In this document: in pieces, positions 1-53,721 of the stretch | Layout of the letters: each line of letters starts with the position of its first letter | How positions within the stretch are numbered: the first letter of the stretch is position 1 | Source of the DNA: an uncultured Prevotella sp. | GTDB taxonomy: Bacteria; Bacillota; Clostridia; Christensenellales; UBA1242 | Length of the DNA: 53,721 bases | Direction: 5' to 3' | NCBI GenBank assembly: GCA_964638195.1 | Contig: CAZXAV010000001.1 | Location: forward strand, 1-53,721 | Program-made: the position numbers and the translations under genes | Notes under the pieces: generated by a model | What the model was told of the DNA's origin: nothing | Databases searched by the model: none | The model's input: only the letters and a program-made list of their open reading frames with translations

Positions 1-276
1 CGCCGGCACAGTAATGTCAATCAACGGGTCGTGTTTTAATTTTTCGTTGACCGCCTTAGCACGTAATTCGGCTTGCTTTTGGAAAAATTTTGTTTCAATC
101 GTGCGTTTTAATTCGTTTAAGCGTTTCCCGGCTTCGGCGCGTTGTTCCGCCAACAAATCTTTCAAACCCGCCAACATCTGTGTCAACTTCCCCGTTTTTG
201 AAAGATAATTTTTGTGGAACACCGCCAAATCGGCTTCAGTTTGGATTTGTTCCAACTCTTTTTCCATGTCGTCCAT
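1..276 (-). CDS. pheS: Phenylalanine--tRNA ligase alpha subunit, N-terminal fragment (gene continues past the left edge)
   Basis: The minus-strand frame is open from ATG 276 (alternative ATG 267) to base 1. Translation is MDDMEKELEQIQTEADLAVFHKNYLSKTGKLTQMLAGLKDLLAEQRAEAGKRLNELKRTIE...KLKHDPLIDITVPA. This follows the conserved PheS N-terminal arm pattern: YLGKKG-like 'YLSKTGKL', 'eeR..G..lNelk', 'iDvTlP'. It is absent from the ORF track because it is truncated by the window edge. Confidence 0.7.
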   Translation of the reverse strand, partial: MDDMEKELEQIQTEADLAVFHKNYLSKTGKLTQMLAGLKDLLAEQRAEAGKRLNELKRTIETKFFQKQAELRAKAVNEKLKHDPLIDITVPA

Positions 277-283
277 ATAGCTT

Positions 284-2458
284 TCAGTATGCCATATCTT
301 TGAAATATTGTAAATATTTATTCAAGCACGAATTGCGTTTCTTGGTGTATGTGTTGTTAACCATTTTTTGGACGTTTTCTTGTTTGCCGACCAACATAAC
401 CAACCGCTTCGCCCTTGTCACCGCGGTATACAGCAAATTACGCGTCATAATCATGTACGCCCCCGATACGACAGGAATGACTACCGCGTCAAATTCGCAA
501 CCTTGGCTTTTGTGCACAGTAATCGCATACGACAAAGTCAACGCCGCCAATTCGGAACGCGGATAAATGGTGACCCGTCCGTCTTCCAATTCGACAGTGA
601 TTTCGCCACTAAATTTGTTAATTTCGACGATTTTGCCGATGTCACCGTTGAATATACCTTTCCCCTCTTCGTGGTTCTTGACCCACTCTTGCTTATAATT
701 GTTGACCGTATGCATCACGCGGTCACCTTGGCGGAAAATGGTTTCCCCGTACAACAATTCGGCTTTGTCGGGTGCGGGCGGATTGATTATTGCTTGCAAG
801 CATTTATTCAAGTTAATCACCCCGGCGGCACCCAACTTCATGGGGGCTAAGACTTGCACTTTACTGGTATCAACCCCAAGATATTGTGGTAATCGTGACG
901 AACATAACCCCAATATCTCGTTTTTAATCATTTCCGGGGTTTCCGCACTGCTGTAAAAGAAATCCGAACTTTGGTTATCAAGCAAAGGCATTTCACCGTT
1001 GTTAATGCGGTGGGCGTTGATGGCAATGGTCGCGTTTTCCCCCGTGCGGTAAATTTGGGTCAAGCGGATAGTCGGCACTACCCCAGATTCGATAATGTCC
1101 GCCAAAACATTGCCCGCCCCGACCGACGGCAACTGGTCACTGTCCCCGATAAATACGACTTTGGTGCCCGCCAAAATTTTTCTTAACAATGATGCGGTCA
1201 GCAAACAATCACACATGGAAACTTCGTCGACAATCACCATGTCTTGGGTAATGAAACTGTCGTGCGGGTTGTGAGAGAATTTTTCCAAACAACGGTGAAT
1301 TGTCATGGCGGACTGTCCCGTGGTTTCTTCAATGCGTTTGGCGGCACGTCCCGTCGGCGCTAACATCTGGGTGCTGAGTTCGTTGGCGCGGTTAATATAT
1401 AAGATGGCTTTGATAATCGTGGTTTTACCCGTGCCCGGTCCGCCCGTAATCACAGTCACACCGCCCGTCACCGCTTGCTTGATTGCCAGTTTTTGGGTCG
1501 CGTGGAAAGTAATCCCCTGCAAACTTTCGTAGTGGTCAATCAAATCATCCACGTTGTCGGGTTGCTTGGGTTCTTGCATCAATAACAGCAATTTTTGTGC
1601 AATGGCTTTTTCCGCGTTGAAAAAACGGATTAACTGCAAACCTTGCACACCGTCGACGTCGACCGCTACCACAATGCGGTCAATGCACAATTCGTTGACA
1701 ATCGTGTTGAACGTCGGGGTCAAGTCTTCCATTTTGATGCGTAATAAATGACAGACTTTACTGATCAAATCGGGCAACGTGACATAAGTGTGTCCGTCGG
1801 TTTCGGCGCTGACTTTCAGAATGTGCACTACCCCGGCGCGGACGCGGAAAGTCCCGTTATAACTGACGCCCAGTTTTTTTGCCATGTTGTCCGCGGTTGT
1901 GAAGCCCACCCCGTCGATGGTTTCGATTAACACGTACGGGTTTTTGGCAACAGTGGCAATCGTGTCTTTGCCGTATTGTTGGTAAATTTTTAGTGACAGA
2001 TTCAAACTGATTTCAAAACGGTACAGCCACATCATGACGGACTGCATTTCGCGCACCGCCATGTAGTTGTCGGCAATGCTTTGGGCTTTTTGGGGTGAAA
2101 TGCCACGGATTTGGGTCAAATCTTGCGGGCGGGTTTCAATGACCGCGATGGTTTCCATGCCGAATTTTTTAACAATTTTACGCGCGGTGGCAGGTCCGAC
2201 CCCTTTCAATAAGCCGCCGCCCAAGAACGCCAAAATCTTGTCTTCGCTGTCGGGTGGCATCAAAGTCATTTCGGTAAACGCGAATTGTTTGCCGTGTTTG
2301 GCGTTGTTGACAAATTCGCCGACAAACTTATATTCCGCGCCAACCGACACCAACGGCACGACCCCGACGGCGGTTAAATTGTTATCCAACCGCAAAACGC
2401 GATACCCCGTTTCTTCGTTCGCAAAAACAACCGACGACACCGTCCCTTGAATAACCAT
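284..2458 (-). CDS. recD2: RecD2-type SF1 ATP-dependent DNA helicase
   Basis: The ORF is 737 aa at its longest (284-2497). It has Walker A 'GGPGTGKTT', Walker B-like 'VIVDEVSM', 'DSDQLPSVGAGNV' and C-terminal 'YAITVHKSQGCEF...YTAVTRAK' SF1 motifs. The N-terminal 'GTVSSVVFANEETGYRVLRL' OB-like start is typical of RecD2. The likely true start is ATG 2458 (MVIQGTV...), because the longer extension would cover the divergent promoter at 2485-2513. The stop is TGA. Confidence 0.85.
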   Translation of the reverse strand: MVIQGTVSSVVFANEETGYRVLRLDNNLTAVGVVPLVSVGAEYKFVGEFVNNAKHGKQFAFTEMTLMPPDSEDKILAFLGGGLLKGVGPATARKIVKKFGMETIAVIETRPQDLTQIRGISPQKAQSIADNYMAVREMQSVMMWLYRFEISLNLSLKIYQQYGKDTIATVAKNPYVLIETIDGVGFTTADNMAKKLGVSYNGTFRVRAGVVHILKVSAETDGHTYVTLPDLISKVCHLLRIKMEDLTPTFNTIVNELCIDRIVVAVDVDGVQGLQLIRFFNAEKAIAQKLLLLMQEPKQPDNVDDLIDHYESLQGITFHATQKLAIKQAVTGGVTVITGGPGTGKTTIIKAILYINRANELSTQMLAPTGRAAKRIEETTGQSAMTIHRCLEKFSHNPHDSFITQDMVIVDEVSMCDCLLTASLLRKILAGTKVVFIGDSDQLPSVGAGNVLADIIESGVVPTIRLTQIYRTGENATIAINAHRINNGEMPLLDNQSSDFFYSSAETPEMIKNEILGLCSSRLPQYLGVDTSKVQVLAPMKLGAAGVINLNKCLQAIINPPAPDKAELLYGETIFRQGDRVMHTVNNYKQEWVKNHEEGKGIFNGDIGKIVEINKFSGEITVELEDGRVTIYPRSELAALTLSYAITVHKSQGCEFDAVVIPVVSGAYMIMTRNLLYTAVTRAKRLVMLVGKQENVQKMVNNTYTKKRNSCLNKYLQYFKDMAY

Positions 2459-2484
2459 TTTCACCATAATTATATAATTCAATC

Positions 2485-2513
2485 TTGACATTGGCAATGA
2501 AATGATGTATATT
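2485..2513 (+). promoter_or_regulatory. Sigma-A-type promoter TTGACA-17-TATATT for the 2521 gene; the transcript is probably leaderless
   Basis: TTGACA lies at 2485-2490, followed by a 17-nt spacer and TATATT at 2508-2513. Only 7 nt (AGACCTT) separate the -10 box from ATG 2521, and there is no SD-like sequence. Confidence 0.55.
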
Positions 2514-2520
2514 AGACCTT

Positions 2521-3507
2521 ATGAACAAATTATCAAAAATCAATGAACAAATGATTAACAAAAGCAATTTGAAAGACATTTTGAAAAAAGGTGTCCAAAT
2601 CGGTGTTTTGAGTGCGGCTTTGGCAAGCAGCGCCGTCATGGGAACGGGTTGCGCCCAACCGACCGACGGAACCACGATTGGAAAAGGTGAACCTACGGTC
2701 AGCAAAAACTACGCTACCCCAACCACTGAAAATATTGGCAACTACTTCACCATTCACAAATTTGTGGGTGAAAACGACCAAATCGGACGTGGCACTGCGG
2801 TGCAAGACGTCAACCACTACTTGGGTGAAGCCGAAACTTACATCAAAGGTTTGGCGAACGGTTTCAATCAACCCGAAAAATTCCAACCTTTAATCAATGC
2901 TTTACAAAGCAACAGAGAATACAACGTTGATGGTCCTGATGGTGCCCAAAAACTTGATGCCATTATCAATGGTGCTTTCTCACCTTGTGAAGCCTATATG
3001 GTTCAAATTATTGATAATTTGGGCGGTTACTATGGTAATGCCGAAAAAAATCTTTTTGAACGTGAAGCATTTGAACAATGTTACCGTGTACTTGCCAACG
3101 AAGCATACTACAAAGGTTATGGTGCCGACAGAAATAAGGTAAAAGACTATTATGAAAATGAAAAGAAAAAACTTATCACAGTTTGGTCACCAGAAGAAAA
3201 TGAATTCCTTACTGCTAATTTAATTAACGTGTACCAAAATAATAATTTTACCCCAATTACCTACGATATCGATAGTTTATTAGGGAAAGCCGCCACCAAA
3301 ATGGGTGTTAACAAATTGGATTTACGCAAAGTGGTTAACATTGCTTTGGCGGGTGAATCTTTACACGCGATGCATGATTTAACTGGCAATCTTTTGAACC
3401 ACAAACAAGAAAATATGATGTATAACCCAGTCCTTAAAATGCAACGCGAAACAAACAGACTTTACTACGAAGTTGAACAATATCAAACAACATCGTTAGA
3501 ACGTTAA
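2521..3507 (+). CDS. Hypothetical secreted protein or probable lipoprotein
   Basis: The ORF is 328 aa. A basic N-region is followed by the hydrophobic stretch 'GVQIGVLSAALASSAVMGTGC', with Cys directly after the h-region (imperfect lipobox). The mature part is hydrophilic and rich in Y, N and E. I recognise no family. Confidence 0.55.
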   Translation: MNKLSKINEQMINKSNLKDILKKGVQIGVLSAALASSAVMGTGCAQPTDGTTIGKGEPTVSKNYATPTTENIGNYFTIHKFVGENDQIGRGTAVQDVNHYLGEAETYIKGLANGFNQPEKFQPLINALQSNREYNVDGPDGAQKLDAIINGAFSPCEAYMVQIIDNLGGYYGNAEKNLFEREAFEQCYRVLANEAYYKGYGADRNKVKDYYENEKKKLITVWSPEENEFLTANLINVYQNNNFTPITYDIDSLLGKAATKMGVNKLDLRKVVNIALAGESLHAMHDLTGNLLNHKQENMMYNPVLKMQRETNRLYYEVEQYQTTSLER

Positions 3508-3526
3508 ACCAAATTAACAATACAAA

Positions 3527-3557
3527 CAAAAAGGACGGTACACCACCGCCCTTTTTG
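3527..3557. terminator. Bidirectional intrinsic terminator between convergent genes
   Basis: The sequence AAAAAGGACGGTACACCACCGCCCTTTTT forms a 7-bp GC-rich stem (GGACGGT/ACCGCCC, one mismatch). An A-run lies on one side and a T-run on the other. It sits between stop 3507 (+) and stop 3569 (-). Confidence 0.55.
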
Positions 3558-3568
3558 ATTGATGTTAA

Positions 3569-6500
3569 TTATGCCGCGGTCTTTTCCTTTTCTTTGCCCC
3601 AACCGTTGGCATAGACACCGTCACCCAAAGATGCACCGTCCACGGGTGACTTGGTACCGTCATAGTTGTTCCAGAAGTTGGTCACCAAGTAGGTTTTCTT
3701 GACTTCGGTCACACCATCACGTTCCCCTTCCCCGTCGTAAAATTCTTGGAAGTTGCAAATCCAATCCGCTTGTCCGTTCTTCGCCCAGTATTTCATGTAA
3801 TTGAAGTAACCCGCGTAACCATTGGTTTCGGAATAAACCGATTTAATCATTTTGCAGGCTTTTTCAAAATAATCGTACGGAATATATAATTGGGCATATT
3901 TTTTCTCTGGCACATCTTTGATGGTGTACTCGTGGTGTCTGGTCCATTTAATGAACCACCATCCCACGGTATACGGGACACTATAATTAACGTTACTGAT
4001 TTTGGTTTCGTCAAGTGGTAAATAATAACAAGTATTATTCTTGTCTCCAGTATCCTCTGCCGACTTAAAGCCCGCTTTTCGAGTAATATTAGCAAACCAA
4101 CTGGGCAAATCATAAACATCAGATGCAGGTTGATAGCCCACGTATTGCGCCCAACGAATCATGGCATAGGCGGCGTGGCTGGTATCGGTACATTTTTGGG
4201 GAGTGGGTTTATTTTCATACACGGGATTGCCGTTTGCGTCAACTTCTGGCGTTTTTCCATCCTCTTTCATTTTCGGAATCATTTCGCCTTCCGCCAAACC
4301 ACCACAATACAAAGTACAAGCCTTAGCAAATCGTTCGTCTTGAATCAAAGTTTGTGCTTGACCAAAAATCGAATCGACATTATCCAAGCGCACATAACGG
4401 GTTTCGACTTCGCGGAAGTTATAGCGTTCATTGTATTCAAAGCGTTCTTGATAGGGACGTTGATAATCTTCGGGCATCGGGTATTTACAATTGTCATCAT
4501 ATTCATTTTTGTTGTCGACTTTTTTGGTGGTTTGATTTTCACCTTCGCCAACCGTCATATCGGGAATTGGCCAGTCATAATATTTCAGCATGTTCCAATA
4601 GTAATTATCACCATAATTGTCTTTATGATCTTTATAATCCTTGGTACCTTTATAATAATTCAAGGTATAGTTTTTATCAATCAACGTACCCGTTTCTTCA
4701 TCCGACGTTTGTTCACCACTGCTGTAAATTTTCGGGAAGACCGTGGTGCTGATTTGACGTTTGTAAATGGGGGCAACAATCGGGTCTTGTCCCGCGGTTG
4801 AGTTACCAAGTTTTGCCAAATATTCCACGTTGTTTTCGTATTTTTCCATGCGTTTCCATACCGCAAACGCGTCAATGGTCAACCAACCATCGGTTGAGGT
4901 CATGGTTTTGGTCTCACCAGTTTCTTCGTTGGTGTATTCGTATTCACCACGTGCCGCCAAGTACTCGTCACTGTTCGCGTAGATGTTAATCCATTCGCAA
5001 TAATCACGGTAAGTCATAAACGGGATACCGCCTTTGTTGAACCAGTCACGACGGTAGATAATCAAATCCGTTGTACGGTCACCTTGGGTGACACCTTCAT
5101 AGAAAATGTCGGTACGTACGGTTTGGTCCAAAACCCAACGGAAATCGGTAGCACTGTCGGCGGCACCAAAGAATTCGTCTTGGTCCAATTGCTTGCTGAC
5201 GTAATAGACGTAATGGTTCAAACGGAAATATTTGTCCAATTCTACGTTTGTCGTACCTTGTTTAATCACCTTATAATAATACTTTTGTGCCCAAAGGATG
5301 TAATCCGCGGTGGTATGTTCAGATTTCAACAAGGTCAAGAATGCCTCGCGGTCCGAACCAAATTCCATTGCCTCCGCCAATTCATTTTCCGTGGTCACTT
5401 TTTCCAAGAATTCCATTGACCTAGCAGCATATGGGAATGGTTTGCGGAAAGGTGTGTTTTCCACGGGAAGACCCGCCGAAATGGTGGCGTTATCAATCAC
5501 GGTGGTGTTTTCGGCATCCTTGTTGTACAGTTTCAAGAAGACCAAATAATCGGCATAGGTACTGTTCCAGACACCGTTCACGAAACGCGAACCCAAAACG
5601 ATTTTGGTGTATTCATCGGTGGTGAATGGGTCATTGACACTGGCATTGGCGAAACCAGATTTACCGCCGCCCTTATCTTCGGGCATATCCGCAGTCCAGT
5701 CGTCCGCCAAAGTGTAACCAGTTTTACGGTAAGTATACGGTTTTTCGCCACCCGTTGCCAAGACGCGGCTGTCGACGGGGATGGTTTGGGTCATGGCATG
5801 GGCTTTAATTTGGTCAAAGTTTTCGGCGCTGAAACCTTGGTGACGCCACCACAGGACTTCTTCCAAGTAATCGGAGTAATTGGCGCTTGCGTCTTGGCTG
5901 TTATCCGCAATCGTAACGACACGGTTCAAGGTCGGCATAATTTGACGGACAATCTTATAGTAGCCGTTGACATTGCCAGATTCGTCTTTGGAATAGAAAT
6001 CGGGTTCTTCGTTGGCTTCGACTTTGTAAAGCAACAAGATGTCTTTATCGGCGCTACGCGAAGACAATTCACCACCCGTGCTTGAATACACCGCTTTACC
6101 GAACATTTTGTTACCGTCAATATCCACGTACATGGCGGCACCACGATCTTTGGAGATGTCTTCGGACAATTCAATCAAACTGCCCACGGTATAATAGATT
6201 GCACCATCACCGTTGAGGAACTTTGCATTGGGGGTGGTATTAAACGACCAGACACCAACCGGTTCACCCGTCGTCCATTTAGAATCGGAATTGACGTCCG
6301 AAATCCATTGACCTTGGTCAAGAATTTGGGCAGAAGTTTGGTAAACGGCACGGACGTTACCATTGCCCGCAGAACTCAAAATGTTGCCATATGTCGTTGC
6401 CGACAACGCATATTGGAAATCGTACATACCGTCGTCACGTTTGAAGTATTGACGGATAAAGTCGACTTGTTGAGACGTCCAGTGGTATTGTTCGCATTTC

Positions 6501-7880
6501 AATTCAAAGATGTAATTATCAACTGCATCCCATGACGGTGTACGTTTCAACAACGCGTTCAAGCTGCCGCCCATACCAATCATTTCTTTGTATTTGGCAA
6601 TCGACAAACCGTGGCTGATTTTCGCGCTTAAATAGTTTTCCAATGCCGTCCAGTGGTTGTCACCATAAGAAATCACACCATTTTCCGAAACCACTTCGTC
6701 AGCCACCAAGTACCAACCTAAGGGGTCTGAAATCCATTTCAAGGTAATACCACCAATATCACTGATACGCGCACCACCGCCGCCTTCTGACGCCAAATGA
6801 CCGGTTTTGACCCATGCTTCTTCATTTTTCATTACGACCGCTTCTTCGTTTGCCATCATGAAGATAAATTCTGGCACGGTCAACAACATACCCGACGAAG
6901 TTTCCATCATTGAATTCAAGTACAGATACGACACATAGCCTTTATCACCCGTTGCCGGGAAATCGCGCGGCACGGAGTAAGTGTAAGACACCGAGGTTGC
7001 CGAAGTCTTGTCAGTATATTTGTAATCGGTTTTGCCGTACATATGGGTCATGTAGTAATAATATTGCGCCAAGGACATTTGCCAACCGCTGTTGACACGG
7101 AACGCGTTGTCTTCCGAATCCAATTCGTTCACGTAGTTAATGTAAATTTGCAAGGGGTCTTGGTTGGTGTATTGTTTACTGTCGGACATGTTTTTGACCA
7201 ATTCGATAAAGTCTTTATTGTTGGAAATCCTGATATTGCCGTCTTGCGCGGTGTATTCGACCGCCAAGGCGTACGGGTATACCATGTCCGCCAAACGGGT
7301 GCTGTACTTACTTGCCAAAGCACGGTACAGGTTGGTGTATTCCGTGGCTTCCATATCTATCGCACTGGCGAATTGTTTGAGCACCAAATAGTTTTCGTAT
7401 TGCGTCCATGTGAAGTTAGCATTTTGTGTGCCCGCAATGGTTTGACTGTTGGTAGTAACGTTATATTGATAAGTGAAGAGTACTTGCGCAATCGCACGAC
7501 GGTTGGCACGGTAAGTTTCAATGTTTTTTACAAATTCGTTTTCGCTTTCACCGTCTTCGCCGTTGCCTGCGGGTCGGGTGCTAATCGCGCTGTATTCAAT
7601 GTAACGTTCGTAGTTACCCGCAGCCCTGCCTTTCAATGCGCTGTGGGCGGTATCCCAAGTTTCAAAGACATTGTTATCGTTAATCCATTTCAACAGTTCA
7701 TTTTTGCCGTTGGGTGCAAATTTTTCCACACGCACATCTTGTCCGTCGATGGTGTTCGTGCTCAAAGTTGTGGGAATACTGCGCAACCATGGTTCTAACA
7801 TTTCCATGCGGGTGACCAAATCTCTGGTTTTGATGTAGGTCAACAAGTAGTCACGATATTCGTCAATCGTCATGGTTTGG
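3569..7880 (-). other. C-terminal ~1,440-aa non-repetitive, W/Y/D/E-rich region of the giant protein (no domain recognised)
   Basis: The region runs from '...TMTIDEYRDYLLTYIKTRD' (about nt 7880) to the stop. I see no internal periodicity. Aromatic content is high, for example 'YYYYMTHMY', 'WWRHQGF', 'GWWFIKWTRHH' and 'DNYGDNYYWNMLKYYDWPIP'. Confidence 0.5.
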
Positions 7881-10800
7881 ACTTTCAAGGTGGTGTCACC
7901 GACAATGCCGAATGCGTTAGTAATACCTTCAATGTAATCCGAAGTAGCAAAGTTGGTCGCCGATACGTAACTTGCAATGCCATAAGTCGACGGGAAATTG
8001 ATTTGCAAGATGTTCATGCGGGTTGTGCTGGTACCCGTGAACGAATTGGTGGTGATGGTACTGCGACCGACGATACGACCGAAATAGAAACCAATGTTCG
8101 AGGCTTGCGACGAAGTGACTTGCACGTAACTGTTAAGATTGCTGTGCGTATTGATGGCATTGTTAATGTAGCTGTAATCCCCACTGGCGCCGACGATACC
8201 ACCGATAATGTATTGCAAGTTACTGCTACTTGCCGCCAAGACGTTAACACTGACATTGATGTTTTCAATCACACCACTGTTCAAGTTGTTGTTATAGCCA
8301 TCGTTGAACCCTGCCACAGCACCAACCGTCATACCCCAGAAACGTTTGGTGGGATCGGTGGTATCGGTTGACGGGATGTTACGGAACACGTAGGAAGAAC
8401 CTGCCGAACTGAACACCGACCACTTTGCACCCAAATCCATGGCGGTATAGGTACTGGTTGTGCCGTCCGCGTTCTTGGTGACTTCACCAGAAATTTTACC
8501 CAAGTTGATACCGACCAAACCACCCAAATAATATTTACCAGTCAAACTGCTCAAACTATTCAACTTGGGTTTACGCAATTCAATTGTTTCGTCCATGATA
8601 CCGATTAAGCCGCCCGCAACATTCGCCGAAACGTCTTTTATCGCCCCAGACACATTACGTAAAATGATTTGGTTCGTGTAATACAAACCTTTGGCATTGA
8701 CCACCCTATCGTTAATGACGTTACCCGCTTTGTCTTTCAAGAACCAATTGGCTTCCGAGTTTTGGCTGGAACAGAATTGACGACCCAATTCCGTGCCATC
8801 CGCCGATTGTTTAATAATGGTCTTTTCAAAATTACGGCTGAAAATCGTGACATTGCCTTTTTCGTCCACAACGCGGTAATTGTTGGGGTTGGAAGTAATG
8901 AAACCGAACACACCACCCGCAGTACCGAAACCTTGTTCGTAAGAGATATCCAAGGCTTCAACCTTAGCATACAAAGTTTGGTGATAATATTCGATCCCCG
9001 AACCGAATGGTTCAGCACCAATATCGGTTTGCTGACTGTGGAAATTAGCCGTGACCGATACCGCGCTGTACAAGTTATAATTTTCGACTTTGGAATCGGT
9101 AACCACGTTCAAGCCAACGAAACCACCAACGATGTTCGCACCTTTAATGACGCGACTGCCCGTGACAGAAACGTCGACAAAACTGGTGTTAATGGCAATC
9201 CCCGCAATACCACCGACATAACGTGCGGTCGAGTTAATATTACCGATTTCAAAATTGATATTACGGATAGTTGCATATTCGGTTTTACCGAACAAGCCCA
9301 TGGTTGCCAAATCGTTGGTAACCGTATCCAAACTGATACCGCTCATGGTTAAGCCATTACCTTCAAATGTACCGGTGTAAACAATCTTGTAAGTATCTTT
9401 AATACCATCCAAGGCAACATCATCAACCAAACGCAAGTGGTTATTTTGACGGCTGTTTTCAATGTTAGTCAATGGCGCCGATTCCGCACCCTTATCGGCT
9501 TCGGTTGCTTGTGCGGTTGCCGCATAGACATAATCGTTGAATTGGTCTTTGTTCCAAATTAAGTACGGATTTTTGGCAGTACCGGGGTTATACAAGTACG
9601 GTGACGAGTTCCAAGAATATTTACGGAAACTGATTGCGATGTCGTTTGCCGCACGCAACATCGGACCAACGTCGGTCATCACCCAAATGGTATTGTTCGG
9701 CGAAATGCCCCATGCGCCTTCATCTTCTTGTGCTTGCCCGATTGAGAAGCCGCTGTAATTATTGATGTCGGCATATTTTGCACTGCTATTGTTACTCAAA
9801 CGTCTTAAAGTGGTACCCCAGTCGTCACTGATACTGATACTTTCCGCGTTACCCGCGTAAATCAAATTCGACAAGCCTTTGGAATTGTTGTTCGTTACCA
9901 CAAACGGCGCATAGTAATCCAACGTACCACTACTTTGCAAAATAATGTCATTGTTTTCAATACAGTTAGCGATGTAACCATTAGATGTGTTTTGGTATGC
10001 GAAACCACCCGCCGCACCTTCAGTACCCGTTTTCAAGATGACCATGTTGACCAAACAGTCGGTAATTGTACCACTGTTGATGTGGACGAAACCACCCAAT
10101 GAGTTACGAATGGTCTTTACAGCACCGGCAACCGAGATGTAGTTCAAATTGTTTTCACGTTCGGTTGAACGTCCCATTGCGTAGGATTGTTGAATTTTAC
10201 CAGTATTTTGACCAACGAAACCACCCAACAAACTGGCACCGTTGCTCAAAGAATTTGCATTGGCATTGTTAATAACACTACCGTCACGGAAATAAGTGGT
10301 TGTGATTGTACCACTGTTGACACCAACCACCCCGCCAACGGTCGAGGAAGCCACGTTAACTTGGTCAATATTACCTTCTTCGGTCAGTTGTTCTGGTCCG
10401 TACAATTCCACATCAATCAAGACACGACTGTTGGTAATCATGCGAGTGTTTGAACCAACCAAACCACCCAATACCACCGTAATCACATCACTGTTCGCAT
10501 AGACATACAAGCGAGCTTGGGCTTGGCTGTCAATCGTGGATTTTTTGTTGAATTTCATCGCGCTGTAATCGTCATAGCGCGCCACATTCGTACGGTCGGG
10601 GGTAATCCAGTTGGCTACGTTCATGTAAATATCATAAACAACCTTATCCCATTTACCAGTAACATCATTCTTAGTGACACCGTAACCAAGATTGTTGTAA
10701 ACGTTGGTTATCACTGGTTCACCATCGTTGTTCAAACCAATTTCATAGAAATAATCGTCATCAAATAAGTAACCATCTTTGTTAAATGGCAAGGAATCTT

Positions 10801-13800
10801 CAAAATTGCTGTTCGTTACTGGGTTGACCAATTCGGTCAAGTTTTGCATGTCAAATTGCCATTGCGACAAAACCGCACAGTTAGTAACAATACCATTGTT
10901 AACCCCCGCCAACATACCGATGTTGACAGTACCTTGTTCGTAATTATCCAAATTGACTTCTAAGGTCGTAATCGGTGCAGTCGGCGTGCCATGTTCCAAA
11001 ACAATTTGTAAGTTTTTAACCACTGAACCAGTCGGAATTTCGGTAAACAAACCAATGTTGGTTGGCATAGCGCTTAAATCAAAGCCGTTACTGTTGAAGA
11101 AGATTTTGTAGTTGTTACCATCCAAAGTGGCGTTGGTCGGGAAATCAACTGGTTTCCAATAACCATTGTTCAATTCGGTAATTTTGTACAGATAAATGTC
11201 ACTCATTAAGACATAATCAACACCAGAACTTAATGCCATCAAACGCGCTGCATTTTCTTGAGTAATGAAAACCGTGGATCGGTCACCCGCACTGTCCGCA
11301 ACCGATTTTTGCGTTGTATTGATGGAAATTTGACTGGTAACACGTCGTGCATCTTTTTCGTTTTCGTATCCCGTAACCGCTTGTGCGCCTTCCACATATT
11401 CCTTGCTGAAATCGGTGACTCCGTATGCAATATTGGCAGAAACTTGCATAATGGTCGTAGATGCTTCGGCAGTATCACGTAACAAGTAAGACGTATTATT
11501 ACTGTTATCGCGGTAAAGCGTGTAATTGACTTGATAACCTTCTTGTGGTGTATCATTGATAACCATGTAGGTGTAACCATCACTGATTTTCGGGTCATAC
11601 GTGTTGATTTCAGTTTCCAAACGTTTAATGGCGCTGTTAATGTAATACAATTCATCGACACCATAATAACTTTGATTCAAAGGACCGCTGATAATTTCGG
11701 GTGAGAAATATAATTCTATCGCACTATCATCCAAAGTGATTGAATCCACTAATTCATCACCGACTTTCAATTTCCAATTACGGATTTCAAACAAGACAGG
11801 TTTAATTCGTAACGAATAATAAGCCCAAACAATTTTACCTTCCACAAAGGTGGTATAAGGAATACGGACATCGATCCAGTCGTTCAAGTTACGCGCACTG
11901 GCACGTAAAGTGAATGCCAAGGTTAAATTTTGACGTCCGGGGTTAACCACTTCGTAAGCAAACGATTCGTAACCATGTGCATCACTCTTCAACCCACCGT
12001 TAAAGATTTCAATATTTTCATAATAGAAGACAACGTTCATGTTATTGACGTTTAATGGGTAATTACGTGACGTACCGATTGATTGTAAGTGTTGTGAATC
12101 ATTACCTAACTCAACATTCGCCCAACCGGGGAAATAACTGGTTTCGCCTTCTTGGGTTGTGACTTGAATTTGTACGTTAATAACTTCATCCGTCAACGGA
12201 TTAACACTGCCCAATTTAGGCATACCACCGCTGTAACCGATTTGAATTGCACCATTGATGTAATTCATGGCTGATTTGTCACCAATTTTTTGAATCCAAA
12301 CCATGTCGGCATAAGATTCCAAACGGACGTTGACACCACCCGTACTATTAACAACTTCAAATTTCAAGGTTTCGTTACGGATGGCATTATTCACCGATGA
12401 TTCAAAACTTTGCAACAACAGATTTACCATATTGCGTAAACTGATGTCATCTGAATAAGTGGCATCGACACGTAATTCCAACGCGACTTCACGGTCCGAC
12501 AATCCTAAATCATTGTCTTCTGTTCCCGCCAAATAGAAGCCGTTAACAATGTACATAACAGGTGAAATGTAATAGGTGTAAATGTAATTGGGGTTTGTGG
12601 CATGAGCGTCTTCGGTCGCATATGGGATTCTGATTTCCACAGTGTAATCACGCAACGCGATGACGGGTGCCAAGTTGACCGTTAAAATCGCAGACAATGA
12701 ACCATCTTCACCGTCAACATCACACGCAACGGTGACTAAGTTCGATTGTTCACCTCTTATGGCAATTGGTTTTTGTGTTACTTGATCCACCACTTCGATT
12801 CTGTCGTAGAAAATTTTGGCTGCGTTGGGAATTTCCGCTACGTAAACCGCTTCGGTACCCACCGCTTGCACGGCATAAGCAACACCCGTGCCCAATTCAA
12901 CTTTACCGACTTTATTATGCCATGCTTCTTCGTCATATCCCGTCGAAATCAAAATTTGGTTAGAAATCAAAGTTTTGCTGCTTTCGACTAATTTTGGCAC
13001 ACCGCCTTCGTAAACGATGTAGGATGAGAAGCCAACAATGGTATCGGTTTCGTCGTTTGCCTCAACATTACGTTGTAAATTGAAACCAGAAAGCGTGATG
13101 TAATTACTCATGACGGTGGTTTGAATGTAATCAACTGCCATGCCTTCAAGGTTTGCTTTCGCCACTTCGATTGAATGTTTCAAATTATCATCTTGGGTTT
13201 GGCAAGCATTGATGCGTGCCACATATTTAATGATTGTGACTGGCGAACTGTAAGTCGTTAACAACAAATAATCGTTGTAAACTGAATCACTAATCAAACC
13301 AGTATCCCCCACACCTTCAATGGTCCACCCCGTCAATTCAAACAGTAAAGGTGTAATTTCGATACAATGACTGTACCAAACATCTTTATTATTGACCGAA
13401 GTCAAATACGGGATATAAATGCGAATCGTATTCGACAAATATTTAGCATCGGCTGCTAATTGAATTTGCATGGTATTTTTAGCCGAATCAACCAAGATGC
13501 TGATTCCTTCGTAAACTTGCGTCGTACCTTCCGCAGATTTGTCAAACGGAGTCAACAAACTACCCGCATTTTCAACCCATAAATATTGATAGAATGCTTG
13601 TCCCTTGATATTTTTCAAGGTGTAAACTTTTGTACCGCCGATAATTTGGTTGGCTTTAGTTGAACCCATCACGGTCGGATGTTCGGGTTTTGGCATTTGC
13701 GTTGACGACCAAACACGATAGGGAATAATGCTTTCCACAACGTTGCGTTTATCGTTGGTGATTTCCACAACTTCTGGATAACCATCGGCTTTGTAATTGA

Positions 13801-16800
13801 CCGCTGCATCAAAGACGATGTATTGGTTGCTGTCCAAAGTAATGGAAACTGGTGCCCCGTTATTCAAATAGGCATTGAAGGCTTCAAGATCGGCTTGGGC
13901 ATTTGTTAAATCATTAGCCGACAATTTAGTTAAGTCACTGGTAATCGCACGGTATTGCAAATCTTCGGTCGAGTACGGTGAAATCACCCAAACTGGACGT
14001 TCGGGATGTTGCACCGTTTCAAAGCCCAAAATTTCGTAATAAACTGGGTAAATTTTCAAAGTGTAATTTGCATTGATGGCAATTTCAATCGGGCTGTTAA
14101 CAACTACGTCACTGGACAATTCGACCGTAACATAGTTTTTGTTTGCTTGATCCCAAGTAATGGTATAATTCGTGCCATTGTTAATGGAAGTTACACCATC
14201 CAAGACACTGCTATCCAGATAATAGGTTTTCGCCGTGCCGATTGCTTGGTGTTCAACTCGCAGTTCGTTTTCTGCTACGCCATCGTTGGCATCTTCTTTG
14301 ACCACGATTTTGTATGTTTTCCAAATGCGGTTAGCAGTTTCGTCCGTCAAAATTGCGGTTCCAGTAAATGCTTGATAAGCCACCGAAGTCGTAACTTGGA
14401 AATGATAAGTATGTGGATTTTCGCGGGTACGTGTTTTAGAGACATACGGTGAATACAAGAATTCTTTGGTGAAATCATCCATCAGTGTCTGCAAGGTCGC
14501 ACCAACAGTATTTTCGGTTTGTGCTAAGATTTCATTGGAATTCAAGATTTCGTCAGAATATTCAAACACCGGTACGAATTTTTTACCGCTGTCAATTTTC
14601 GTCAATTCGGTCATGAAGCCATCAATCGTATCCACGTAAATTTCGTCGTTCGGATAACCCGTCAACGCAAAATCGGTCACTTTGAACCATACTGGGTGAA
14701 TGGTTAAAATGAATGCAACATTATCCGCATCGTAACTGTCGGGTTTGTTCGTTACATTATTACGGTTGTAATAAACGAAAACTTTTAATTCGCGGTTGAC
14801 CAAATCGGCATTGGGGTCTAAGGCAACGTACAATTTGTTGCCACGTGCTTCTACTCTCCATCCATCTGAACCATTAGTGTAAGGTTTCAATTTGCTGTCA
14901 TCATCGGCATTCGCTGCATCATCATTTTCGTACAAGGCATACATGTCATTGGTGAATCCCGTCAACAAGTTCGGCATATCCAAAGTGTAAACTGCATCGT
15001 AACCGATGGTTAAATCTACCGTGCGGCTGCGTGGGATGCTGGGGTACGCAATGCCCGTTCCCACCACTTTATCGGAATAACAAGCATATTTGAAGACGTC
15101 ACGCACAATTTGAGTGGGTTTAGCTTGATCAATGTCAATGATGTTAGCAACACCGTTTTCATCGTATTCAATTGCAGCGCGTACCACTAAATATTCACCG
15201 CCGATGGTGTAAGTTTCCAAATATTTAGCCCATGCTGTACTGTCAGCCAATTGTTGGTTAAATGTGTTAAGACGGGTTTGAATGTCGGTTGCCAATAAAT
15301 TACTGGTTGTATAACGTGCACGAACACGGAACGACAAATCACTGATTTTTTCTGGTGACTTACCCGCAGCAATAATCCACATGTGACGTTCGGGGTGATT
15401 AACCACATCAAAACCTTCAACCAAGAACCACACTGGTTTAACCGTCATTGTAAAGGTTTTTGCACCTTGGGCAATCACGAAGTCAATACGATCTTCCACC
15501 AAGACACCTTGTGGTTTAAGGCACACTTGCAACGCATAACTGTTGCCATATTTGACCACTGCTGCCGTGACATATTCGTTAATGTCACTGAACGTTTGTT
15601 TAACTCCGTCAACATTGTAGACATTGATTTCTGGTATGGTATCAATTGCATCCGCAAAGCCCGCACCTAAATGGTAATATTCGGTTGTACCAACCGCTTG
15701 ATAATGCGTAGCAGACGTGCTGATTTCAGACGTGGTATATTTAATATAGCTTTCAATTACGTTCAAAGGATAATTTGCGACATTCAATAAAGTCGGAACG
15801 GTGCGGTTTGTTGAACCCGCTGTACCATAATCGACCGCAAAATCAACTTTCAAATATTGACCATCATTTTCAATTTCGACCAAACTGCCCTTTGCTGCGT
15901 TCAATGACGTGTTAAAGGCTTCGACGAAACTAATCACGTTCGTACCATTATAGTTTACCGTGTCGTTATATTTCACAATCGCACGGTATTCTACGTCAGA
16001 TTCTTTAATGCCAATCAAGTTCACTGGTTGTTCTGGATAAACGGTTTCAACACCGACCACTTCAAATAAAACTGGTTGGATTGTCAACACGAAAAGCAAA
16101 TTGTAACCGTTATAGAAATTCAAAACGATGTCATTAGCCAACAAGACTTCTGCGGCTTCGGGTAATAATTCGACCGTCACTACATTGTCTTCAAAAGTTA
16201 CTTTCCAACCGCGGGCTGCCAATTTCGCTTCGTCAAACGATAAATCTTCCACGTCCATGCTGACCGTTTTATCAAGGTCAATCGTATAACTACTGGTGGT
16301 ACCAATTGCTTGAACTTCGGTACGGGTACGCGGTCCCGTTGGCATGGGTGGATATTCACTTTCAGCCGCAGGTTTACCGTAAATGGTATATGTAAAATCG
16401 ACATCCAAGCGGATAACAAAAGTACTATCCGCCGCAGACGATTCCACCAAGGTGGGATTACCATTTTGATAATCTAAATAAACCGTGACGCGTAAATCAC
16501 CCGACATTAAATCGGTATCAAAATAACGACCAATCAGATGTGCTTTGGAATTTTGCAATTCATTTCTGAACGCGGCTAAACGGCTCGGGATGCTTAATGC
16601 GGCATTGACCGAATATTCACCGAACACGGCATCAAAGACCACACCTGCCGGCGAATCTGGGTCTTCACCGTAATACAAGTAAATATCGTGGTCGTCATTG
16701 TTCTGCCCCGCCAAAGTCAAACCTTCGACAGTAAAGTAAGCCGGAACAACATTCAAAATGTATGACGGTTCATCGTCGTTGTTATTTACAAAGATACCAA

Positions 16801-19800
16801 GCCGAATAACCTTGCCGATTAAATTAGAAGTTTCCGTTAAAGCAACTTTAATGCGACGTGCGTTCGTGCGATCTTCTTCAACCCACCATTCGGCATTTTC
16901 GCCACGGATAAAGGTTTTCCAATTTTCTTTACCTTCGGCATCATAGCCCGTGCTGACCTTGATGCTTTCAAATTTGCGGTTAACATTATAAATGACTTCT
17001 TGTCCCAAGGCTTGGGCTTTGGTATTTTCGGGCGTACCGTCAATCAAAATGTAACGGTATGTATTTTGGACGGTTGCAGCACTGTTCGCTAAGTTTGTCA
17101 AACTTGGCACACCACCATCATAGTTGATACCCGCCAACAAGGTAATGAACCCCGCATCATCAATGCGTGATACCAAACCAGAACCGTTCAAAGATTCGGC
17201 AAAGTCATTGATGGCTTCGTCAAAATCAAAGTCGGTGTATTGATTGCTACGGCTGTAAACGAAATCTAACTGCAATTTTGATAACCAATTCGGCACACCA
17301 GTTTGGATCATCACTGGTACTTCATCGACGTGGTCCGCCAACAAAAGTTGATCCACCGTGAAGTATGCCGGAATAATGTTCAAGGCATACATCAAAGCAC
17401 CTTCTTGGCTGTATGCCATAATGACCAAGACTTTATCAAACAAGTCCGTGGTTGGGTTTAAGGTGACCGAAACAACCCCAGATTTAACATTGAAGATTGC
17501 GTTCCAACCAGAATTTTGTTCCCAAACATAATTGCCGTCAGTGCGAATTTCGTATTTATCCAATACTGAATCAAACGCAACACCGGGGAGCGAAATGTTA
17601 TAACGTACCGTCGTGCCAATGGCTTGTGCAATTTTACGAGTACGTCCATTCGGTGCTGTTCCCAAATCAATGGAGGTGTCACCGACATCACCCGCATCAG
17701 AACCAAAAGTACGTACTGGTAAATAAGTTGAAATTTGGTTGCCCGTACGGTTTAAGGTCGGAATCCCATTGACATAAGTAATACCCGCCGTAATCAATAA
17801 ATAACTGGTTGCCGTAACGGGGTTCGCACTGTCGGCACGCGTAATTGCACGTGTGCTAGGGTCAAAATTAAAGTTCAAAATACCGTCATCATTCGAGATA
17901 CGATTGAATGCCAACGCAGCACTGTTCGACAAGTCATTTTGTGCGTTTAACAATTCCATGTTGAAAGTATTGATTGCAGTGGTGACATCACTATCATCGG
18001 CACAACTGATGCCCCCCGCTTCCACTGTCAACGTTGTCGGGGTCGTCAATGCTACGATTGGTTTCACGGGGTTGTTTTGTAATTTGAAATCGGTAAAGGT
18101 GAAATAAACTGGGATAATGGTTAATTCTAATTGCGGCGTGATGGTATCCGAAGTCGAATAAACTTTTACCACAATTTTGCCCGCATTGATTAAGGCTTTG
18201 TAAGCCGCATTATCGGAAACGGTTGAACTCTTATTTTGCAAATCAATGGTAATAGTAACATTGTTGCGGTCGCGTGTTTTAATGTCATAGTCCCAGAAAT
18301 CAGCAATTTTGGCATCGTTATCAACATTTTTATCCGCAATGTACAACTTGCTAGCATACATTGAATCCCAGTTGTAGAACGTGTAGGTTGCGGCTGTACC
18401 AACCGCCAAATATTCGGTACGTTTTACTAACGGTTTCGTTTCGGTCACATCATAATAGAAAGTGCGGGCATAACGGCAAGTACCATTTTTGGTCAGCACT
18501 GGTACCCCACCAATGTATGAATAAACAATTTGCACCGTAACTTGTCCTGCCGTTTCATAGTTGCATGACACCAAATTGGAAGTTTGCAAACTGTTGTTAA
18601 AGGTGGTCATTTTTTCGTTCAAGCTGCTGCTCGACAAACTGGTATCGTAGTCGAACAAACCACGGTATTTCAACTTGGTTAATTCGTCACGCGAAGCCAG
18701 TTGCAAACGGGTTTCGTAATGACCAATAACTTCCAAACTGTCAAATTCAAAATAAACGGGTACAATCACCACACTGAGATAGGGGTTGATATAATCACCC
18801 GCACGACGGTATGGAATACGAACTTCCAACGATGCCCCGATGGCGGCAATGTCGGCTTTCAAATAAACAGACAAAGTTTGTGCAACCGTATTGATTGTCA
18901 CTGTGGCATAAGTTGATTCAATTGTTGTTGAAGTTGTGGTGACACCATTGAAACTGAAATCTGCATAATTCGGCACACAACCACTGGGCAAAGTAACATC
19001 ATAAACAGCCGTTGTTCCCAAAGCTTGGTATTGGGTTTGAACCATTGTGCAAACCGCATAGTCTTCGGTTTGGTCATCGGGGTTAATGACAAAACTGTCG
19101 CGGTATTTCGCATCCAAAGTCATGTTTTCCACAATCGCTTTGGCATTATTTTCGCCTTGGATTGAAATGCTGATGCCGAAACGGGTGCCGTCTGCCAAAC
19201 GGTGCGTAACTTGGGTGTCGCATAAGATGTAAGTACGGAAGTAATATTTGCCGTTCCATTTGTAACCTTCTGCCGCCGACCAAGATGATACCATTTTCGG
19301 TGTATTACTGTTGCTGAGATACGGTTGATAGTATTTTTCGGTTTCGTTGTAAATCATTTGAGTGAAACCAATTGTGTACTTCACCGTGTCGTAAATCGGT
19401 TTACCAGTCAAGTCAGTACCAATCAAAACTTTTTCTTCATGTGCTTTTGAAGTCCACAAATTGATTGACGAAACGTTGATATAATACGGGGTCGGGTAAA
19501 TTACCAAAATACCGCCCACCGAATCTTCGTCGAGATAAATAATGCCCGTATCGGTTTGTCCCGTAGCCAAGGTTAAGGCACTTTTGTTGGTTTCAACCGC
19601 ACTGGTATCAGCAAAATGCGCCATGGTCACATTGTAAATACCTTGTTTGTAAAGGTTGAATGCTGCTGAATCACTGGCTGGGGTTTTAACGTTTAACAAC
19701 GGCGAACCAGTCAAATTTTCTTGCACGAACAAACGCGCACCAGAAATATCATAGAACGGGTCAACATCGGGGGCAACAATCACCACTGCTACTTCAATTT

Positions 19801-22800
19801 TCAAATAATAAGTGTAATAGAAATTTGACTTAACCCCACTGCTAGGATTCAAGCAAGTCAATTTGAATTCTAATTTGGCTTTACCGCCTTCCATGTTGAC
19901 ATAGGAAACCGTTTTGTCGTCTTCAAACAAGGTGTAATAAACGCCGTCGTACAAGAAGTTATACGTCAACAAACTTGGTGACCAACTGGATTGGTCGACA
20001 CGCATGGTCAAATCGTAAGTTGCCGTGGTAACACCATCCAAAGTCACCGCGTCTTGGGCAATGTTCAAATAATTGACCCCACCCTTTACATTGACTTTGA
20101 CCGTGGCGGTCAAGACATCCATCACAAAGGTATAGCCATCAAATTCAATGTACGGGAAGAACGAATATGTGCCACCATCATAGGTAACAAAGGAGGTACT
20201 TGATTCTTCGGCGGAGTCAAAACCATGGTTATCGAATTTCCAACCCGAATTGATATCCAAATTCGTGTTAAAGGTAAAGGGATTACCACGTTGCATAGTG
20301 ACGGTATCCAACGCGTTCGTATATTCGTTGGGTGCCAAATTCTTACGTGATACCAAACCACTACCGCTTTTGCTGTTAATTTTTACTTCAAAGGTATCCA
20401 AGCATTGAACCACATAGAAATACAAATAAGTGTTTTTTGCAAGTACCTCAAAATAAACTGTCGTTTGATTGTCACTGCAAGCAGCACCATTATCATCTTT
20501 ATCGAAAACATAATCCAAATCAATGTAGTTGCGACCATTGGAACTATTTTGTCTATACTCTTCCCCAATTTGTCGCTTGACACCATTTTCAACCACGTAT
20601 TTAGAAATCCAAACGGTGTCTTCAATCAAACGTGACCAACCAAGCACCGTGTATAAATCATCCAAATAATAACGGTTGGCTTCAATTTGAGAATTGTATT
20701 TATGTCCGTCTTTGGTGTAGAACAAGATTGCATGGGCATTGTCATTTTGACCAGCCACAACCCAGTTATAACCACCTAAATTATTGCGTTTTCCACTGTT
20801 CGCATCATGCGTGTTGTTGTAATTATTTAATTCATCAATGGTACTCTTGATGTCACTTTCACTGCCGATGTAAAGCGTCATGATTTCATAAACATCGGGG
20901 AAAACCAAGTTTTCGCCCGCCGCGTTCGTACCGACATAGCGCAAACTGTCGCGTGTGTAAATCACTAACGCATAAACGCCCATACTCTTTGCGTCTTCGG
21001 TTGGCGTAACATAAATTTTTCCAGATGCGGAATCCAAACGTGCGGTTGCGACTTCATCAATTGACAAAGTGGCATTTGCCGCGGTCGGCACAAAAGCCGA
21101 TAAATCAAATTTACCATTTTTCCATTTGGCAAACGTAATACCGAAATCTTTGTAATTCGCGTTATTGGTGGCTTGGAGATTGATTGCCGCGTTAGTAACT
21201 TTACCAGAACTGGAAATCAATTCCAAATAGTTACCCAAACTGTCACTGTTGACAAAACCATCAACCAAGTTAACCGCATTTGGTTTTGTGTTGTTAATTG
21301 TGACGTTAACGGTCACCACAGCACCCGCGATGTAATAGAACTCAAATGGTTCGTCGGGTGTCAATTGACCTTCGCCGTTCAAATCAAAACCCGGGAATTC
21401 ATAACGTTTGTAAATTTTGAAACCAACCGTGAAAGTTTCGTCAGTCAAGTATTGAGCAGTAACAGTAAATTGGTTTTTCGCATCTCCCCTTTCAACTGTG
21501 ACGTTTTCGTTGAGTGGTTGTGCAACATCAATGTATAAATAAGTGTCATCGGTAATCGGTTTGTCGTCCAAAGAGGTCATGTTCAAGATAATTTCACGGG
21601 AATCGTTAATTCCATCTAAATCAACACTCATCGGCTGCGGAGTTACGTTACCCACGGGATCAACCACAATCACGTAAACCGTAACTGTGGTTTCATTACC
21701 TTCATAAACCGCATCACTGTAAGCATGTAAACTTACTTTACACTCGTACAAACCTTCTGCCAAATTACGAGCATCAATCATGTTGGTTTGGGTGTTGCTA
21801 ATCAGATTGCCTTTCGCATCACTGATTTGGTCGAACACTGCATACGCACCAACACTGGCACCGGGGGTGTTAATCGCAAATTCATAAGTAAAACCTTTAC
21901 GCACGTAAACGGTACGGACGTAATCGTAATGCGTATGATAATTATCGGTTAAGGTTTGATAAATTTTACCACGGCTGCTGCTGACAACGGACATAGACAA
22001 AGATTCCACGGTTGGGTAAACACGGATGTAGAACGTGTAAGATTTACCGTTGGTATATTCCACGGTCATGGGATAATCTTTATAATATTCAATTATGTCA
22101 ATGTTGTTAGCGCTAATGGTATAACGCATGTGGTAATAGCCCGCTACCCCGTTGTTTTCAAATTCGACATCAGGAACACATTGAATATTAAACGGCAGTT
22201 TTTCGCTGTTGTCCGAAACTTTAGCAGTGTTCCATTTTTGGCTATATTCATAACCAACACCATCGGCATTAGTTAAAGCATACATACCATAAACATCAAC
22301 GCTCTTTGAATTAAAGGTTTGATGCAACGTGTCATAAACCAAAGCCACACCCCAAGCACCATCATCAAATTGTACTAAGTTAGTGACTTCAAATTTATCA
22401 ATGGCACTGGTGACATCCAATTTAATATCACAAGAAGCCTTATCACCGTTAGTCAATGTGTATAAACCTTTGACACGCAAAATCATTGACGTGATATTAG
22501 CCCCCAAGAAGGGATGCGCAATTCCAGTTTGGGCGAATGCCACCGAGAAGCGGTTCAAATAATTGGCATAATATTTGCCTTCCGTTCCTTCCAACATCAC
22601 CCAATCATCAATGGCGTCTGACCAGTAACCGATTTGCAAAATGCTGTACAAGCTGAATTGGGTATTGCCGTTAGAGGTTTTAATTACGGGGTTCTTGGTT
22701 TTATCCCAACCGTAAGTTCCCGTATAAGTGCCGTACTTATCTTCAACAATCAATTCAAATTCAACATCGGCATCCGCGTTAACCGTCTTGCCATTTCCCG

Positions 22801-24085
22801 TATCCAACGCGAACACGTCATAGTAACCACTGACATAAGCACCTTGGTTGCTTTCGTAATAGAACGCATCCAAAGTTTTTTTACTGGGGACTAAGTTGTA
22901 TGATTCCGGACCATAGACTTCGGTTTCGCTGTCCGCATAAAATTCGTTACGGATACGCAGATAAATGGTATCTTTCACTTGAACATTGGCATCCGTAACA
23001 TCATTGTAATAAATTTCTTTGCCGTTAATTTTGACAATCGGATATGCGGTAATGTTAATTGCCACTTCCCCAAGATTTTGTGCCGCTTCTAACGAACGTT
23101 GGTATTGGTCAACGTAGTTAACGCGCACCATTTTAGTATCCGCGCTTTCAGCTTCAAAGCCATAATCGGAATATGCTGTTTTTTCACAATCCAAAGCAAA
23201 TGAGAAATTCGCACTGGACCATTCCGTGCGATTGGCAACCAAATCCCAAACATTATCATATGCCGCAGTTGTTTCGGCTTTGTGGGCATCCGTCTTTACT
23301 GTAATTTTATTAACCTTCGGGAAAACGTAGAACGGAACATCAATCCAGTCTTCCATTGCGGGCAATTTGGCTTGCAATTCAATGTATTGGTCAACGCAAG
23401 TGGCTTTGTCCGTCACCGTCAAGAGACCTTGCTCCAACGTGACACCCGTGTAATTTTGTTTCAAACGGTATTCAACGGGGAATTTATTCGGGGTGTAACT
23501 GCGTTCATCGTCATCGGGGTGCGCATAGAAAACAAACTTACTCAAAATATCCGCCGAAGTTAAATCCAAAGACGGTCCACCTTGACGAATACCAAAGTGC
23601 GATAAAGCACCCAGTTTCATATCCTTAGCGACCAAATTGACCGTAACATTAACCGTCACAGTTTGTCCGCCCATAACTGAAAACGTCATGGCTACGGGTG
23701 CACCGCCGTCTTTACCCGTCACCCTAAAAGTGGTCGCACCGGCGGCTTGGTCGAACGCAACTTCTTCTACGGTAACAATCCCGCTGCTGATTGAGCTTTC
23801 GTTTAACTTAACTAAACGACCCGCCGTTCCCGGCAAGCCGCCCACAGTGATGGTAAATTCAGCCGACGAATACGGGGTTTCAACTATGCGGAAATTTTTA
23901 TCCGATGTTTCATCTTTAATCAGTTCGATTTCCAAATTGATATCGGACTTATCAACCGAAACTGTGATACTGCCATAAACATCGGTTTGACGTTCGGAAT
24001 TTTTGAAAGCGAAAATAACACCAAAAACCGCGGCAACGGCAATGACGCTAACGATAAACAAACTGATCAGACCGCGTTTTTTCAA
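3569..24085 (-). CDS. Giant (6,838 aa) N-terminally membrane-anchored, repeat-rich cell-surface protein of unknown function
   Basis: This is a single uninterrupted 20,517-nt ORF. TTG start at 24083-24085 is preceded by GGGGGA with a 7-nt spacing. The N-terminus 'MKKRGLISLFIVSVIAVAAVFGVIFAF' is one TM or signal-anchor segment. It is followed by beta-rich Ig-like segments, a tandem module array, two GLUG-motif modules and an aromatic-rich C-terminal region. There is no C-terminal TM or LPXTG. Confidence 0.85.
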   Translation of the reverse strand: MKKRGLISLFIVSVIAVAAVFGVIFAFKNSERQTDVYGSITVSVDKSDINLEIELIKDETSDKNFRIVETPYSSAEFTITVGGLPGTAGRLVKLNESSISSGIVTVEEVAFDQAAGATTFRVTGKDGGAPVAMTFSVMGGQTVTVNVTVNLVAKDMKLGALSHFGIRQGGPSLDLTSADILSKFVFYAHPDDDERSYTPNKFPVEYRLKQNYTGVTLEQGLLTVTDKATCVDQYIELQAKLPAMEDWIDVPFYVFPKVNKITVKTDAHKAETTAAYDNVWDLVANRTEWSSANFSFALDCEKTAYSDYGFEAESADTKMVRVNYVDQYQRSLEAAQNLGEVAINITAYPIVKINGKEIYYNDVTDANVQVKDTIYLRIRNEFYADSETEVYGPESYNLVPSKKTLDAFYYESNQGAYVSGYYDVFALDTGNGKTVNADADVEFELIVEDKYGTYTGTYGWDKTKNPVIKTSNGNTQFSLYSILQIGYWSDAIDDWVMLEGTEGKYYANYLNRFSVAFAQTGIAHPFLGANITSMILRVKGLYTLTNGDKASCDIKLDVTSAIDKFEVTNLVQFDDGAWGVALVYDTLHQTFNSKSVDVYGMYALTNADGVGYEYSQKWNTAKVSDNSEKLPFNIQCVPDVEFENNGVAGYYHMRYTISANNIDIIEYYKDYPMTVEYTNGKSYTFYIRVYPTVESLSMSVVSSSRGKIYQTLTDNYHTHYDYVRTVYVRKGFTYEFAINTPGASVGAYAVFDQISDAKGNLISNTQTNMIDARNLAEGLYECKVSLHAYSDAVYEGNETTVTVYVIVVDPVGNVTPQPMSVDLDGINDSREIILNMTSLDDKPITDDTYLYIDVAQPLNENVTVERGDAKNQFTVTAQYLTDETFTVGFKIYKRYEFPGFDLNGEGQLTPDEPFEFYYIAGAVVTVNVTINNTKPNAVNLVDGFVNSDSLGNYLELISSSGKVTNAAINLQATNNANYKDFGITFAKWKNGKFDLSAFVPTAANATLSIDEVATARLDSASGKIYVTPTEDAKSMGVYALVIYTRDSLRYVGTNAAGENLVFPDVYEIMTLYIGSESDIKSTIDELNNYNNTHDANSGKRNNLGGYNWVVAGQNDNAHAILFYTKDGHKYNSQIEANRYYLDDLYTVLGWSRLIEDTVWISKYVVENGVKRQIGEEYRQNSSNGRNYIDLDYVFDKDDNGAACSDNQTTVYFEVLAKNTYLYFYVVQCLDTFEVKINSKSGSGLVSRKNLAPNEYTNALDTVTMQRGNPFTFNTNLDINSGWKFDNHGFDSAEESSTSFVTYDGGTYSFFPYIEFDGYTFVMDVLTATVKVNVKGGVNYLNIAQDAVTLDGVTTATYDLTMRVDQSSWSPSLLTYNFLYDGVYYTLFEDDKTVSYVNMEGGKAKLEFKLTCLNPSSGVKSNFYYTYYLKIEVAVVIVAPDVDPFYDISGARLFVQENLTGSPLLNVKTPASDSAAFNLYKQGIYNVTMAHFADTSAVETNKSALTLATGQTDTGIIYLDEDSVGGILVIYPTPYYINVSSINLWTSKAHEEKVLIGTDLTGKPIYDTVKYTIGFTQMIYNETEKYYQPYLSNSNTPKMVSSWSAAEGYKWNGKYYFRTYILCDTQVTHRLADGTRFGISISIQGENNAKAIVENMTLDAKYRDSFVINPDDQTEDYAVCTMVQTQYQALGTTAVYDVTLPSGCVPNYADFSFNGVTTTSTTIESTYATVTINTVAQTLSVYLKADIAAIGASLEVRIPYRRAGDYINPYLSVVIVPVYFEFDSLEVIGHYETRLQLASRDELTKLKYRGLFDYDTSLSSSSLNEKMTTFNNSLQTSNLVSCNYETAGQVTVQIVYSYIGGVPVLTKNGTCRYARTFYYDVTETKPLVKRTEYLAVGTAATYTFYNWDSMYASKLYIADKNVDNDAKIADFWDYDIKTRDRNNVTITIDLQNKSSTVSDNAAYKALINAGKIVVKVYSTSDTITPQLELTIIPVYFTFTDFKLQNNPVKPIVALTTPTTLTVEAGGISCADDSDVTTAINTFNMELLNAQNDLSNSAALAFNRISNDDGILNFNFDPSTRAITRADSANPVTATSYLLITAGITYVNGIPTLNRTGNQISTYLPVRTFGSDAGDVGDTSIDLGTAPNGRTRKIAQAIGTTVRYNISLPGVAFDSVLDKYEIRTDGNYVWEQNSGWNAIFNVKSGVVSVTLNPTTDLFDKVLVIMAYSQEGALMYALNIIPAYFTVDQLLLADHVDEVPVMIQTGVPNWLSKLQLDFVYSRSNQYTDFDFDEAINDFAESLNGSGLVSRIDDAGFITLLAGINYDGGVPSLTNLANSAATVQNTYRYILIDGTPENTKAQALGQEVIYNVNRKFESIKVSTGYDAEGKENWKTFIRGENAEWWVEEDRTNARRIKVALTETSNLIGKVIRLGIFVNNNDDEPSYILNVVPAYFTVEGLTLAGQNNDDHDIYLYYGEDPDSPAGVVFDAVFGEYSVNAALSIPSRLAAFRNELQNSKAHLIGRYFDTDLMSGDLRVTVYLDYQNGNPTLVESSAADSTFVIRLDVDFTYTIYGKPAAESEYPPMPTGPRTRTEVQAIGTTSSYTIDLDKTVSMDVEDLSFDEAKLAARGWKVTFEDNVVTVELLPEAAEVLLANDIVLNFYNGYNLLFVLTIQPVLFEVVGVETVYPEQPVNLIGIKESDVEYRAIVKYNDTVNYNGTNVISFVEAFNTSLNAAKGSLVEIENDGQYLKVDFAVDYGTAGSTNRTVPTLLNVANYPLNVIESYIKYTTSEISTSATHYQAVGTTEYYHLGAGFADAIDTIPEINVYNVDGVKQTFSDINEYVTAAVVKYGNSYALQVCLKPQGVLVEDRIDFVIAQGAKTFTMTVKPVWFLVEGFDVVNHPERHMWIIAAGKSPEKISDLSFRVRARYTTSNLLATDIQTRLNTFNQQLADSTAWAKYLETYTIGGEYLVVRAAIEYDENGVANIIDIDQAKPTQIVRDVFKYACYSDKVVGTGIAYPSIPRSRTVDLTIGYDAVYTLDMPNLLTGFTNDMYALYENDDAANADDDSKLKPYTNGSDGWRVEARGNKLYVALDPNADLVNRELKVFVYYNRNNVTNKPDSYDADNVAFILTIHPVWFKVTDFALTGYPNDEIYVDTIDGFMTELTKIDSGKKFVPVFEYSDEILNSNEILAQTENTVGATLQTLMDDFTKEFLYSPYVSKTRTRENPHTYHFQVTTSVAYQAFTGTAILTDETANRIWKTYKIVVKEDANDGVAENELRVEHQAIGTAKTYYLDSSVLDGVTSINNGTNYTITWDQANKNYVTVELSSDVVVNSPIEIAINANYTLKIYPVYYEILGFETVQHPERPVWVISPYSTEDLQYRAITSDLTKLSANDLTNAQADLEAFNAYLNNGAPVSITLDSNQYIVFDAAVNYKADGYPEVVEITNDKRNVVESIIPYRVWSSTQMPKPEHPTVMGSTKANQIIGGTKVYTLKNIKGQAFYQYLWVENAGSLLTPFDKSAEGTTQVYEGISILVDSAKNTMQIQLAADAKYLSNTIRIYIPYLTSVNNKDVWYSHCIEITPLLFELTGWTIEGVGDTGLISDSVYNDYLLLTTYSSPVTIIKYVARINACQTQDDNLKHSIEVAKANLEGMAVDYIQTTVMSNYITLSGFNLQRNVEANDETDTIVGFSSYIVYEGGVPKLVESSKTLISNQILISTGYDEEAWHNKVGKVELGTGVAYAVQAVGTEAVYVAEIPNAAKIFYDRIEVVDQVTQKPIAIRGEQSNLVTVACDVDGEDGSLSAILTVNLAPVIALRDYTVEIRIPYATEDAHATNPNYIYTYYISPVMYIVNGFYLAGTEDNDLGLSDREVALELRVDATYSDDISLRNMVNLLLQSFESSVNNAIRNETLKFEVVNSTGGVNVRLESYADMVWIQKIGDKSAMNYINGAIQIGYSGGMPKLGSVNPLTDEVINVQIQVTTQEGETSYFPGWANVELGNDSQHLQSIGTSRNYPLNVNNMNVVFYYENIEIFNGGLKSDAHGYESFAYEVVNPGRQNLTLAFTLRASARNLNDWIDVRIPYTTFVEGKIVWAYYSLRIKPVLFEIRNWKLKVGDELVDSITLDDSAIELYFSPEIISGPLNQSYYGVDELYYINSAIKRLETEINTYDPKISDGYTYMVINDTPQEGYQVNYTLYRDNSNNTSYLLRDTAEASTTIMQVSANIAYGVTDFSKEYVEGAQAVTGYENEKDARRVTSQISINTTQKSVADSAGDRSTVFITQENAARLMALSSGVDYVLMSDIYLYKITELNNGYWKPVDFPTNATLDGNNYKIFFNSNGFDLSAMPTNIGLFTEIPTGSVVKNLQIVLEHGTPTAPITTLEVNLDNYEQGTVNIGMLAGVNNGIVTNCAVLSQWQFDMQNLTELVNPVTNSNFEDSLPFNKDGYLFDDDYFYEIGLNNDGEPVITNVYNNLGYGVTKNDVTGKWDKVVYDIYMNVANWITPDRTNVARYDDYSAMKFNKKSTIDSQAQARLYVYANSDVITVVLGGLVGSNTRMITNSRVLIDVELYGPEQLTEEGNIDQVNVASSTVGGVVGVNSGTITTTYFRDGSVINNANANSLSNGASLLGGFVGQNTGKIQQSYAMGRSTERENNLNYISVAGAVKTIRNSLGGFVHINSGTITDCLVNMVILKTGTEGAAGGFAYQNTSNGYIANCIENNDIILQSSGTLDYYAPFVVTNNNSKGLSNLIYAGNAESISISDDWGTTLRRLSNNSSAKYADINNYSGFSIGQAQEDEGAWGISPNNTIWVMTDVGPMLRAANDIAISFRKYSWNSSPYLYNPGTAKNPYLIWNKDQFNDYVYAATAQATEADKGAESAPLTNIENSRQNNHLRLVDDVALDGIKDTYKIVYTGTFEGNGLTMSGISLDTVTNDLATMGLFGKTEYATIRNINFEIGNINSTARYVGGIAGIAINTSFVDVSVTGSRVIKGANIVGGFVGLNVVTDSKVENYNLYSAVSVTANFHSQQTDIGAEPFGSGIEYYHQTLYAKVEALDISYEQGFGTAGGVFGFITSNPNNYRVVDEKGNVTIFSRNFEKTIIKQSADGTELGRQFCSSQNSEANWFLKDKAGNVINDRVVNAKGLYYTNQIILRNVSGAIKDVSANVAGGLIGIMDETIELRKPKLNSLSSLTGKYYLGGLVGINLGKISGEVTKNADGTTSTYTAMDLGAKWSVFSSAGSSYVFRNIPSTDTTDPTKRFWGMTVGAVAGFNDGYNNNLNSGVIENINVSVNVLAASSSNLQYIIGGIVGASGDYSYINNAINTHSNLNSYVQVTSSQASNIGFYFGRIVGRSTITTNSFTGTSTTRMNILQINFPSTYGIASYVSATNFATSDYIEGITNAFGIVGDTTLKVQTMTIDEYRDYLLTYIKTRDLVTRMEMLEPWLRSIPTTLSTNTIDGQDVRVEKFAPNGKNELLKWINDNNVFETWDTAHSALKGRAAGNYERYIEYSAISTRPAGNGEDGESENEFVKNIETYRANRRAIAQVLFTYQYNVTTNSQTIAGTQNANFTWTQYENYLVLKQFASAIDMEATEYTNLYRALASKYSTRLADMVYPYALAVEYTAQDGNIRISNNKDFIELVKNMSDSKQYTNQDPLQIYINYVNELDSEDNAFRVNSGWQMSLAQYYYYMTHMYGKTDYKYTDKTSATSVSYTYSVPRDFPATGDKGYVSYLYLNSMMETSSGMLLTVPEFIFMMANEEAVVMKNEEAWVKTGHLASEGGGGARISDIGGITLKWISDPLGWYLVADEVVSENGVISYGDNHWTALENYLSAKISHGLSIAKYKEMIGMGGSLNALLKRTPSWDAVDNYIFELKCEQYHWTSQQVDFIRQYFKRDDGMYDFQYALSATTYGNILSSAGNGNVRAVYQTSAQILDQGQWISDVNSDSKWTTGEPVGVWSFNTTPNAKFLNGDGAIYYTVGSLIELSEDISKDRGAAMYVDIDGNKMFGKAVYSSTGGELSSRSADKDILLLYKVEANEEPDFYSKDESGNVNGYYKIVRQIMPTLNRVVTIADNSQDASANYSDYLEEVLWWRHQGFSAENFDQIKAHAMTQTIPVDSRVLATGGEKPYTYRKTGYTLADDWTADMPEDKGGGKSGFANASVNDPFTTDEYTKIVLGSRFVNGVWNSTYADYLVFLKLYNKDAENTTVIDNATISAGLPVENTPFRKPFPYAARSMEFLEKVTTENELAEAMEFGSDREAFLTLLKSEHTTADYILWAQKYYYKVIKQGTTNVELDKYFRLNHYVYYVSKQLDQDEFFGAADSATDFRWVLDQTVRTDIFYEGVTQGDRTTDLIIYRRDWFNKGGIPFMTYRDYCEWINIYANSDEYLAARGEYEYTNEETGETKTMTSTDGWLTIDAFAVWKRMEKYENNVEYLAKLGNSTAGQDPIVAPIYKRQISTTVFPKIYSSGEQTSDEETGTLIDKNYTLNYYKGTKDYKDHKDNYGDNYYWNMLKYYDWPIPDMTVGEGENQTTKKVDNKNEYDDNCKYPMPEDYQRPYQERFEYNERYNFREVETRYVRLDNVDSIFGQAQTLIQDERFAKACTLYCGGLAEGEMIPKMKEDGKTPEVDANGNPVYENKPTPQKCTDTSHAAYAMIRWAQYVGYQPASDVYDLPSWFANITRKAGFKSAEDTGDKNNTCYYLPLDETKISNVNYSVPYTVGWWFIKWTRHHEYTIKDVPEKKYAQLYIPYDYFEKACKMIKSVYSETNGYAGYFNYMKYWAKNGQADWICNFQEFYDGEGERDGVTEVKKTYLVTNFWNNYDGTKSPVDGASLGDGVYANGWGKEKEKTAA
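7900..9580 (-). other. GLUG-motif beta-helix module 2 of the giant protein
   Basis: The entry signature is 'YTGTFEGNGLTMSGISL...MGLFGKTEYATIRNINF'. It is followed by GG-hydrophobic-G repeats: 'VGGIAGIA', 'VGGFVGLN', 'AGGVFGF', 'AGGLIGIM', 'LGGLVGINLGKISG', 'GAVAGFNDG', 'IGGIVGASG'. Confidence 0.6.
9640..11275 (-). other. GLUG-motif beta-helix module 1 of the giant protein
   Basis: The entry is 'FITQENAARLMALSSGVDYVLMSDIYL...WKPVDFPTNATLDGNNYKIFFNS...IGLFTEIPTGSVVKNLQI'. The repeats are 'LGGLVGSNTRMITNS', 'VGGVVGVNSGTITTTYF', 'LGGFVGQNTGKIQQSYA', 'LGGFVHINSGTITDC' and 'AGGFAYQNTSNGYIANC'. The exit is 'NTIWVMTDVGPMLR'. This is the classic GLUG-type pattern (GGLVG.N.G.I.NSYA). Confidence 0.6.
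11300..19510 (-). repeat. Protein-level tandem array of at least 11 divergent 209-263-aa bipartite modules inside the giant ORF
   Basis: A boundary motif h-x-I-x-P-[VAL]-[YWLM]-[FY]-x-[VFIL] recurs. Its Pro codon lies near nt 18762, 18112, 17371, 16744, 16077, 15436, 14695, 14047, 13351, 12563 and 11799 (spacings 627-788 nt). A degenerate copy 'VIYPTPYYINV' lies near 19490. Each module also carries an 'xFNxxL' helix, a 'GG[VI]P.L' turn and a 'QA[IV]GT..xY' strand. The DNA copies are too diverged for nucleotide repeats. Confidence 0.7.
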
Positions 24086-24127
24086 ATGTTTTCCCCCAAT
24101 GTTTTTCTTCTATTCTAGTATGTATAA

Positions 24128-24156
24128 ATTATATTTTTTATATGACGGACAGTCAA
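24128..24156 (-). promoter_or_regulatory. Near-consensus sigma-A promoter of the 6,838-aa gene (TTGACT-17-TATAAT)
   Basis: On the minus strand, TTGACT is at 24156-24151, followed by the 17-nt spacer GTCCGTCATATAAAAAA and TATAAT at 24133-24128. It lies in the 86-nt gap between stop 24172 and start 24085. GGGGGA SD follows downstream. Confidence 0.7.
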
Positions 24157-24171
24157 GTAAAATCAACCACC

Positions 24172-25731
24172 CTAGTAAAGATAAACTGTGGTCGGCGTAT
24201 AAATTTTTAATTCACCACTGCCCCCATGATTACCGTTGACAATGAAATTAGATTGATTTGATGTTGACTCTTCGCCATGCGGAATGATTGTCATATTGTC
24301 TTCTGTGTAACCGAAGCGTTGACTAGATTTAGCGGAACGTGCCCAGTAAACGTACAAATTAAAGTTATTACAATCAGTACCGATTTGCACTTCCACATTA
24401 CCCCAATCTTCGTGTCCGCTCACATACGCACCAGCCTCAATGCGGTTCGTACCCACAATCTTGTTGAACTGTGCTTTAATGTTGGCAGCACCCGCCGCGT
24501 ACTCCGTACCACGCACAATAATTTCCGTTGCGCCGTTAATTCCAGACACGTCAATATCACCATCATAACCGTTAATTTTGACGCTGTGCTGTGTTTCTGA
24601 ATTTTGGAAATTAACATTGATGTCACCGCCACCAACTTCTGAGCTGTTGACAATGACGTTCCCAAGCACACGATGTAAATTAACACTACCAATCCCGTAG
24701 TTGTTTACGGTCGCATTGCCAATCAATTCGTCACTCACCGACACCGATGCGGTTGCAATACGCGTATTGACTGTACCTGCGGTAAAATTTAATCCCCCAT
24801 TCGCAATGGTACCAATACTCAAATTGCCGCGTTCAGTCGTCATCGTTGCTCCATTGGCAACCCGTTTTACCGTAATACCAGCATTAACAGTCTTCACAGT
24901 CAACTGTTGCACGTCGTTCATGGTTAAACTACCATTGTTACTTTCAAAGTTCACGTTACCCGCAACATCACCACGGAATTGGTTATTGCTACCTTTAATT
25001 GTCACCTTACCACCAATACTGGTGTTAAAGGTTTGTACCCCGTGCGAACCCGTCACTGTCACATTCCCCGCCACCGACGATTGGCAAGTAAATTTAGTGT
25101 TATCACTTTTAATTTCTACACTATCCAATGAAATTCGTTCACTAGCGGGGATATTCACACTGGCGGCACTTTGCACTTCCAATCTACCGATGCGCAAAAC
25201 ATCGGCTTGCGTGCTTTGTGGGTCAACAAACGAAAAGTCCACCGCACTGTAATGGTTTTGTAAGATAAAATCATAACTTCTGGTACTGTGTGGCAAGTTA
25301 ATCGTCACCGTGGTCGGGTTTTGGTTAAAGACCATGCCCGACGGTTCTAAAACTTTAATACGGTAATAGACTTCGTCACCAACAAGTGTTTGTGTCCATT
25401 CAATTAAAGTTCGACCCAAACTGTTAAAAGCAATCCCCGTAGCACTTTCGTTCACGGTGATTGTGCCGTCACCCGTGTACCCCTTATTTGACATTTTCAC
25501 GTCAATTTTGGTCCCCGTACTTTCCAAAATAAATTTGCCGTTCGCAAACGCTTTCGCCAAGCCATCGTCACGATACACGATTTGCGTATCACGTTCATTC
25601 ACCGCTTTCGCTCCGAGAATGGTCCAATCGGGGAAAAGGAATAGTAACCCCGTCAACAGTCCTAACACCACTGCCGACCCCAACAATACCAAGCCAATCG
25701 TGGCAATAAAATTGATTAACTCGCGTTTCAC
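24172..25731 (-). CDS. N-terminally anchored beta-helical repeat protein (DUF4097/LiaG-like putative adhesin fold)
   Basis: The ORF is 519 aa. GTG start at 25731 lies 9 nt after the tadA stop and has no SD. The TM segment is 'FIATIGLVLLGSAVVLGLLTGLLFLF'. The C-terminal two-thirds are short G/N/V/T-rich beta-strand repeats ('GNVTVTGSHG', 'GGKVTIKGSNN', 'GNVNFESNNGSLT', 'GNVIVNSSEVGGGDINV'). The family assignment is by resemblance only. Confidence 0.55.
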   Translation of the reverse strand: MKRELINFIATIGLVLLGSAVVLGLLTGLLFLFPDWTILGAKAVNERDTQIVYRDDGLAKAFANGKFILESTGTKIDVKMSNKGYTGDGTITVNESATGIAFNSLGRTLIEWTQTLVGDEVYYRIKVLEPSGMVFNQNPTTVTINLPHSTRSYDFILQNHYSAVDFSFVDPQSTQADVLRIGRLEVQSAASVNIPASERISLDSVEIKSDNTKFTCQSSVAGNVTVTGSHGVQTFNTSIGGKVTIKGSNNQFRGDVAGNVNFESNNGSLTMNDVQQLTVKTVNAGITVKRVANGATMTTERGNLSIGTIANGGLNFTAGTVNTRIATASVSVSDELIGNATVNNYGIGSVNLHRVLGNVIVNSSEVGGGDINVNFQNSETQHSVKINGYDGDIDVSGINGATEIIVRGTEYAAGAANIKAQFNKIVGTNRIEAGAYVSGHEDWGNVEVQIGTDCNNFNLYVYWARSAKSSQRFGYTEDNMTIIPHGEESTSNQSNFIVNGNHGGSGELKIYTPTTVYLY

Positions 25732-25740
25732 ATTTTCAGT

Positions 25741-26133
25741 TTACCGCTTATTATGGAAAAAAGCCACCAAAATGTTTTGGGCTTCCGCATTCGGTTGTAA
25801 CTCGACAGGAGTCTGCCAATTCAAGTTAGTGGTCGATTGCGTACCGATGTAAACTTTCTGCAAACGGGCATTCACAATCGCCCCCATACACATTTGGCAA
25901 GGTTCTAACGTGACGTACATTTCGCAACCATTCAAGCGCCAAGACTTCAATTTACGACACGCACGATTTAATGCCACGATTTCCGCGTGCCACAAACAGT
26001 TTCGTTTCCGTTCCCGTTGATTATAACCTTTGGCAATGATTTTCCCGTCTTTGACAATGACACAGCCAACTGGGACTTCTCCGCGGCGTGCGGCAAGTCG
26101 TGCCTGCTCCACCGCCACTTGCATAAAATCCAT
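25741..26133 (-). CDS. tadA: tRNA-specific adenosine(34) deaminase
   Basis: The CDA zinc motifs 'WHAEIVAL' (HAE) and 'LEPCQMCMGAI' (PCxxC) are present. The start is taken at ATG 26133 (MDFMQVAVEQA...), which shares one base with the upstream TAA (TAATG). The longer track ORF to 26187 would overlap the CPBP gene. Confidence 0.85.
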   Translation of the reverse strand: MDFMQVAVEQARLAARRGEVPVGCVIVKDGKIIAKGYNQRERKRNCLWHAEIVALNRACRKLKSWRLNGCEMYVTLEPCQMCMGAIVNARLQKVYIGTQSTTNLNWQTPVELQPNAEAQNILVAFFHNKR

Positions 26134-27209
26134 TACCACGTACCCCAAATCATGGTCAGCACCGTCAACGCTGCACCCATAATCCACACCATGGTCAACA
26201 ATGCCCGTTCCAATGGTCGTGAAGGTTTTGGCTCGTCAAAGGTTTCAATGTAAGCCGCCGTAGCTTTCCATGTCGGCAAAGTCTTCAACGCGGTAGGCAA
26301 AGCCGCTTTCAATTTATCGAAGTCTTGTGCGGTAAATTGTTTTTGAGAAGACAAATAACGCACGGTATAACTGTCAAGATTGCGGTTGAATTTAGTGCGT
26401 GCCATGTAGCGTAAAATTTCCCCGATAATAACAATTACCACCAAAATCGTCAACACAAGTGCAACACCATTGCCGAAGAAAAACATGATAACATCACTGC
26501 CCGGCAAACTCAGTTCTTCGGCAAAACTAAAATACGTGGCTAACGCGTTGTTGGTGAAATGGACAATCACACTGCCCCACAATGAACCGGCTGACAATGC
26601 GGTCATTGCCATGAACCAACCCAGAATCGAAGCATAAAAGAATTGACCCACGTTCATGTGCATTAAGCCGAACAATAAACTGCTCCACAAAATGGCTTTG
26701 CGTAAACCAACTTGTTTCGTTAAGCCGTTCAGCAAAACACCGCGGTGTAAAAATTCTTCGCAGATTGCCGGCAAGACCGCCGTCAAGATAATGGTGATAA
26801 AAAGTCCAGAATAGCCCGAAAAAGCGTTATCACTGCTGCTGTACTGATAACCGAACGATTGCAACAACGTGCCAAACACACTGGCAACAAAGATGTTCAA
26901 GATGTACAAGCACACCCCCAAGACCAAACACAAAACGATGTTTTTGAAAGAAATGCGGTGCCACCCTACGTCATTGAAAACTTGTTTTACGGATACGGGT
27001 TCGTGGTTGATTTTTTGTGCCGACAGTAACATTAAAAGCGGAATTCCAAACATGACCACAATCTGCGGCAAAAGGCTGCTGACCACTTCCAACATTTGGT
27101 CGGACAAGGCATTAAAGCACCCCAACGACGCCAAGACTTGTACCAACATCAACAAGACAATCGCAGTTCCGTAAACAATTAAAGTGATTAAATAACGATT
27201 ATTTTTCAT
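26133..27209 (-). CDS. CPBP-family (CAAX/Abi-like) intramembrane glutamic endopeptidase with a long C-terminal extension
   Basis: The ORF is 358 aa and multi-pass. The canonical motifs are 'ICEEFLHRG' (EExxxR), 'FGLMHMN' (FxxxH) and 'VIVHFTNNAL' (HxxxN). An extra roughly 130-aa C-terminal segment contains one more TM helix. Confidence 0.8.
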   Translation of the reverse strand: MKNNRYLITLIVYGTAIVLLMLVQVLASLGCFNALSDQMLEVVSSLLPQIVVMFGIPLLMLLSAQKINHEPVSVKQVFNDVGWHRISFKNIVLCLVLGVCLYILNIFVASVFGTLLQSFGYQYSSSDNAFSGYSGLFITIILTAVLPAICEEFLHRGVLLNGLTKQVGLRKAILWSSLLFGLMHMNVGQFFYASILGWFMAMTALSAGSLWGSVIVHFTNNALATYFSFAEELSLPGSDVIMFFFGNGVALVLTILVVIVIIGEILRYMARTKFNRNLDSYTVRYLSSQKQFTAQDFDKLKAALPTALKTLPTWKATAAYIETFDEPKPSRPLERALLTMVWIMGAALTVLTMIWGTW

Positions 27210-27777
27210 AATTTGGAATTCCTTTTTTGATTAACAAAGTCACCGCCACCGTGGTTACGACGGCTAAACCCATAGATAATACCACATTCCATGCGTTCAA
27301 ATCAAAGACATCGTTACCAGTACCTGCAAAATATGTATATGTTAAAATAAAACCATTATTGATAAAATGGATTAACATGGTCCAACCAATTTGGTGGGTC
27401 TTCATAAAAATCCAAGCCAACCAAATGCCCATCAACAACTGGTAAACGGTTTGCGACCATGAACCGTGGTACAGCATGAAAATGACCGCACTAATCCCAA
27501 TCACACACCAATCGGGCATTTTGGTTAATTTCAATAATTTGCAACAAAATAAACGGAAAATCAATTCTTCAACCATGGGCACCAACACCGCCCCAATGAT
27601 TAAAGCCATCCAGAAACCATCTTGGAATAAATCGGTGTCCGTGGTACGTGCTTCCCAACCCCAACGGATAAAAAGTTCGGCACACAAATTTTGCAACATC
27701 AAATAACCGAACAAGCAAAACACTGCGATGACTACACACACCGCCGCAGTGCGTAAATTACTCTTAACTTTTGGCAT
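27199..27777 (-). CDS. CPBP-family intramembrane glutamic endopeptidase (second paralogue)
   Basis: The motifs are 'VEELIFRLF', 'FMLYHGSW' and 'MLIHFINNGF'. The track ORF extends to 27813, but ATG 27777 (MPKVKSN...) sits 7 nt after a TATACT -10 box and avoids overlapping the divergent MBL gene. The 3' end overlaps the next CPBP gene by 11 nt. Confidence 0.75.
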   Translation of the reverse strand: MPKVKSNLRTAAVCVVIAVFCLFGYLMLQNLCAELFIRWGWEARTTDTDLFQDGFWMALIIGAVLVPMVEELIFRLFCCKLLKLTKMPDWCVIGISAVIFMLYHGSWSQTVYQLLMGIWLAWIFMKTHQIGWTMLIHFINNGFILTYTYFAGTGNDVFDLNAWNVVLSMGLAVVTTVAVTLLIKKGIPNYEK

Positions 27778-27792
27778 CTTTTCTAGTATATT
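27764..27792 (+). promoter_or_regulatory. Promoter TTAACT-17-TATATT for the MBL hydrolase gene (leaderless geometry)
   Basis: TTAACT is at 27764-27769, followed by a 17-nt spacer, TATATT at 27787-27792, and 6 nt (ATTAAA) to ATG 27799. There is no SD. Its -10 box overlaps the opposite-strand -10 box (AGTATATT). Confidence 0.5.
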
Positions 27793-27813
27793 ATTAAAAT
27801 GCTGAAAATCCAA
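27785..27813 (-). promoter_or_regulatory. Promoter TTGGAT-17-TATACT for the CPBP-CPBP-tadA-DUF4097 unit (leaderless geometry)
   Basis: On the minus strand, TTGGAT is at 27813-27808, followed by a 17-nt spacer, TATACT at 27790-27785, and 7 nt to ATG 27777. There is no SD. Confidence 0.45.
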
Positions 27814-28587
27814 ACGTTAAGTAGCGGCAGCGCGGGTAACATCACCTATGTTGGCAGTGCAACCACGGGCATTTTGATTGATGTCGGTTTACCCTTATCA
27901 ATGACCCTTAAATTGATGGGTCAAGCCAACATTGACCCACATTCGATTACGGGTTTGGTGATTACCCATGAACACAGCGACCATTTGAAAGGTGTTGCCG
28001 ATTTTGTCACGCAATACAATGTCCCGATTTATTGTTACGAACGCAGTGCCAAAATTTTACGACGCAGTTTGAAATTACCACCCCACCACTTTGTTGAAAC
28101 GGACAGCACTTTTGACATCGGTGACATTACGGTCAACTGTTTCCCCGTACCACACGACAGCCAATTTTGTTTAGGTTATACTTTCCAATGCGGTAATTCC
28201 ACCGTGGGGATTGCAACGGATATCGGTCAAATGACGGACACTATTCTTGCCAACTTAGCGGCTTGCCAAATTGTGGTTTTGGAAAGCAACCACGACATTC
28301 AAAAACTGATGGCGAACCCAAAGTACCCCGATTGGTTAAAACGTCGCATTCTCGGTAACCGCGGACATTTGTCCAACCTTGATTGCGGACGCACGATTGC
28401 GAAACTATACCAAGCCCACGTATCCCAAGTTATCTTAGCGCATTTAAGTGAAAAGAATAACACCCCCACTCTGGCTTACCAAACCGTCAAACAATACTTA
28501 CAAACCCAAGGAATTACCGAAGGCAAAGACATCTACATTGACGTCGCCATGCAAAGCCAAATTGGTAACTGCTACTGCTTAGAATAA
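27799..28587 (+). CDS. MBL-fold metallo-hydrolase (YycJ/WalJ-like)
   Basis: The ORF is 262 aa. The start 'MLKIQTLSSGSAGNITYV' and the 'THEHSDH' metal-binding motif match the YycJ-type length and N-terminus. Confidence 0.8.
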   Translation: MLKIQTLSSGSAGNITYVGSATTGILIDVGLPLSMTLKLMGQANIDPHSITGLVITHEHSDHLKGVADFVTQYNVPIYCYERSAKILRRSLKLPPHHFVETDSTFDIGDITVNCFPVPHDSQFCLGYTFQCGNSTVGIATDIGQMTDTILANLAACQIVVLESNHDIQKLMANPKYPDWLKRRILGNRGHLSNLDCGRTIAKLYQAHVSQVILAHLSEKNNTPTLAYQTVKQYLQTQGITEGKDIYIDVAMQSQIGNCYCLE

Positions 28588-31500
28588 TTATTTAGTTGTC
28601 ATCTTACGGCGCATACGCATGAAGACCAAGATACCAATCCCCACAACACCCAACACAACCGCTAAAATCACATAGCCAAAGGTGCTTTGTTGTGCGTTGA
28701 CTGTCCAAGTGTCCATATGGACATAATCGCCGTCCGCATCACGAACCATGACGGTATATAAACCCGCATCCGAGACACTGAATAACGCTTGCGAATCAAC
28801 ACCTGCGGTTGCCAAGGTGCTGCTGTCCACAGTGACCGCTTGTTGTTCAACAAAGTCTTTGTACAAATAAATCATAACCGTACCTTGCGCATGGTACAAC
28901 CAATACGGGTTGTAATACAACGTGACCGTCCCCGTGGTGGCAGTTCCACTGCCGCTGCTGAGTACGAAATAACTGCTGGCACTGTTGGCTTTGTGTTGGA
29001 TGTTAAATTCCACCACGTGCGTAATGTAAGTTTGCAAAATCGCATTGTAAGTTTGTAAAGTAATGGTGTAGCTACCGGGGTTTTCGTCGGCACTGAATTT
29101 CATATAATCATTGACTTTCAAATCATCGAAGTCATGAATTTTGTAGCCGTTGCGTTTGACCGATTCCACTTTGATATCAGGATAAATCGGCATGCTGAAT
29201 GATTCACGAATCGTATAAGACGGCACAATTTGGAATTGGTATTCGGATTCCAACAAATCCGAAATATTTGAACCAATGCTGTACGATACTTTGACACGAT
29301 AGTTACCACTCCTGTTCCAATAGAACGAAGTTTGTGAACCATTGACTTGATATTCTTCCATGGTTTCGCCATTGGACCCCGTATAACGCACTTCCATTTT
29401 GGTCACGCAGAATTGTTTGTTAAAAAATTCTTTATCTTCTTTTAATTTGTCCGCATAAAGTTTGGTCAAGAAAGTATTACCATAATCAACCAATTTCATT
29501 TCGACTTGGTCGTTGTAAACCATGCCGTTAACGGGTTGCTTGTCGTTAATCAAAATCATAGGTTTGGTCATTACCGCCAACATGTAACGTTTTTGACGAT
29601 ATAAGATATCACTTTCGTCACTGCTGTTACCGAAGTACAAATAGTTGCCAACCAAATCATGGACAGTAAATTCGTAATACCCCGCATCATAACGGTTAAT
29701 CGTAAAGACATCACCATAATTCAAAGTCTTCACCAATTTTCCGTTGTAATAGCAATCGACCAAAATCAAATTACCTTCAACCAAATAACACGGTGCCCCA
29801 AACGCATCACGCAAAACTGACATGTCGCAGTACAAACTGACTTCCAATTTGTTGTCATGTGCGGTCATGAAACTGTCGCGGATAATGTGATAAGTCGTGG
29901 TATTGGGGACAACTGGGAATGGCGTAAGGCTGGCACTGCCCGATGAAGACGGATTACCATTTAAGCGCAAGGTGATGGCGGTACCGCTGTTCAATTCCCC
30001 ACTGGAAACACCCGTCGTAGCGAAATAAATGGGACTGGTGTAAATCGGTTCACCGTTCTTTTGTCCGCTTAGGAATGCCAAGCGCCAAACTAACGTTTTA
30101 TTCGGTTCATCGTAATAGTAATAATCTGTACCCAATTCCGTGTTCCCCGCCAAGACGCGGTTAGTTTGACCAACCCGAATTTCCAAACCATGGGCTTGAT
30201 AATTGAAAAGCGGATAGAAGATGCCATTACTACTTTCCATGGTGGTGAAAACGTAACGCGGGATATAAGTGTATTCGTTCGTGTTATTGCGATCGGGATA
30301 GAATTTATAATCACTGGTGCTGGCTTGAATTTGTTCGCCATCGTCATAAACCAAAACCATGGTGTTATCAATTTGGACAATTTCAAATTTATAAGTTTTC
30401 TTCGCCCACACTGCATTACGCAACGTTACTTCATAAGCACCGACTTGGTCGAAAGTGAATTTTTTGGTATCGGGTCGCAATGTCACGCGTTCCGTTTGAC
30501 CATCCAAGGTACGCACGTAAGAAACGGTAACTGGGAATGCGGTCGGCACAAGATTTTTGCTGATGTCGAAAATTACGGCACTGACAAAGGTTTGGTCTTC
30601 GACTTCAATCGTTTGGTCACTGGCATTTTTCCATTCCACATTGGGCAAACGGGTGTCAAAGACAAAGGTCTGGTCAAACAGAATTGCCCCACTGGCACGT
30701 CCAGTCGCAACAATGTGATATTGTTGAAGCGTGGTTGAACCTTTTTTCGGAGTAAAGGTATGAGAAATCATGTTGTTGCTGATAAACGATTGCAAATCAC
30801 TTAACAATTCGTCTGTTGCGGCATCATAAATTAAAACTTTGTAAACTGTACTTAAATAGCTGAATTCCACCCCACGTTCATCACCGATGTAAATCACACC
30901 GTTTTGGGTGATGGTGTTACCATAAACATTGAAGTTAATGGTACGTTGTGATTGTTGGTGATATTCGGTCGTACTGACGCGTCCAAAGGGGTCGGTAACG
31001 GTGATGACCAATTCATGGCTGACATCAAAACCTTGGATTGGGGTACCCGCTTTTAATGAGAAATAAGTATCCATGTTCGTACCCGCCGCAGTTCGGTCTT
31101 CAATTTTCATTTTGAAGAGTGCGGATAATTTTTCATCAAACAAGATTAACGGTAAATCGTCATAGTTAATGGCTGTTACCATGATAATGCTGCTAGTTTC
31201 ACTGGCTTGATAACAATCCAGTCGCAGGTTCGCTGCGTTTTCACGGATATTGTAGAATTCAAAAATTTCGGGTGCACCAATCCGGTCGTACAACGTATAC
31301 GAACAACTGACACCTTTTTCGGTCGCAACGTTGATCCAATTATTCAAAGCCTTGATCAAGTTTTCTTCGCTCTTAGGTCCTGTACCCGTGTCATTGCCAA
31401 TGTGCCAACTGGCGGTGCTGCCCAACACGGTGTAATATTCGTCACCACTGACAAATTTGAAAGAATTGTTACGCAAGAAGAATTGGTGCACACTGGAACT

Positions 31501-34500
31501 GGAAGCATGCATTTCAATCCCAGTTTGGATTTTGTCACCTTCGTTACTGGTTGCTCCGATAAAGTTAATGGCATTCACATAATTGCTGCCTTGGATTTGT
31601 ACCAAGTAACTGTTGATGTGCCCCGCATAATCGGTTTCAGTAATGTAATAGTACTTCATTTCATTGTCACGGAGTCCTACCAATGTAGCGAAAGGAATCG
31701 GTTCTTCCCCTTCTGCCCCCGTGTACAGCTTGAATTGCACCGCGGGTTGTGAGCCTTCCCCCGTGCTGTCAACTTCACGGTAAGTGATGGTTTTAACATC
31801 TAAGTAACGGTTGTTGTCTTGGTCACTGGCAAAGACAAATGAATCACTTAAACCATAAACGTAACCGCCCGGCAATTCCGACGCATTCAAGGTACGTGCC
31901 AAGTTATCACCGTCTTTAACTTTAGCTAAGTTATAATTGGGCTTACTAATATCAAATAAAATCGTATAGTTGGTACACGTGTCATCATAGGTCAACAAAC
32001 TAACCGATAAACTGGCACCGTTGGGAATCACCATTCCGTTTAAGAAATCTTCCATCAAATCAAATGTGTATTGGTTATCAACTGGGTTTGGTGTGGCAAA
32101 AGTCGCATCACGGGTAAAGCCGTTGGCTTTCCAACTGGCAACGGTGGCATCAATATCTAAACCTGCGTACATACTGTTTTGGTCGTTTTCAAAGCGGAAT
32201 TTTAATTGGTTAATTTCCGATGGATCAACTATGTAGACATACGCATTGCCATCAAATTCCATGTGTGAATTGGAGATGGTTTTATTGTCTTCAACAATGA
32301 TTTCGGCTTTCGTTCCGTAAGCGGTATCCAAATTCAAAACCAAATAATCATAATTGGCACTGGTGGGCGCACTGGCATCAGTTTTCAATTCCACCAAATT
32401 ACCGTCAATCAACAAACACGAAATGCTGCGTGCGTTATCCGCCACCACCAGTCGGTAAACTGGACCATCGGCACGCGTATCAGCCGCACCAAGCATCCAA
32501 GTTCCGCTGCCCTCGCCCATAGTTTTAATTTGATTGTTGCTGTTGATATAACTGAACCGAGGGGTCAACGATGGGAAGTTAAAATTATGTTCTGTCGCCC
32601 TGGGGTCATTTGAAATGTCAGCAACGAAGTTATAGTTTTCAATCTTGTAATTAGTGGTCTTGTGTTTCCATGAATATTTGTTATTGAAACCCGACACGTA
32701 TGCCACACGGTTACTGCTTAATTCGTTGTTGTTATCATGGAAAACCTTTGCATCCGCCACTTTCACTTTCGGATATTGTTCTTTATTGTAGTAGTCATCC
32801 GATTTTGCGAAAGTCACTTTTAATTCAGTTTGGTATTTGTCTACGTCATAGTGCAACATTTTTTGGTCGTCAACGATAAAATAATAATCACGAGCAATTG
32901 TATCCAAACCACCGTCCTTTGGTGCAGTGGTATAACGACGGCTTATAATATACATCCCCGAGGGCGTTATGGTGTTAACATTAAACAATGCCAAACGAAT
33001 CGTACCACCTTGCGCATCCAAAATGTCATGGTATTGATAAATGAGACCCGAATTACTTTGGTTCGGGAAAATCGGTTCATTATTTTCTGTTAGAGGGTTA
33101 TTGACGGGTTTTTCCGCAAAGGGATAATTTTTAGAATTGAGGTCATACGTAAACGGATAATATTGTAAATAAACACAATCAACGCGGAAATCATCCTTTA
33201 TCGGTCTTTGTAAGAAAGAAAATGTCACATAGGGACGGTTGGTCATTCCACCCGTACTGGTCACCAAACTGGTGTACACCGTGGGTGATGTTTCGGCAAC
33301 CATACCACGGTCAAGATACTTATCTTCGGTTGAAATGCTCAGATAACTTGATTCCGCATACACCATGCCAAGGCAGTTATCATGCGTTAAAATGATATAA
33401 TATTCACCGACATTACCTAAATCATCTGTTACGCGGAAATAGTATGTCCCCTCTTCTTTCAACACAACATAGCCATTGTCAACATCGACTTGCGAGAAGT
33501 CACTTTCTGGATCTGCCACATCACGGTAAGTTTCACCACCCACGCTGTATTCGATTTTGGACAACCCGACACCAATGGCGGGCTGTTCATTGCCTTTATT
33601 ATTGATACCACGTTTGTCGGGCACTAAAACACCGACATCGGGGTTCATTAAATTTTCAAAGATGTCAACAAAGCCAGTGCCGCCGAACATGGCTTTGTTC
33701 TGACTTTGGTTGGCAATCAATTTCTTAGTACCGAAACCTAACTTAACCCCTTCATTTGCATCAAAAATCACAGCATTTGTGTCAACAAGTTCGGATTCTA
33801 CACTTTGGACGAAAGTCGGTGTACTGCCGTCAATAATCAACACGAAATAGGTTTCATTACCAACATCGTCAATCAAAGTAAAACGATACAAACCAGATGC
33901 TGCAAAAGTTTCTTTCAAAGTCCATCCATCTTCGGTCTTGATTGGTTGATAGCCGTCATCGGGTTTGGAAACAGTTTTGGAAAATGCATAAGCCGCATAC
34001 AAATTGGTCGATGGTGTTTTGAAATATTGGTAGTTACGGTCAGCATTCGGGTCAGTTCCCGCTTTTTCCAATTCCATTTCGTAAAATTCACACAAGACGT
34101 TGTTAAAGTTAATCCCACTATCCTTTTGTTTCCATGTCAAACTAACTTCGCCCGCCCCGACAATGGCTACATTTTCGGGCAAATTATCTAACGAGTCGGC
34201 GGTGGTATGAGCTTTGATTCCCGTAGCAGAAGTATCATCGACAACAATGTTAAACACCGAAGTTGATTTGCTGTGTGCACCATATTTAATCGTCAAACGG
34301 TACTGCCCCGGTCTTAAAACAAATTCAAACGCACCACCATTACCCACAGGGAAGTTCATATCCGTATAGGTGTAATTGCTAAATTCGGCATACGCCAAAG
34401 TGATGGTCGGTGGGACTTCAAATTGTCCCAACGTCCTCTGACCATCGTAATTCAATTTCACCGTTTGCCCGCTTAATGTTTGGTTCAAAACCAAATCACC

Positions 34501-36528
34501 TACGTTGTAAGTTTTTGTGCTGCCATTCGCGGTCACATCAAAAGCAATTTTTACGGCATTCACAATTTCAAAGAAGAACGTTTGTTGGCACATTTCTCCG
34601 TTGACTTTGAAATAGACCGTCAACAAATATTGACCAGCGGCTTCAAACGGTGCACCGACTTCCATGGTCGAACTGACCCATTCCGCAGTGTTACCCGTAC
34701 CGCTTGACGCCTTGTATGCCACACTGGACAACACAACTGCCGCTTCCCCATTCATACCTGCCCCCGTCGCATGTCCAACATTGCTGTACAATTTGACTGG
34801 TGGGAAGTTGGTACGCACGGGTTGTAAGTTTTTAGTGGTGACATAGTTTGCCAATTCGGTCGCATACGTCAAAGCATCACTGACGCGCATATTGTTGTAG
34901 TCGGTGACCGAACCGCTTTCCTTGGCGGTCATCTTTGCTTCACGCACCCAAGCGGAAATATCACTACTGATGTTGGCATTTTCACTGTCATAAAATGGCA
35001 ACGGTCCGTTGTATTTACTGTCGGAGTGTTGTCCACCGTAGTAGGCTTGGAAACCAAGAATATTTAAGATACTGGAATATTGGGTGTAGTGTTTCAAAGT
35101 GACGTACCCTTTTGCGGCACCGGGAGTTTTGATACCTTGGTTGGTTTCAAGGTCAAAAAGATACCAACTGTAATATCGCAAGGTTGAAATCACATGGTAT
35201 TCGCCGATGTTGTAAAACTGCAATTCACGCCGGCTGAAATCGTCTGGATTGTTTTGAGAATATTTAGCCGTGGTCTGCACTTGGACATCAAAAAAGTACG
35301 ACATATAAGTCAACGTTGGATATTCGCTTTCGTAAGAATAGTTGTAAATTTCACTATTCCCCGCCACGCGGTATTTGGTATCAAAACGTGGGAAATTCAT
35401 ATAATTGGCTTTATTCACAATGACAAACGAGAAGCTGATATCCAGTTGCGTGAACACACCATCCCCGCTGGTAATCTTTTGTTTGAACATGATTTGGTAA
35501 AAACCTTGTTCTTGGAACATAGCACGTAACGCATTACCGTTATACGCCACCGCACCGATGTCAAAAGTCGTTAACGCACTGTTGGTATAATTGATTTCAC
35601 CCAACAGAACTTGTTCGTTTTCGGGTGTATCATTACGGGCATCATAAACTTTGATGGAATTGCCACTGCGCACGACACGGTACAGAATTTTAGCATTGCT
35701 GTTACAAAGTCGTATCGTGCTATCTGTCGATAAAGTAATATTTGGTGCAACCTTCAAACTTATCGACCCTGTCGATGTGTCCATGATGTTTAAGTCAGTA
35801 CCATCCGCATTTTCAATTACCGCAGTATAGCCGTTAACATTTTGGGCATTAGGGGTCAGTGTTAGATTGAAGATTTCGTTACCATCGGCATCGTCAATCA
35901 CGGTTTCAACGGTCTCACCACCAACCGACAAATTATTGGGTACACCGCAGTAAACTTGATCGGCAGGATATTTGGAATCGACCTCATAAATCAAATTTGC
36001 CAAGGTTTGACCATCACGCGTAATTGTCAAATCTTTGGGGATATCCGACAAGTTGGTCAATTCAAACAAAACTATGTCATCGTAGTTATAGGGGTCAAGC
36101 ATAATGACGGGAACTTCCAAATTATTCCCTAAGCCATTCACAATCGAACGCATTTCGGTATTGGTATAAATCGGATAAGGATAACCCGCTTTACGTTTGG
36201 TTTGGAACTCCGGGAACGACCGAGTGTTCGCGGGCATGGCATTCAAGAACTCGGTTAAAACCCCGCGGTCATAACGTTCTTCCAATAATGTTAATGTGGT
36301 ACTCTGCCCCAAAGTGATTGTTCCAGTATCGGCTGAATCGTACCCCATTCGTTCGTACAAATCGTCAAAAGTTGGAATGTAATTGGGGTCACGCATAAAG
36401 GCTTCGTTGTTGACTGCGTTTGAATTGAAATTACGATAGTTAAACAAGCAAGTTGAGCCAAACAAAGACAGAACCATTGTTACGCTTAAAATGGTCAGCG
36501 CAATAATTCTGCCACGGCTATACTTCAT
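28588..36528 (-). CDS. Giant (2,646 aa) surface protein with an N-terminal signal or anchor, many Ig-like domains, and a C-terminal TM helix plus basic tail
   Basis: ATG 36528 is preceded by GGGGGA SD. The N-terminus is 'MKYSRGRIIALTILSVTMVLSLFGS'. A strand motif G-x-Y-x-h-T-V-x-D-x-x-G-N recurs, for example 'GTYYFRVTDDLGNVGEYY' (33388-33453), 'GLYRFTLIDDVGNETYF' (33841-33900), 'GYYEFTVHDLVGNYLYF' (29641-29685) and 'GLYTVMVRDADGDYVHM' (28721-28770). This is reminiscent of HYR/DUF5011-type Ig folds. The C-terminus is 'FGYVILAVVLGVVGIGILVFMRMRRKMTTK'. Confidence 0.85.
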   Translation of the reverse strand: MKYSRGRIIALTILSVTMVLSLFGSTCLFNYRNFNSNAVNNEAFMRDPNYIPTFDDLYERMGYDSADTGTITLGQSTTLTLLEERYDRGVLTEFLNAMPANTRSFPEFQTKRKAGYPYPIYTNTEMRSIVNGLGNNLEVPVIMLDPYNYDDIVLFELTNLSDIPKDLTITRDGQTLANLIYEVDSKYPADQVYCGVPNNLSVGGETVETVIDDADGNEIFNLTLTPNAQNVNGYTAVIENADGTDLNIMDTSTGSISLKVAPNITLSTDSTIRLCNSNAKILYRVVRSGNSIKVYDARNDTPENEQVLLGEINYTNSALTTFDIGAVAYNGNALRAMFQEQGFYQIMFKQKITSGDGVFTQLDISFSFVIVNKANYMNFPRFDTKYRVAGNSEIYNYSYESEYPTLTYMSYFFDVQVQTTAKYSQNNPDDFSRRELQFYNIGEYHVISTLRYYSWYLFDLETNQGIKTPGAAKGYVTLKHYTQYSSILNILGFQAYYGGQHSDSKYNGPLPFYDSENANISSDISAWVREAKMTAKESGSVTDYNNMRVSDALTYATELANYVTTKNLQPVRTNFPPVKLYSNVGHATGAGMNGEAAVVLSSVAYKASSGTGNTAEWVSSTMEVGAPFEAAGQYLLTVYFKVNGEMCQQTFFFEIVNAVKIAFDVTANGSTKTYNVGDLVLNQTLSGQTVKLNYDGQRTLGQFEVPPTITLAYAEFSNYTYTDMNFPVGNGGAFEFVLRPGQYRLTIKYGAHSKSTSVFNIVVDDTSATGIKAHTTADSLDNLPENVAIVGAGEVSLTWKQKDSGINFNNVLCEFYEMELEKAGTDPNADRNYQYFKTPSTNLYAAYAFSKTVSKPDDGYQPIKTEDGWTLKETFAASGLYRFTLIDDVGNETYFVLIIDGSTPTFVQSVESELVDTNAVIFDANEGVKLGFGTKKLIANQSQNKAMFGGTGFVDIFENLMNPDVGVLVPDKRGINNKGNEQPAIGVGLSKIEYSVGGETYRDVADPESDFSQVDVDNGYVVLKEEGTYYFRVTDDLGNVGEYYIILTHDNCLGMVYAESSYLSISTEDKYLDRGMVAETSPTVYTSLVTSTGGMTNRPYVTFSFLQRPIKDDFRVDCVYLQYYPFTYDLNSKNYPFAEKPVNNPLTENNEPIFPNQSNSGLIYQYHDILDAQGGTIRLALFNVNTITPSGMYIISRRYTTAPKDGGLDTIARDYYFIVDDQKMLHYDVDKYQTELKVTFAKSDDYYNKEQYPKVKVADAKVFHDNNNELSSNRVAYVSGFNNKYSWKHKTTNYKIENYNFVADISNDPRATEHNFNFPSLTPRFSYINSNNQIKTMGEGSGTWMLGAADTRADGPVYRLVVADNARSISCLLIDGNLVELKTDASAPTSANYDYLVLNLDTAYGTKAEIIVEDNKTISNSHMEFDGNAYVYIVDPSEINQLKFRFENDQNSMYAGLDIDATVASWKANGFTRDATFATPNPVDNQYTFDLMEDFLNGMVIPNGASLSVSLLTYDDTCTNYTILFDISKPNYNLAKVKDGDNLARTLNASELPGGYVYGLSDSFVFASDQDNNRYLDVKTITYREVDSTGEGSQPAVQFKLYTGAEGEEPIPFATLVGLRDNEMKYYYITETDYAGHINSYLVQIQGSNYVNAINFIGATSNEGDKIQTGIEMHASSSSVHQFFLRNNSFKFVSGDEYYTVLGSTASWHIGNDTGTGPKSEENLIKALNNWINVATEKGVSCSYTLYDRIGAPEIFEFYNIRENAANLRLDCYQASETSSIIMVTAINYDDLPLILFDEKLSALFKMKIEDRTAAGTNMDTYFSLKAGTPIQGFDVSHELVITVTDPFGRVSTTEYHQQSQRTINFNVYGNTITQNGVIYIGDERGVEFSYLSTVYKVLIYDAATDELLSDLQSFISNNMISHTFTPKKGSTTLQQYHIVATGRASGAILFDQTFVFDTRLPNVEWKNASDQTIEVEDQTFVSAVIFDISKNLVPTAFPVTVSYVRTLDGQTERVTLRPDTKKFTFDQVGAYEVTLRNAVWAKKTYKFEIVQIDNTMVLVYDDGEQIQASTSDYKFYPDRNNTNEYTYIPRYVFTTMESSNGIFYPLFNYQAHGLEIRVGQTNRVLAGNTELGTDYYYYDEPNKTLVWRLAFLSGQKNGEPIYTSPIYFATTGVSSGELNSGTAITLRLNGNPSSSGSASLTPFPVVPNTTTYHIIRDSFMTAHDNKLEVSLYCDMSVLRDAFGAPCYLVEGNLILVDCYYNGKLVKTLNYGDVFTINRYDAGYYEFTVHDLVGNYLYFGNSSDESDILYRQKRYMLAVMTKPMILINDKQPVNGMVYNDQVEMKLVDYGNTFLTKLYADKLKEDKEFFNKQFCVTKMEVRYTGSNGETMEEYQVNGSQTSFYWNRSGNYRVKVSYSIGSNISDLLESEYQFQIVPSYTIRESFSMPIYPDIKVESVKRNGYKIHDFDDLKVNDYMKFSADENPGSYTITLQTYNAILQTYITHVVEFNIQHKANSASSYFVLSSGSGTATTGTVTLYYNPYWLYHAQGTVMIYLYKDFVEQQAVTVDSSTLATAGVDSQALFSVSDAGLYTVMVRDADGDYVHMDTWTVNAQQSTFGYVILAVVLGVVGIGILVFMRMRRKMTTK

Positions 36529-36556
36529 TCGTAGTCCCCCAACATAGTATGGTTAA

Positions 36557-36585
36557 ATTATAATTTTAATATTTGATATCGTCAA
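36557..36585 (-). promoter_or_regulatory. Near-consensus sigma-A promoter of the 2,646-aa gene (TTGACG-17-TATAAT)
   Basis: On the minus strand, TTGACG is at 36585-36580, followed by the 17-nt spacer ATATCAAATATTAAAAT and TATAAT at 36562-36557. It lies in the 72-nt gap after the T4CP stop (36601). GGGGGA SD is 6 nt before ATG 36528. Confidence 0.7.
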
Positions 36586-36600
36586 TCAATTCACCACGAC

Positions 36601-38595
36601 TTACCATTCAAATAAATCGTGACGTTCAGCAGTATTGACACGGCGAATGATAATATCATTACGACGGTGGATGTCATAATAGATGGCTGCTTCATCAAAA
36701 TACTTACCCGGGATATAGATGTCTGGCGTCGGCAACAATTTAATCGCACCCTTATTGATACATTCGTAGAACAAGGTGACCTTACTGCGCAACGGGTGAA
36801 AGGTAAAGCAATACACGAAGATATTACCCGGCACAATATCCAACAATTCATTGGGTGGCAACAACGGACGACTGGCGGTATTGGTTGCGGTTGATTTACT
36901 GCCCCCTTCGGAGTCTTCCTTGGCGGCTTTACCCGTGTTACGGCTGACGGTCGTGCTTTCCGTGGTGATTTCCATGTCCCCCATCAAGTCAGAGAACATC
37001 TTACGTGTATCCGTGTCGTTAACACCGACGAAAACTTGGTGGTTACAGTTGTTACGCACCGTTACGGCGGTCTCTGCCCCGTACGTGGTTTCCAACTGTT
37101 TGTAATCTTGCAAAACCAAGGTAAAGAAAATGCGGCGCGAACGGGAAACCGTAATCACGGTCGCGAAATCGTTAATCTTCGGCATGTTACCAAATTCATC
37201 CAACACGAAGTACGTCGGCCACGGTAATTTTCCGCCGCGTTCGTTCGCACTGGCAACCAAGGATTTATACAATTGCGAAATGCACAATGTTGCCAACGGA
37301 TGACGGACTTTAATTTGGTCAGGAATAATCAAGAAGAACGCGGTTGGCTTTTGTGCAAAGTCTTCAAATTTGATGTCAGTTCCACTGGTGATGTAGCAAA
37401 TACCTTTATCGTTGAACATGGACAATTTTTGGGTTGCAATCCCAAAGAAGTTACGCATGGTGTTTTCAGCATTCGCCGTAACGGTTTGGGCTAACGAAGC
37501 CGCCACCGACAATTTGTCACGACCTTCAAAATAGTTCTTAATCGTTTTGAACATGGCTTGTGGGTCGTTATCGCGAATCGACAGAATTTTGAAGATATTA
37601 TAGAAGTTAAATTTTTCACGGGTCATACCCAAATTCGGGTTCAAGCTGTCTTCCAACATTGCCATCGCAGTACCTTGAATTAAGTCACGTGCGCCCTGTT
37701 CCCAACTGGGGTCCTTTTCATTTTCAATCGGACAAATTGCCGAGCAGATGTCTTTAATGTCGGCTTCGGAATCCGAAATCAACTGTTGGCGTAAAGTACG
37801 CATTTCATTTTCCGCCATATCTTTGTTCGGGAAAGCAATCCCGTTGAAAGCGTACCAAACGGGCGGATACGAACTGGCAATCACACGGAGACCCATTTTA
37901 GCTGGGTCAGCATTTTCATAACGTTTAATTTCGCGTTCCAAATGTTGTGCCCGTTGGAACATATCCCATGGTCGTTCAAACGGATTCCAACGAGAACTGC
38001 GGATGGGGTCATTCAGGTTGAAGACTTGAACGTCATAACCTTGACGACGCAAACTTTCTGCCAAGGTATTGTAGATTTCCCCTTTCGGGTCGGTAATCAC
38101 CAAATTCGGTTTTTGGTTGGAAAAGCCCAACGTATATAAGAATGGGAACACATACCCTTGCGTTTTGGCGGCACCAGTTGTACCCAGAATAATCGAGTGG
38201 TAATCTTTCGGCACCATGTTAATGTGAATGTCACCCCCAATCAATTCAAAGCGTGCCAACGGTCCAGTCTTCTTCAAGGCAGCCAATTGTGAGCCTTTGG
38301 TGTAAATGTAAGTCTTATCACGTTCGACATCCGTCATCCAACGGTTGGAGTAATATTGGGAAACACCTTTCTTTTTTTTCTTTCCGTCAGTCTCCAAATA
38401 CTTGAACAAACCAAAGACCAACAGTCCCAAGGGAATCAACATCATCCCGTACTTAAAAAGATCATCGTTCAAACCAAGCGGACTGAATGTCGAACGTTGT
38501 GCCAACATATTTGATGCCGCCAACAAACACACCGCCAACACAACTAACCCACCAATAATGATGAATGCCCATTTCCCCAATTTTTGCATATTCAT
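36601..38595 (-). CDS. VirD4/TraG-family type IV coupling protein (T4CP)-like ATPase
   Basis: The ORF is 664 aa with two N-terminal TM helices ('WAFIIIGGLVVLAVCLLAA', 'MMLIPLGLLVFGLFKYL'). It has Walker A 'ILGTTGAAKTQG' (38161-38200), the signatures 'VITDPKGEIY' and 'RWNPF', and Walker B 'YFVLDEFGNMP' (37181-37215), followed by 'RSRRIFFTLVLQDYKQL'. This is the characteristic T4SS-DNA_transf/TraG-D layout. Confidence 0.8.
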   Translation of the reverse strand: MNMQKLGKWAFIIIGGLVVLAVCLLAASNMLAQRSTFSPLGLNDDLFKYGMMLIPLGLLVFGLFKYLETDGKKKKKGVSQYYSNRWMTDVERDKTYIYTKGSQLAALKKTGPLARFELIGGDIHINMVPKDYHSIILGTTGAAKTQGYVFPFLYTLGFSNQKPNLVITDPKGEIYNTLAESLRRQGYDVQVFNLNDPIRSSRWNPFERPWDMFQRAQHLEREIKRYENADPAKMGLRVIASSYPPVWYAFNGIAFPNKDMAENEMRTLRQQLISDSEADIKDICSAICPIENEKDPSWEQGARDLIQGTAMAMLEDSLNPNLGMTREKFNFYNIFKILSIRDNDPQAMFKTIKNYFEGRDKLSVAASLAQTVTANAENTMRNFFGIATQKLSMFNDKGICYITSGTDIKFEDFAQKPTAFFLIIPDQIKVRHPLATLCISQLYKSLVASANERGGKLPWPTYFVLDEFGNMPKINDFATVITVSRSRRIFFTLVLQDYKQLETTYGAETAVTVRNNCNHQVFVGVNDTDTRKMFSDLMGDMEITTESTTVSRNTGKAAKEDSEGGSKSTATNTASRPLLPPNELLDIVPGNIFVYCFTFHPLRSKVTLFYECINKGAIKLLPTPDIYIPGKYFDEAAIYYDIHRRNDIIIRRVNTAERHDLFEW

Positions 38596-38622
38596 ATTGT
38601 TTATATAATAATTGAGATTATG

Positions 38623-39426
38623 TTAATTAGGCAACTTGATTTTTTGTAAATCGGTCAGTAACGCTTGCAACAAAGTCACTTTCAAAGAACGACGTGCGTC
38701 ACCTTGCGTTTGAGTGCCAAACATCTGCCATTGCCCCGCGTGCGCCAAGGTGTCACTGAAAAACACAAATTCGGCGAACCGCAGTCCCAACCGTTGTGCC
38801 GCCGCCGCAAAGCCCGCACATTCCATCTCTACCACAACTGCCCCTTGTGCACGACGTTTCGCCGAGCGGGCTGTCGTTTCACGGAACAACGCATCGGTCG
38901 TCCAAGTGATACCCCGCACCACATTCATGCCGCCGCTTTGTAAAAACTTTTCCACCCAAGCGGTCAACTGCGGATTGGTTTCGACATAGACCGATGGTGC
39001 TAAGTAATGGTAACTGGCACCTTCGTCGCGAATGGCTTTCTCGATGAGCACACACGCATCATCGGCAATCTTTGCATCCAACAACCCCGCTGTGCCATAA
39101 GCAATGACGTTTTCAATGCCTAAGTATTTCAATTCTTCGATGACCGCCGTTGCAACAGGGCTGCCCACCGTCATTAAAACAATCAAACATTGGTCACGGT
39201 ATTGGTAAATGGGAATCTTGCCCGAACGACCGTAAACGTAATACAACAAACGACAATCTTTCAACACTGGCTCTAAAAAGGCACGGTCAATGTTTTCGCA
39301 TAAAAACGTACAAATGGCAGTCTTAATCGGCACGTCCAATTTGACTTGCTTTTCCGCGTGCATCGCACGGGGCGTAATGATTGGTTCGTCGTCAAAGAAC
39401 TCGGTAATCGGTGGCAACTGCTCCAT
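38623..39426 (-). CDS. Nucleoside phosphorylase (PNP/UDP-1 superfamily)
   Basis: The ORF is 267 aa. The central 'GTAGLL' and 'VVVEMECAGFAAAA' motifs are typical of the PNP_UDP_1 fold. The start ATG shares one base with the upstream Ppx stop (TAATG at 39424-39428). It is visibly more GC-rich than its neighbours. Confidence 0.65.
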   Translation of the reverse strand: MEQLPPITEFFDDEPIITPRAMHAEKQVKLDVPIKTAICTFLCENIDRAFLEPVLKDCRLLYYVYGRSGKIPIYQYRDQCLIVLMTVGSPVATAVIEELKYLGIENVIAYGTAGLLDAKIADDACVLIEKAIRDEGASYHYLAPSVYVETNPQLTAWVEKFLQSGGMNVVRGITWTTDALFRETTARSAKRRAQGAVVVEMECAGFAAAAQRLGLRFAEFVFFSDTLAHAGQWQMFGTQTQGDARRSLKVTLLQALLTDLQKIKLPN

Positions 39427-40925
39427 TACAAAATTTCCACGTTCTTTTTATAAATTTTGGTAAACTCTTTGCCTAATTTTTGTAATTGGTAAATTTCGGT
39501 CTTAGCGGCATCAACATCAACCTTCATTTTCTTCATGTCGGTTTCGGTAATCAATTTAATAATGACACTGTCACCCAACACATCACATGAAATGTCTTTC
39601 ACCACTTTTTGGTTACGTAAATTGATGGTGTATGCCATTGCTTCGATAATTGCCAACTTACGCACGGCTGCCAAATCTTCTTCGTTCATTAGGTCTTTAT
39701 ATTTGACCCATTCTGATAACATGAAGTCGTCCCAGTTGCGGCAACTGGCAACAAAGGCTGCCATGACGATTTCTTTGTGGCTTAAACCGTACAAGTTCGC
39801 GTTCAAAATTGCGTAGTAGGTAATCTTGTCAAAATTTTGTTTGTTGATGTTTGCGCCCAAATTAAACAGCAAGGTTGCGACTTTCAAAATGCGGGTAAAC
39901 GCACGGGGCAATTTGTGTAAGACTTTTAATTGCATGTACAACGTGCTGGCTAAGAAGTATTGGTATTTCGCACTGTCTAAATCCAAGTTGTTCGCCCAGA
40001 TAATGGTCTCCACACTGTTCAAGCAAACATCGTTGACGGGCTTGTCATCTTCTTGCATCGTCAAATGATGAGCAATCCCCACGTTACGTCCGTGGCGGTT
40101 AATAATGATTTTAGTTAAGTTGGTATAGTCCATGACCGCCAAAGCAATTGACATCCCGTTCATTAAGTAACCGATACCATTCGCCGTAATGCCTTTTAAT
40201 TTAGCACCACGTTCCACGTCCAAGCCTTGCAAGAACGTCAAGATTTCCGCGAAGTGCGTTTTGTCACTGTTATAATTGTGATCCACATCAAACGGATATT
40301 TATTTTTCTTACGGGACAAACGCGCAAAGCCCGTAAAAATTTCGCTGGAACCAATCACAGGGATTTCGGGGTCAATTTGTTGGAACGGCTCACCCGCCGC
40401 TTTCAACAAGTTGTTAAAGTCTTCCACCGAAGTAAAGTTCGCCGCGCCCATCGGAATGGTCGCACTGTTCAAAATCACACGGCGGCAATAATAGACCAAA
40501 CGCGTACTAGAAGTAGAAACCGCAACAATCAAACCTTTCGCAATGTCAATCGTATTAACCACGGCGGTATATAAGGTATTGATTTCTTCTTCTTCGCTTA
40601 ACAATTTGAATTCCAAGTCCAAATCCGAATTGATTTCTTCCAAGAACGAAATGTAGTTCTTGGCGGCGGTCAAGTTGGCAGATGCCACACAGTGATATTT
40701 AGACACACCATTGGCAATTGCTAACTGTTTATACATTTGTAAGATGTTGATACATTCTTTAATTTTAACAGTTTTAATCAATTCGCTGTTGGCTTGTAAA
40801 TGTTGTTCAATCCCAACGTTTTCCGTGTATTCTTTTTCAACTTCAAAATACTTACTTTCTTCAATGCGCACAATCGACAATTTAATTTGATTAGTGCCTA
40901 ACTCCATAATTGCAACTTTTGTCAT
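39426..40925 (-). CDS. Ppx/GppA-family phosphatase (exopolyphosphatase-like)
   Basis: The ORF is 499 aa. The N-terminal 'VAIMELGTNQIKLSIV' resembles the Ppx-GppA 'iDiGSNS.rL.i' phosphate-1 motif. Also present are 'CVASANLTAAKN' and 'EEEEINTLYTAV', with an HD-like helical C-terminal half. The match is divergent. Confidence 0.55.
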   Translation of the reverse strand: MTKVAIMELGTNQIKLSIVRIEESKYFEVEKEYTENVGIEQHLQANSELIKTVKIKECINILQMYKQLAIANGVSKYHCVASANLTAAKNYISFLEEINSDLDLEFKLLSEEEEINTLYTAVVNTIDIAKGLIVAVSTSSTRLVYYCRRVILNSATIPMGAANFTSVEDFNNLLKAAGEPFQQIDPEIPVIGSSEIFTGFARLSRKKNKYPFDVDHNYNSDKTHFAEILTFLQGLDVERGAKLKGITANGIGYLMNGMSIALAVMDYTNLTKIIINRHGRNVGIAHHLTMQEDDKPVNDVCLNSVETIIWANNLDLDSAKYQYFLASTLYMQLKVLHKLPRAFTRILKVATLLFNLGANINKQNFDKITYYAILNANLYGLSHKEIVMAAFVASCRNWDDFMLSEWVKYKDLMNEEDLAAVRKLAIIEAMAYTINLRNQKVVKDISCDVLGDSVIIKLITETDMKKMKVDVDAAKTEIYQLQKLGKEFTKIYKKNVEIL

Positions 40926-40931
40926 AGTGCG

Positions 40932-40960
40932 ATATTAACATAAATTTTTAATTTTGTATA
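40932..40960 (-). promoter_or_regulatory. Promoter TATACA-17-(TGt)TAATAT for the Ppx-phosphorylase(-T4CP?) unit, with leaderless geometry
   Basis: On the minus strand, TGT-TAATAT (extended -10, 40940-40932) is followed by 6 nt (CGCACT) and then ATG 40925. There is no SD. Confidence 0.45.
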
Positions 40961-41028
40961 GACCTTACGCAAAAGTTTTTTTCTTGCTAAAAGCGGCGAT
41001 TTTAGTGTAGACTATCCTTTATAGGTAG

Positions 41029-43716
41029 ATGGAGAAAATGATAATGAAGAAGTTCTGTAAATTGATGGCACTGGTCTTGGTAATGACCTTACTTTTGTTC
41101 ACCCCCAGCACGGCTGTGGCGGTTAGTAGTTTGGCAAAAATCGCACCCGCCGATACATCCGATCGATTTGCTGCTCCATCACAAAGCGCTGCACCCTTTG
41201 ATTTCGTTGCTGTCGATACATATGATTTAGCCAATTGGACAAAACCGAGCGGTACTTATCTCATCTCCCAACAACTGACCGCCGAGAACAATAACAAATT
41301 CTACGAAGAACACAAAGAAAACACCTTAAAAGACCTTTCGGGTCACACGCCCTATGTCATTGCTTCCACAACCAGTATGCCCGCAAGCGGTGGCTACACC
41401 ACCAATGCCATCACCTTGGCTGCTAACGGCTGCTATAAAATTTCGGTGGAATATTGCGTCGTCAAACAAAAAGATTCCGCTGTAAAAGTTGGTGCTTTTG
41501 GTACTTTCTATTTGAACGACGAAGCCATCACCCTACCAGAAAACAATCACGTTTGGAGTACAGCGGTCTTTTACGTCCGTACCGACCAATTGGAAACGGC
41601 AACCGTCACTCCCGAATTATATTTCGGTTCACGTCAAGAAAATGCCTTAGGCTCAATTTATTTTGACAAGTTCACCGTCAATGCCGTCAAACAAAGCACC
41701 TTTGACCAAGACGTTGACGATCCTAACCGTGACCGCAGTAAAACTTATTACCTTAACTTCACCAACAACAGTGCCCATATCTTGGAAGCAGGTGATTTCG
41801 CCAACGAAAAATTTACTGGTATCACTACCGCGAACGCAGACTACAGTAACAGTATTTCTACCGCTGAACTGCCGACCAATTTAGGTTTTCAAAGCGAACA
41901 ACCCTACTTTTACGCCAAAGACAGCGTCACGAGCAACGTAATGTTATTAAAAGCCAACAAATCTGATGTCACGGTAACTTTACAAGATTACACTTTCAAA
42001 CCACGTCCCAACGAAGCGTACATGTTCCAATTCTACTCCATCGCCACAGCAACGGATGATTTTAGCGGTTTTTATTTCAAAATCGGTGACGATGCCCAAC
42101 AAATTACCAAAGTCAATAATTATCCTTACCATAATGGTTGGCAATTAAATACCGTCTTCTTTGTGGCAGGACGCGACTTGAAACAAGAATACACTTTAAG
42201 TTTTAGTTTAGGCAATGGCGGAACAACCACAGGTTGGGCATGTATCGACGATTTCCAAATCTATAAAGTCAACGGCAGTTATGCCACCAACAACCGCGCC
42301 GCTGTTGGCGTTCATAATACGATTGACAAAAATGACACCGACACGGTCTTAGATATTCCCAATGGTTATTTTGAATTAGGTACCGCCGCCGACAATGTCA
42401 ACAAAGACAGCAGTTACCCTTACCCGTTGGTTGCCAACGATTGGACCACCAACACCACCACGAACGGTATTGTCAATTTGCATGCTTCATTGTGGCACGA
42501 CCGTTTCGGTGACAACCCCGGTTCAATTAACAACAACAGTTATTTCGATAATAATCATGTCTACATGATGCACAATGCTGAACGCACCATCAACGTGCTG
42601 ACCAGCCCCGCACTCACGACCACCAATGACGCCACCACTTACGTCTCATTTGATGCTTATAGCAATCTGGCAACAGAAACCCGTGCTTACATTTTATCGG
42701 CGGAAACCGATGATGACGGTAACATGTCCAACGAAATTATCTTAGGCAACTACATCGACATTAACGACAATGGTTGGCATCATTACGAATTTAACATTGT
42801 CGAAGGCGCCTACGCCAACACGCGTAACTATTACTTACGTTTCGTCATGAAAGGCATTGGTTACGCCTACATTGATAATGTCCGCACCACGACCGATGGG
42901 GCTTTCCAAAATGCTTCCGCAGCACAAACCACTTCGGCAGACGTTGACTTAACCAATCCGTTGGCAATTGAAGACCTTTGGCAACCCACCGACGGAATCA
43001 AAGAAAATGCTTGGATTCATAAAACTAACGATGGCTTGAAAATCGAAAACGTCAACAAGCAAAAGACTGTCGTTCAAAATGCTTTCGCCTACAATTTGAC
43101 TGCCGACGATTATTACGAAGTTGTCATCAGCGCGTACGGCAAAAATGCGTATCTTGGTTTCAGCAGTTATGACGGCTTGTTAGAAGTCACCACCGACAAG
43201 TTAGACCCCGAAATGTTATCTGATTACAAATTGTACATCCACCCCAGTGAGGGTGCGACCGCGGTCAATTTCCAAGTGACTGTGGGTTACGTTGGTGACG
43301 ACACCGACACTGCCCCCATTGCCGACGGTAACATTTTTATCAGCAGTATTGAAATTAACAGCATCGACGAAGACGACTTCAATAACGCCAAAGAGAACGC
43401 CACCAGTGACTCACGTTTGAAAGTTTTATCACTGGCGGAAGAAAACGACGACGACAATGATATTGTCTACAACGAACCCGACAACAACTTCTTTGGTGAA
43501 AACTGGTGGTATTTAATTCCCACCTTGATTACAGCAATTGCTTTGCTTTTGGCGATTGCAACTTTCTTGTTCCGTAAGATTAAATTTGAAAAACACATTA
43601 CCAAGAAAACGACTTCTTACGCCCGTGATATGCGCATGAAAAATCAACACAATAAAATTGTTGCCCAAAAGGCCGCAAAAGTAGATAATGTAACAGATGA
43701 GCCGCAAAGTAAGTAA
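41029..43716 (+). CDS. Secreted, C-terminally membrane-anchored protein with four jelly-roll/CBM-like modules (about 890 aa)
   Basis: The signal peptide is 'MKKFCKLMALVLVMTLLLFTPSTAVA'. The likely start is ATG 41044, 9 nt after GGAG. Four modules each end in a CBM-like terminal strand ('IYFDKFTVNAV', 'CIDDFQIYKV', 'AYIDNVRTT', 'IFISSIEINSI'). An acidic linker 'EENDDDNDIVYNEPDNN' is followed by the TM segment 'WWYLIPTLITAIALLLAIATFLF' and a roughly 50-aa basic cytoplasmic tail. Confidence 0.75.
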   Translation: MEKMIMKKFCKLMALVLVMTLLLFTPSTAVAVSSLAKIAPADTSDRFAAPSQSAAPFDFVAVDTYDLANWTKPSGTYLISQQLTAENNNKFYEEHKENTLKDLSGHTPYVIASTTSMPASGGYTTNAITLAANGCYKISVEYCVVKQKDSAVKVGAFGTFYLNDEAITLPENNHVWSTAVFYVRTDQLETATVTPELYFGSRQENALGSIYFDKFTVNAVKQSTFDQDVDDPNRDRSKTYYLNFTNNSAHILEAGDFANEKFTGITTANADYSNSISTAELPTNLGFQSEQPYFYAKDSVTSNVMLLKANKSDVTVTLQDYTFKPRPNEAYMFQFYSIATATDDFSGFYFKIGDDAQQITKVNNYPYHNGWQLNTVFFVAGRDLKQEYTLSFSLGNGGTTTGWACIDDFQIYKVNGSYATNNRAAVGVHNTIDKNDTDTVLDIPNGYFELGTAADNVNKDSSYPYPLVANDWTTNTTTNGIVNLHASLWHDRFGDNPGSINNNSYFDNNHVYMMHNAERTINVLTSPALTTTNDATTYVSFDAYSNLATETRAYILSAETDDDGNMSNEIILGNYIDINDNGWHHYEFNIVEGAYANTRNYYLRFVMKGIGYAYIDNVRTTTDGAFQNASAAQTTSADVDLTNPLAIEDLWQPTDGIKENAWIHKTNDGLKIENVNKQKTVVQNAFAYNLTADDYYEVVISAYGKNAYLGFSSYDGLLEVTTDKLDPEMLSDYKLYIHPSEGATAVNFQVTVGYVGDDTDTAPIADGNIFISSIEINSIDEDDFNNAKENATSDSRLKVLSLAEENDDDNDIVYNEPDNNFFGENWWYLIPTLITAIALLLAIATFLFRKIKFEKHITKKTTSYARDMRMKNQHNKIVAQKAAKVDNVTDEPQSK

Positions 43717-44239
43717 GTTAATTATTGTCTTGGTTGTGGTTGCCATCATCGCCGGTGTGGGTGTTGGCTTGTATTTCCATTACAACCAAGGACCAATTAT
43801 CGGTCGCATTCAATTTGGTCAAAAATATTATTTAACGGAAATTCGTGACACCGAACGATTTGCAGGTGCGACAATCAGCCGTGACAGTTACTTTCAAATT
43901 AACCCAGACAAACAAACTGGCAAACTTTGCTTGGTTGGTTTAACCGCCACCACAACCACGAATCATGATGGAACTACCACTACTGCTGCCATTCCCTTTA
44001 TCGTCACCAACTATAAAGAAGGGGTGAAAAACACCGTCATTGATTTTGAATACATTATTGACAACGGTGAAAAGACCCAAATTCAACACTTACAAGCCAT
44101 CAGCAATAATTCCGAAATTCGCATTAAAGCGGTTGAACCACACAACGTGCAAGTCATTCAACAAAACCCCGACAAAAACTTAACTGAACTCAATTACGCG
44201 GTCACCATTTTGGTGTTCGCAGCAAAGGAGGCGGAATGA
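43697..44239 (+). CDS. Single-pass membrane protein, hypothetical (180 aa)
   Basis: The N-terminus 'MSRKVSKLIIVLVVVAIIAGVGVGLYF' is a signal anchor. The gene overlaps the upstream gene by 20 nt and the downstream gene by 4 nt (ATGA), which looks like an operon. Confidence 0.55.
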   Translation: MSRKVSKLIIVLVVVAIIAGVGVGLYFHYNQGPIIGRIQFGQKYYLTEIRDTERFAGATISRDSYFQINPDKQTGKLCLVGLTATTTTNHDGTTTTAAIPFIVTNYKEGVKNTVIDFEYIIDNGEKTQIQHLQAISNNSEIRIKAVEPHNVQVIQQNPDKNLTELNYAVTILVFAAKEAE

Positions 44240-44658
44240 TGAGACGTCGTGGTGTCAAGATTGCCATTATTTGTGCCATCATTGCCGTGTTGCTGATTGG
44301 CGGTGGTCTAATCATTTATTTTAGTTTCTTTAATAAAACCGTTTACCACGTGACTGGTGTTGACAAGACCGACTACACCGTTGCCGACTTTAAGGCAAAC
44401 TCCGAATTAGAATTTTACAAAAACGGCACTTTCCGTATCCGCATTGAACACAAAGATAAAGGCTTATCCTTAACGGGAATTGGGACTTATACTCTGGATG
44501 GCAAAACTTACCAATTGACCTTTATTCAAGCATTCGGACGTGACACCAATGACCAAGTAGTCAATATCATCGACCAATGCGACAAGATTACTTGCACCCG
44601 TTCGGGTAATCGTATCAAGTTCACTGACCACAAAACACAAACCTTTTATTTTGGGTAA
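44236..44658 (+). CDS. Single-pass membrane protein, hypothetical (140 aa)
   Basis: A strong SD (AAGGAGG) lies upstream. The N-terminus 'MMRRRGVKIAIICAIIAVLLIGGGLIIYF' is a signal anchor, and the ectodomain is beta-rich. Confidence 0.6.
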   Translation: MMRRRGVKIAIICAIIAVLLIGGGLIIYFSFFNKTVYHVTGVDKTDYTVADFKANSELEFYKNGTFRIRIEHKDKGLSLTGIGTYTLDGKTYQLTFIQAFGRDTNDQVVNIIDQCDKITCTRSGNRIKFTDHKTQTFYFG

Positions 44659-44831
44659 TCAATCACCCGACACCGTGCGGGAGTTGATACTGGCACCATA
44701 ATGGTTGCGGGTAATTCGCTTTCGTTACGACAACGGTTCGCCAAAATAATCGTGCATGGTGCCACCCCGCATTCACGGGCAATTTCAAACAATTTGCCTT
44801 TTACATATTTAATTTTCACAAACATATTCAT
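44646..44831 (-). CDS. Possible small LysM-like protein (61 aa); tentative
   Basis: The minus-strand ORF (track 44646-44915) contains 'IKYVKGKLFEIARECGVAPCTIILANRCRNESELPATIMVPV'. This follows the LysM pattern (y.Vk.GDtL..IA..ygv....l...N.......l..g..l.iP). An internal ATG at 44831 would give 61 aa. The region otherwise appears to be a 171-nt non-coding gap. Confidence 0.3.
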   Translation of the reverse strand: MNMFVKIKYVKGKLFEIARECGVAPCTIILANRCRNESELPATIMVPVSTPARCRVIDYPK

Positions 44832-46323
44832 GTGTATGCGCGCGTTTACCAAATCAGTGCTTGTGATTACCGCGTTCGCCGCCTTGACGCGCTTGATTGG
44901 TTTTGTTTTCCGCATCTTCTTGTCGCGGTTGTTGGGTGCCGAAATGTTGGGTGTCTATCAAACGGCACTCAGCATTTTTATGATTTTGTTGACCATCATT
45001 AGCAGTGGTTTGCCGTTAGTGATTTCGCGTGAAGTTGCGAAAAACCCACCACACAGTCCACAAATCCGTTCCTTGACCGTAGCAGGCTTATTGGTCGGCA
45101 TTGTCACTTCCCTGTTGCTTTGCGGTGCAGTCTTATTAGGTCACAATCTCTTGGGCTTAATTTTTACCGACCAACGTTGCATTGGGATTCTGTTCGCCTT
45201 ACTGCCCGCTTTGGTTGCCAGCAGCGTGTACAGTGTCTTACGTGCGATTTGGTGGGGCGAAAAGAAATTTTTCTTACTGGGTTTAACCGAGTTAATTGAA
45301 CAAATTGCCCGTGTCGTTTTGTTCGTGCCGTTATTGGGGATTGCGTTTTATTTTGCTGATTTGGCACACGTGGCGGCATGGTCTTTCACTGGGGCGTGCG
45401 TTGTTTCCGCCTTGGTGGTGGTCATCATTTTTTTACGTTGCCGCCATTGGGAACGTGCCCCACTGCATCCACAACAATACATTACCCCGCTGCTTAAAGC
45501 CGCGACGCCCATTACGGGTGTGCGTTTGTTTTCCAGTCTGACCATTCCCGTTGTGACCGTACTACTACCATTACGCTTAGTGGCTGCGGGTTGGGAAAAT
45601 GCCGCTGCGATTGCCCACTTAGGTATTATCACGGGCATGACACTTCCCCTACTCACCATTCCGTCAACCGTAATTTCTTCCTTAGCCACCGCGTTGGTTC
45701 CCGAACTATCTAATATGATTAACGCGCAACAATGGACCGCTGTACGCCGCCAAATTCGCACTGTGTTGCGTTTTACTATCTTTATCAATTTCTGCTTTAT
45801 CCCGCTCTACCTAGCGCTTGGCACCCCCATTGGTGACTTTTTATACGCAGATATTAACAGTGGAATCTATCTCGCCCGTTCCGCGTGGGTGATGTTGCCG
45901 ATGTCATTATCCCAGATTACCAACACGACTTTGAACGCAATGAATCGCGAAAATTTAACCATCCGCAACTACGCGATTGGAACAGTAATTCTGTTGCTGA
46001 TAATTTGGTTTATGCCCGCGGTGATTGGTGCGGATGCCGTTTTATTGGGCATGGGTGCCGCCATGACCGTGTCCACCATATTGAATCTGATGGCAATTCA
46101 CAAAGCCACCAACTGGCGTGGAGTTGATCCAACCTTACCCACGATTTTCAGTTATCTGTTGATTGGTATCCCCGTTTTCGCTTTGGGCTATTTCACTTAT
46201 CAACTGGGTACGGCTTTACCCTTAATCATCAATTTGCTTCTGGCGGGCGGCGTGGCGGAATTAGCCTTCTTCGGCTTGTGTTGGGCAACTAATTTGTTTA
46301 CAATTCCCATTAAGCGGCAATAA
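44830..46323 (+). CDS. MOP-superfamily flippase (SpoVB/MurJ-like polysaccharide or lipid II flippase)
   Basis: It is a polytopic membrane protein. The start 'MCMRAFTKSVLVITAFAALTRLIGFVFRIFLSRLLGAEMLGVYQ...SSGLPLVISREVAK' is typical of SpoVB/MurJ N-termini. The track ORF starts at 44701, but the first 43 residues look non-coding. Confidence 0.75.
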   Translation: MCMRAFTKSVLVITAFAALTRLIGFVFRIFLSRLLGAEMLGVYQTALSIFMILLTIISSGLPLVISREVAKNPPHSPQIRSLTVAGLLVGIVTSLLLCGAVLLGHNLLGLIFTDQRCIGILFALLPALVASSVYSVLRAIWWGEKKFFLLGLTELIEQIARVVLFVPLLGIAFYFADLAHVAAWSFTGACVVSALVVVIIFLRCRHWERAPLHPQQYITPLLKAATPITGVRLFSSLTIPVVTVLLPLRLVAAGWENAAAIAHLGIITGMTLPLLTIPSTVISSLATALVPELSNMINAQQWTAVRRQIRTVLRFTIFINFCFIPLYLALGTPIGDFLYADINSGIYLARSAWVMLPMSLSQITNTTLNAMNRENLTIRNYAIGTVILLLIIWFMPAVIGADAVLLGMGAAMTVSTILNLMAIHKATNWRGVDPTLPTIFSYLLIGIPVFALGYFTYQLGTALPLIINLLLAGGVAELAFFGLCWATNLFTIPIKRQ

Positions 46324-46331
46324 CTTAAACA

Positions 46332-46796
46332 ATGCTTACCATTGTGATTCGGGTGATTATTATTTACTTCATCGCGATTGTTGTGATGCGATTGATGGGC
46401 AAACGACAAATTGGCGAAATGGAACCGTTTGAATTGGTGATTACTTTAATTATTGCTGATTTAGCCACGATCCCGATGGCTGACCCCACCATTCCGATCT
46501 GGTACGGAATTTTGCCGTTACTGGTCATACAAGTCATTCACTTCTTTGTCGTCAAACTGCAATGCAAAAGTGAAACCGTCCGCAACATTCTATCGGGCTC
46601 ACCCGTGATTGTGGTTTCACCGTCGGGCATTGACCGCAAGAAATTAAAAGAACTAGATATTTGCGAAGACGAGTTAATGGAATTATTACGCGGCAAAGAC
46701 ATCTTTGACATCAAAGATATTGATTATGCGATTTTGGAAAGCAGCGGGAAATTATCGGTCGTCCCGAAAGGCGAAGGGGAAAAGGTGTCATTATGA
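46332..46796 (+). CDS. DUF421 (YetF-like) membrane protein
   Basis: The sequence 'IVIRVIIIYFIAIVVMRLMGKRQIGEMEPFELVITLIIADLA' is the hallmark DUF421 N-terminus. Confidence 0.8.
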   Translation: MLTIVIRVIIIYFIAIVVMRLMGKRQIGEMEPFELVITLIIADLATIPMADPTIPIWYGILPLLVIQVIHFFVVKLQCKSETVRNILSGSPVIVVSPSGIDRKKLKELDICEDELMELLRGKDIFDIKDIDYAILESSGKLSVVPKGEGEKVSL

Positions 46797-47188
46797 AGCG
46801 TTGGATTGCAACTATCTGTATTGTTTTACTGATTGCCGCGGTAGTCATTTGGGAACAAATTTACGTCAATCAAACCTTCCAACACATGGAAGACCAGATT
46901 AACACTTTAATTGCCGCGGTCGAAGTCTGCGGTGATGAAGACGCCGACACCGACGAAAACAAAGCCCAAATTGCCGCGATTGAAGATTACTGGTTAAAAC
47001 GGGAACGGGTACTGTGTTACTTAGTCAAACATACCGAGACTTTCCAAATCAGTGATGCCATTATTTACGCCAAAAATTTCATTGAATTTGGCAACAAAGA
47101 AGAAGTCATGTCCGCTTTACGCAAATTAGAGTATTTGGTGCGCGTCCACAGTTACAACATGGGCACCAGTTTGGAGAACATCATTTAA
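46793..47188 (+). CDS. DUF4363-like small membrane protein
   Basis: The ORF is 131 aa with an N-terminal TM segment and a helical remainder. It overlaps the DUF421 gene by 4 nt (ATGA). The DUF421-DUF4363 pair is a common arrangement in Clostridia. Confidence 0.55.
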   Translation: MKRWIATICIVLLIAAVVIWEQIYVNQTFQHMEDQINTLIAAVEVCGDEDADTDENKAQIAAIEDYWLKRERVLCYLVKHTETFQISDAIIYAKNFIEFGNKEEVMSALRKLEYLVRVHSYNMGTSLENII

Positions 47189-49745
47189 CGGGTGCTAAAA
47201 TCGTTTTCAAGAATTGCCCAGTAAAACTGCCCGCTACTTTGCTGACGGCTTCGGGCGTACCTGTCGCAATGACTTGCCCACCGCCGTTACCACCTTCGGG
47301 TCCCATGTCAATGATGTAATCTGCCACTTTAATCACGTCCAGATTGTGTTCAATCATAACCATGGTATTACCCGCATCGACCAAACGATTTAACACTTCA
47401 ATTAAATTCTTCACGTCATAAGTCGACAAGCCCGTGGTGGGTTCATCCAAAATGTACATCGTTTGCCCCGTCATCGGTCGTGCCAATTCGGTGGCTAATT
47501 TCACCCGTTGCGCTTCCCCGCCTGATAATTCGGTGGCAGGTTGACCCAACTTAATGTACCCCAGACCGACATCTTGTAAGGTTTGTAATTTCTTCGCAAT
47601 CTTCGGGTGGTTCGCAAAGAACTCACTAGCTTCGTCCACGGTCATTTCCAAAATATCCCAAATGTTTTTGCCTTTGTAATAAATGGACAATGTTTCGCGG
47701 TTAAAACGTTTACCATCGCAAACATCACATTTAACATAAATATCGGGCAAGAAATGCATTTCAATTTTTTGCGTGCCGTCACCTTCGCAATTTTCACAAC
47801 GTCCCCCGGGCACATTAAACGAGAAGCGTCCCGGCGCAAAACCACGTTCTTTCGCATCCTTGGTCGCAGCAAATAATTCACGCACCAACGTCCACAAGCC
47901 CGTATACGTGGCTGGATTGCTGCGTGGTGTGCGTCCGATGGGACTTTGGTCGATTCGGATAATTTTATCAATGTAGGGCTTACCAATGCCGTTTTGCAGC
48001 CCTTGGAAGAGTTCGTAATTCACCAAACTGCTTTTGCCACTACCCGACACCCCCGTAACCACGGTTAATACACCGACGGGGAAACCGACATCAATGTGAC
48101 GTAAATTATTGGTCTTTGCATCACGTACCCAAATCATATCTTTACCAATTGGACGACGTTTGGTCGGAATTGCAATTTGCTCACGTCCCGACAAGAAACT
48201 GCCTGTCACCGAACGGGGACAGTCAATCACATCTTGCACTGTACCCGCCACCACAATTTCGCCACCATGAACCCCGGCATGCGGTCCAACGTCCACGATG
48301 AAATCCGCACTGCGAATCGTTTCTTCGTCGTGCTCTACCACCACCAAAGTGTTACCTTGGTCACGTAAGTGCATTAACGCCGCCAATAACTGTTGGTTGT
48401 CGCGTTGGTGCAAACCGATACTGGGTTCATCCAAAATATACAGCACTCCCACCAAGCCTGCCCCAATTTGGGTTGCCAAGCGAATACGTTGACTTTCACC
48501 GCCCGACAATGAACTCGCACTGCGCGCCAAAGTCAAATAATGCAAACCCACGTCCACCAAGAATTGACAACGTGCTAAGACTTCTTTGACAATTGGTTGT
48601 GCGGTAACCGCCGCGGCGCCCGTCAATTTCAATTGACGCACCACTTCAATCATTGCGGTAATCGGCATGGCGGTTAATTCCGCAATGTTGCGACCGCCGA
48701 CCGTAACCGCCAACACTTCGGGTTTTAATTTTTGCCCGTGGCAAGACGGACAGTCATCTTCGATAATCATCTTCGCCAAAGCATTCCGCACGTATTCACT
48801 GCTAGTTTCGCGGTAACGGGTCATGACTTCTTCTGGGGTCATGTAGCGGATTGATTCAAACGAACATTGCTTAATTTTTTCGGGATCCATGCGCGCCACA
48901 AATCCCAAACCGTTACATTTTTCGCACGCGCCAAACGGGCTATTGAACGAGAAACTACGCGGCTCTAATTCGGGAATCGAAATGCCACAATCTACGCAAG
49001 CCAACTTGTCCGAGAACGTCCGACTTTCATCACCGCAAACAATCGTGACCAAGCCGTTGGTTAAACGCAAAGCAATCTCAATGCCGTCCACCAAACGCGT
49101 ACGTTCGTCGTTTAACGCCTTCAAACGGTCTACAACGACATTGATGTTGTGTTTTAGGTTTTTATCAAGTTTGATTTCTTCGTCCAATGTCCATAGGTTT
49201 CCGTCGATTTTAATGCGAACAAAACCGCTTTTCCGCAATTCTTCAAACCGTTTCTCAAAACTGCCTTTGGCGCCACGGACGATCGGGGCTTCAATGTAAA
49301 TTTGTTGTTCGGAATAATGCTGATAGATTTGGTCAATGATTTGGTCGACCGTTTGGCGTTCCACCACTTTCCCGCAATGCGGACAATGTGGAATCCCAAT
49401 GCGGGCATACAGCAACCGTAAATAATCATAAATTTCGGTCACCGTCCCCACGGTCGAACGTGGGTTGTTGTTGGTTGTTTTTTGGTCAATCGCAATCGAC
49501 GGTGACAAGCCCGTAATTTTGTCCACGTCGGGCTTTTGCATTTGTCCTAAGAACATACGGGCATACGAACTCAAACTTTCCATAAAACGGCGCTGACCTT
49601 CGGCATACAACGTGCCAAACGCCAAACTACTTTTACCACTACCCGACACACCCGTAAATACGACTAACTTGTTCCGCGGAATCGTTACATCCACATTTTT
49701 CAAATTATTTTCCCGCGCACTGGTAATCACGATTTCATCTAACAT
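47181..49745 (-). CDS. uvrA: Excinuclease ABC subunit A, short form (854 aa) lacking most of the insertion domain
   Basis: There are two ABC ATPase modules ('GVSGSGKSSLAF', 'GVSGSGKSSLVN', 'LSGGEsQRIRLA', 'LSGGEAQRVKLA') and zinc-module cysteines ('CPHCG', 'CVDCG', 'CEKCNG', 'CPSCHG', 'CENCEGDG', 'CDVCDG'). It matches UvrA end to end, except for a short linker where the insertion domain normally sits. Confidence 0.9.
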   Translation of the reverse strand: MLDEIVITSARENNLKNVDVTIPRNKLVVFTGVSGSGKSSLAFGTLYAEGQRRFMESLSSYARMFLGQMQKPDVDKITGLSPSIAIDQKTTNNNPRSTVGTVTEIYDYLRLLYARIGIPHCPHCGKVVERQTVDQIIDQIYQHYSEQQIYIEAPIVRGAKGSFEKRFEELRKSGFVRIKIDGNLWTLDEEIKLDKNLKHNINVVVDRLKALNDERTRLVDGIEIALRLTNGLVTIVCGDESRTFSDKLACVDCGISIPELEPRSFSFNSPFGACEKCNGLGFVARMDPEKIKQCSFESIRYMTPEEVMTRYRETSSEYVRNALAKMIIEDDCPSCHGQKLKPEVLAVTVGGRNIAELTAMPITAMIEVVRQLKLTGAAAVTAQPIVKEVLARCQFLVDVGLHYLTLARSASSLSGGESQRIRLATQIGAGLVGVLYILDEPSIGLHQRDNQQLLAALMHLRDQGNTLVVVEHDEETIRSADFIVDVGPHAGVHGGEIVVAGTVQDVIDCPRSVTGSFLSGREQIAIPTKRRPIGKDMIWVRDAKTNNLRHIDVGFPVGVLTVVTGVSGSGKSSLVNYELFQGLQNGIGKPYIDKIIRIDQSPIGRTPRSNPATYTGLWTLVRELFAATKDAKERGFAPGRFSFNVPGGRCENCEGDGTQKIEMHFLPDIYVKCDVCDGKRFNRETLSIYYKGKNIWDILEMTVDEASEFFANHPKIAKKLQTLQDVGLGYIKLGQPATELSGGEAQRVKLATELARPMTGQTMYILDEPTTGLSTYDVKNLIEVLNRLVDAGNTMVMIEHNLDVIKVADYIIDMGPEGGNGGGQVIATGTPEAVSKVAGSFTGQFLKTILAPVK

Positions 49746-49752
49746 AATCTTT

Positions 49753-49781
49753 ATTATATCTCATTTTGCGAAACTTTTCAA
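49753..49781 (-). promoter_or_regulatory. Promoter TTGAAA-17-TATAAT for uvrA, with leaderless geometry
   Basis: On the minus strand, TTGAAA is at 49781-49776, followed by a 17-nt spacer, TATAAT at 49758-49753, and 7 nt (AAAGATT) to ATG 49745. There is no SD. Confidence 0.6.
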
Positions 49782-49787
49782 TCCCAG

Positions 49788-50261
49788 TTAATCAGCATAA
49801 TTGGCTTTGGCTAATTTACGAATTTTTTGAATGGTGTTATCCACTTTCTTTTTACTGATTCCGAAAATCTCGCAAATTTCTTGATAGGAATAACCTTGAA
49901 AATAAGCATTGAAAATCGCACGTTCAACTGCACTGCAATCGTCCAAAGCCTCGTGCAAAATTTTCAGCAATTCTTTCACGTCACCGTTACGCACATCACC
50001 CGCATAATCTTCCGTCGGCAAAGTCGTTTCAAACAGCACGGTTGGTTCGGCTTCGCGTTTCCGAATTTCGTCAATGATGTGGTTGCGAATTACGACACTG
50101 GCATAAGTCTCAAATTTCGCACCGCCCTGCGCTTTATAAGTCCGTTCGGCTTTCAACAGTGCCAACATGCCTTCTTGAAACAAATCATCTTCCGCCATGC
50201 CCGTATTTTCAAATTTACGGATAACCGCACGCACCAATCGTTCGTGTTCGTAGTTCATCAT
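49788..50261 (-). CDS. Compact sigma-70-family RNA polymerase sigma factor (157 aa) in the sigH genomic position
   Basis: Region 2 is 'DLFQEGMLALLKAERTYKAQGGAKFETYASVVIRNHIIDEIRK'. The region 4 HTH is 'YSYQEICEIFGISKKKVDNTIQKIRKL'. It overlaps the rlmB stop by 4 nt (ATGA). Confidence 0.75.
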   Translation of the reverse strand: MMNYEHERLVRAVIRKFENTGMAEDDLFQEGMLALLKAERTYKAQGGAKFETYASVVIRNHIIDEIRKREAEPTVLFETTLPTEDYAGDVRNGDVKELLKILHEALDDCSAVERAIFNAYFQGYSYQEICEIFGISKKKVDNTIQKIRKLAKANYAD

Positions 50262-50974
50262 AAATTCCTTTGTCGGTTTACTTCATACAACGCAATTGCT
50301 GTCGCACTGCCTACGTTCAAACTGTTCACTTTCCCGTGCATGCGAATCGTAACAATGCCGTCCACCAACTTCCGCGTCAATTGGTGAATGCCGTTGCCTT
50401 CGCTGCCCATCACCAAAGCCACCGGTCCTTTCAAATTGACTTTGGAAATTTCCATGCCACCCAATTCGACCCCGTAAATCCAGAAGCCTTTGTCTTTCAA
50501 GCGTTGGATTTCTTGGTTGACGTTCACAACTTTACAAATTTGCACGTTGGCTGCCGCACCTTGGCTGACGCGCATCGCGGTATCGTTTACGGTAACACTG
50601 CGGTTCTTTGGCAAAATAATGCCGTCCACGCCCATGCATTCCGCCGTACGGATAATGTTGCCCAAATTGTGTGGATCTTCAATCCCGTCCAAGATTAAGA
50701 ACAATGGTTGTTTCCCTTGGGCATAAGCATTTTCAATCACTTCTTTCAAATCAAAATACTGGTAATTGGTGACGTAAGCCACGACCCCTTGATGGTTCTT
50801 AGATTTGCTGATTTTGTCCAAAGCCGCTTTATCGACAAACTGATAAGTTACCCCCGAAGCCTTAATGCGTTCAATTAAATGTTGGTCACGTAAATTCGGT
50901 GACACCAAAATTTTATCAATCGTGCCGTTCCCGTCCAAAGCCTGTGCAACACTGTTTCGTCCTTCGATTAACAT
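50258..50974 (-). CDS. rlmB: TrmH-family 23S rRNA (guanosine-2'-O-)-methyltransferase
   Basis: The ORF is 238 aa. The SpoU/TrmH motifs are 'LILDGIEDPHNLGNIIRTAECMGVDGIILP', 'LVMGSEGNGI' and 'SLNVGSATAIALYE'. It sits next to mrnC, as in Bacillus. Confidence 0.8.
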   Translation of the reverse strand: MLIEGRNSVAQALDGNGTIDKILVSPNLRDQHLIERIKASGVTYQFVDKAALDKISKSKNHQGVVAYVTNYQYFDLKEVIENAYAQGKQPLFLILDGIEDPHNLGNIIRTAECMGVDGIILPKNRSVTVNDTAMRVSQGAAANVQICKVVNVNQEIQRLKDKGFWIYGVELGGMEISKVNLKGPVALVMGSEGNGIHQLTRKLVDGIVTIRMHGKVNSLNVGSATAIALYEVNRQRNL

Positions 50975-51381
50975 TAGTATTGAATCTCCTTCATGCGGGC
51001 AATGTTCAGCGCCGCGTTAATTTTACCCAAGTTCCCCGTTACGTGCCAAAAGCCAATCAAGGCTTCCACAGCAGTGGCTCGTTTGTAATTGGCTAAGGTC
51101 GACGATTTTGGAACATTGTTATTGTGGGCATTGCGCGCGCGTTTGACAATATCTTTTTCCAGTGGCGTAAAAGTTGGCTCTAATTGCTGATAAATTTCGC
51201 TTTGGAAATTAGCACATTCGTACGACGTAGCAATACTGTGCATTTCCCCTGCCTTGCTGTAATTGGCAACGTTTTCCAACAACATCACGGCACGAATATT
51301 ATACGACCACACTGCATCACCGACAAAGGCAAGATACAGCGGGTTTAATTGACTGGCGTCTTTTTCTGAGATTAAATTCAT
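50974..51381 (-). CDS. mrnC: Mini-ribonuclease 3
   Basis: 'LNPLYLAFVGDAVWSYNIR' is the RNase III-like catalytic signature of Mini-III, and 'YKRATAVEALIGF' is also present. The start is taken at ATG 51381 (MNLISEKD...). The stop shares one base with the rlmB start (TAATG at 50972-50976). The track ORF extends to 51471. Confidence 0.75.
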   Translation of the reverse strand: MNLISEKDASQLNPLYLAFVGDAVWSYNIRAVMLLENVANYSKAGEMHSIATSYECANFQSEIYQQLEPTFTPLEKDIVKRARNAHNNNVPKSSTLANYKRATAVEALIGFWHVTGNLGKINAALNIARMKEIQY

Positions 51382-51388
51382 ACATATA

Positions 51389-51418
51389 AGAATATCATTA
51401 AACATGGAACAAGTGCAA
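51389..51418 (-). promoter_or_regulatory. Candidate promoter TTGCAC-18-(TGa)TATTCT for mrnC-rlmB-sigma, with leaderless geometry
   Basis: On the minus strand, TTGCAC is at 51418-51413 and TGA-TATTCT at 51397-51389, followed by 7 nt (TATATGT) to ATG 51381. There is no SD. Confidence 0.4.
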
Positions 51419-51832
51419 TTTATTTTACAACACCGCGGCACAGTGACGCTCAACCACGAGTACACTGTCACTTTGGAAGCCGGTCAAGCCTTGCAAATTG
51501 ATTGGTTCCCCGACAATGATTTAATTGTTTCCACCGCCAACCACAATGCCTATTATAACGTCAAGAATACCACCCAGATTGCGCCAAACACCTATTTGAT
51601 ACAAATTGTCACCACGACCGACTTGCACGATTTACCGGTCAAATTTGAGCGCGAGCCGTACCTTGTGGCGGGCAATGTTGTCATCAACCAAGCCGACCAA
51701 ACCTACTTAACCGCCGACCAGTTAGACATCACGCCCGACGAAATCGTGGCTGCCCACGGCAACCATGTCACCCGTGTTTTGTTCAGCGGTGACAAAGTTG
51801 CCACCGAACATTATGTGAAAAAGACAAAATAA
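51404..51832 (+). CDS. Hypothetical protein (142 aa)
   Basis: This is a clean ORF with ordinary local composition, divergent from mrnC with start codons 22 nt apart. I recognise no family. It appears beta-rich and has no TM segment. Confidence 0.45.
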   Translation: MEQVQFILQHRGTVTLNHEYTVTLEAGQALQIDWFPDNDLIVSTANHNAYYNVKNTTQIAPNTYLIQIVTTTDLHDLPVKFEREPYLVAGNVVINQADQTYLTADQLDITPDEIVAAHGNHVTRVLFSGDKVATEHYVKKTK

Positions 51833-51836
51833 TTAC

Positions 51837-52418
51837 TTACCAACCCATGCTATTCTTTAATTGGCTGACATAATAGGAAGCGTCACCACCATAGGGATAA
51901 ACATTACCAGTTGTCCAATAAGTATATGAATGACCATTTTCTTTTAATTCAATGCCAACATACATTTGAATGCGACCATAACCACTGGTGATTAAGGCTC
52001 CGTAAACATCGCAAAAGATAATGAATTTGTTATCGCCATCATCAGTTATATAGTTATTAGCATACCAAGTATTCAAATTTTCATATCTTAATTGTTTATT
52101 GATAACTTTTTCTGCGTATTCTTTGGCTAAATCAATTTTTTCATCATAAGTTTTTGGTCGATTATAATTATAAATGCTCACGCCAATAATTACACTTGCA
52201 ATCACAATTGCTACCACGATTAACGTTATAACAGCCTTACGATTTACTTTTTTACGCGGTCGATCAAGACTTCCACCCACCGTCATTCGATTGCCGAAAC
52301 TATCTTGCATCCCGATTTCTTGGGGATAAAAATTGGGATTTAGCATTCTTGTTTTACAATTTGGACAAGCCACACACAGACTTGTATCAACTTCATTACC
52401 ACAATTTGGACATTTCAT
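51837..52418 (-). CDS. Zinc-ribbon, single-pass membrane protein (193 aa)
   Basis: The N-terminus is 'MKCPNCGNEVDTSLCVACPNCKTRM' (CxxC...CxxC). The TM segment is 'VITLIVVAIVIASVIIGVSIY', followed by a roughly 110-aa extracytoplasmic domain. AGGAGA SD is present. The gene is very AT-rich. Confidence 0.6.
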   Translation of the reverse strand: MKCPNCGNEVDTSLCVACPNCKTRMLNPNFYPQEIGMQDSFGNRMTVGGSLDRPRKKVNRKAVITLIVVAIVIASVIIGVSIYNYNRPKTYDEKIDLAKEYAEKVINKQLRYENLNTWYANNYITDDGDNKFIIFCDVYGALITSGYGRIQMYVGIELKENGHSYTYWTTGNVYPYGGDASYYVSQLKNSMGW

Positions 52419-52430
52419 AATGTATCTCCT

Positions 52431-52676
52431 TTATAAGTGCCATGGTTTACCGTCAAATAAACAAATAATGGTCGGTATCCACAAAAGAATTCCACCAAAC
52501 AACAAATGCAAAAGAATACTATGACCACCGACAGCAACATGTCCACCATTTGAATTTTGGTTTTGCACGACAATTTGTGGTTGGCTGTATTGTTGTTGTT
52601 TTAACACTGCCCGACAGTTCGGACAGACTTTATAAACCTCCTCATCAACTTTGGTTCCGCAATTCGGACAAAACAT
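52431..52676 (-). CDS. Small zinc-ribbon membrane protein (81 aa)
   Basis: The N-terminus is 'MFCPNCGTKVDEEVYKVCPNCRAVL', followed by a Q-rich linker and the hydrophobic C-terminus 'ILLHLLFGGILLWIPTIICLF'. A perfect AAGGAGGT SD lies 6 nt upstream. Confidence 0.55.
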   Translation of the reverse strand: MFCPNCGTKVDEEVYKVCPNCRAVLKQQQYSQPQIVVQNQNSNGGHVAVGGHSILLHLLFGGILLWIPTIICLFDGKPWHL

Positions 52677-52717
52677 ATTTTTACCTCCTTTGTATCAATT
52701 CCAGATACAGATGATAT

Positions 52718-52746
52718 AATATAGCCGAATATATTCATATAGTCAA
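52718..52746 (-). promoter_or_regulatory. Promoter TTGACT-17-TATATT of the zinc-ribbon operon, with an operator palindrome in the spacer
   Basis: On the minus strand, TTGACT is at 52746-52741, followed by the 17-nt spacer ATATGAATATATTCGGC and TATATT at 52723-52718. The spacer contains the perfect 10-bp palindrome GAATATATTC. Confidence 0.6.
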
Positions 52747-52776
52747 CGAATATTTTCGCATACCGAATATATTTGG
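52725..52776. promoter_or_regulatory. Three operator-like CGAATAT(A)TT repeats between the XRE gene and the zinc-ribbon operon
   Basis: The three copies are CCGAATATATTC (52725-52736, core palindrome GAATATATTC), CGAATATTTTCG (52747-52758) and CCGAATATATTTGG (52763-52776). All lie in the 134-nt divergent intergenic region. Confidence 0.5.
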
Positions 52777-52810
52777 CTACCCTATGGAAATAATTTGAGA
52801 TAATATAGCT

Positions 52811-53053
52811 ATGACAACTTGTGAAGCGATTGCAATTAGAGTCAAAGATTTGCTTGCCAAAAACAATATCTCGCAATATGCACTCTGCAAGAAAATCGCG
52901 ATCGACCCAAGCAATATTTACAATATTTTATACAATCGCTGCAAGACAGTTACGCTTGATAAAATTTATTTGTTAGCACAAGGTTTTGATATGACAGTGC
53001 AAGATTTTCTCAATGACCCCGTCTTTGCCATGGATAACATCGATGCAGATTAG
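52811..53053 (+). CDS. XRE-family helix-turn-helix transcriptional regulator (80 aa)
   Basis: 'IRVKDLLAKNNISQYALCKKIAIDPSNIYNILYNRCKTVTLDKIYLLAQGFDMTVQDFL' is a typical HTH_3/XRE domain. The extended -10 box TGaGATAAT (52796-52804) ends 6 nt before ATG 52811, and there is no SD. Confidence 0.8.
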   Translation: MTTCEAIAIRVKDLLAKNNISQYALCKKIAIDPSNIYNILYNRCKTVTLDKIYLLAQGFDMTVQDFLNDPVFAMDNIDAD

Positions 53054-53104
53054 TGCATGGTTGCATCAATATCAAACTTAAATCTGAAACTTGAGCGCTA
53101 TAAT

Positions 53105-53584
53105 TTATAATTCTTGCCAATTTACTTTAATTGCATCAAGGATTATTTTTATCTTGGTAGAATCGAATATAACTGTTGCAATGTTCTCATTAGGATGAAA
53201 CCCTACTTTGCTGGCAGATAGTAATGCTTTTGATACAAAAACGGTTAGGTTGGTTTTGTCGGCAAAAAATAAACTTAATAAGGAAACAGATCCGGTTGTA
53301 GCATTAAGAACGTGTGTAACAGTTTCGGCATCTGAAAAACTCAACTTTTTCTCATTTGTTATTGATTGAAGCGTTTTTATGTCCACTTTTTCGGATAATG
53401 GTAATATGACCAGATAATAGTGCGATTTATCTTTATTCGTTAGCACTAGACATTTTGATGATGTGCAATTTAATTTTACACCATATTTATCAGCATCTCC
53501 TTCGTGAAATAGTGGCGGATGCGATACAACATCGAAATCAATGTCTAGTGCTTTTAGTTGATTCAATATTTCTGCTTGTTGCAC
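53105..53584 (-). CDS. YbaK/ProX-like aminoacyl-tRNA deacylase domain protein
   Basis: The sequence 'ILNQLKALDIDFDVVSHPPLFHEGDADKYG...SKCLVLTNKDKSHYYLVILPLSEKVDIKTL...TGSVSLLSL...VGFHPNENIATV' has the YbaK/prolyl-tRNA editing domain layout. The start is uncertain. The longest ORF reaches 53650, but its cysteine-rich first 20 residues look spurious. GTG 53584 lies 6 nt after a TTGCGA-17-TATTGT promoter-like element. Confidence 0.6.
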   Translation of the reverse strand: MQQAEILNQLKALDIDFDVVSHPPLFHEGDADKYGVKLNCTSSKCLVLTNKDKSHYYLVILPLSEKVDIKTLQSITNEKKLSFSDAETVTHVLNATTGSVSLLSLFFADKTNLTVFVSKALLSASKVGFHPNENIATVIFDSTKIKIILDAIKVNWQEL

Positions 53585-53658
53585 AAACACACAATACTGT
53601 AAATAACTTAAATTCGCAACTATTACACATCGGCATATCCATATCATCAAATAAACAA

Positions 53659-53690
53659 CAAAAAAACCGCTCTTACGAACGGGTTTTTAA
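53659..53690 (-). terminator. Candidate intrinsic terminator for a minus-strand gene entering from the right edge
   Basis: The minus strand reads AAAAACCCGTTCGTAAGAGCGGTTTTTTT, a short imperfect stem (CCGTTC/GAGCGG) followed by T7. It lies directly after an in-frame TAA (53687-53689) that closes an open frame from the window edge. Confidence 0.4.
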
Positions 53691-53721
53691 TGGAACTTGC
53701 GTCTACCTAGATTGTCGGGCC

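Follow-up and report, generated by a model that had tools for sequence, protein, structure and literature searches.

Background

Giant surface proteins are widespread among gut Firmicutes, and as a class they have already been described in gut Clostridia. Metagenomic surveys generally read these Clostridia proteins as adhesins, and their building blocks are RCC1, Listeria-Bacteroides repeat, YG-repeat, dockerin or LRR domains (10.1101/2023.11.21.568195). The protein analysed here has 6,838 residues and is encoded on the minus strand, from 24085 to 3569, of a stretch of DNA of 53,721 nucleotides, which as a whole we call the window. It has in common with the surveyed proteins that they are repetitive surface proteins of several thousand residues, that they come from mammalian-gut Clostridia and that a role in adhesion is presumed (10.1101/2023.11.21.568195). 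However, the domain types listed above are absent from it, and it has a module type and a tail of its own. Our finding adds to an established theme and opens no new one.

The Gram-negative RTX adhesins SiiE, LapA and MpIBP consist of an N-terminal anchor, a long Ig-like extender and non-repetitive binding domains near the C-terminus, which is the layout that we propose for the giant protein, and their size range (5,000-15,000 aa) is also shared. Nevertheless, the giant protein has no RTX nonapeptides, type I secretion signal or type I secretion genes, and its host is a monoderm Firmicute. Furthermore, the extenders of the RTX adhesins are near-identical to one another and variable in number, whereas the modules of the giant protein are bipartite, around 25% identical to one another, fixed in number and unrelated to the Pfam Big families.

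Ebh/Embp and the LPXTG-anchored fibrillar adhesins of the MSCRAMM type resemble the giant protein in being very large, acidic proteins of the Firmicute surface with a stalk of repeated domains, and probably also in being exported and rod-like. However, the giant protein lacks LPXTG, a C-terminal transmembrane anchor and the FIVAR, GA and DUF1542 domains, and its polarity is the opposite, with a lone hydrophobic segment at the N-terminus. Like the fibrillar adhesins, it has a stalk of tandem Ig-like domains, as judged from 11 modules, a confident AlphaFold2 model and tandem Ig matches with Foldseek.

Regarding domain families, the giant protein is similar to the large Firmicutes surface proteins that contain the GLUG motif (PF07581 with PF05342), since it has two modules with GG[LFIV][VA]G.N.G.I rungs and the typical header. 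But GLUG covers just around 17% of its length, and those proteins contain nothing equivalent to its N-terminal zone (N-zone), its modules or its tail. PF07581 (Glug) and PF05342 (Peptidase_M26_N) are also found in the N-terminal region of the streptococcal IgA1/Zmp proteases. The giant protein differs from the M26 IgA1-specific metalloendopeptidases (ZmpA/B/C type) in that its Peptidase_M26_N match is below the threshold and in that it has neither M26_C nor HExxH.

A conserved family of giant proteins

Sequence comparisons indicate that the giant protein is not a one-off and belongs to a conserved family of proteins of 6.5-7.0 thousand residues that is syntenic with RecD2. We found four independent full-length homologues, 6,535-6,970 aa long and collinear end to end, with identities of 34-62%. 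In addition, more than 12 independent related MAG loci have the same stop-free 3' half adjoining RecD2, and there the stop-free frames, of 2,400-5,951 aa, reach the edge of the locus. The best pair of homologues is just 74% identical, so that synonymous sites are saturated for a comparison of dN/dS by zone. The hosts form a narrow clade of uncultured gut/rumen Clostridia, whose labels point towards Christensenellales or Eubacteriales.

The architecture of four zones that was read from the window stands: an N-zone of around 1,650 aa, the modules, a GLUG zone and a tail. So does the claim that the whole protein falls outside any characterised family, because searches of Pfam, NCBIfam and PDB sequences gave nothing beyond GLUG, whether run with the zones, with the family profiles A1 and A2 or with each member of both alignments. 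The identities to the homologues vary by zone, being 42-79% in the N-zone and 60-86% in the GLUG zone (the peak of up to 86% is at aa 4801-5000); a further comparison gave 36-54% in the tail and 54-79% in the GLUG zone, and against the homologue P0001 the tail stands at 40% against 62%. The most conserved part, and arguably the functional core, is thus the GLUG zone, whereas the tail is the fastest-evolving zone.

Searches by zone placed the family only in uncultured gut/rumen Clostridia, and they showed that the N-zone and the GLUG zone also occur without the modules and the tail in a distant relative of 3,627 aa (L024), which matches aa 5-382 and 1098-1835 of the giant protein. We had also considered that the protein might be an orphan, and this was dropped after the GTDB loci and an exhaustive HMMER search revealed the family. 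The tail itself had 0 matches in a word-indexed search, and its family profile a single fragment; therefore, null results from this type of search are unreliable for the family. Scanning metagenomes with the first 700 aa likewise gave no matches. A phage tail-fibre or plasmid-borne origin was rejected, because aa 4270-6838 had no tblastn match among 50,697 phage records and one short GLUG match among 72,556 plasmids, and no mobile-element genes were found flanking the giant gene.

The tail

The tail (aa 5401-6838; 3572..7885, minus strand) is lineage-specific, helix-rich and mixed alpha/beta. The earlier note described it as an aromatic-rich, non-repetitive part of 1,440 aa, and this agrees with our results. 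W, Y and F make up 14.4% of it versus 10-13% elsewhere in the protein (W alone, 2.4% versus 1.0%), and no internal repeats were found. A helix motif, T-x-x-[DE]-Y-x-x-[YW]-[LI], was examined as a cryptic repeat and rejected, given that block-wise hhalign reached a probability of 8.9% at most, over around 23 columns. There was no Pfam match in the tails of 13 family members, and no PDB match either by sequence or by family profile. An exhaustive HMMER search of 1.84 billion representative proteins returned 13 representatives, all of the same family; within this set the tail is found nowhere else. The AlphaFold2 model of aa 5639-6838, made from an alignment of 11 sequences, had a pLDDT of 42, and Foldseek with this low-confidence model gave nothing but noise (best E 0.97).

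Inside the tail there is a conserved island at about aa 6340-6460 (4706..5068, minus strand), with the pattern ...FxTxRDYCEWINIY...WLTI(D/E)AFAVWKRMEKYENNVEYL...AP(I)xKRQISTTVFPK..SSG. Its mean identity at aa 6400-6450 is 73% across 12 loci, and in the alignment A1 its invariant columns run over W1001-Y1022 and I1036-G1057. It is followed by a hypervariable, indel-rich segment (about aa 6461-6740; 3866..4705, minus strand), where occupancy is 0.40-0.69 and identity 17-37%. This segment holds a CxxxCGG...C....H cluster that is missing from some homologues (P0003 does not have it); 7 of the 32 cysteines of the giant protein are at aa 6533-6777. Behind it comes a conserved C-terminal block of around 100 aa. 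In P0001, a G/S-rich linker is inserted at the junction of the tail.

Probable export and topology

The N-terminus (aa 1-27; 24005..24085, minus strand) has a KKR n-region and then a segment of 22 residues that ends in ...G-V-I-F-A|F. The earlier note had seen a single evident transmembrane helix at residues 7-27 or so, and the hydropathy profile bears this out: residues 6-27 are the sole strong hydrophobic segment, with a Kyte-Doolittle value of 2.93 versus 1.73 or less elsewhere. The segment and the pattern G(-5)/A(-1)/F(+1) are kept in P0001, P0003, P0004 and P0008. From its sequence, this region would act as a Sec signal-anchor or, alternatively, as a signal peptide that is cleaved off.

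The absence of a C-terminal transmembrane segment and of LPXTG, RTX, YD/Rhs, SLH and NRPS/PKS motifs, also claimed from the window, was reproduced by the motif, hydropathy, Pfam and NCBIfam scans. There is no LPXTG at the C-terminus, and LP.T[GAS] is matched only at aa 84. No hydrophobic segment occurs in the C-terminal 6,800 aa, and the protein ends in ...GWGKEKEKTAA. The motif scan found no HExxH, HxxEH or GGxGxD (GG.G.D) in the 6,838 aa. Pfam and NCBIfam gave no RTX, RHS/YD, SLH or NRPS/PKS domains and no cytoplasmic domains, and no zone matched SLH or CW_binding_2 (CWB2) in Pfam at E<=0.1.

On a slight balance of probability, we read the giant protein as a Sec-exported, adhesin-like surface fibril of an uncultured gut/rumen Clostridia lineage. 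We infer its export, its anchoring, its extended shape, its role in adhesion and which of its ends is distal. Export to the surface is suggested by the conserved lone hydrophobic segment at the N-terminus, the acidic, T/N/S-rich composition and the lack of cytoplasmic domains. The hydrophobic segment would carry the chain over the membrane and, in the version that we prefer, it would stay there as a type-II anchor. The N-zone and the 11 fixed modules (22 Ig-like sandwiches in the modules) would form a long, acidic, rod-like extender, the module zone alone measuring around 90 nm if around 4 nm is taken per Ig domain. The two GLUG modules, beta-helix-like, and the fast-evolving tail would be placed at the far end, which may bind a variable partner, for instance another cell, plant particles or host mucus or glycan. 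The homology of the GLUG modules to those of Firmicutes surface proteins with the GLUG motif, the fastest divergence of the tail, its hypervariable insert and the flexible G/S linker of P0001 are all typical of exposed ligand-binding tips and argue for this placement. Nevertheless, since the fold of the tail is not predictable, the term binding tip reflects evolutionary rate alone. The giant protein shows no recognisable adhesive domain or carbohydrate-binding module, nor an anchor motif.

An N-terminal anchor with a distal C-terminus is one of two topologies and is unproven. In the reverse one, which we judge unlikely, a cleavable Sec signal peptide would be removed, the tail would attach the protein by non-covalent contacts to the wall or to the adjacent membrane lipoprotein, and the N-zone would be distal. 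Directly behind the hydrophobic stretch, all the homologues conserve G(-5)...[VI](-3)-x-A(-1)|F, including the [VI] at -3, and the equivalent site of L024 is VLA|S. This pattern fits a cleavable signal peptide and, if cleavage takes place, the N-terminal anchor is gone. Regions rich in W and Y at the C-terminus are common non-covalent wall anchors in Gram-positives (choline-binding, GW and WxL modules), and a convergent lipoprotein gene is always beside the tail-coding end. However, the tail matches no SLH, CW_binding, GW, WxL or LysM in Pfam (13 of 13 members), and it has no repeats, whereas wall-binding regions are mostly repetitive. Furthermore, its fast evolution and its hypervariable insert are easier to reconcile with an exposed tip than with a buried anchor, and L024 has no tail at all but retains the N-terminal segment.

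The GLUG zone

The GLUG zone (aa 4267-5400; 7886..11287, minus strand) contains two GLUG/Peptidase_M26_N-like modules, at about aa 4270-4830 and 4830-5400, as was noted from the window. Each has a header of the type I-T-x-x-x-L...DY-L-x-DI-L...DGNN/EGNG-x-x-I...GLF followed by GG[LFIV][VA]G rungs, and the 11 rungs fall into two clusters, aa 4540-4700 and 4958-5300. Pfam Glug (PF07581) is just over its threshold in the giant protein (20.7-22.1 bits, cutoff 20.5) and is matched in 9 of the 12 homologous GLUG zones, with a best E of 5.8e-8. Going by this gathering score, the giant protein is classed among the Pfam GLUG motif proteins. Peptidase_M26_N remains sub-threshold (16.2 bits versus a cutoff of 27.7) and covers only model positions 199-250. 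The profile search reaches proteins annotated as GLUG motif-containing that bear PF05342 and PF07581, some of the distant ones being fused to RHS/YD-shell domains (P0025).

The peak of conservation in this zone is a counterpoint to the idea of an adhesin tip, because the key activity, possibly enzymatic, could sit here. The giant protein might then be a surface-tethered enzyme, in which the GLUG/M26_N-like beta-helix zone or a part of the tail would be catalytic (polysaccharide lyase or hydrolase, or protease-associated) and the stalk would merely present it. We consider this improbable. In its favour, besides the conservation, right-handed beta-helices are a common scaffold of polysaccharide-active enzymes, and Peptidase_M26_N normally stands ahead of a metalloprotease domain. 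However, there is no HExxH and no match to Peptidase_M26_C or to a GH, PL or CE family, the family profile has no relative in the PDB, and the invariant residues of the tail are mostly aromatic or Gly, that is, structural.

The N-zone and the stalk

The N-zone (aa 28-1681; 19043..24004, minus strand) is non-repetitive, acidic and rich in T, N and Y, and it is common to L024. Pfam and NCBIfam gave no family matches in it beyond a sub-domain trace of VCBS, and no cryptic module copies were detected with the half-module HMMs.

The stalk (aa 1682-4266; 11288..19042, minus strand) is a tandem array of 11 bipartite modules, each 200-265 aa long. One half of the module is Ig-like and opens with QAxGT; the other is a second sandwich that opens with xPV[YWL]F and has one helix. 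We counted the modules by self-BLAST, motif positions, the alignment A3 and the half-module HMMs, which gave 11 and 11 full-length matches (i-E 1e-13 to 4e-36). The earlier note had proposed at least 11 modules; the 11 stand, but the count is not open-ended, being exactly 11 and constant across the homologues.

The structure of module 5 was predicted confidently by AlphaFold2 (pLDDT 85.5, pTM 0.82) as two beta-sandwiches. Foldseek against the PDB matched it to titin Z1Z2 tandem Ig, the S-layer proteins EA1 and SbsC, LigA and protocadherin, with E values of around 3e-4 to 1e-2. From this model, each module can be confidently predicted to consist of two Ig-like sandwiches, 22 in all.

The number of modules is identical in the 4 full-length homologues in spite of identities of 34-62%, and this, like the appearance of EA1 and SbsC among the Foldseek matches, would suit an envelope-structural or spacer role: an S-layer-like coat, a sheath or a cell-cell tie of fixed length, where the 11 modules act as a ruler and there is no ligand-specific adhesin. 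Nevertheless, the Foldseek matches are generic tandem Ig (E around 1e-3, TM around 0.25), neither SLH nor CWB2 nor any other module for S-layer anchoring was found, and a fast-evolving tail is unexpected in a purely structural element. We find such a role quite improbable.

Neighbouring genes

A gene for a predicted lipoprotein of 328 aa (...SSAVMGTG-C; 2521..3507, plus strand) is convergent with the giant gene, and its association with it is tentative. The slot is always occupied in the related loci: in the 11 loci checked, all of them have 1-2 convergent lipoprotein-like genes between the stop of the giant gene and RecD2. These homologues are 24-37% identical to the copy in the window, which itself has no Pfam or PDB match. 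No type I secretion genes (ABC transporter, MFP, TolC) were found in the scan of 20 neighbouring ORFs, and the gene order is of the Firmicute type. The other large unannotated ORFs of the window (2,646, 895, 519 and 328 aa) are not similar to the giant protein.

The lipoprotein gene is always adjacent, convergent and sometimes duplicated, and its divergence outpaces even that of the tail. A reading that draws on these observations sees in the tail and the lipoprotein the two members of a co-evolving pair for recognition or docking, on an 11-module ruler stalk. In that case the tail would not be a generic adhesin tip; it would represent a new fold family and have a new type of partner. Its probability is low in our estimation. 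If it were true, the pair might serve in self or kin recognition between cells, or the tip of the fibre might be captured back on the membrane.

The small fast-evolving neighbour could also be taken for the immunity gene of a contact-dependent polymorphic toxin, whose stalk would deliver a variable toxin at the C-terminus. The hypervariable segment close to the C-terminus and the fusion of some distant GLUG proteins (P0025) to RHS/YD-shell domains point in that direction. However, the tail is collinear and homologous in the 13 aligned members, with no cassette swapping, and the variable segment is internal, having the conserved block behind it. There are no RHS/YD, LXG, FHA, VENN or known toxin domains in the giant protein, and the neighbour is convergent and predicted to be an exported lipoprotein, not a cytoplasmic immunity protein encoded on the same strand. 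A toxin is very improbable.

Gene integrity and expression signals

The giant gene is genuine and not an assembly artefact, given the four collinear full-length homologues and the more than 12 related loci. The minus-strand frame from 24085 to 3569 is stop-free up to one terminal stop, as first reported, and its product has 762 kDa and a pI of 4.6. Its 20.5 kb take 38.2% of the window, where 38% had been stated.

The expression signals that had been read from the window were all recovered. The start codon is TTG (24083-24085); an in-frame TAG lies 9 codons before it, and there is no other canonical start in between. The Shine-Dalgarno sequence GGGGGA (24092..24097, minus strand) is 6 nt upstream of the TTG. 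The dedicated sigma-70-type promoter, TTGACT-17 nt-TATAAT (24128..24156, minus strand), matches the consensus at 11 of 12 positions and sits within the 86-nt gap behind the stop of the upstream 519-aa ORF. The stop codon is TAA (3569-3571), and 11 nt past it there is an intrinsic terminator (3527..3557, minus strand) with a stem of 14 pairs, 6 of them G-C, and a T-rich tail. As this terminator is flanked by an A-run on the 5' side and by a T-run on the 3' side, it can be used by both convergent genes, which agrees with its description as bidirectional.

A chimera or a collapsed repeat had been named as what could break the frame. The giant gene contains no DNA-level repeats able to collapse in assembly, and its GC content is that of its flanks. 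Although the source assembly is probably metagenomic, a chimeric, mis-assembled or spurious long frame is hardly conceivable when collinear full-length homologues come from independent assemblies, the RecD2 synteny is kept, DNA repeats are absent and the start, the Shine-Dalgarno sequence, the promoter and the terminator are all intact.

Significance

These results define a previously unannotated family of surface proteins of 6.5-7.0 thousand residues that is limited to one clade of uncultured Clostridia from gut and rumen. Around 83% of each protein, that is, the N-zone, the bipartite module and the tail, falls outside all the curated domain families. The 1,440 conserved residues of the tail are placed neither by sequence profiles nor by AlphaFold2 run on the alignment at hand, and they may hold new folds. 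A fixed number of modules is unusual among repeat-based adhesins, and it yields the testable hypothesis that length matters. Should the giant protein be the principal long fibre on the surface of these organisms, it would be a candidate means of attachment to feed particles, mucus or partner microbes. Such a giant fibre would also be a likely target of phages and of host immunity.

Gene structure and continuity

The giant gene is a stop-free frame of 6,838 aa on the minus strand (24085-3569), running from a TTG start to a TAA; it takes a computed 38.2% of the window, and its product has a computed mass of 762 kDa and a pI of 4.6. Reading the sequence, we found a Shine-Dalgarno GGGGGA 6 nt 5' of the TTG and an in-frame TAG nine codons 5' of it, with no canonical start in the interval. 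The promoter TTGACT-17-TATAAT (24156-24128, minus strand) matches 11 of 12 consensus positions. The terminator (3557-3527, minus strand) has a 14-pair stem flanked by an A-run and, on the opposite side, a T-run, and can therefore end transcription of the giant gene as well as of the convergent gene at 2521-3507. Thus, the coordinates and signals that an earlier note had proposed were all correct, as was the 38% share of the window.

Three lines of evidence establish that the ORF is genuine. Firstly, a search of the GTDB species, each represented by one genome, with the adjacent RecD2/YrrC helicase gene (284-2497) recovered 21 loci, nearly all from MAGs labelled Clostridia or Eubacteriales, from ruminant rumen, caecum and rectum, mouse gut and other animals. 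All the loci with enough upstream sequence contained a stop-free frame of 2,272-2,958 aa, running in from the edge of the locus and ending shortly before RecD2, with 40-64% identity to the C-terminal 2,300-3,050 aa of the giant. Secondly, when the tail was the query, an exhaustive HMMER search of 1.84 billion representative proteins yielded four relatives of full length (6,926, 6,890, 6,535 and 6,970 aa; 62/40%, 48%, 36% and 34% identity respectively), collinear with the giant along its entire length, beginning with the hydrophobic segment at the N-terminus, and a metagenome locus contained a stop-free frame of 5,951 aa spanning giant aa 1178-6838. Thirdly, the gene contains no DNA repeats of at least 30 nt except one weak pair and its tandem modules are only ~25% identical to one another, so there was nothing for the assembly to collapse; its GC content equals that of the flanks. 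The continuity asserted in the earlier note is therefore confirmed, and it is hardly conceivable that the ORF is an artefact.

Zones and module array

The four-zone layout suggested before was recovered by HMM, motif, Pfam and repeat analyses: an N-terminal zone that may be Ig-like, tandem modules, a GLUG zone and a tail. Pfam and NCBIfam searches with five overlapping pieces of the giant gave only a borderline GLUG match, a sub-threshold Peptidase_M26_N and a trace of VCBS.

The modules, which recur every 200-265 aa, were delimited by self-comparison and by the motifs QAxGT and xPV[YWL]F. HMMs of the A and B half-modules, built from the window protein and its homologues, recognised exactly 11 complete A+B modules at aa 1682-4266 and none elsewhere in the giant; the bipartite tandem array described earlier thus stands, and "at least 11" copies becomes 11. 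The count is also 11 in all four full-length homologues and therefore, as judged from these sequences, the array is ancient and fixed in number, whereas in many adhesins the repeats are near-identical and vary in number.

An AlphaFold2 model of module 5, whose input alignment consisted of the 11 internal copies, was confident (pLDDT 85.5, pTM 0.82) and showed two beta-sandwiches, the second bearing one long helix. Its best Foldseek matches in the PDB were tandem Ig proteins (E ~3e-4 to 1e-2), among them titin Z1Z2, the S-layer proteins EA1 and SbsC, LigA, protocadherins and DSCAM. The whole-model TM-scores were low, as would be expected of two generic Ig-like domains joined at a different angle. 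On this model, the stalk can confidently be described as 22 Ig-like domains in a fixed array.

GLUG zone and tail

The GLUG zone (aa 4267-5400) contains two clusters of GG[LFIV][VA]G rungs, 11 in total, in agreement with the two GLUG-type modules noted earlier, and it is the most conserved zone (60-86% identity to homologues). Pfam Glug, borderline in the window protein, was matched in 9 of 12 homologues (best E 5.8e-8), and a profile search reached "GLUG motif-containing proteins" carrying PF05342 and PF07581, some of them fused to RHS/YD-shell or TSP3 domains. By these motif and profile matches, the giant qualifies as a GLUG-motif protein. It failed our tests for an M26 protease, an RTX adhesin, an LPXTG adhesin, a polymorphic toxin and an SLH/CWB2 S-layer protein, in keeping with the earlier view that the protein as a whole cannot be placed in any characterised adhesin or toxin family.

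The tail (aa 5401-6838) is aromatic-rich and non-repetitive, as had been described: W, Y and F make up 14.4% (W 2.4% vs 1.0% elsewhere), and neither BLAST nor block-wise hhalign detected internal repeats. No Pfam family was matched in any of 13 family members, no PDB relative was found with the single sequence or the family profile, and the AF2 model was unusable (pLDDT 42), giving only noise in Foldseek. Regarding whether the zones occur separately, the exhaustive search returned only 13 tail representatives, all at E <=1e-15 and all members or fragments of the giant family, with nothing more distant; the tail was therefore found neither by itself nor in another architecture. A word-indexed search of 5.8 billion proteins with the tail (window 3572-7888) found no family members, which is weak evidence, since the exhaustive search and the GTDB loci reveal at least 13 clusters, with four full-length proteins among them; that index seems to cover very long proteins poorly.

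The tail is the least conserved zone (36-54% identity), the N-zone and modules being intermediate; identity to the closest genome is 94% for RecD2, 79% for the GLUG zone and 54% for the tail. Within the tail there is a conserved island (aa 6340-6460) with an invariant ...AVWKRMEKYENNVEY... helix followed by ...KRQISTTVFPK..., then a hypervariable, indel-rich, Cys-containing stretch (aa 6461-6740), and the final ~100 aa are conserved again. Exactly at the GLUG/tail junction (window aa ~5420, nt ~7825), the full-length homologue P0001 carries a Gly/Ser/Pro-rich low-complexity insert of ~70 aa (residues ~5520-5590), setting the tail apart as a unit that folds separately and is flexibly attached.

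In a distant metagenomic relative of 3,627 aa (L024, 2249-13129, plus strand; 21-31% identity), modules and tail are missing: the N-terminal hydrophobic segment is present and the N-zone continues straight into the GLUG zone. This layout suggests that N-zone plus GLUG zone was the ancestral core, to which the clade of the window appears to have added the 11-module stalk and the tail. An SPFH/Band 7 gene (L024 1330-2235) precedes this gene. Relatives were absent from phage records and limited to one short GLUG match on plasmids, and a phage or plasmid protein was rejected.

Neighbourhood

The flanks resemble a Firmicute chromosome, with genes for RecD2/YrrC, Mini-RNase III, an RlmB-type SpoU methylase, a small sigma factor, a UvrA-like protein, Ppx/GppA and a polysaccharide flippase. 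There are no tRNAs in the window, and no secretion-system, sortase or mobile-element genes adjoin the giant. The closest locus, L001 (JAMPCO010000002.1; RecD2 94% and giant 64% identical), was deposited as "Prevotella sp.", and L012 and L017 carry the labels Prevotella and Treponema; given their Clostridia-type gene content, these three contigs were probably mis-binned.

Convergent with the giant lies a predicted lipoprotein gene (2521-3507, plus strand; 328 aa), whose signal peptide ends in a lipobox-type Cys and for whose product neither Pfam nor the PDB gave a match. In each of the 11 related loci that we examined, the slot separating RecD2 from the giant's stop is likewise filled by convergent lipoprotein-like genes, singly or as a pair, for instance, on the minus strand in locus orientation, one in L001 (8900-9955) and L003 (8781-9959) and two in L008 (7443-8861, 8927-10024), L011 (7899-8948, 9017-9997) and L014 (7906-8901, 8980-9948). 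At 24-37% identity to the window copy, they evolve faster than the giant's tail, of which the slot lipoprotein may be a partner.

Directly upstream of the giant's promoter, a 519-aa ORF (24172-25731, minus strand) has an N-terminal TM helix and then short repeats rich in G, N and V, reminiscent of a beta-helix or of a bactofilin/DUF4097-like region, with no Pfam or PDB match. A 2,646-aa ORF (28588-36528, minus strand) combines an N-terminal signal-like segment with a C-terminal TM helix and basic tail, and an 895-aa ORF (41029-43716, plus strand) an N-terminal signal with a C-terminal TM anchor; neither matches a Pfam family, and the former has no sequence relationship to the giant. Between the two giant-protein loci are tandem overlapping CAAX/Rce1-like (CPBP) intramembrane protease genes (26133-27209 and 27199-27813, minus strand), adjoined by a divergent metallo-beta-lactamase-fold gene (27799-28587). 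A VirD4/TraG-type coupling ATPase gene (36601-38595, minus strand; T4SS-DNA_transf 1.9e-49) has the co-directional 2,646-aa ORF 73 nt downstream, and the window contains no further type IV secretion or conjugation genes.

Possible function

We lean towards a giant fibrillar adhesin with an anchor, an extender and a binding end, a reading we hold to be somewhat probable. The layout is suggested by the N-terminal export segment, the acidic T/N/S-rich composition and the 22 Ig-like domains in fixed array, together with the conserved GLUG modules and the rapidly diverging, linker-attached terminal region. In the preferred version, the exported protein would be held by its N-terminal segment as a type-II membrane anchor, the module array would extend it, and the GLUG zone and tail would form the distal binding end. 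The analysis demonstrates the anatomy of the protein, its pattern of conservation and its Ig-like stalk, and infers export, anchoring, extended shape and binding.

Residues 6-27 are the sole strongly hydrophobic segment, as the earlier note had seen, and a motif scan also bore out its absence of RTX motifs and of a C-terminal LPXTG, and detected no HExxH. The N-terminal anchor with distal C-terminus remains our preferred polarity, although right after the hydrophobic stretch G(-5), V/I(-3), A(-1) and F(+1) are kept in all homologues (VLA|S in L024), and such a G(-5)...V/I(-3)-x-A(-1) pattern also characterises signal-peptidase I sites. If the segment were cleaved, the giant would be either released or held through its opposite end, the aromatic tail binding the wall or the neighbouring lipoprotein. 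This reverse topology is unlikely: no match to a known wall-binding family was obtained for the tail, which is also free of repeats, diverges faster than any other zone and is dispensable in L024. The 895-aa and 2,646-aa ORFs indicate that a C-terminal TM anchor, absent from the giant, is used by other large surface proteins of the organism.

The high conservation of the GLUG zone would also suit a surface-tethered enzyme residing there, but no catalytic motif or family was found in the giant and we judge this improbable. An envelope-structural or ruler role, suggested by the fixed module number, seems quite improbable. A polymorphic toxin is very improbable, because the tail is collinear among family members, the C-terminus is conserved and the convergent neighbour is exported, as a predicted lipoprotein.

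Regarding known systems, the RTX adhesins of Gram-negative bacteria (SiiE, LapA, MpIBP) have an analogous layout, but the giant lacks every secretion feature that defines them. For mammalian-gut Clostridia, giant surface proteins of 10,000-30,000 aa have been reported and interpreted as adhesins (10.1101/2023.11.21.568195); they are built from RCC1, Listeria-Bacteroides repeats, YG repeats, dockerins and LRR, domains different from those of the 6,838-aa giant. Since giant surface proteins are thus already known in gut Clostridia, we file this one as a further giant fibrillar surface protein and not as a new class, its novelty being a module type of its own and a private tail of 1,440 aa that could not be placed. 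A genuine and very large protein, conserved among uncultured gut Clostridia and presumably displayed on their surface, it probably serves as an adhesion fibre.

Follow-up and report, generated by a model that had tools for sequence, protein, structure and literature searches.

Mating-pore gene clusters of the MPF-FATA class offer precedents for the locus analysed here. In ICEA, contact between donor and recipient requires CDS5 (TraG), CDS15, CDS16 and CDS17 together with a surface lipoprotein (PMC6030558). Patescibacteria carry a chromosomal MPF-FATA type IV secretion system (T4SS) that has VirB2-like pilins and lacks a relaxase (PMC12102498). Our window, the whole 53.7-kb contig (53,721 nucleotides), comes from an uncultured Christensenellales-like gut Clostridium, and the region lies in the core chromosome. 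It encodes a type IV coupling protein (T4CP) followed by a giant surface protein, G2, as well as further envelope proteins and housekeeping genes. We consider it somewhat probable that the region brings together separate modules in a lineage-specific arrangement, and that the T4CP and G2 constitute a chromosomally fixed, ICE-derived secretion/contact module whose surface fibre is G2. L-numbers (L006, L010 and so on) label the related contigs and loci that were compared with the window.

All genes that an earlier, sequence-only reading had listed in a 41-kb neighbourhood were recovered at their positions, and the sizes and strands hold for every ORF listed (Table 1). That reading had also noted no mobile-element genes, and a contig-wide search agreed: no integrase, transposase, relaxase or VirB4 and no tRNA or Rfam element was found on the 53.7-kb contig. 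GC content was uniform across the window. Between the window and its relatives, the identity of envelope proteins was about 38-60%, against about 84-92% for neighbouring genes; every envelope protein diverges far faster than its neighbours.

Table 1 Features of the 53.7-kb window.
Feature	Position	Strand	Remarks
G1, 6,838 aa	3569..24085	-	N-terminal TM at residues 6-24; TTG start
G1 promoter and leader	24116..24156	-	near-consensus; same motif as 5' of G2
o519, N-terminally anchored beta-rich protein	24172..25731	-	one TM helix, residues 14-32
tadA-like tRNA adenosine deaminase	25741..26187	-	PF14437, PF00383; housekeeping
CPBP intramembrane protease 1, 358 aa	26133..27209	-	PF02517, E = 2e-19; CPBP/Rce1-like
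CPBP intramembrane protease 2, 204 aa	27199..27813	-	PF02517, E = 3.7e-18; CPBP/Rce1-like
MBL-fold (metallo-beta-lactamase) hydrolase	27799..28587	+	PF12706, PF00753
G2, 2,646 aa	28588..36528	-	signal-like N-terminal helix, predicted Ig-like beta-sandwich string, C-terminal TM anchor
G2 C-terminal module	28591..28701	-	QSTFGY motif, TM helix, 8-residue basic tail RMRRKMTTK
G2 promoter and leader start	36545..36585	-	near-consensus sigma-70-type; 11/12 hexamer positions, 17-nt spacer
T4CP, VirD4/TraG-type coupling protein, CD1115 family, 664 aa	36601..38595	-	PF02534, PF12696, PF10412
Deviant Walker A of T4CP, GTTGAAKT	38161..38184	-	Gly before Lys replaced
PNP/UDP-family phosphorylase and Ppx/GppA phosphatase	38623..40925	-	housekeeping
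G3, 895 aa	41029..43716	+	signal peptide, C-terminal TM, 48-aa cytoplasmic tail
o180 and o140, two single-pass membrane proteins 3' of G3	43697..44658	+	

The T4CP scored 283 bits against NF045973 (cutoff 250) and has two N-terminal transmembrane (TM) helices (residues 10-28 and 46-64). In an alignment, T4CP relatives at least 76% identical to it carried GAAKT, GANKT or GSSKT at Walker A, and all other aligned T4CPs (<76% identity) carried G[SAT]GK[TS]. The P-loop glycine has been lost in the window's genus; Walker B (DEFGN) is kept despite the deviant Walker A. No Pfam domain and no BLAST-detectable internal repeat was found in G1 or G2. AF2 models of G2 residues 1-1000 (pLDDT 80.9) and 1647-2646 (pLDDT 83.5) showed strings of all-beta domains plus the terminal TM helix, and Foldseek searches with these models returned tandem Ig/FnIII/MG arrays and S-layer proteins. 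As a type-I surface protein, G2 has a long ectodomain, predicted to consist of highly diverged Ig-like beta-sandwich domains strung one after another; its C-terminal motif is juxtamembrane. The tails of the G2 family follow the pattern R-x-[KR]-M-[KRT]-[IVT]-[KR]$, with an invariant cytoplasmic length. This C-terminal TM and basic-tail signature was present in 29 of the 1,270 ORFs of all fetched loci, every one of them a G2-family member or, where the contig was long enough, directly downstream of a T4CP; under the positive-inside rule, a basic tail after a TM helix is to some extent expected of any membrane anchor. The carriers that are not giants are 700-750-aa proteins in L046 and L050, each immediately 3' of the T4CP.

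Within a large chromosomal T4CP clade, many subclades show the T4CP-then-G2-family order, and an NJ tree spreads the pairs over them; T4CPs of different pair-bearing subclades share only 32-47% identity. Giants of 2,485-2,903 aa lie 164-566 bp 3' of the T4CP and share its strand in L010, L011, L019, L020, L023, L026, L045, L053 and L065. Variants of the T4CP-adjacent giant occur in L016 and L024, and shorter versions (1,500-1,830 aa) in L059-L061. The T4CPs of the giant-bearing loci are 38-46% identical to that of the window, and a G2 profile HMM (two rounds) gave collinear matches to giants beside such distant T4CPs (E 0 to 1e-66), with the C-terminus best conserved. Among congeners the T4CP is 89-91% identical, on a par with the uvrA-like gene and ppx, whereas G2 is only 46-60% identical. 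The same contrast was seen in every other pair tested, suggesting purifying selection on the T4CP and fast divergence of G2. In distant loci, unrelated housekeeping genes follow the G2-family giants. Where enough flank was available, about half of the T4CP loci lacked a giant next to the T4CP, which makes the pairing frequent, not obligatory; at these loci the partner giant may be located elsewhere in the genome. The placing of the T4CP beside G2, which the sequence-only reading had listed, has thus proved to be a deeply recurring linkage, with giants homologous by profile HMM and a specific tail signature. The adjacency suggests that the two proteins may interact, and we regard the pair as the one deeply conserved functional unit of the region.

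Distant T4CP-G2 pairs usually stand head-to-head with Mycoplasma-ICE-type mating-pore genes, namely a pilin-like gene, an Mbov_0396-like gene and VirB4. In the relatives, c1 matched NF045975 VirB4_plasma (568 bits, below the cutoff of 590) and PF19044, c3 matched NF045848 (94.9 bits, cutoff 90), and c2 matched the pilin-like NF045849 (23-33 bits, below the cutoff of 40) and, weakly, PF18895. The order of the pore genes is identical to Mbov_0395-0396-0397. Core genes flank these pore-gene/T4CP clusters (spoVT, pth, mfd, leuS, nrdDG and trxB; also engB, PFOR, recO, minDE and mreB). No relaxase, integrase or other mobility gene was seen around the clusters, where a relaxase unlike known families could escape detection, and several of the ORFs nearby gave no match in Pfam. 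To our knowledge, a canonical relaxase has not been identified in mycoplasma ICEs either. No pore genes were found anywhere on the window's 53.7-kb contig. The pair probably has its origin in a type IV secretion cluster of the Mycoplasma-ICE type (MPF-FATA), which has become chromosomally fixed in the clade; besides the T4CP and a surface protein, this cluster probably comprised a pilin-like gene, an Mbov_0396/MMCAP2_0566-like polytopic protein and an Mbov_0397-family VirB4. The description of the T4CP as an orphan is accurate for the contig; its ancestry in a T4SS cluster is clear, and relatives still have that cluster intact.

G1 and G2 had been proposed to share a promoter and leader, and this was confirmed. 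The window contains exactly two copies of the motif TTGACn-N17-TATAAT-TTAnnCATACTA, one directly 5' of G1 and one directly 5' of G2, with 0 matches to the extended motif expected in shuffled sequence. The motif is kept 5' of the orthologues of both giants in at least six related contigs (G2 side: L006, L008, L009 and L091; G1 side: L086, L087, L088 and L091), which points to co-expression of G1 and G2. G1 has no Pfam or PDB match and no recognisable domain; its orthologues (6,763-7,116 aa, 33-47% identity) occupy the same position in L086-L088, and the TTG start is kept in L087. The gene o519 is always the upstream neighbour of the G1 orthologue. It had been called DUF4097-like: the window protein has no Pfam match, but PF13349 was found in 3 of 37 aligned family members and one homologue carries the NCBI name DUF4097, so that o519 is possibly toastrack/DUF4097-like. 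The label of G3 as CBM-like found no backing, with no match in Pfam, NCBIfam or PDB sequences, and G3 is not a G2-family member. In congeners, G3 is 47-53% identical and o180 and o140 are 43-61% identical. Neither o519-G1 nor G3-o180-o140 was found outside the window's family; both add further fast-evolving envelope proteins. The distant loci already suggest that the presence of G1, o519, CPBP and G3 does not depend on that of T4CP-G2. PNP and Ppx (73-90% identity in congeners) are absent beside the T4CP in other clades; they are neighbours outside the T4CP-G2 module. As for the proteases, CPBP 1 has intact EExxxR, FxxxH and HxxxN motifs that are invariant in the family alignment, and CPBP 2 is 71-75% identical in congeners. 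L097, L099, L104, L107-L113 and L116 carry the arrangement [MBL]-CPBP-CPBP-x-tadA with no giants, and in distant relatives neither giant nor T4CP accompanies the CPBP block. MBL-CPBP-CPBP-tadA is a separate, older synteny block, which would stand between the giants by chance.

The whole neighbourhood could instead form one organelle, with G1, o519, both CPBPs, G2, the T4CP, and G3 and its partners co-expressed. Synteny of the whole block holds in all relatives down to about 44% o519 and 63-69% T4CP identity, the giants have a conserved promoter and leader in common, accelerated divergence is common to all the envelope proteins, and a CPBP pair lies about 7 kb from a T4CP in L021, L027 and L102. 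However, ppx, pnp, the uvrA-like gene and tadA are equally syntenic in the window's family, so synteny at that depth carries no functional signal. Moreover, deeper relatives have CPBP-CPBP-tadA without giants, and T4CP-G2 without CPBP, MBL, G1, o519 or G3, and neither G1 nor G3 is detectably related to the G2 family; we regard a single organelle as quite unlikely. Of the 41-kb system that had been proposed, the T4CP-G2 linkage and the G1/G2 promoter stand, and the CPBPs, MBL, o519-G1 and the G3 group drop out as parts. The suggested comparison of synteny and co-occurrence in relatives likewise showed T4CP-G2 to be deep and the other genes to be family-confined or independent. It is very unlikely that the tandem CPBPs process a tripartite, myxosortase/CTERM-like C-terminal signal of G2 (perhaps also of G3). 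G2 does end in a motif, a TM helix and a basic cluster, as CTERM sorting domains do, and CPBPs with intact catalytic motifs adjoin it in the window's family. Their NCBIfam similarity to MrtS, MrtJ and Mrt_core is weak, with Mrt-family scores of 20-27 bits, far under the cutoffs of 75-130. The CPBP pair also lies beside tadA in lineages without an adjacent giant, no CPBP is found 3' of G2-family giants in distant clades, and the extreme C-terminal tail of G2 is conserved, which argues for an anchor that is kept, not removed.

The adjacency of T4CP and G2 might also reflect nothing more than inherited gene order, with the two functionally uncoupled; G2 would then be a conventional Sec-exported adhesin or S-layer-like protein, and the T4CP would serve something unrelated, for example DNA transfer or chromosome handling. 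G2's own strong promoter sits in the 72-bp gap between the genes, so that co-transcription with the T4CP is not needed; its signal-like N-terminal helix would be enough for Sec export, and many T4CP loci have no adjacent giant. Such neutral linkage is nevertheless unlikely, because the pair outlives the loss of all other neighbours (leuS|T4CP-G2 in L010, ppx-pnp-T4CP-G2 in the window) and because the TM and tail module is kept 3' of the T4CP even where the ectodomain is down to about 700 aa. There is very little chance that the T4CP is the relic of a decaying integrated conjugative element, with the giants as cargo or former mating adhesins. The conjugation-family origin of the T4CP, the ICE-type pore genes of its relatives and the degenerate Walker A of the window's genus would fit a relic, but the high identity of the T4CP among congeners, the uniform GC content, the lack of integrase, transposase and relaxase on the contig, and a chromosomal context unchanged across species speak against it.

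In the reading that we prefer, a fixed T4CP-G2 secretion/contact module, G2 would act as the contact or adhesion fibre of a T4SS-derived apparatus, and its conserved TM helix and tail would dock beside the T4CP at the membrane or cytoplasmic face. We propose that such docking would couple surface contact to the secretion ATPase, physically or through regulation. Given the non-adjacent pore genes and the lost P-loop glycine, the T4CP of the window's genus may serve G2 mainly as a structural or adaptor partner. G1 would be co-expressed with G2 through the common strong promoter type. The role proposed for G2 would be analogous to that of the ICEA CDS14 lipoprotein or to that of the surface adhesins of Gram-positive conjugation systems.

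The window carries the genes listed in the table below. Its GC content is even (41-47%), an island signature is absent, and no tRNA, Rfam family or mobility gene was detected in it. The gene map and the absence of mobility genes thus bear out the gene inventory of a sequence-only reading, which had proposed a single cell-surface system here; two of its labels fared less well. No usable match was obtained for the three anchored surface proteins G1, G2 and G3 or for o519 and o328 (ORFs named by their length in residues) in Pfam, NCBIfam and PDB sequences. "CBM-like" for G3 is unsupported: neither Pfam nor NCBIfam returned a CBM for it even at E ≤ 10, and PDB sequences gave no match. "DUF4097-like" for o519 is a weak label: the window protein did not match PF13349 even at E ≤ 10, but 3 of the 37 aligned family members did (best E = 1.2e-6). 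A PDB profile search with o519 also gave no match. All-against-all BLASTP detected neither internal repeats nor mutual similarity among G1, G2 and G3; by composition, G1 looks similar to G2. As listed, the tadA ORF starts at a GTG, measures 148 aa and shares 55 nt with CPBP1; since the relatives' gene calls put tadA at 130-135 aa, its true start probably lies further downstream.

Features of the window, with amino acid identity to congeners and rate class
Feature	Position	Strand	Description	Identity to congeners (rate)
recD2	upstream end of window		housekeeping	
o328	adjoining recD2		328 aa	
G1	3569-24085	(-)	6,838 aa, single N-terminal TM	38-47% (fast)
o519	24172-25731	(-)	N-terminal TM	51% (fast)
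tadA	25741-26187	(-)	housekeeping	81-83% (slow)
CPBP1	26133-27209	(-)	Rce1-like protease	57-75%, both CPBPs (intermediate)
CPBP2	27199-27813	(-)	Rce1-like protease	57-75%, both CPBPs (intermediate)
MBL	27799-28587	(+)	hydrolase	84-88% (slow)
G2	28588-36528	(-)	2,646 aa, signal-like N-terminus and C-terminal TM	46-60% (fast)
T4CP	36601-38595	(-)	VirD4-type coupling protein	89-90% (slow)
PNP, Ppx	38623-40925	(-)	housekeeping	ppx 87-90% (slow)
G3	41029-43716	(+)	895 aa, signal peptide and C-terminal TM	47-53% (fast)
o180, o140	43697-44658	(+)	single-pass membrane proteins	o180 43-50% (fast); o140 57-61% (fast)
MOP-family (Polysacc_synt) flippase, yetF, DUF4363	3' of G3-o180-o140; set spans 41029-47188	(+)		
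UvrA-like ABC ATPase	47181-49745	(-)	854 aa, UvrA paralogue with UvrA_inter domain	90-92% (slow)
sigH-rlmB-mrnC	adjoins uvrA paralogue		Firmicute cluster	

More than 70 relatives of the coupling protein T4CP were found at 56-91% identity, several in MAGs named Christensenellaceae, Clostridia or Firmicutes. Three congeners (loci L006, L008 and L009) keep the order uvrA-like ... flippase-o140-o180-G3 / ppx-pnp-T4CP-G2-MBL-CPBP2-CPBP1, and in L086-L088 and L089-L096 it runs on through tadA-o519-G1, the G1 orthologues there measuring 6,763-7,116 aa. Congener genomes include GCA_018384735.1 and GCA_016283155.1. Because housekeeping genes are equally syntenic at that depth, this conservation says little on function, and the contrast in rates is more informative. 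The envelope proteins all diverge several-fold faster than their neighbours, as expected for exposed surface molecules under diversifying pressure; their fast divergence makes it likely that G1, G2, G3 and o519 determine interactions with hosts, phages or other bacteria. The G3-o180-o140-flippase-yetF-DUF4363 set is syntenic in congeners, with G3, o180 and o140 evolving fast and the flippase and yetF not. In more distant members of the family, G2 and MBL are separated by a gene of about 290-300 aa without a Pfam match (c29; L001 20337-21242, L003 10435-11325, L088 922-1794), which neither the window nor its congeners have.

The association of T4CP with G2 extends much further. A scan with the T4CP alignment against one genome per GTDB species returned 80 loci, and a same-strand ORF of 2,485-2,903 aa lies 164-566 bp 3' of the T4CP gene in L010, L011, L019, L020, L023, L026, L045, L053 and L065. 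T4CPs of the distant giant-bearing loci are only 38-46% identical to that of the window. L016 and L024 are variants of this arrangement, and the giants of L059-L061 are shorter (1,500-1,830 aa). The distant T4CP-adjacent giants were not recognised by tblastn; a profile HMM built in two rounds from G2 and its nearer relatives matched them collinearly over nearly their full length, best conserved in the C-terminal ~400 residues, and did not match G1 or G3. In every locus pair compared, the giant was far more diverged than T4CP. A neighbour-joining tree of the T4CPs separated an ICE-like Bacilli clade without giants from a large clade with giant adjacency in many subclades. The idea that the whole neighbourhood travels together therefore survives in part: T4CP and G2 form a robust unit that recurs in distant loci, the association of the neighbouring G1-o519 and G3-o180-o140 is lineage-restricted, and the CPBP block is independent. 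We found no description of a T4CP-G2 module in Christensenellales in the literature. In L001 (GCA_009780065.1), a 344-aa protein (8437-9468, (+)) encoded two genes upstream of T4CP has ~60 C-terminal residues resembling ribosomal protein L7/L12 (TIGR00855, E = 1.7e-8).

Proteins of the G2 family end in three parts: a short juxtamembrane motif, a TM helix of ~21 residues and an 8-residue tail, R-x-[KR]-M-[KRT]-[IVT]-[KR]. Most clades have (E/D)PLN[TA] as the motif; in the window's genus it is QSTFGY, the G2 of the window ending in ...NAQQSTFGY-TM-RMRRKMTTK. When the tail was searched as a regular expression among the 1,270 ORFs of all fetched loci, 27 of its 29 matches were G2-family giants; the remaining two (696 aa in L050 and 753 aa in L046) are each encoded directly downstream of T4CP. 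Judged from these sequences, ectodomain length varies about four-fold with anchor and tail beside the T4CP gene unchanged. The family is narrow, since the last 600 residues matched only 38 proteins among 1.84 billion cluster representatives, nearly all of 2,360-3,008 aa and aligned at their extreme C-terminus. As to the two short T4CP-adjacent proteins (L046 11814-14072 and L050 9578-11665), they have the LN-motif/TM/basic-tail ending of the 2,500-2,900-aa giants. Upstream, and on the other strand, lie a 2,053-aa ORF without a Pfam match in L046 and, in L050, a 2,014-aa ORF that clusters with the Mbov_0396-like family c3.

AlphaFold2 models of G2, made with 27-28 homologues, were confident, with a pLDDT of 83.5 for residues 1647-2646 and 80.9 for residues 1-1000. 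They comprise an N-terminal helix, a small alpha/beta region, an unbroken string of beta-sandwich domains and the terminal TM helix; these beta domains are too diverged for BLASTP to see internal repeats. With Foldseek the models matched tandem Ig/FnIII/MG arrays (alpha-2-macroglobulin, gp130, gp210) as well as mastigoneme and bacterial S-layer proteins (SbsB/C, Sap, HPI); with E values down to 1e-11 but a global TM score of ~0.1, these matches are generic and give the fold class only. Neither model returned an enzymatic domain, a T4SS-component domain or a head-domain identity by Foldseek. If the fibres are extended, their predicted length is about 100 nm for G2 and over 250 nm for G1. In all, a fold class and a family signature can now be attached to over 10,000 residues so far annotated as "hypothetical protein".

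T4CP has the architecture of the VirD4/TraG CD1115 family (PF02534, E = 1.9e-49; PF10412, 2.1e-24; PF12696, 8.9e-31; NF045973, 283 bits against a cutoff of 250), with two N-terminal TM helices (hydrophobic segments at residues 10-28 and 46-64). An exact-sequence look-up returned no record. Its Walker A motif, GTTGAAKT (38161-38184, (-)), departs from the canonical GxxxxGK[ST]. Close relatives (at least 76% identity) read GANKT or GSSKT and all other members of the clade G[SAT]GK[TS], so that the P-loop glycine before the lysine is lost solely in the window's genus-level subclade. Walker B (DEFGN) is present, the remainder of the protein is highly conserved, and T4CP as a whole is 89-91% conserved. 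That three different residue pairs occur where the P-loop is normally invariant suggests a loosened constraint on nucleotide binding, though not on T4CP as a whole. The same subclade also changed the juxtamembrane motif and tail of G2; as a single evolutionary event, this joint change is weak evidence. T4CPs of the chromosomal clade end in a conserved YYDI..RN segment and a short acidic/aromatic tail (DLFEW, NPFDF or DDDDDLF; window 36601-36700), and ICE-type T4CPs of Bacilli end differently (DDQFFDDFF). We considered this tail as a marker of an adjacent giant and rejected it, as it is general to the clade and uncorrelated with giants. A plasmid origin was likewise rejected, since identity to T4CPs from plasmids does not exceed 27-29% and core genes abound in the window.

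The claim that the two giants have a promoter in common held up. Within 23.9-41.2 kb, the two best sigma-70-like sites lie directly upstream of G1 and G2, matching at 11/12 hexamer positions with a 17-nt spacer. Each is part of a longer string, TTGACn-N17-TATAAT-TTAnnCATACTA, with a TTGGGGGA ribosome-binding site after it; the string occurs twice in the window and not once in 100 shuffles; across the whole window, TTGAC-N17-19-TATAAT occurs at these two sites and no others. The motif is kept 5' of G2 orthologues in L006, L008, L009 and L091 and 5' of G1 orthologues in L086, L087, L088 and L091. Given the string in the window and the same motif before orthologues, G1 and G2 have in common a conserved promoter type that is predicted to be strong.

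Both CPBPs match PF02517, and the catalytic motifs EExxxR, FxxxH and HxxxN/D are invariant in CPBP1 orthologues. When the CPBP1 alignment was scanned against metagenomes, near relatives reproduced the gene order of the window, and distant ones (27-35% identity) showed [MBL]-CPBP-CPBP-(~165 aa)-tadA without G2, T4CP, G1 or o519 (L097, L099, L104, L107-L113 and L116). L021, L027 and L102 have T4CP and a CPBP pair ~7 kb apart and no giant; neither CPBP nor MBL was found downstream of distant G2-family giants, where unrelated housekeeping genes stand. CPBP pairs thus occur without nearby G2-family genes and G2-family genes without a nearby CPBP pair, and MBL-CPBP-CPBP-tadA is a deeply conserved syntenic unit of these Clostridia that demonstrably does not depend on the giants. 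In the window (25741-28587) the unit lacks its ~165-aa gene. That the CPBPs sort G2 through a C-terminal signal is a minority hypothesis. The tripartite C-terminus of G2 and the CPBP genes nearby in the window do recall CTERM sorting systems (myxosortases MrtP, MrtS and MrtJ; exosortase PEP-CTERM), but the window CPBPs score only 20-27 bits against myxosortase-type Mrt families with cutoffs of 75-130, and their linkage to G2 is not conserved. Anchoring by a sortase was rejected for G2: no LPXTG-like motif precedes its TM helix, a position held by PLN[TA] in the deep clade, and the window has no sortase gene.

The neighbours of distant T4CPs point to the origin of the T4CP-G2 pair. These T4CPs typically stand head-to-head with a recurrent gene set: c2 (one to four membrane proteins of ~115 aa), c3 (a polytopic protein of 770-1,280 aa with a coiled-coil tail) and c1 (an ATPase of ~900 aa), with c14 (~500 aa) sometimes included. 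In L023, c1 matches the Mbov_0397-family ICE VirB4 (NF045975) over its full length, with 568 bits against a cutoff of 590, as well as PF19044 and AAA_10; c3 exceeds the cutoff for MMCAP2_0566/Mbov_0396 (NF045848, 94.9 bits against 90) and scores 60 against 70 for NF045889. The c2 proteins reach 23.5-32.9 bits against a cutoff of 40 for the Mbov_0395-family pilin-like NF045849, with a weak PF18895 match. The order c2/c3/c1 is the consecutive order of mycoplasma ICEs. The clusters are flanked by core genes in the same context across species (spoVT, pth, mfd and cobW-like; leuS; P-type ATPase, nrdD/G, trxB, engB and rumA; PFOR, PPDK, recO, minDE and mreB; ddl, radC and rubrerythrin). The mobile-element backbone of a mycoplasma ICE (DDE recombinase or integrase, relaxase, variable insertion site) was not seen in the related loci. 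No relaxase, integrase or transposase was found near the distant clusters; since several neighbouring ORFs have no family match, a relaxase of a novel type is possible.

The window contig, by comparison, has no VirB4, mating-pore or relaxase gene in its 53.7 kb, and nothing on it resembles c1, c2, c3 or c14. Pore genes are not adjacent to T4CP in the window's clade or in its relatives at 63-69% identity, nor are they nearby in a second lineage (L010, L014 and L018), arranged as leuS / T4CP-G2. As two lineages keep the pair without nearby pore genes, it outlasts the rest of the cluster, and the window's lineage is derived. T4CP and G2 probably derive from a T4SS cluster of the Mycoplasma-ICE type that was fixed chromosomally in Christensenellales-like Clostridia. 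As to mechanism, we infer that G2 is most plausibly the contact fibre, its conserved TM helix and tail being a candidate link to T4CP. A bolder proposal is that T4CP was exapted from conjugation as a dedicated cytoplasmic partner that binds the invariant 8-residue tail of the giant TM-anchored fibre, independently of VirB4 and the pore, and, in the window's genus, without a canonical P-loop. T4CP would then serve as an anchor, as an assembly or export factor, or as a contact-signal transducer for the fibre. We regard this proposal as improbable; if true, it would give T4CP a T4SS-independent function and, together with G1, establish a monoderm surface organelle of a new type in Christensenellales. 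These gut bacteria are abundant, health-associated and mostly uncultured, and to our knowledge their cell-surface biology is essentially undescribed. The pair of T4CP and tail offers a testable handle on the coupling of a secretion ATPase to cell contact.

Large surface proteins have been linked to monoderm conjugation before. PrgB of pCF10 is encoded with a monoderm T4SS and mediates cell-cell contact, and adhesins of its type have recognisable domains and are anchored by sortase through LPXTG; G2 differs in having neither an LPXTG motif nor a Pfam domain, and in being TM-anchored with a conserved cytoplasmic tail. The Hodor conjugative megaplasmids of gut Firmicutes encode co-transcribed giants of 7,309-7,704 aa and ~2,642 aa, predicted surface proteins whose sizes are strikingly close to those of G1 and G2 (PMC12934698). 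The Hodor giants are plasmid-borne, predicted sortase substrates with S-layer and MBG domains, accompanied by sortases (PMC12934698), whereas G1 and G2 lack both domains and lie amid core chromosomal genes. Compared by description, the two pairs were therefore judged not identical on domain content and context; they may be distantly related.

Mycoplasma ICEs (ICEA/ICEB; Mbov_0395-0397) are among the closest known systems. The window's relatives carry a candidate pilin-like, an Mbov_0396/MMCAP2_0566-like and a candidate Mbov_0397-family VirB4 gene in the same order beside T4CP, and in both systems a dedicated surface protein accompanies the pore. Transfer of the M. agalactiae ICEA requires CDS5 (TraG/VirD4), CDS15, CDS16, CDS17 (VirB4) and CDS14, a surface lipoprotein that promotes donor-recipient contact (PMC6030558). 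Here, however, the setting is core chromosomal, neither a DDE recombinase nor any other part of an ICE backbone was seen, and the surface partner is a TM-anchored Ig-like fibre of 0.7-2.9 thousand aa instead of a lipoprotein. The window retains T4CP and the fibre alone, and the VirB4 and pilin scores of its relatives lie below the curated cutoffs.

The closest published parallel is the MPF-FATA-type T4SS of Patescibacteria, which has been proposed to be co-opted for a non-conjugation purpose and in which no adhesin was detected (PMC12102498). That system is likewise monoderm-type, combines VirB4 and T4CP with VirB2-like pilins (PF18895), and is chromosomal and usually without a relaxase. The loci described here differ in belonging to Bacillota (order Christensenellales, going by the relatives' NCBI names) and in pairing T4CP tightly with a giant anchored surface protein, a pair that can persist without adjacent pore genes. 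A vertically inherited, relaxase-less, Mycoplasma-ICE-like T4SS remnant linked with a rapidly diversifying giant fibre would make these Clostridia the second bacterial lineage, after Patescibacteria, with apparently co-opted monoderm conjugation machinery.

Follow-up and report, generated by a model that had tools for sequence, protein, structure and literature searches.

The window, which is the whole stretch of DNA that was analysed (53.7 kb), contains an open reading frame on the minus strand that begins with an ATG start codon and encodes a protein of 664 aa. This protein is a true type IV coupling protein (T4CP). Coupling ATPases of this kind normally feed DNA into bacterial mating machines. 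A gene for a giant surface protein, which the original prediction had placed downstream, starts 72 bp from it on the same strand. The features of the two genes are as follows.

36601-38595, minus strand: T4CP of the VirD4/TraG type, 664 aa (Pfam, NCBIfam, orthologues, dN/dS)
38404-38568, minus strand: N-terminal membrane domain of the T4CP, two predicted transmembrane (TM) helices, aa 10-28 and 46-64 (hydropathy)
38161-38184, minus strand: Walker A GTTGAAKT, aa 138-145 of the T4CP, non-canonical (sequence, locus alignment)
37180-37206, minus strand: Walker B VLDEFGNMP, aa 464-472 of the T4CP (alignments)
36838-37218, minus strand: TraG-D_C domain, aa 460-586, in the nucleotide-binding domain of the T4CP (PF12696, E=8.9e-31)
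36557-36585, minus strand: predicted sigma-70-type promoter of the giant gene, TTGACG-17-TATAAT, in the 72-bp spacer (11/12, best in the region)
28588-36528, minus strand: giant surface protein, 2,646 aa (models, Foldseek, orthologues)
36451-36507, minus strand: N-terminal hydrophobic segment of the giant, aa 8-26, signal peptide or anchor (hydropathy 2.04)
28591-28674, minus strand: C-terminal TM helix of the giant, aa 2619-2637, with the tail RMRRKMTTK (hydropathy 2.85)

Three Pfam families matched the 664-aa protein over its nucleotide-binding domain, each far above its own curated cut-off. These are T4SS-DNA_transf (PF02534, E=1.9e-49, 169 bits against a cut-off of 20.1 bits), TraG-D_C (PF12696, E=8.9e-31, 107 bits), and TrwB_AAD_bind (PF10412, E=2.1e-24, 87 bits). 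The NCBIfam model conju_CD1115 was also passed, with 283 bits against a cut-off of 250. The N-terminal anchor is predicted to consist of two TM helices, with Kyte-Doolittle values of 2.75 and 1.88 in 19-residue windows. DPKGE is found at aa 169-173 and RWNPF at aa 202-206. In Walker B (YFVLDEFGN), D466 and E467 are invariant in a family alignment of 13 sequences and are kept in 82/82 T4CPs. Downstream, R485-S486-R487 and Q496 are likewise invariant across the family. The only sequence-level match in the PDB is TrwB (1e9r/1gl6), which spans aa 433-557. The region of the all-alpha domain is unusually invariant across the family, and many columns of the T4CP are invariant down to 39% identity. 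The original prediction had named the reading frame, the two N-terminal TM helices, GTTGAAKT, DPKGE, RWNPF, and VLDEFGNMP, and all of these were confirmed in position, with Pfam and NCBIfam in agreement.

The giant has a signal peptide or anchor near its N-terminus and then more than 20 beta-sandwich domains. It ends in a TM helix and a nine-residue basic tail. The N-terminal segment is kept in close orthologues, and the C-terminal TM segment is a helix in the AlphaFold model. Models of aa 330-1499 and aa 1500-2646 had pLDDT values of 79-80 and were nearly all beta. In two Foldseek searches with these models, the matches were tandem Ig/FN3 arrays only. Searches of the giant against Pfam (E<=5), NCBIfam, and PDB sequences gave no domain match, and its C-terminus is without LPXTG. 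Neither the sortase anchor of a Gram-positive adhesin nor a recognised adhesin domain, of the PrgB polymer-adhesin or the thioester kind, was found. The length of the orthologues of the giant ranges from 2,488 to 2,847 aa, and they are collinear with it from around aa 350 through the C-terminus. The tail motif, R-x-R-x-x-M-x-x-[KR]-COOH, is common to the whole giant family and of fixed length, while the rest of the protein evolves rapidly. Another giant, of 6,838 aa, was considered as a paralogue of the 2,646-aa protein and was rejected for want of BLAST similarity; it has no Pfam match.

Between the predicted promoter and the start of the giant gene, the spacer contains a conserved leader and a Shine-Dalgarno sequence, GGGGGA. 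Both promoter hexamers and the leader are kept in 15 species with saturated synonymous sites. The giant appears to possess a conserved promoter of its own, so the two genes need not share one transcript.

PNP and Ppx adjoin the T4CP gene upstream on the same strand, which agrees with the housekeeping flank described in the original prediction. VirB4, relaxase, integrase, replication, and partition genes were not found by Pfam in the ORFs of at least 100 aa in the window. The VirB4, VirB6-like, 565-674-aa, and pilin-like proteins of relatives gave no tblastn match in the window (E<=0.01), nor did the neighbour proteins of two further loci (L112 and L113) match there. These scans bear out the absence of partner, integrase, replication, and partition genes that had been noted. 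An ICE or conjugative plasmid of the MPF-FATA type would combine a relaxase, a T4CP, and VirB4 with a module for integration or replication; of these, the window has just the T4CP. Its GC content is that of its flanks. The window appears to be a whole contig, and the term orphan therefore holds for the contig alone.

The pair in related genomes

Orthologues of the T4CP with 61-94% identity were found in 17 species-level genomes, and the order Ppx-(PNP)-T4CP-giant-MBL-CAAX is kept in 15 species-level metagenome-assembled genomes (MAGs). The named relatives that carry the T4CP are Christensenellaceae or Christensenellales MAGs. Every complete orthologue is full length. The dN/dS of the T4CP is 0.03-0.04 with saturated dS, equal to that of Ppx and MBL. 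Plasmid T4CPs reach no more than 25-29% identity to the T4CP, which falls within a vertically inherited clade in a neighbour-joining (NJ) tree. Among these uncultured Clostridia of gut and rumen, the T4CP has become a fixed core-chromosomal gene that is passed on vertically under strong purifying selection. The patchy distribution and atypical composition of an ICE or plasmid gene are not seen in its synteny, tree, or GC content.

These data bear directly on whether the gene is the remnant of a decayed ICE on its way to loss, one of the options raised by the original prediction. The isolation of the T4CP from other T4SS genes in the window and its degenerate Walker A would fit such a remnant. 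However, a dN/dS of 0.03-0.04 at saturated dS excludes simple decay, against which the original prediction had argued from the motifs, and the full-length orthologues, the columns invariant to 39% identity, and the conserved synteny among housekeeping genes in 15 species-level MAGs point the same way. Selection and conservation essentially refute this explanation, and it is hardly tenable.

In 24/24 loci with a homologue of the giant, the T4CP and the giant are linked; these loci extend to 40% T4CP identity and have varied flanks. The adjacency is thus conserved in relatives. It is possible that this adjacency is purely historical. The two proteins would then function independently, the giant as a fibre of the envelope or an adhesin of general use, and the T4CP either with a T4SS encoded far away or in some other process that depends on ATP. 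The giant's own conserved promoter is consistent with this. So is the downstream order giant-MBL, which also persists to 63% T4CP identity and indicates slow rearrangement in the region. In addition, one giant (L023) is convergent with its T4CP and two genes away, and one T4CP of 45% identity (L019) has no giant within 10 kb. On the other hand, the context upstream of the pair has switched several times, between Ppx/PNP, ScpAB, LeuRS, and a T4SS cluster, and VirB4 has left while the pair stayed together. No giant-family gene was found beside the conjugative-type T4CPs of 46 control loci. A purely historical adjacency is therefore considered unlikely.

The ancestry of the pair was explored with an NJ tree of 82 T4CPs. 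The giant-linked T4CPs form one clade. Its sister consists of chromosomal clusters with the order T4CP, surface protein, VirB6-like, and VirB4. The next group outward has the order MobL relaxase, T4CP, surface protein, VirB6-like, and VirB4. Across all related lineages, the T4CP gene is followed by one for a protein that has a signal peptide and Ig-like domains and that ends in a TM helix and a short basic tail. The length of this protein is 338-620 aa in the chromosomal clusters, 1,425-1,632 aa in the MobL elements, and about 2,500-2,850 aa in the giant clade. The last 65 positions of the giant HMM, at its C-terminal end, find matches in the 338-620-aa proteins directly after the T4CP in the sister clusters, and both kinds of protein share the signal peptide, a final Ig-like domain (GxYxVxVxDxAGN), the TM helix, and the basic tail. 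Judged from these sequences, the giant is an enlarged form of a standard T4SS surface component, and the order of a T4CP followed by an Ig-like protein is ancestral to this type of T4SS. In this the giant agrees with a Gram-positive T4SS surface adhesin, which is a secreted protein inside a T4SS gene set. The original prediction had offered, as one of three options, that a domesticated T4CP was co-opted for the export, assembly, or energising of the giant. A new co-option is not supported, as the order of the pair is already that of MobL elements and chromosomal T4SS clusters.

Partner genes are still present in some relatives. Three basal loci of the giant clade (L027, L028, and L034) have VirB4, 6-7-TM VirB6-like, and pilin-like genes beside the pair. 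The VirB4 family was found alone among core genes in 7/7 Clostridia lineages looked up, for example as iPGM-VirB4-GreA, RNase R-VirB4, and VirB4-FBA, with no T4CP within 6-10 kb of it in any of the seven. VirB4 beside the pair in basal loci and alone in seven lineages makes a distant set of partners plausible. By NCBI protein accession ranges and WGS prefixes, which indicate proximity only and do not speak against such a set, no VirB4 and T4CP (at least 60% identity) shared an assembly among three cluster look-ups and seven VirB4 contigs.

The same loci bear on a further possibility, that the T4CP belongs to a functional but split system for conjugation or chromosome mobilisation, with its relaxase, oriT, and channel genes on other contigs. 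The T4CP does pass the NCBIfam model for conjugal transfer, and the next-but-one sister group has MobL directly upstream of the T4CP. However, no relaxase adjoins any of the 24 giant-linked T4CPs, and none lies within 10 kb in the three basal clusters. The MobL relaxase is confined to more distant loci (L050, L053, L055, L056, and L100). Across species, the T4CP keeps its place among core genes, with no integrase, and it is inherited vertically. A split conjugative system is thus very improbable. The T4CP is inherited vertically under purifying selection, and neither the window nor the three basal loci have a relaxase near their T4SS genes. An exapted chromosomal T4SS, as in Patescibacteria or Rickettsia (rvh), would show both properties.

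The altered Walker A motif and the possible role of the pair

The canonical Walker A is GxxxxGK[ST]. The T4CP in the window departs from it. Alanine replaces the glycine before the lysine, while the lysine and threonine are kept, and GTTGAAKT is fixed in the lineage of the window. The earlier description of the motifs as intact is only partly right and was overstated, since the glycine of the Walker A GK is lost. In the locus alignment, GAAKT is found in the window and 11 close orthologues, GANKT in three orthologues, and GSGKG in one (L015), with GK[ST] in all remaining T4CPs. A non-canonical Walker A occurs in 22/70 T4CPs of the clade of at least 56% identity, versus 0/44 of the sister group of 39-46% identity (Fisher p=5e-6). 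At least five different substitutions are represented in this clade, in which the canonical glycine or threonine has been lost recurrently. The Walker A lysine is invariant across the T4CP family. The invariance of Walker B, of this lysine, and of the RSR/Q motifs suggests that nucleotide binding is retained. The altered P-loop suggests, from its residues, that ATP turnover is lowered or changed. The recurrent loss of its canonical glycine or threonine in the clade may indicate that the T4CP is no longer a T4SS motor.

One possible explanation is that the T4CP has been exapted as a largely non-catalytic membrane partner that docks on the basic tail of the giant, without a VirB4 channel. As a scaffold or receptor, it may assemble, anchor, position, tension, or signal via a fibre of about 100 nm. 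The T4CP and the giant have stayed together in 24/24 giant loci while VirB4 and the VirB6-like gene were separated, and Walker A departs in 22/70 T4CPs versus 0/44 while the rest of the T4CP is held at a dN/dS of 0.03-0.04. The fixed length of the tail motif in an otherwise rapidly evolving protein and the unusual invariance of the all-alpha-domain region could also reflect such a role. In Patescibacteria, the unlinked t4cp is not essential and exaptation has been raised by the authors (PMC12102498). However, two T4CPs that are not adjoined by VirB4 (L018 and L023) have the canonical GSGKT, and the invariant Walker B, Walker A lysine, and RSR/Q motifs suggest that nucleotide binding is kept. 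The N-terminus of the giant is of the Sec type and would allow export without the T4CP. The positive-inside rule would by itself predict basic residues behind a TM helix. This role is considered possible but doubtful.

The explanation favoured here, with moderate confidence, is that the T4CP and the giant together form a single surviving module of a monoderm-type T4SS. This T4SS would lack a relaxase, be fixed in the chromosome and inherited vertically, and have its other genes elsewhere. The giant would be a greatly lengthened form of the standard surface component, exported by Sec and composed of more than 20 Ig-like domains. It would be held in the membrane by its C-terminal helix, with the short basic tail in the cytoplasm, and the fibre would reach past the cell wall and contact a partner cell or a surface. 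A T4CP hexamer at the membrane beside this anchor may receive or gate a substrate, either protein or DNA, for the channel. The second module, comprising the VirB4 ATPase, the 6-7-TM VirB6-like protein, and small pilin-like proteins, adjoined the pair ancestrally and would now be located elsewhere in the genome of the window lineage. We infer that VirB4 and VirB6 are encoded in the same genome, that the function is contact dependent, and that a substrate is transferred. The partner genes are those of relatives, and the recurrent Walker A losses, the giant's own promoter, and the loci L023 and L019 weigh against this explanation. There is a precedent in Patescibacteria, in which a chromosomal T4SS without a relaxase has most of its T4CP genes at a distance from virB4 (PMC12102498).

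If the system is used for contact with bacteria, methanogens, or host surfaces, it would open a concrete, testable route to studying how these Clostridia interact with other cells. T4SSs that lack a relaxase and are inherited vertically have been described chiefly in host-associated Proteobacteria and, more recently, in Patescibacteria, in which the T4SS is essential for the epibiotic lifestyle. The locus suggests that a similar domesticated system exists in a large clade of gut and rumen Clostridia that are abundant but mostly uncultured and that include MAGs labelled Christensenellaceae. A literature search found no paper on such a T4CP-giant system in Clostridia. Two of its properties are unusual: the invariant pairing of a T4CP with a fibre whose length is conserved at about 2,500-2,850 residues, and the repeated erosion of the P-loop while the rest of the T4CP is strongly constrained. 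If the exaptation described above were true, a two-gene system of a T4CP plus a fibre would be a new kind of conjugation-derived cell-surface apparatus. More generally, where a MAG contig has an orphan T4CP, this should be taken neither as the scar of an ICE nor as a standalone system until dispersed partners have been sought.

Comparison with known systems

The conjugative T4CPs of monoderms (the CD1115 family; TrwB/VirD4/TraG) resemble the T4CP in the window in having two TM helices, an all-alpha insert, and Walker B. The related MobL elements also have the same order, a T4CP and then a surface protein. The T4CP in the window differs in that it is at most 25-29% identical to plasmid T4CPs, is core-chromosomal, and is inherited vertically. 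It has no relaxase, VirB4, or integrase nearby and has lost the Walker A glycine.

A parallel in organisation is the T4SS of the MPF-FATA type in Patescibacteria, which is monoderm-derived, chromosomal, and mostly without a relaxase, with a T4CP that is usually far from virB4 (PMC12102498). Patescibacteria are a different phylum, whereas the system described here is found in Clostridia and is known from genes alone. In addition, no PrgB-type adhesins were detected in Patescibacteria (PMC12102498), while the T4CP in the window is tightly linked to a giant Ig-like fibre. The rvh T4SS of Rickettsiales is likewise conserved and vertical, with genes scattered over several chromosomal islands (PMC2653234), and it is cited as dispersed in the Patescibacteria study (PMC12102498). 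It differs in being a P-type system of diderms, found in obligate intracellular bacteria, with duplicated components, and it is not known to have a giant-fibre partner.

The giant can be compared with PrgB of pCF10 and the thioester-domain adhesin of pLS20 (PMC8092201), which are also large surface proteins encoded inside T4SS gene sets. These adhesins are thought to mediate cell-cell contact, and they share the Ig-like stalk with the giant. The giant has no adhesin, thioester, or other Pfam domain, and its anchor is a C-terminal TM helix with a basic tail rather than LPXTG and sortase. It also differs from these adhesins in its size of about 2,600 aa, in the conservation of this length across the clade, and in being chromosomal and vertically inherited.

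The coupling protein and its surroundings

The 664-aa protein had been predicted to have the layout of a VirD4/TraG-type coupling protein (T4CP), and this layout is real. Pfam matches were obtained to T4SS-DNA_transf (E=1.9e-49), TraG-D_C (8.9e-31), and TrwB_AAD_bind (2.1e-24). On the NCBI curated model "VirD4-like conjugal transfer protein, CD1115 family", for which the cut-off is 250 bits, the protein scores 283. TrwB was the sole solved structure matched in a sequence search. Hydrophobic helices (aa 10-28 and 46-64) lie N-terminal to the ATPase domain, and the motifs originally quoted are all in place. The T4CP and its neighbors are as follows.

Genes around the T4CP
28588-36528, minus strand: giant surface protein, 2,646 aa, same strand as the T4CP and 72 bp downstream of it
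36601-38595, minus strand: T4CP, 664 aa, with Pfam and NCBIfam matches
38623-39426, minus strand: phosphorylase (PNP), upstream of the T4CP
39426-40925, minus strand: Ppx, upstream of the T4CP

Elsewhere, the window is an ordinary Clostridia chromosome, with genes for RecD2, TadA, two CAAX proteases, an MBL hydrolase, a polysaccharide flippase, YetF, a UvrA paralogue, a sigma factor, a SpoU methylase, mini-RNase III, and several membrane-anchored proteins without a family match. As had been noted, the T4CP is accompanied by neither T4SS partners nor mobile-element genes. Pfam scans across the 53.7-kb window found no VirB4, no relaxase or integrase, and no gene for replication or partition, and tblastn of relatives' VirB4, VirB6-like, and pilin-like proteins against the window gave no match. 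An NCBI contig of 53,721 bp carries the identical giant, so the window is the entire contig, and the label "orphan" is valid for the contig alone.

Several other features were observed. A second giant ORF of 6,838 aa (3569-24085, minus strand) has an N-terminal TM segment, no C-terminal anchor, and no Pfam family match, and BLAST shows no resemblance between it and the 2,646-aa giant. Immediately upstream of it is an N-terminally anchored 519-aa protein (24172-25731, minus strand) with abundant short G/N/V repeats. In the stretch 25741-27813 (minus strand), two tandem CAAX-protease (Rce1-like) genes overlap one another, and 55 bp at the 3' end of the first are shared with tadA. An operon-like trio (41029-44658, plus strand), divergent from Ppx and kept in close orthologue loci, encodes an 895-aa protein with a signal peptide and a C-terminal TM helix with charged tail, and 180-aa and 140-aa (DUF4179-like) proteins that are both N-terminally anchored. 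None of the three has a family match.

Conservation of the T4CP and the giant

With each species represented by a single genome, a scan identified T4CPs 61-94% identical to that of the window at 17 loci, and the window gene order is kept at 15 of these. The conserved order comprises the UvrA paralogue, DUF4363, YetF, flippase, DUF4179-like, hyp180, and hyp895; divergent Ppx, (PNP), T4CP, and giant; and MBL and CAAX. Against relatives' loci L001 and L003, T4CP dN/dS is 0.043 and 0.026 (dS >1), close to Ppx (0.029 and 0.031) and MBL (0.039 and 0.033); for the giant it is 0.15. GC content of the T4CP is the same as that of its flanks, and the closest of 4,360 plasmid-borne T4CPs is <30% identical to it. 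The possibility of a decayed ICE remnant is excluded by the synteny at 15 loci and the low dN/dS. The T4CP is a fixed core gene and not an ICE scar.

The T4CP family alignment retrieved 80 metagenome loci, in which every ORF was clustered. Adjacency to the giant, a conservation that remained to be checked in the original prediction, holds in relatives: giant homologues adjoin the T4CP at 24 loci and are never found beside 46 conjugative-type T4CPs (<=31% identical). The pair is kept despite different neighbors at 61-63% identity (L015, L018, and L023) and at 40% identity, where it adjoins LeuRS and DnaA (L021). There are exceptions. One small gene separates the two in L018 and L015, and in L023 the giant is convergent, two genes from the T4CP. 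In L019, with a 45% identical T4CP, there is no giant within 10 kb and a pilin-like gene is present. The pairing is ancient. In L017, a 76%-identity relative, the giant is broken into overlapping ORFs, one of 845 aa and one of 1,607 aa (12073-19294), either a frameshift/pseudogene or an assembly error.

The 72-bp spacer (36529-36600, minus strand) contains the region's best sigma-70-type match, TTGACG-17-TATAAT (11/12 positions, 36585-36557, minus strand). The -35, -10, leader CATACTATGTTGGGGGA, GGGGGA Shine-Dalgarno, and start codon are nearly invariant in 15 species, in which synonymous sites of the adjoining coding DNA are saturated. Thus, the giant has its own predicted promoter. No terminator-like site was found between the two genes.

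Giant homologues are 2,488-2,847 aa long and, even at 15-30% identity, are collinear over all but roughly the first 350 residues. The giant matched no Pfam or NCBIfam family or PDB sequence. AlphaFold models built with 18 homologues (mean pLDDT 79.4 for aa 330-1499 and 79.8 for aa 1500-2646) are nearly all beta-strand, with a long terminal helix as the TM segment. Foldseek against PDB returned tandem Ig/FN3 arrays only, for example thick-filament proteins, alpha-2-macroglobulins, contactins, S-layer EA1, and invasin. With more than 20 Ig-like domains, the giant could reach about 80-100 nm, judging from typical Ig-domain size. LPXTG is absent from the giant. Its C-terminal helix is the predicted anchor, with RMRRKMTTK as the cytoplasmic tail, and the pattern R-x-R-x-x-M-x-x-[KR]-COOH of this tail is family-wide.

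Ancestry of the pair and dispersal of VirB4

In a neighbor-joining tree of 82 T4CPs, the giant-linked T4CPs form a single clade. Its sister consists of chromosomal clusters in the order T4CP, 338-620-aa protein, 6-7-TM VirB6-like protein (c4), and VirB4. Their flanks (L035, L038, L040, and L043-L046) often hold LytTR response regulators, histidine kinases, and a STAS-domain protein, which suggests that signals control the expression of this non-conjugative T4SS. The next sister group, in the order MobL relaxase, T4CP, 1,425-1,632-aa protein, c4, and VirB4, represents true conjugative elements.

Basal loci of the giant clade (L027, L028, and L034) retain four gene kinds, divergent and upstream of the T4CP-giant pair. 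These are VirB4 of about 875 aa (P-loop_TraG, DUF87, AAA_10), c4, a 565-674-aa single-TM protein, and one or two 2-TM proteins, of which a 114-aa protein in L027 weakly matches T4SS_pilin. No relaxase was seen in the retrieved neighborhoods of these pairs. In L027, a Rho-like gene lies on the far side of the giant. In all these lineages, the protein 3' of the T4CP starts with a signal peptide, and at its other end it carries a last Ig-like domain (GxYxVxVxDxAGN) followed by a TM helix and a basic tail of 9-10 residues. The C-terminal 65 positions of the giant-family HMM match the short versions at E 1e-4 to 3e-7. By these common ends and the HMM match, the giant is an enlarged version of a component that is standard in this kind of T4SS, and it keeps its ancestral place. 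The linkage is inherited from an ancestral operon and is no new invention.

A profile of the three basal VirB4s recovered >120 clusters of 870-900-aa proteins, 52-70% identical, from Clostridia, Eubacteriales, and Christensenellales MAGs. In each of the seven lineages examined, the neighbors of VirB4 are core genes, and no T4CP is present within 6-10 kb.

VirB4 contexts in relatives' loci
L102-L111 (VirB4 at 10001-12682): FtsA-FtsZ-iPGM-VirB4-GreA, with ftsA-ftsZ directly upstream of the iPGM gene
L114/L115 (VirB4 at 8001-10685): iPGM-VirB4-greA, with phage genes including a P22-like portal upstream, replacing ftsA-ftsZ
L112: c4-VirB4-1,123 aa-FBA
L113: RecO-PPDK...VirB4
L116: L10/L12...VirB4-FBA...SecE-NusG
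L117: RNase R-VirB4...SmpB
L118: VirB4-HD-Mur ligase-SpoVG

T4SS genes are thus dispersed and vertically inherited in this broad group, and the missing VirB4 on a 54-kb contig carries little information. The loci with a lone VirB4-family ATPase between the iPGM gene and greA belong to abundant human-gut Eubacteriales MAGs. The pilin-like gene of L019 (9301-9645) is a divergent T4SS_pilin-like gene near the T4CP without giant, and its RecO-PPDK surroundings resemble those of the stand-alone VirB4 in L113. There are hints of an ancestral T4SS cluster near RecO-PPDK before break-up.

Walker A and known systems

The motifs of the T4CP had also been described as intact. This holds for Walker B and the Walker A lysine, and it does not hold for Walker A itself, as GTTGAAKT is non-canonical. 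In the locus alignment, GTTGAAKT is shared by the window and 11 close orthologues, and three orthologues have GTTGANKT. L015 has GSGKG and has lost the Mg-binding Thr; the remaining T4CPs retain GK[ST]. In a larger protein set, non-canonical forms (GAAKT, GANKT, GSNKT, GSSKT, and G[SA]GKG) occur in 22/70 members of the >=56% identity clade vs 0/44 of the 39-46% group (Fisher p=5e-6, kinship ignored). The Walker A lysine, Walker B D-E, R-S-R and Q motifs, and a long all-alpha-domain stretch are invariant. Nucleotide binding is probably retained. One reading of these sequences is that the constraint on hydrolysis was relaxed or changed, in the same lineage where the T4CP parted from VirB4.

This P-loop erosion and the unbroken linkage strengthen a minority reading, in which the T4CP was co-opted for the giant. 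The best-supported reading of the sequence data is that the T4CP works with a distant T4SS that would be domesticated, relaxase-less, and dispersed, the dispersal being read from relatives' loci.

A literature search found no paper describing this T4CP-giant system in Clostridia. Gram-positive conjugation systems are well known to include surface adhesins, such as the pLS20 adhesin (PMC8092201). The Rickettsia rvh system is the classic scattered T4SS (PMC2653234). In Patescibacteria, relaxase-less chromosomal T4SSs of MPF-FATA type are widespread, only 148 of 5,713 T4CP genes are near virB4, and exaptation of the T4CP was considered by the authors (PMC12102498). The Patescibacteria systems are a published precedent for the pattern seen in these Clostridia.
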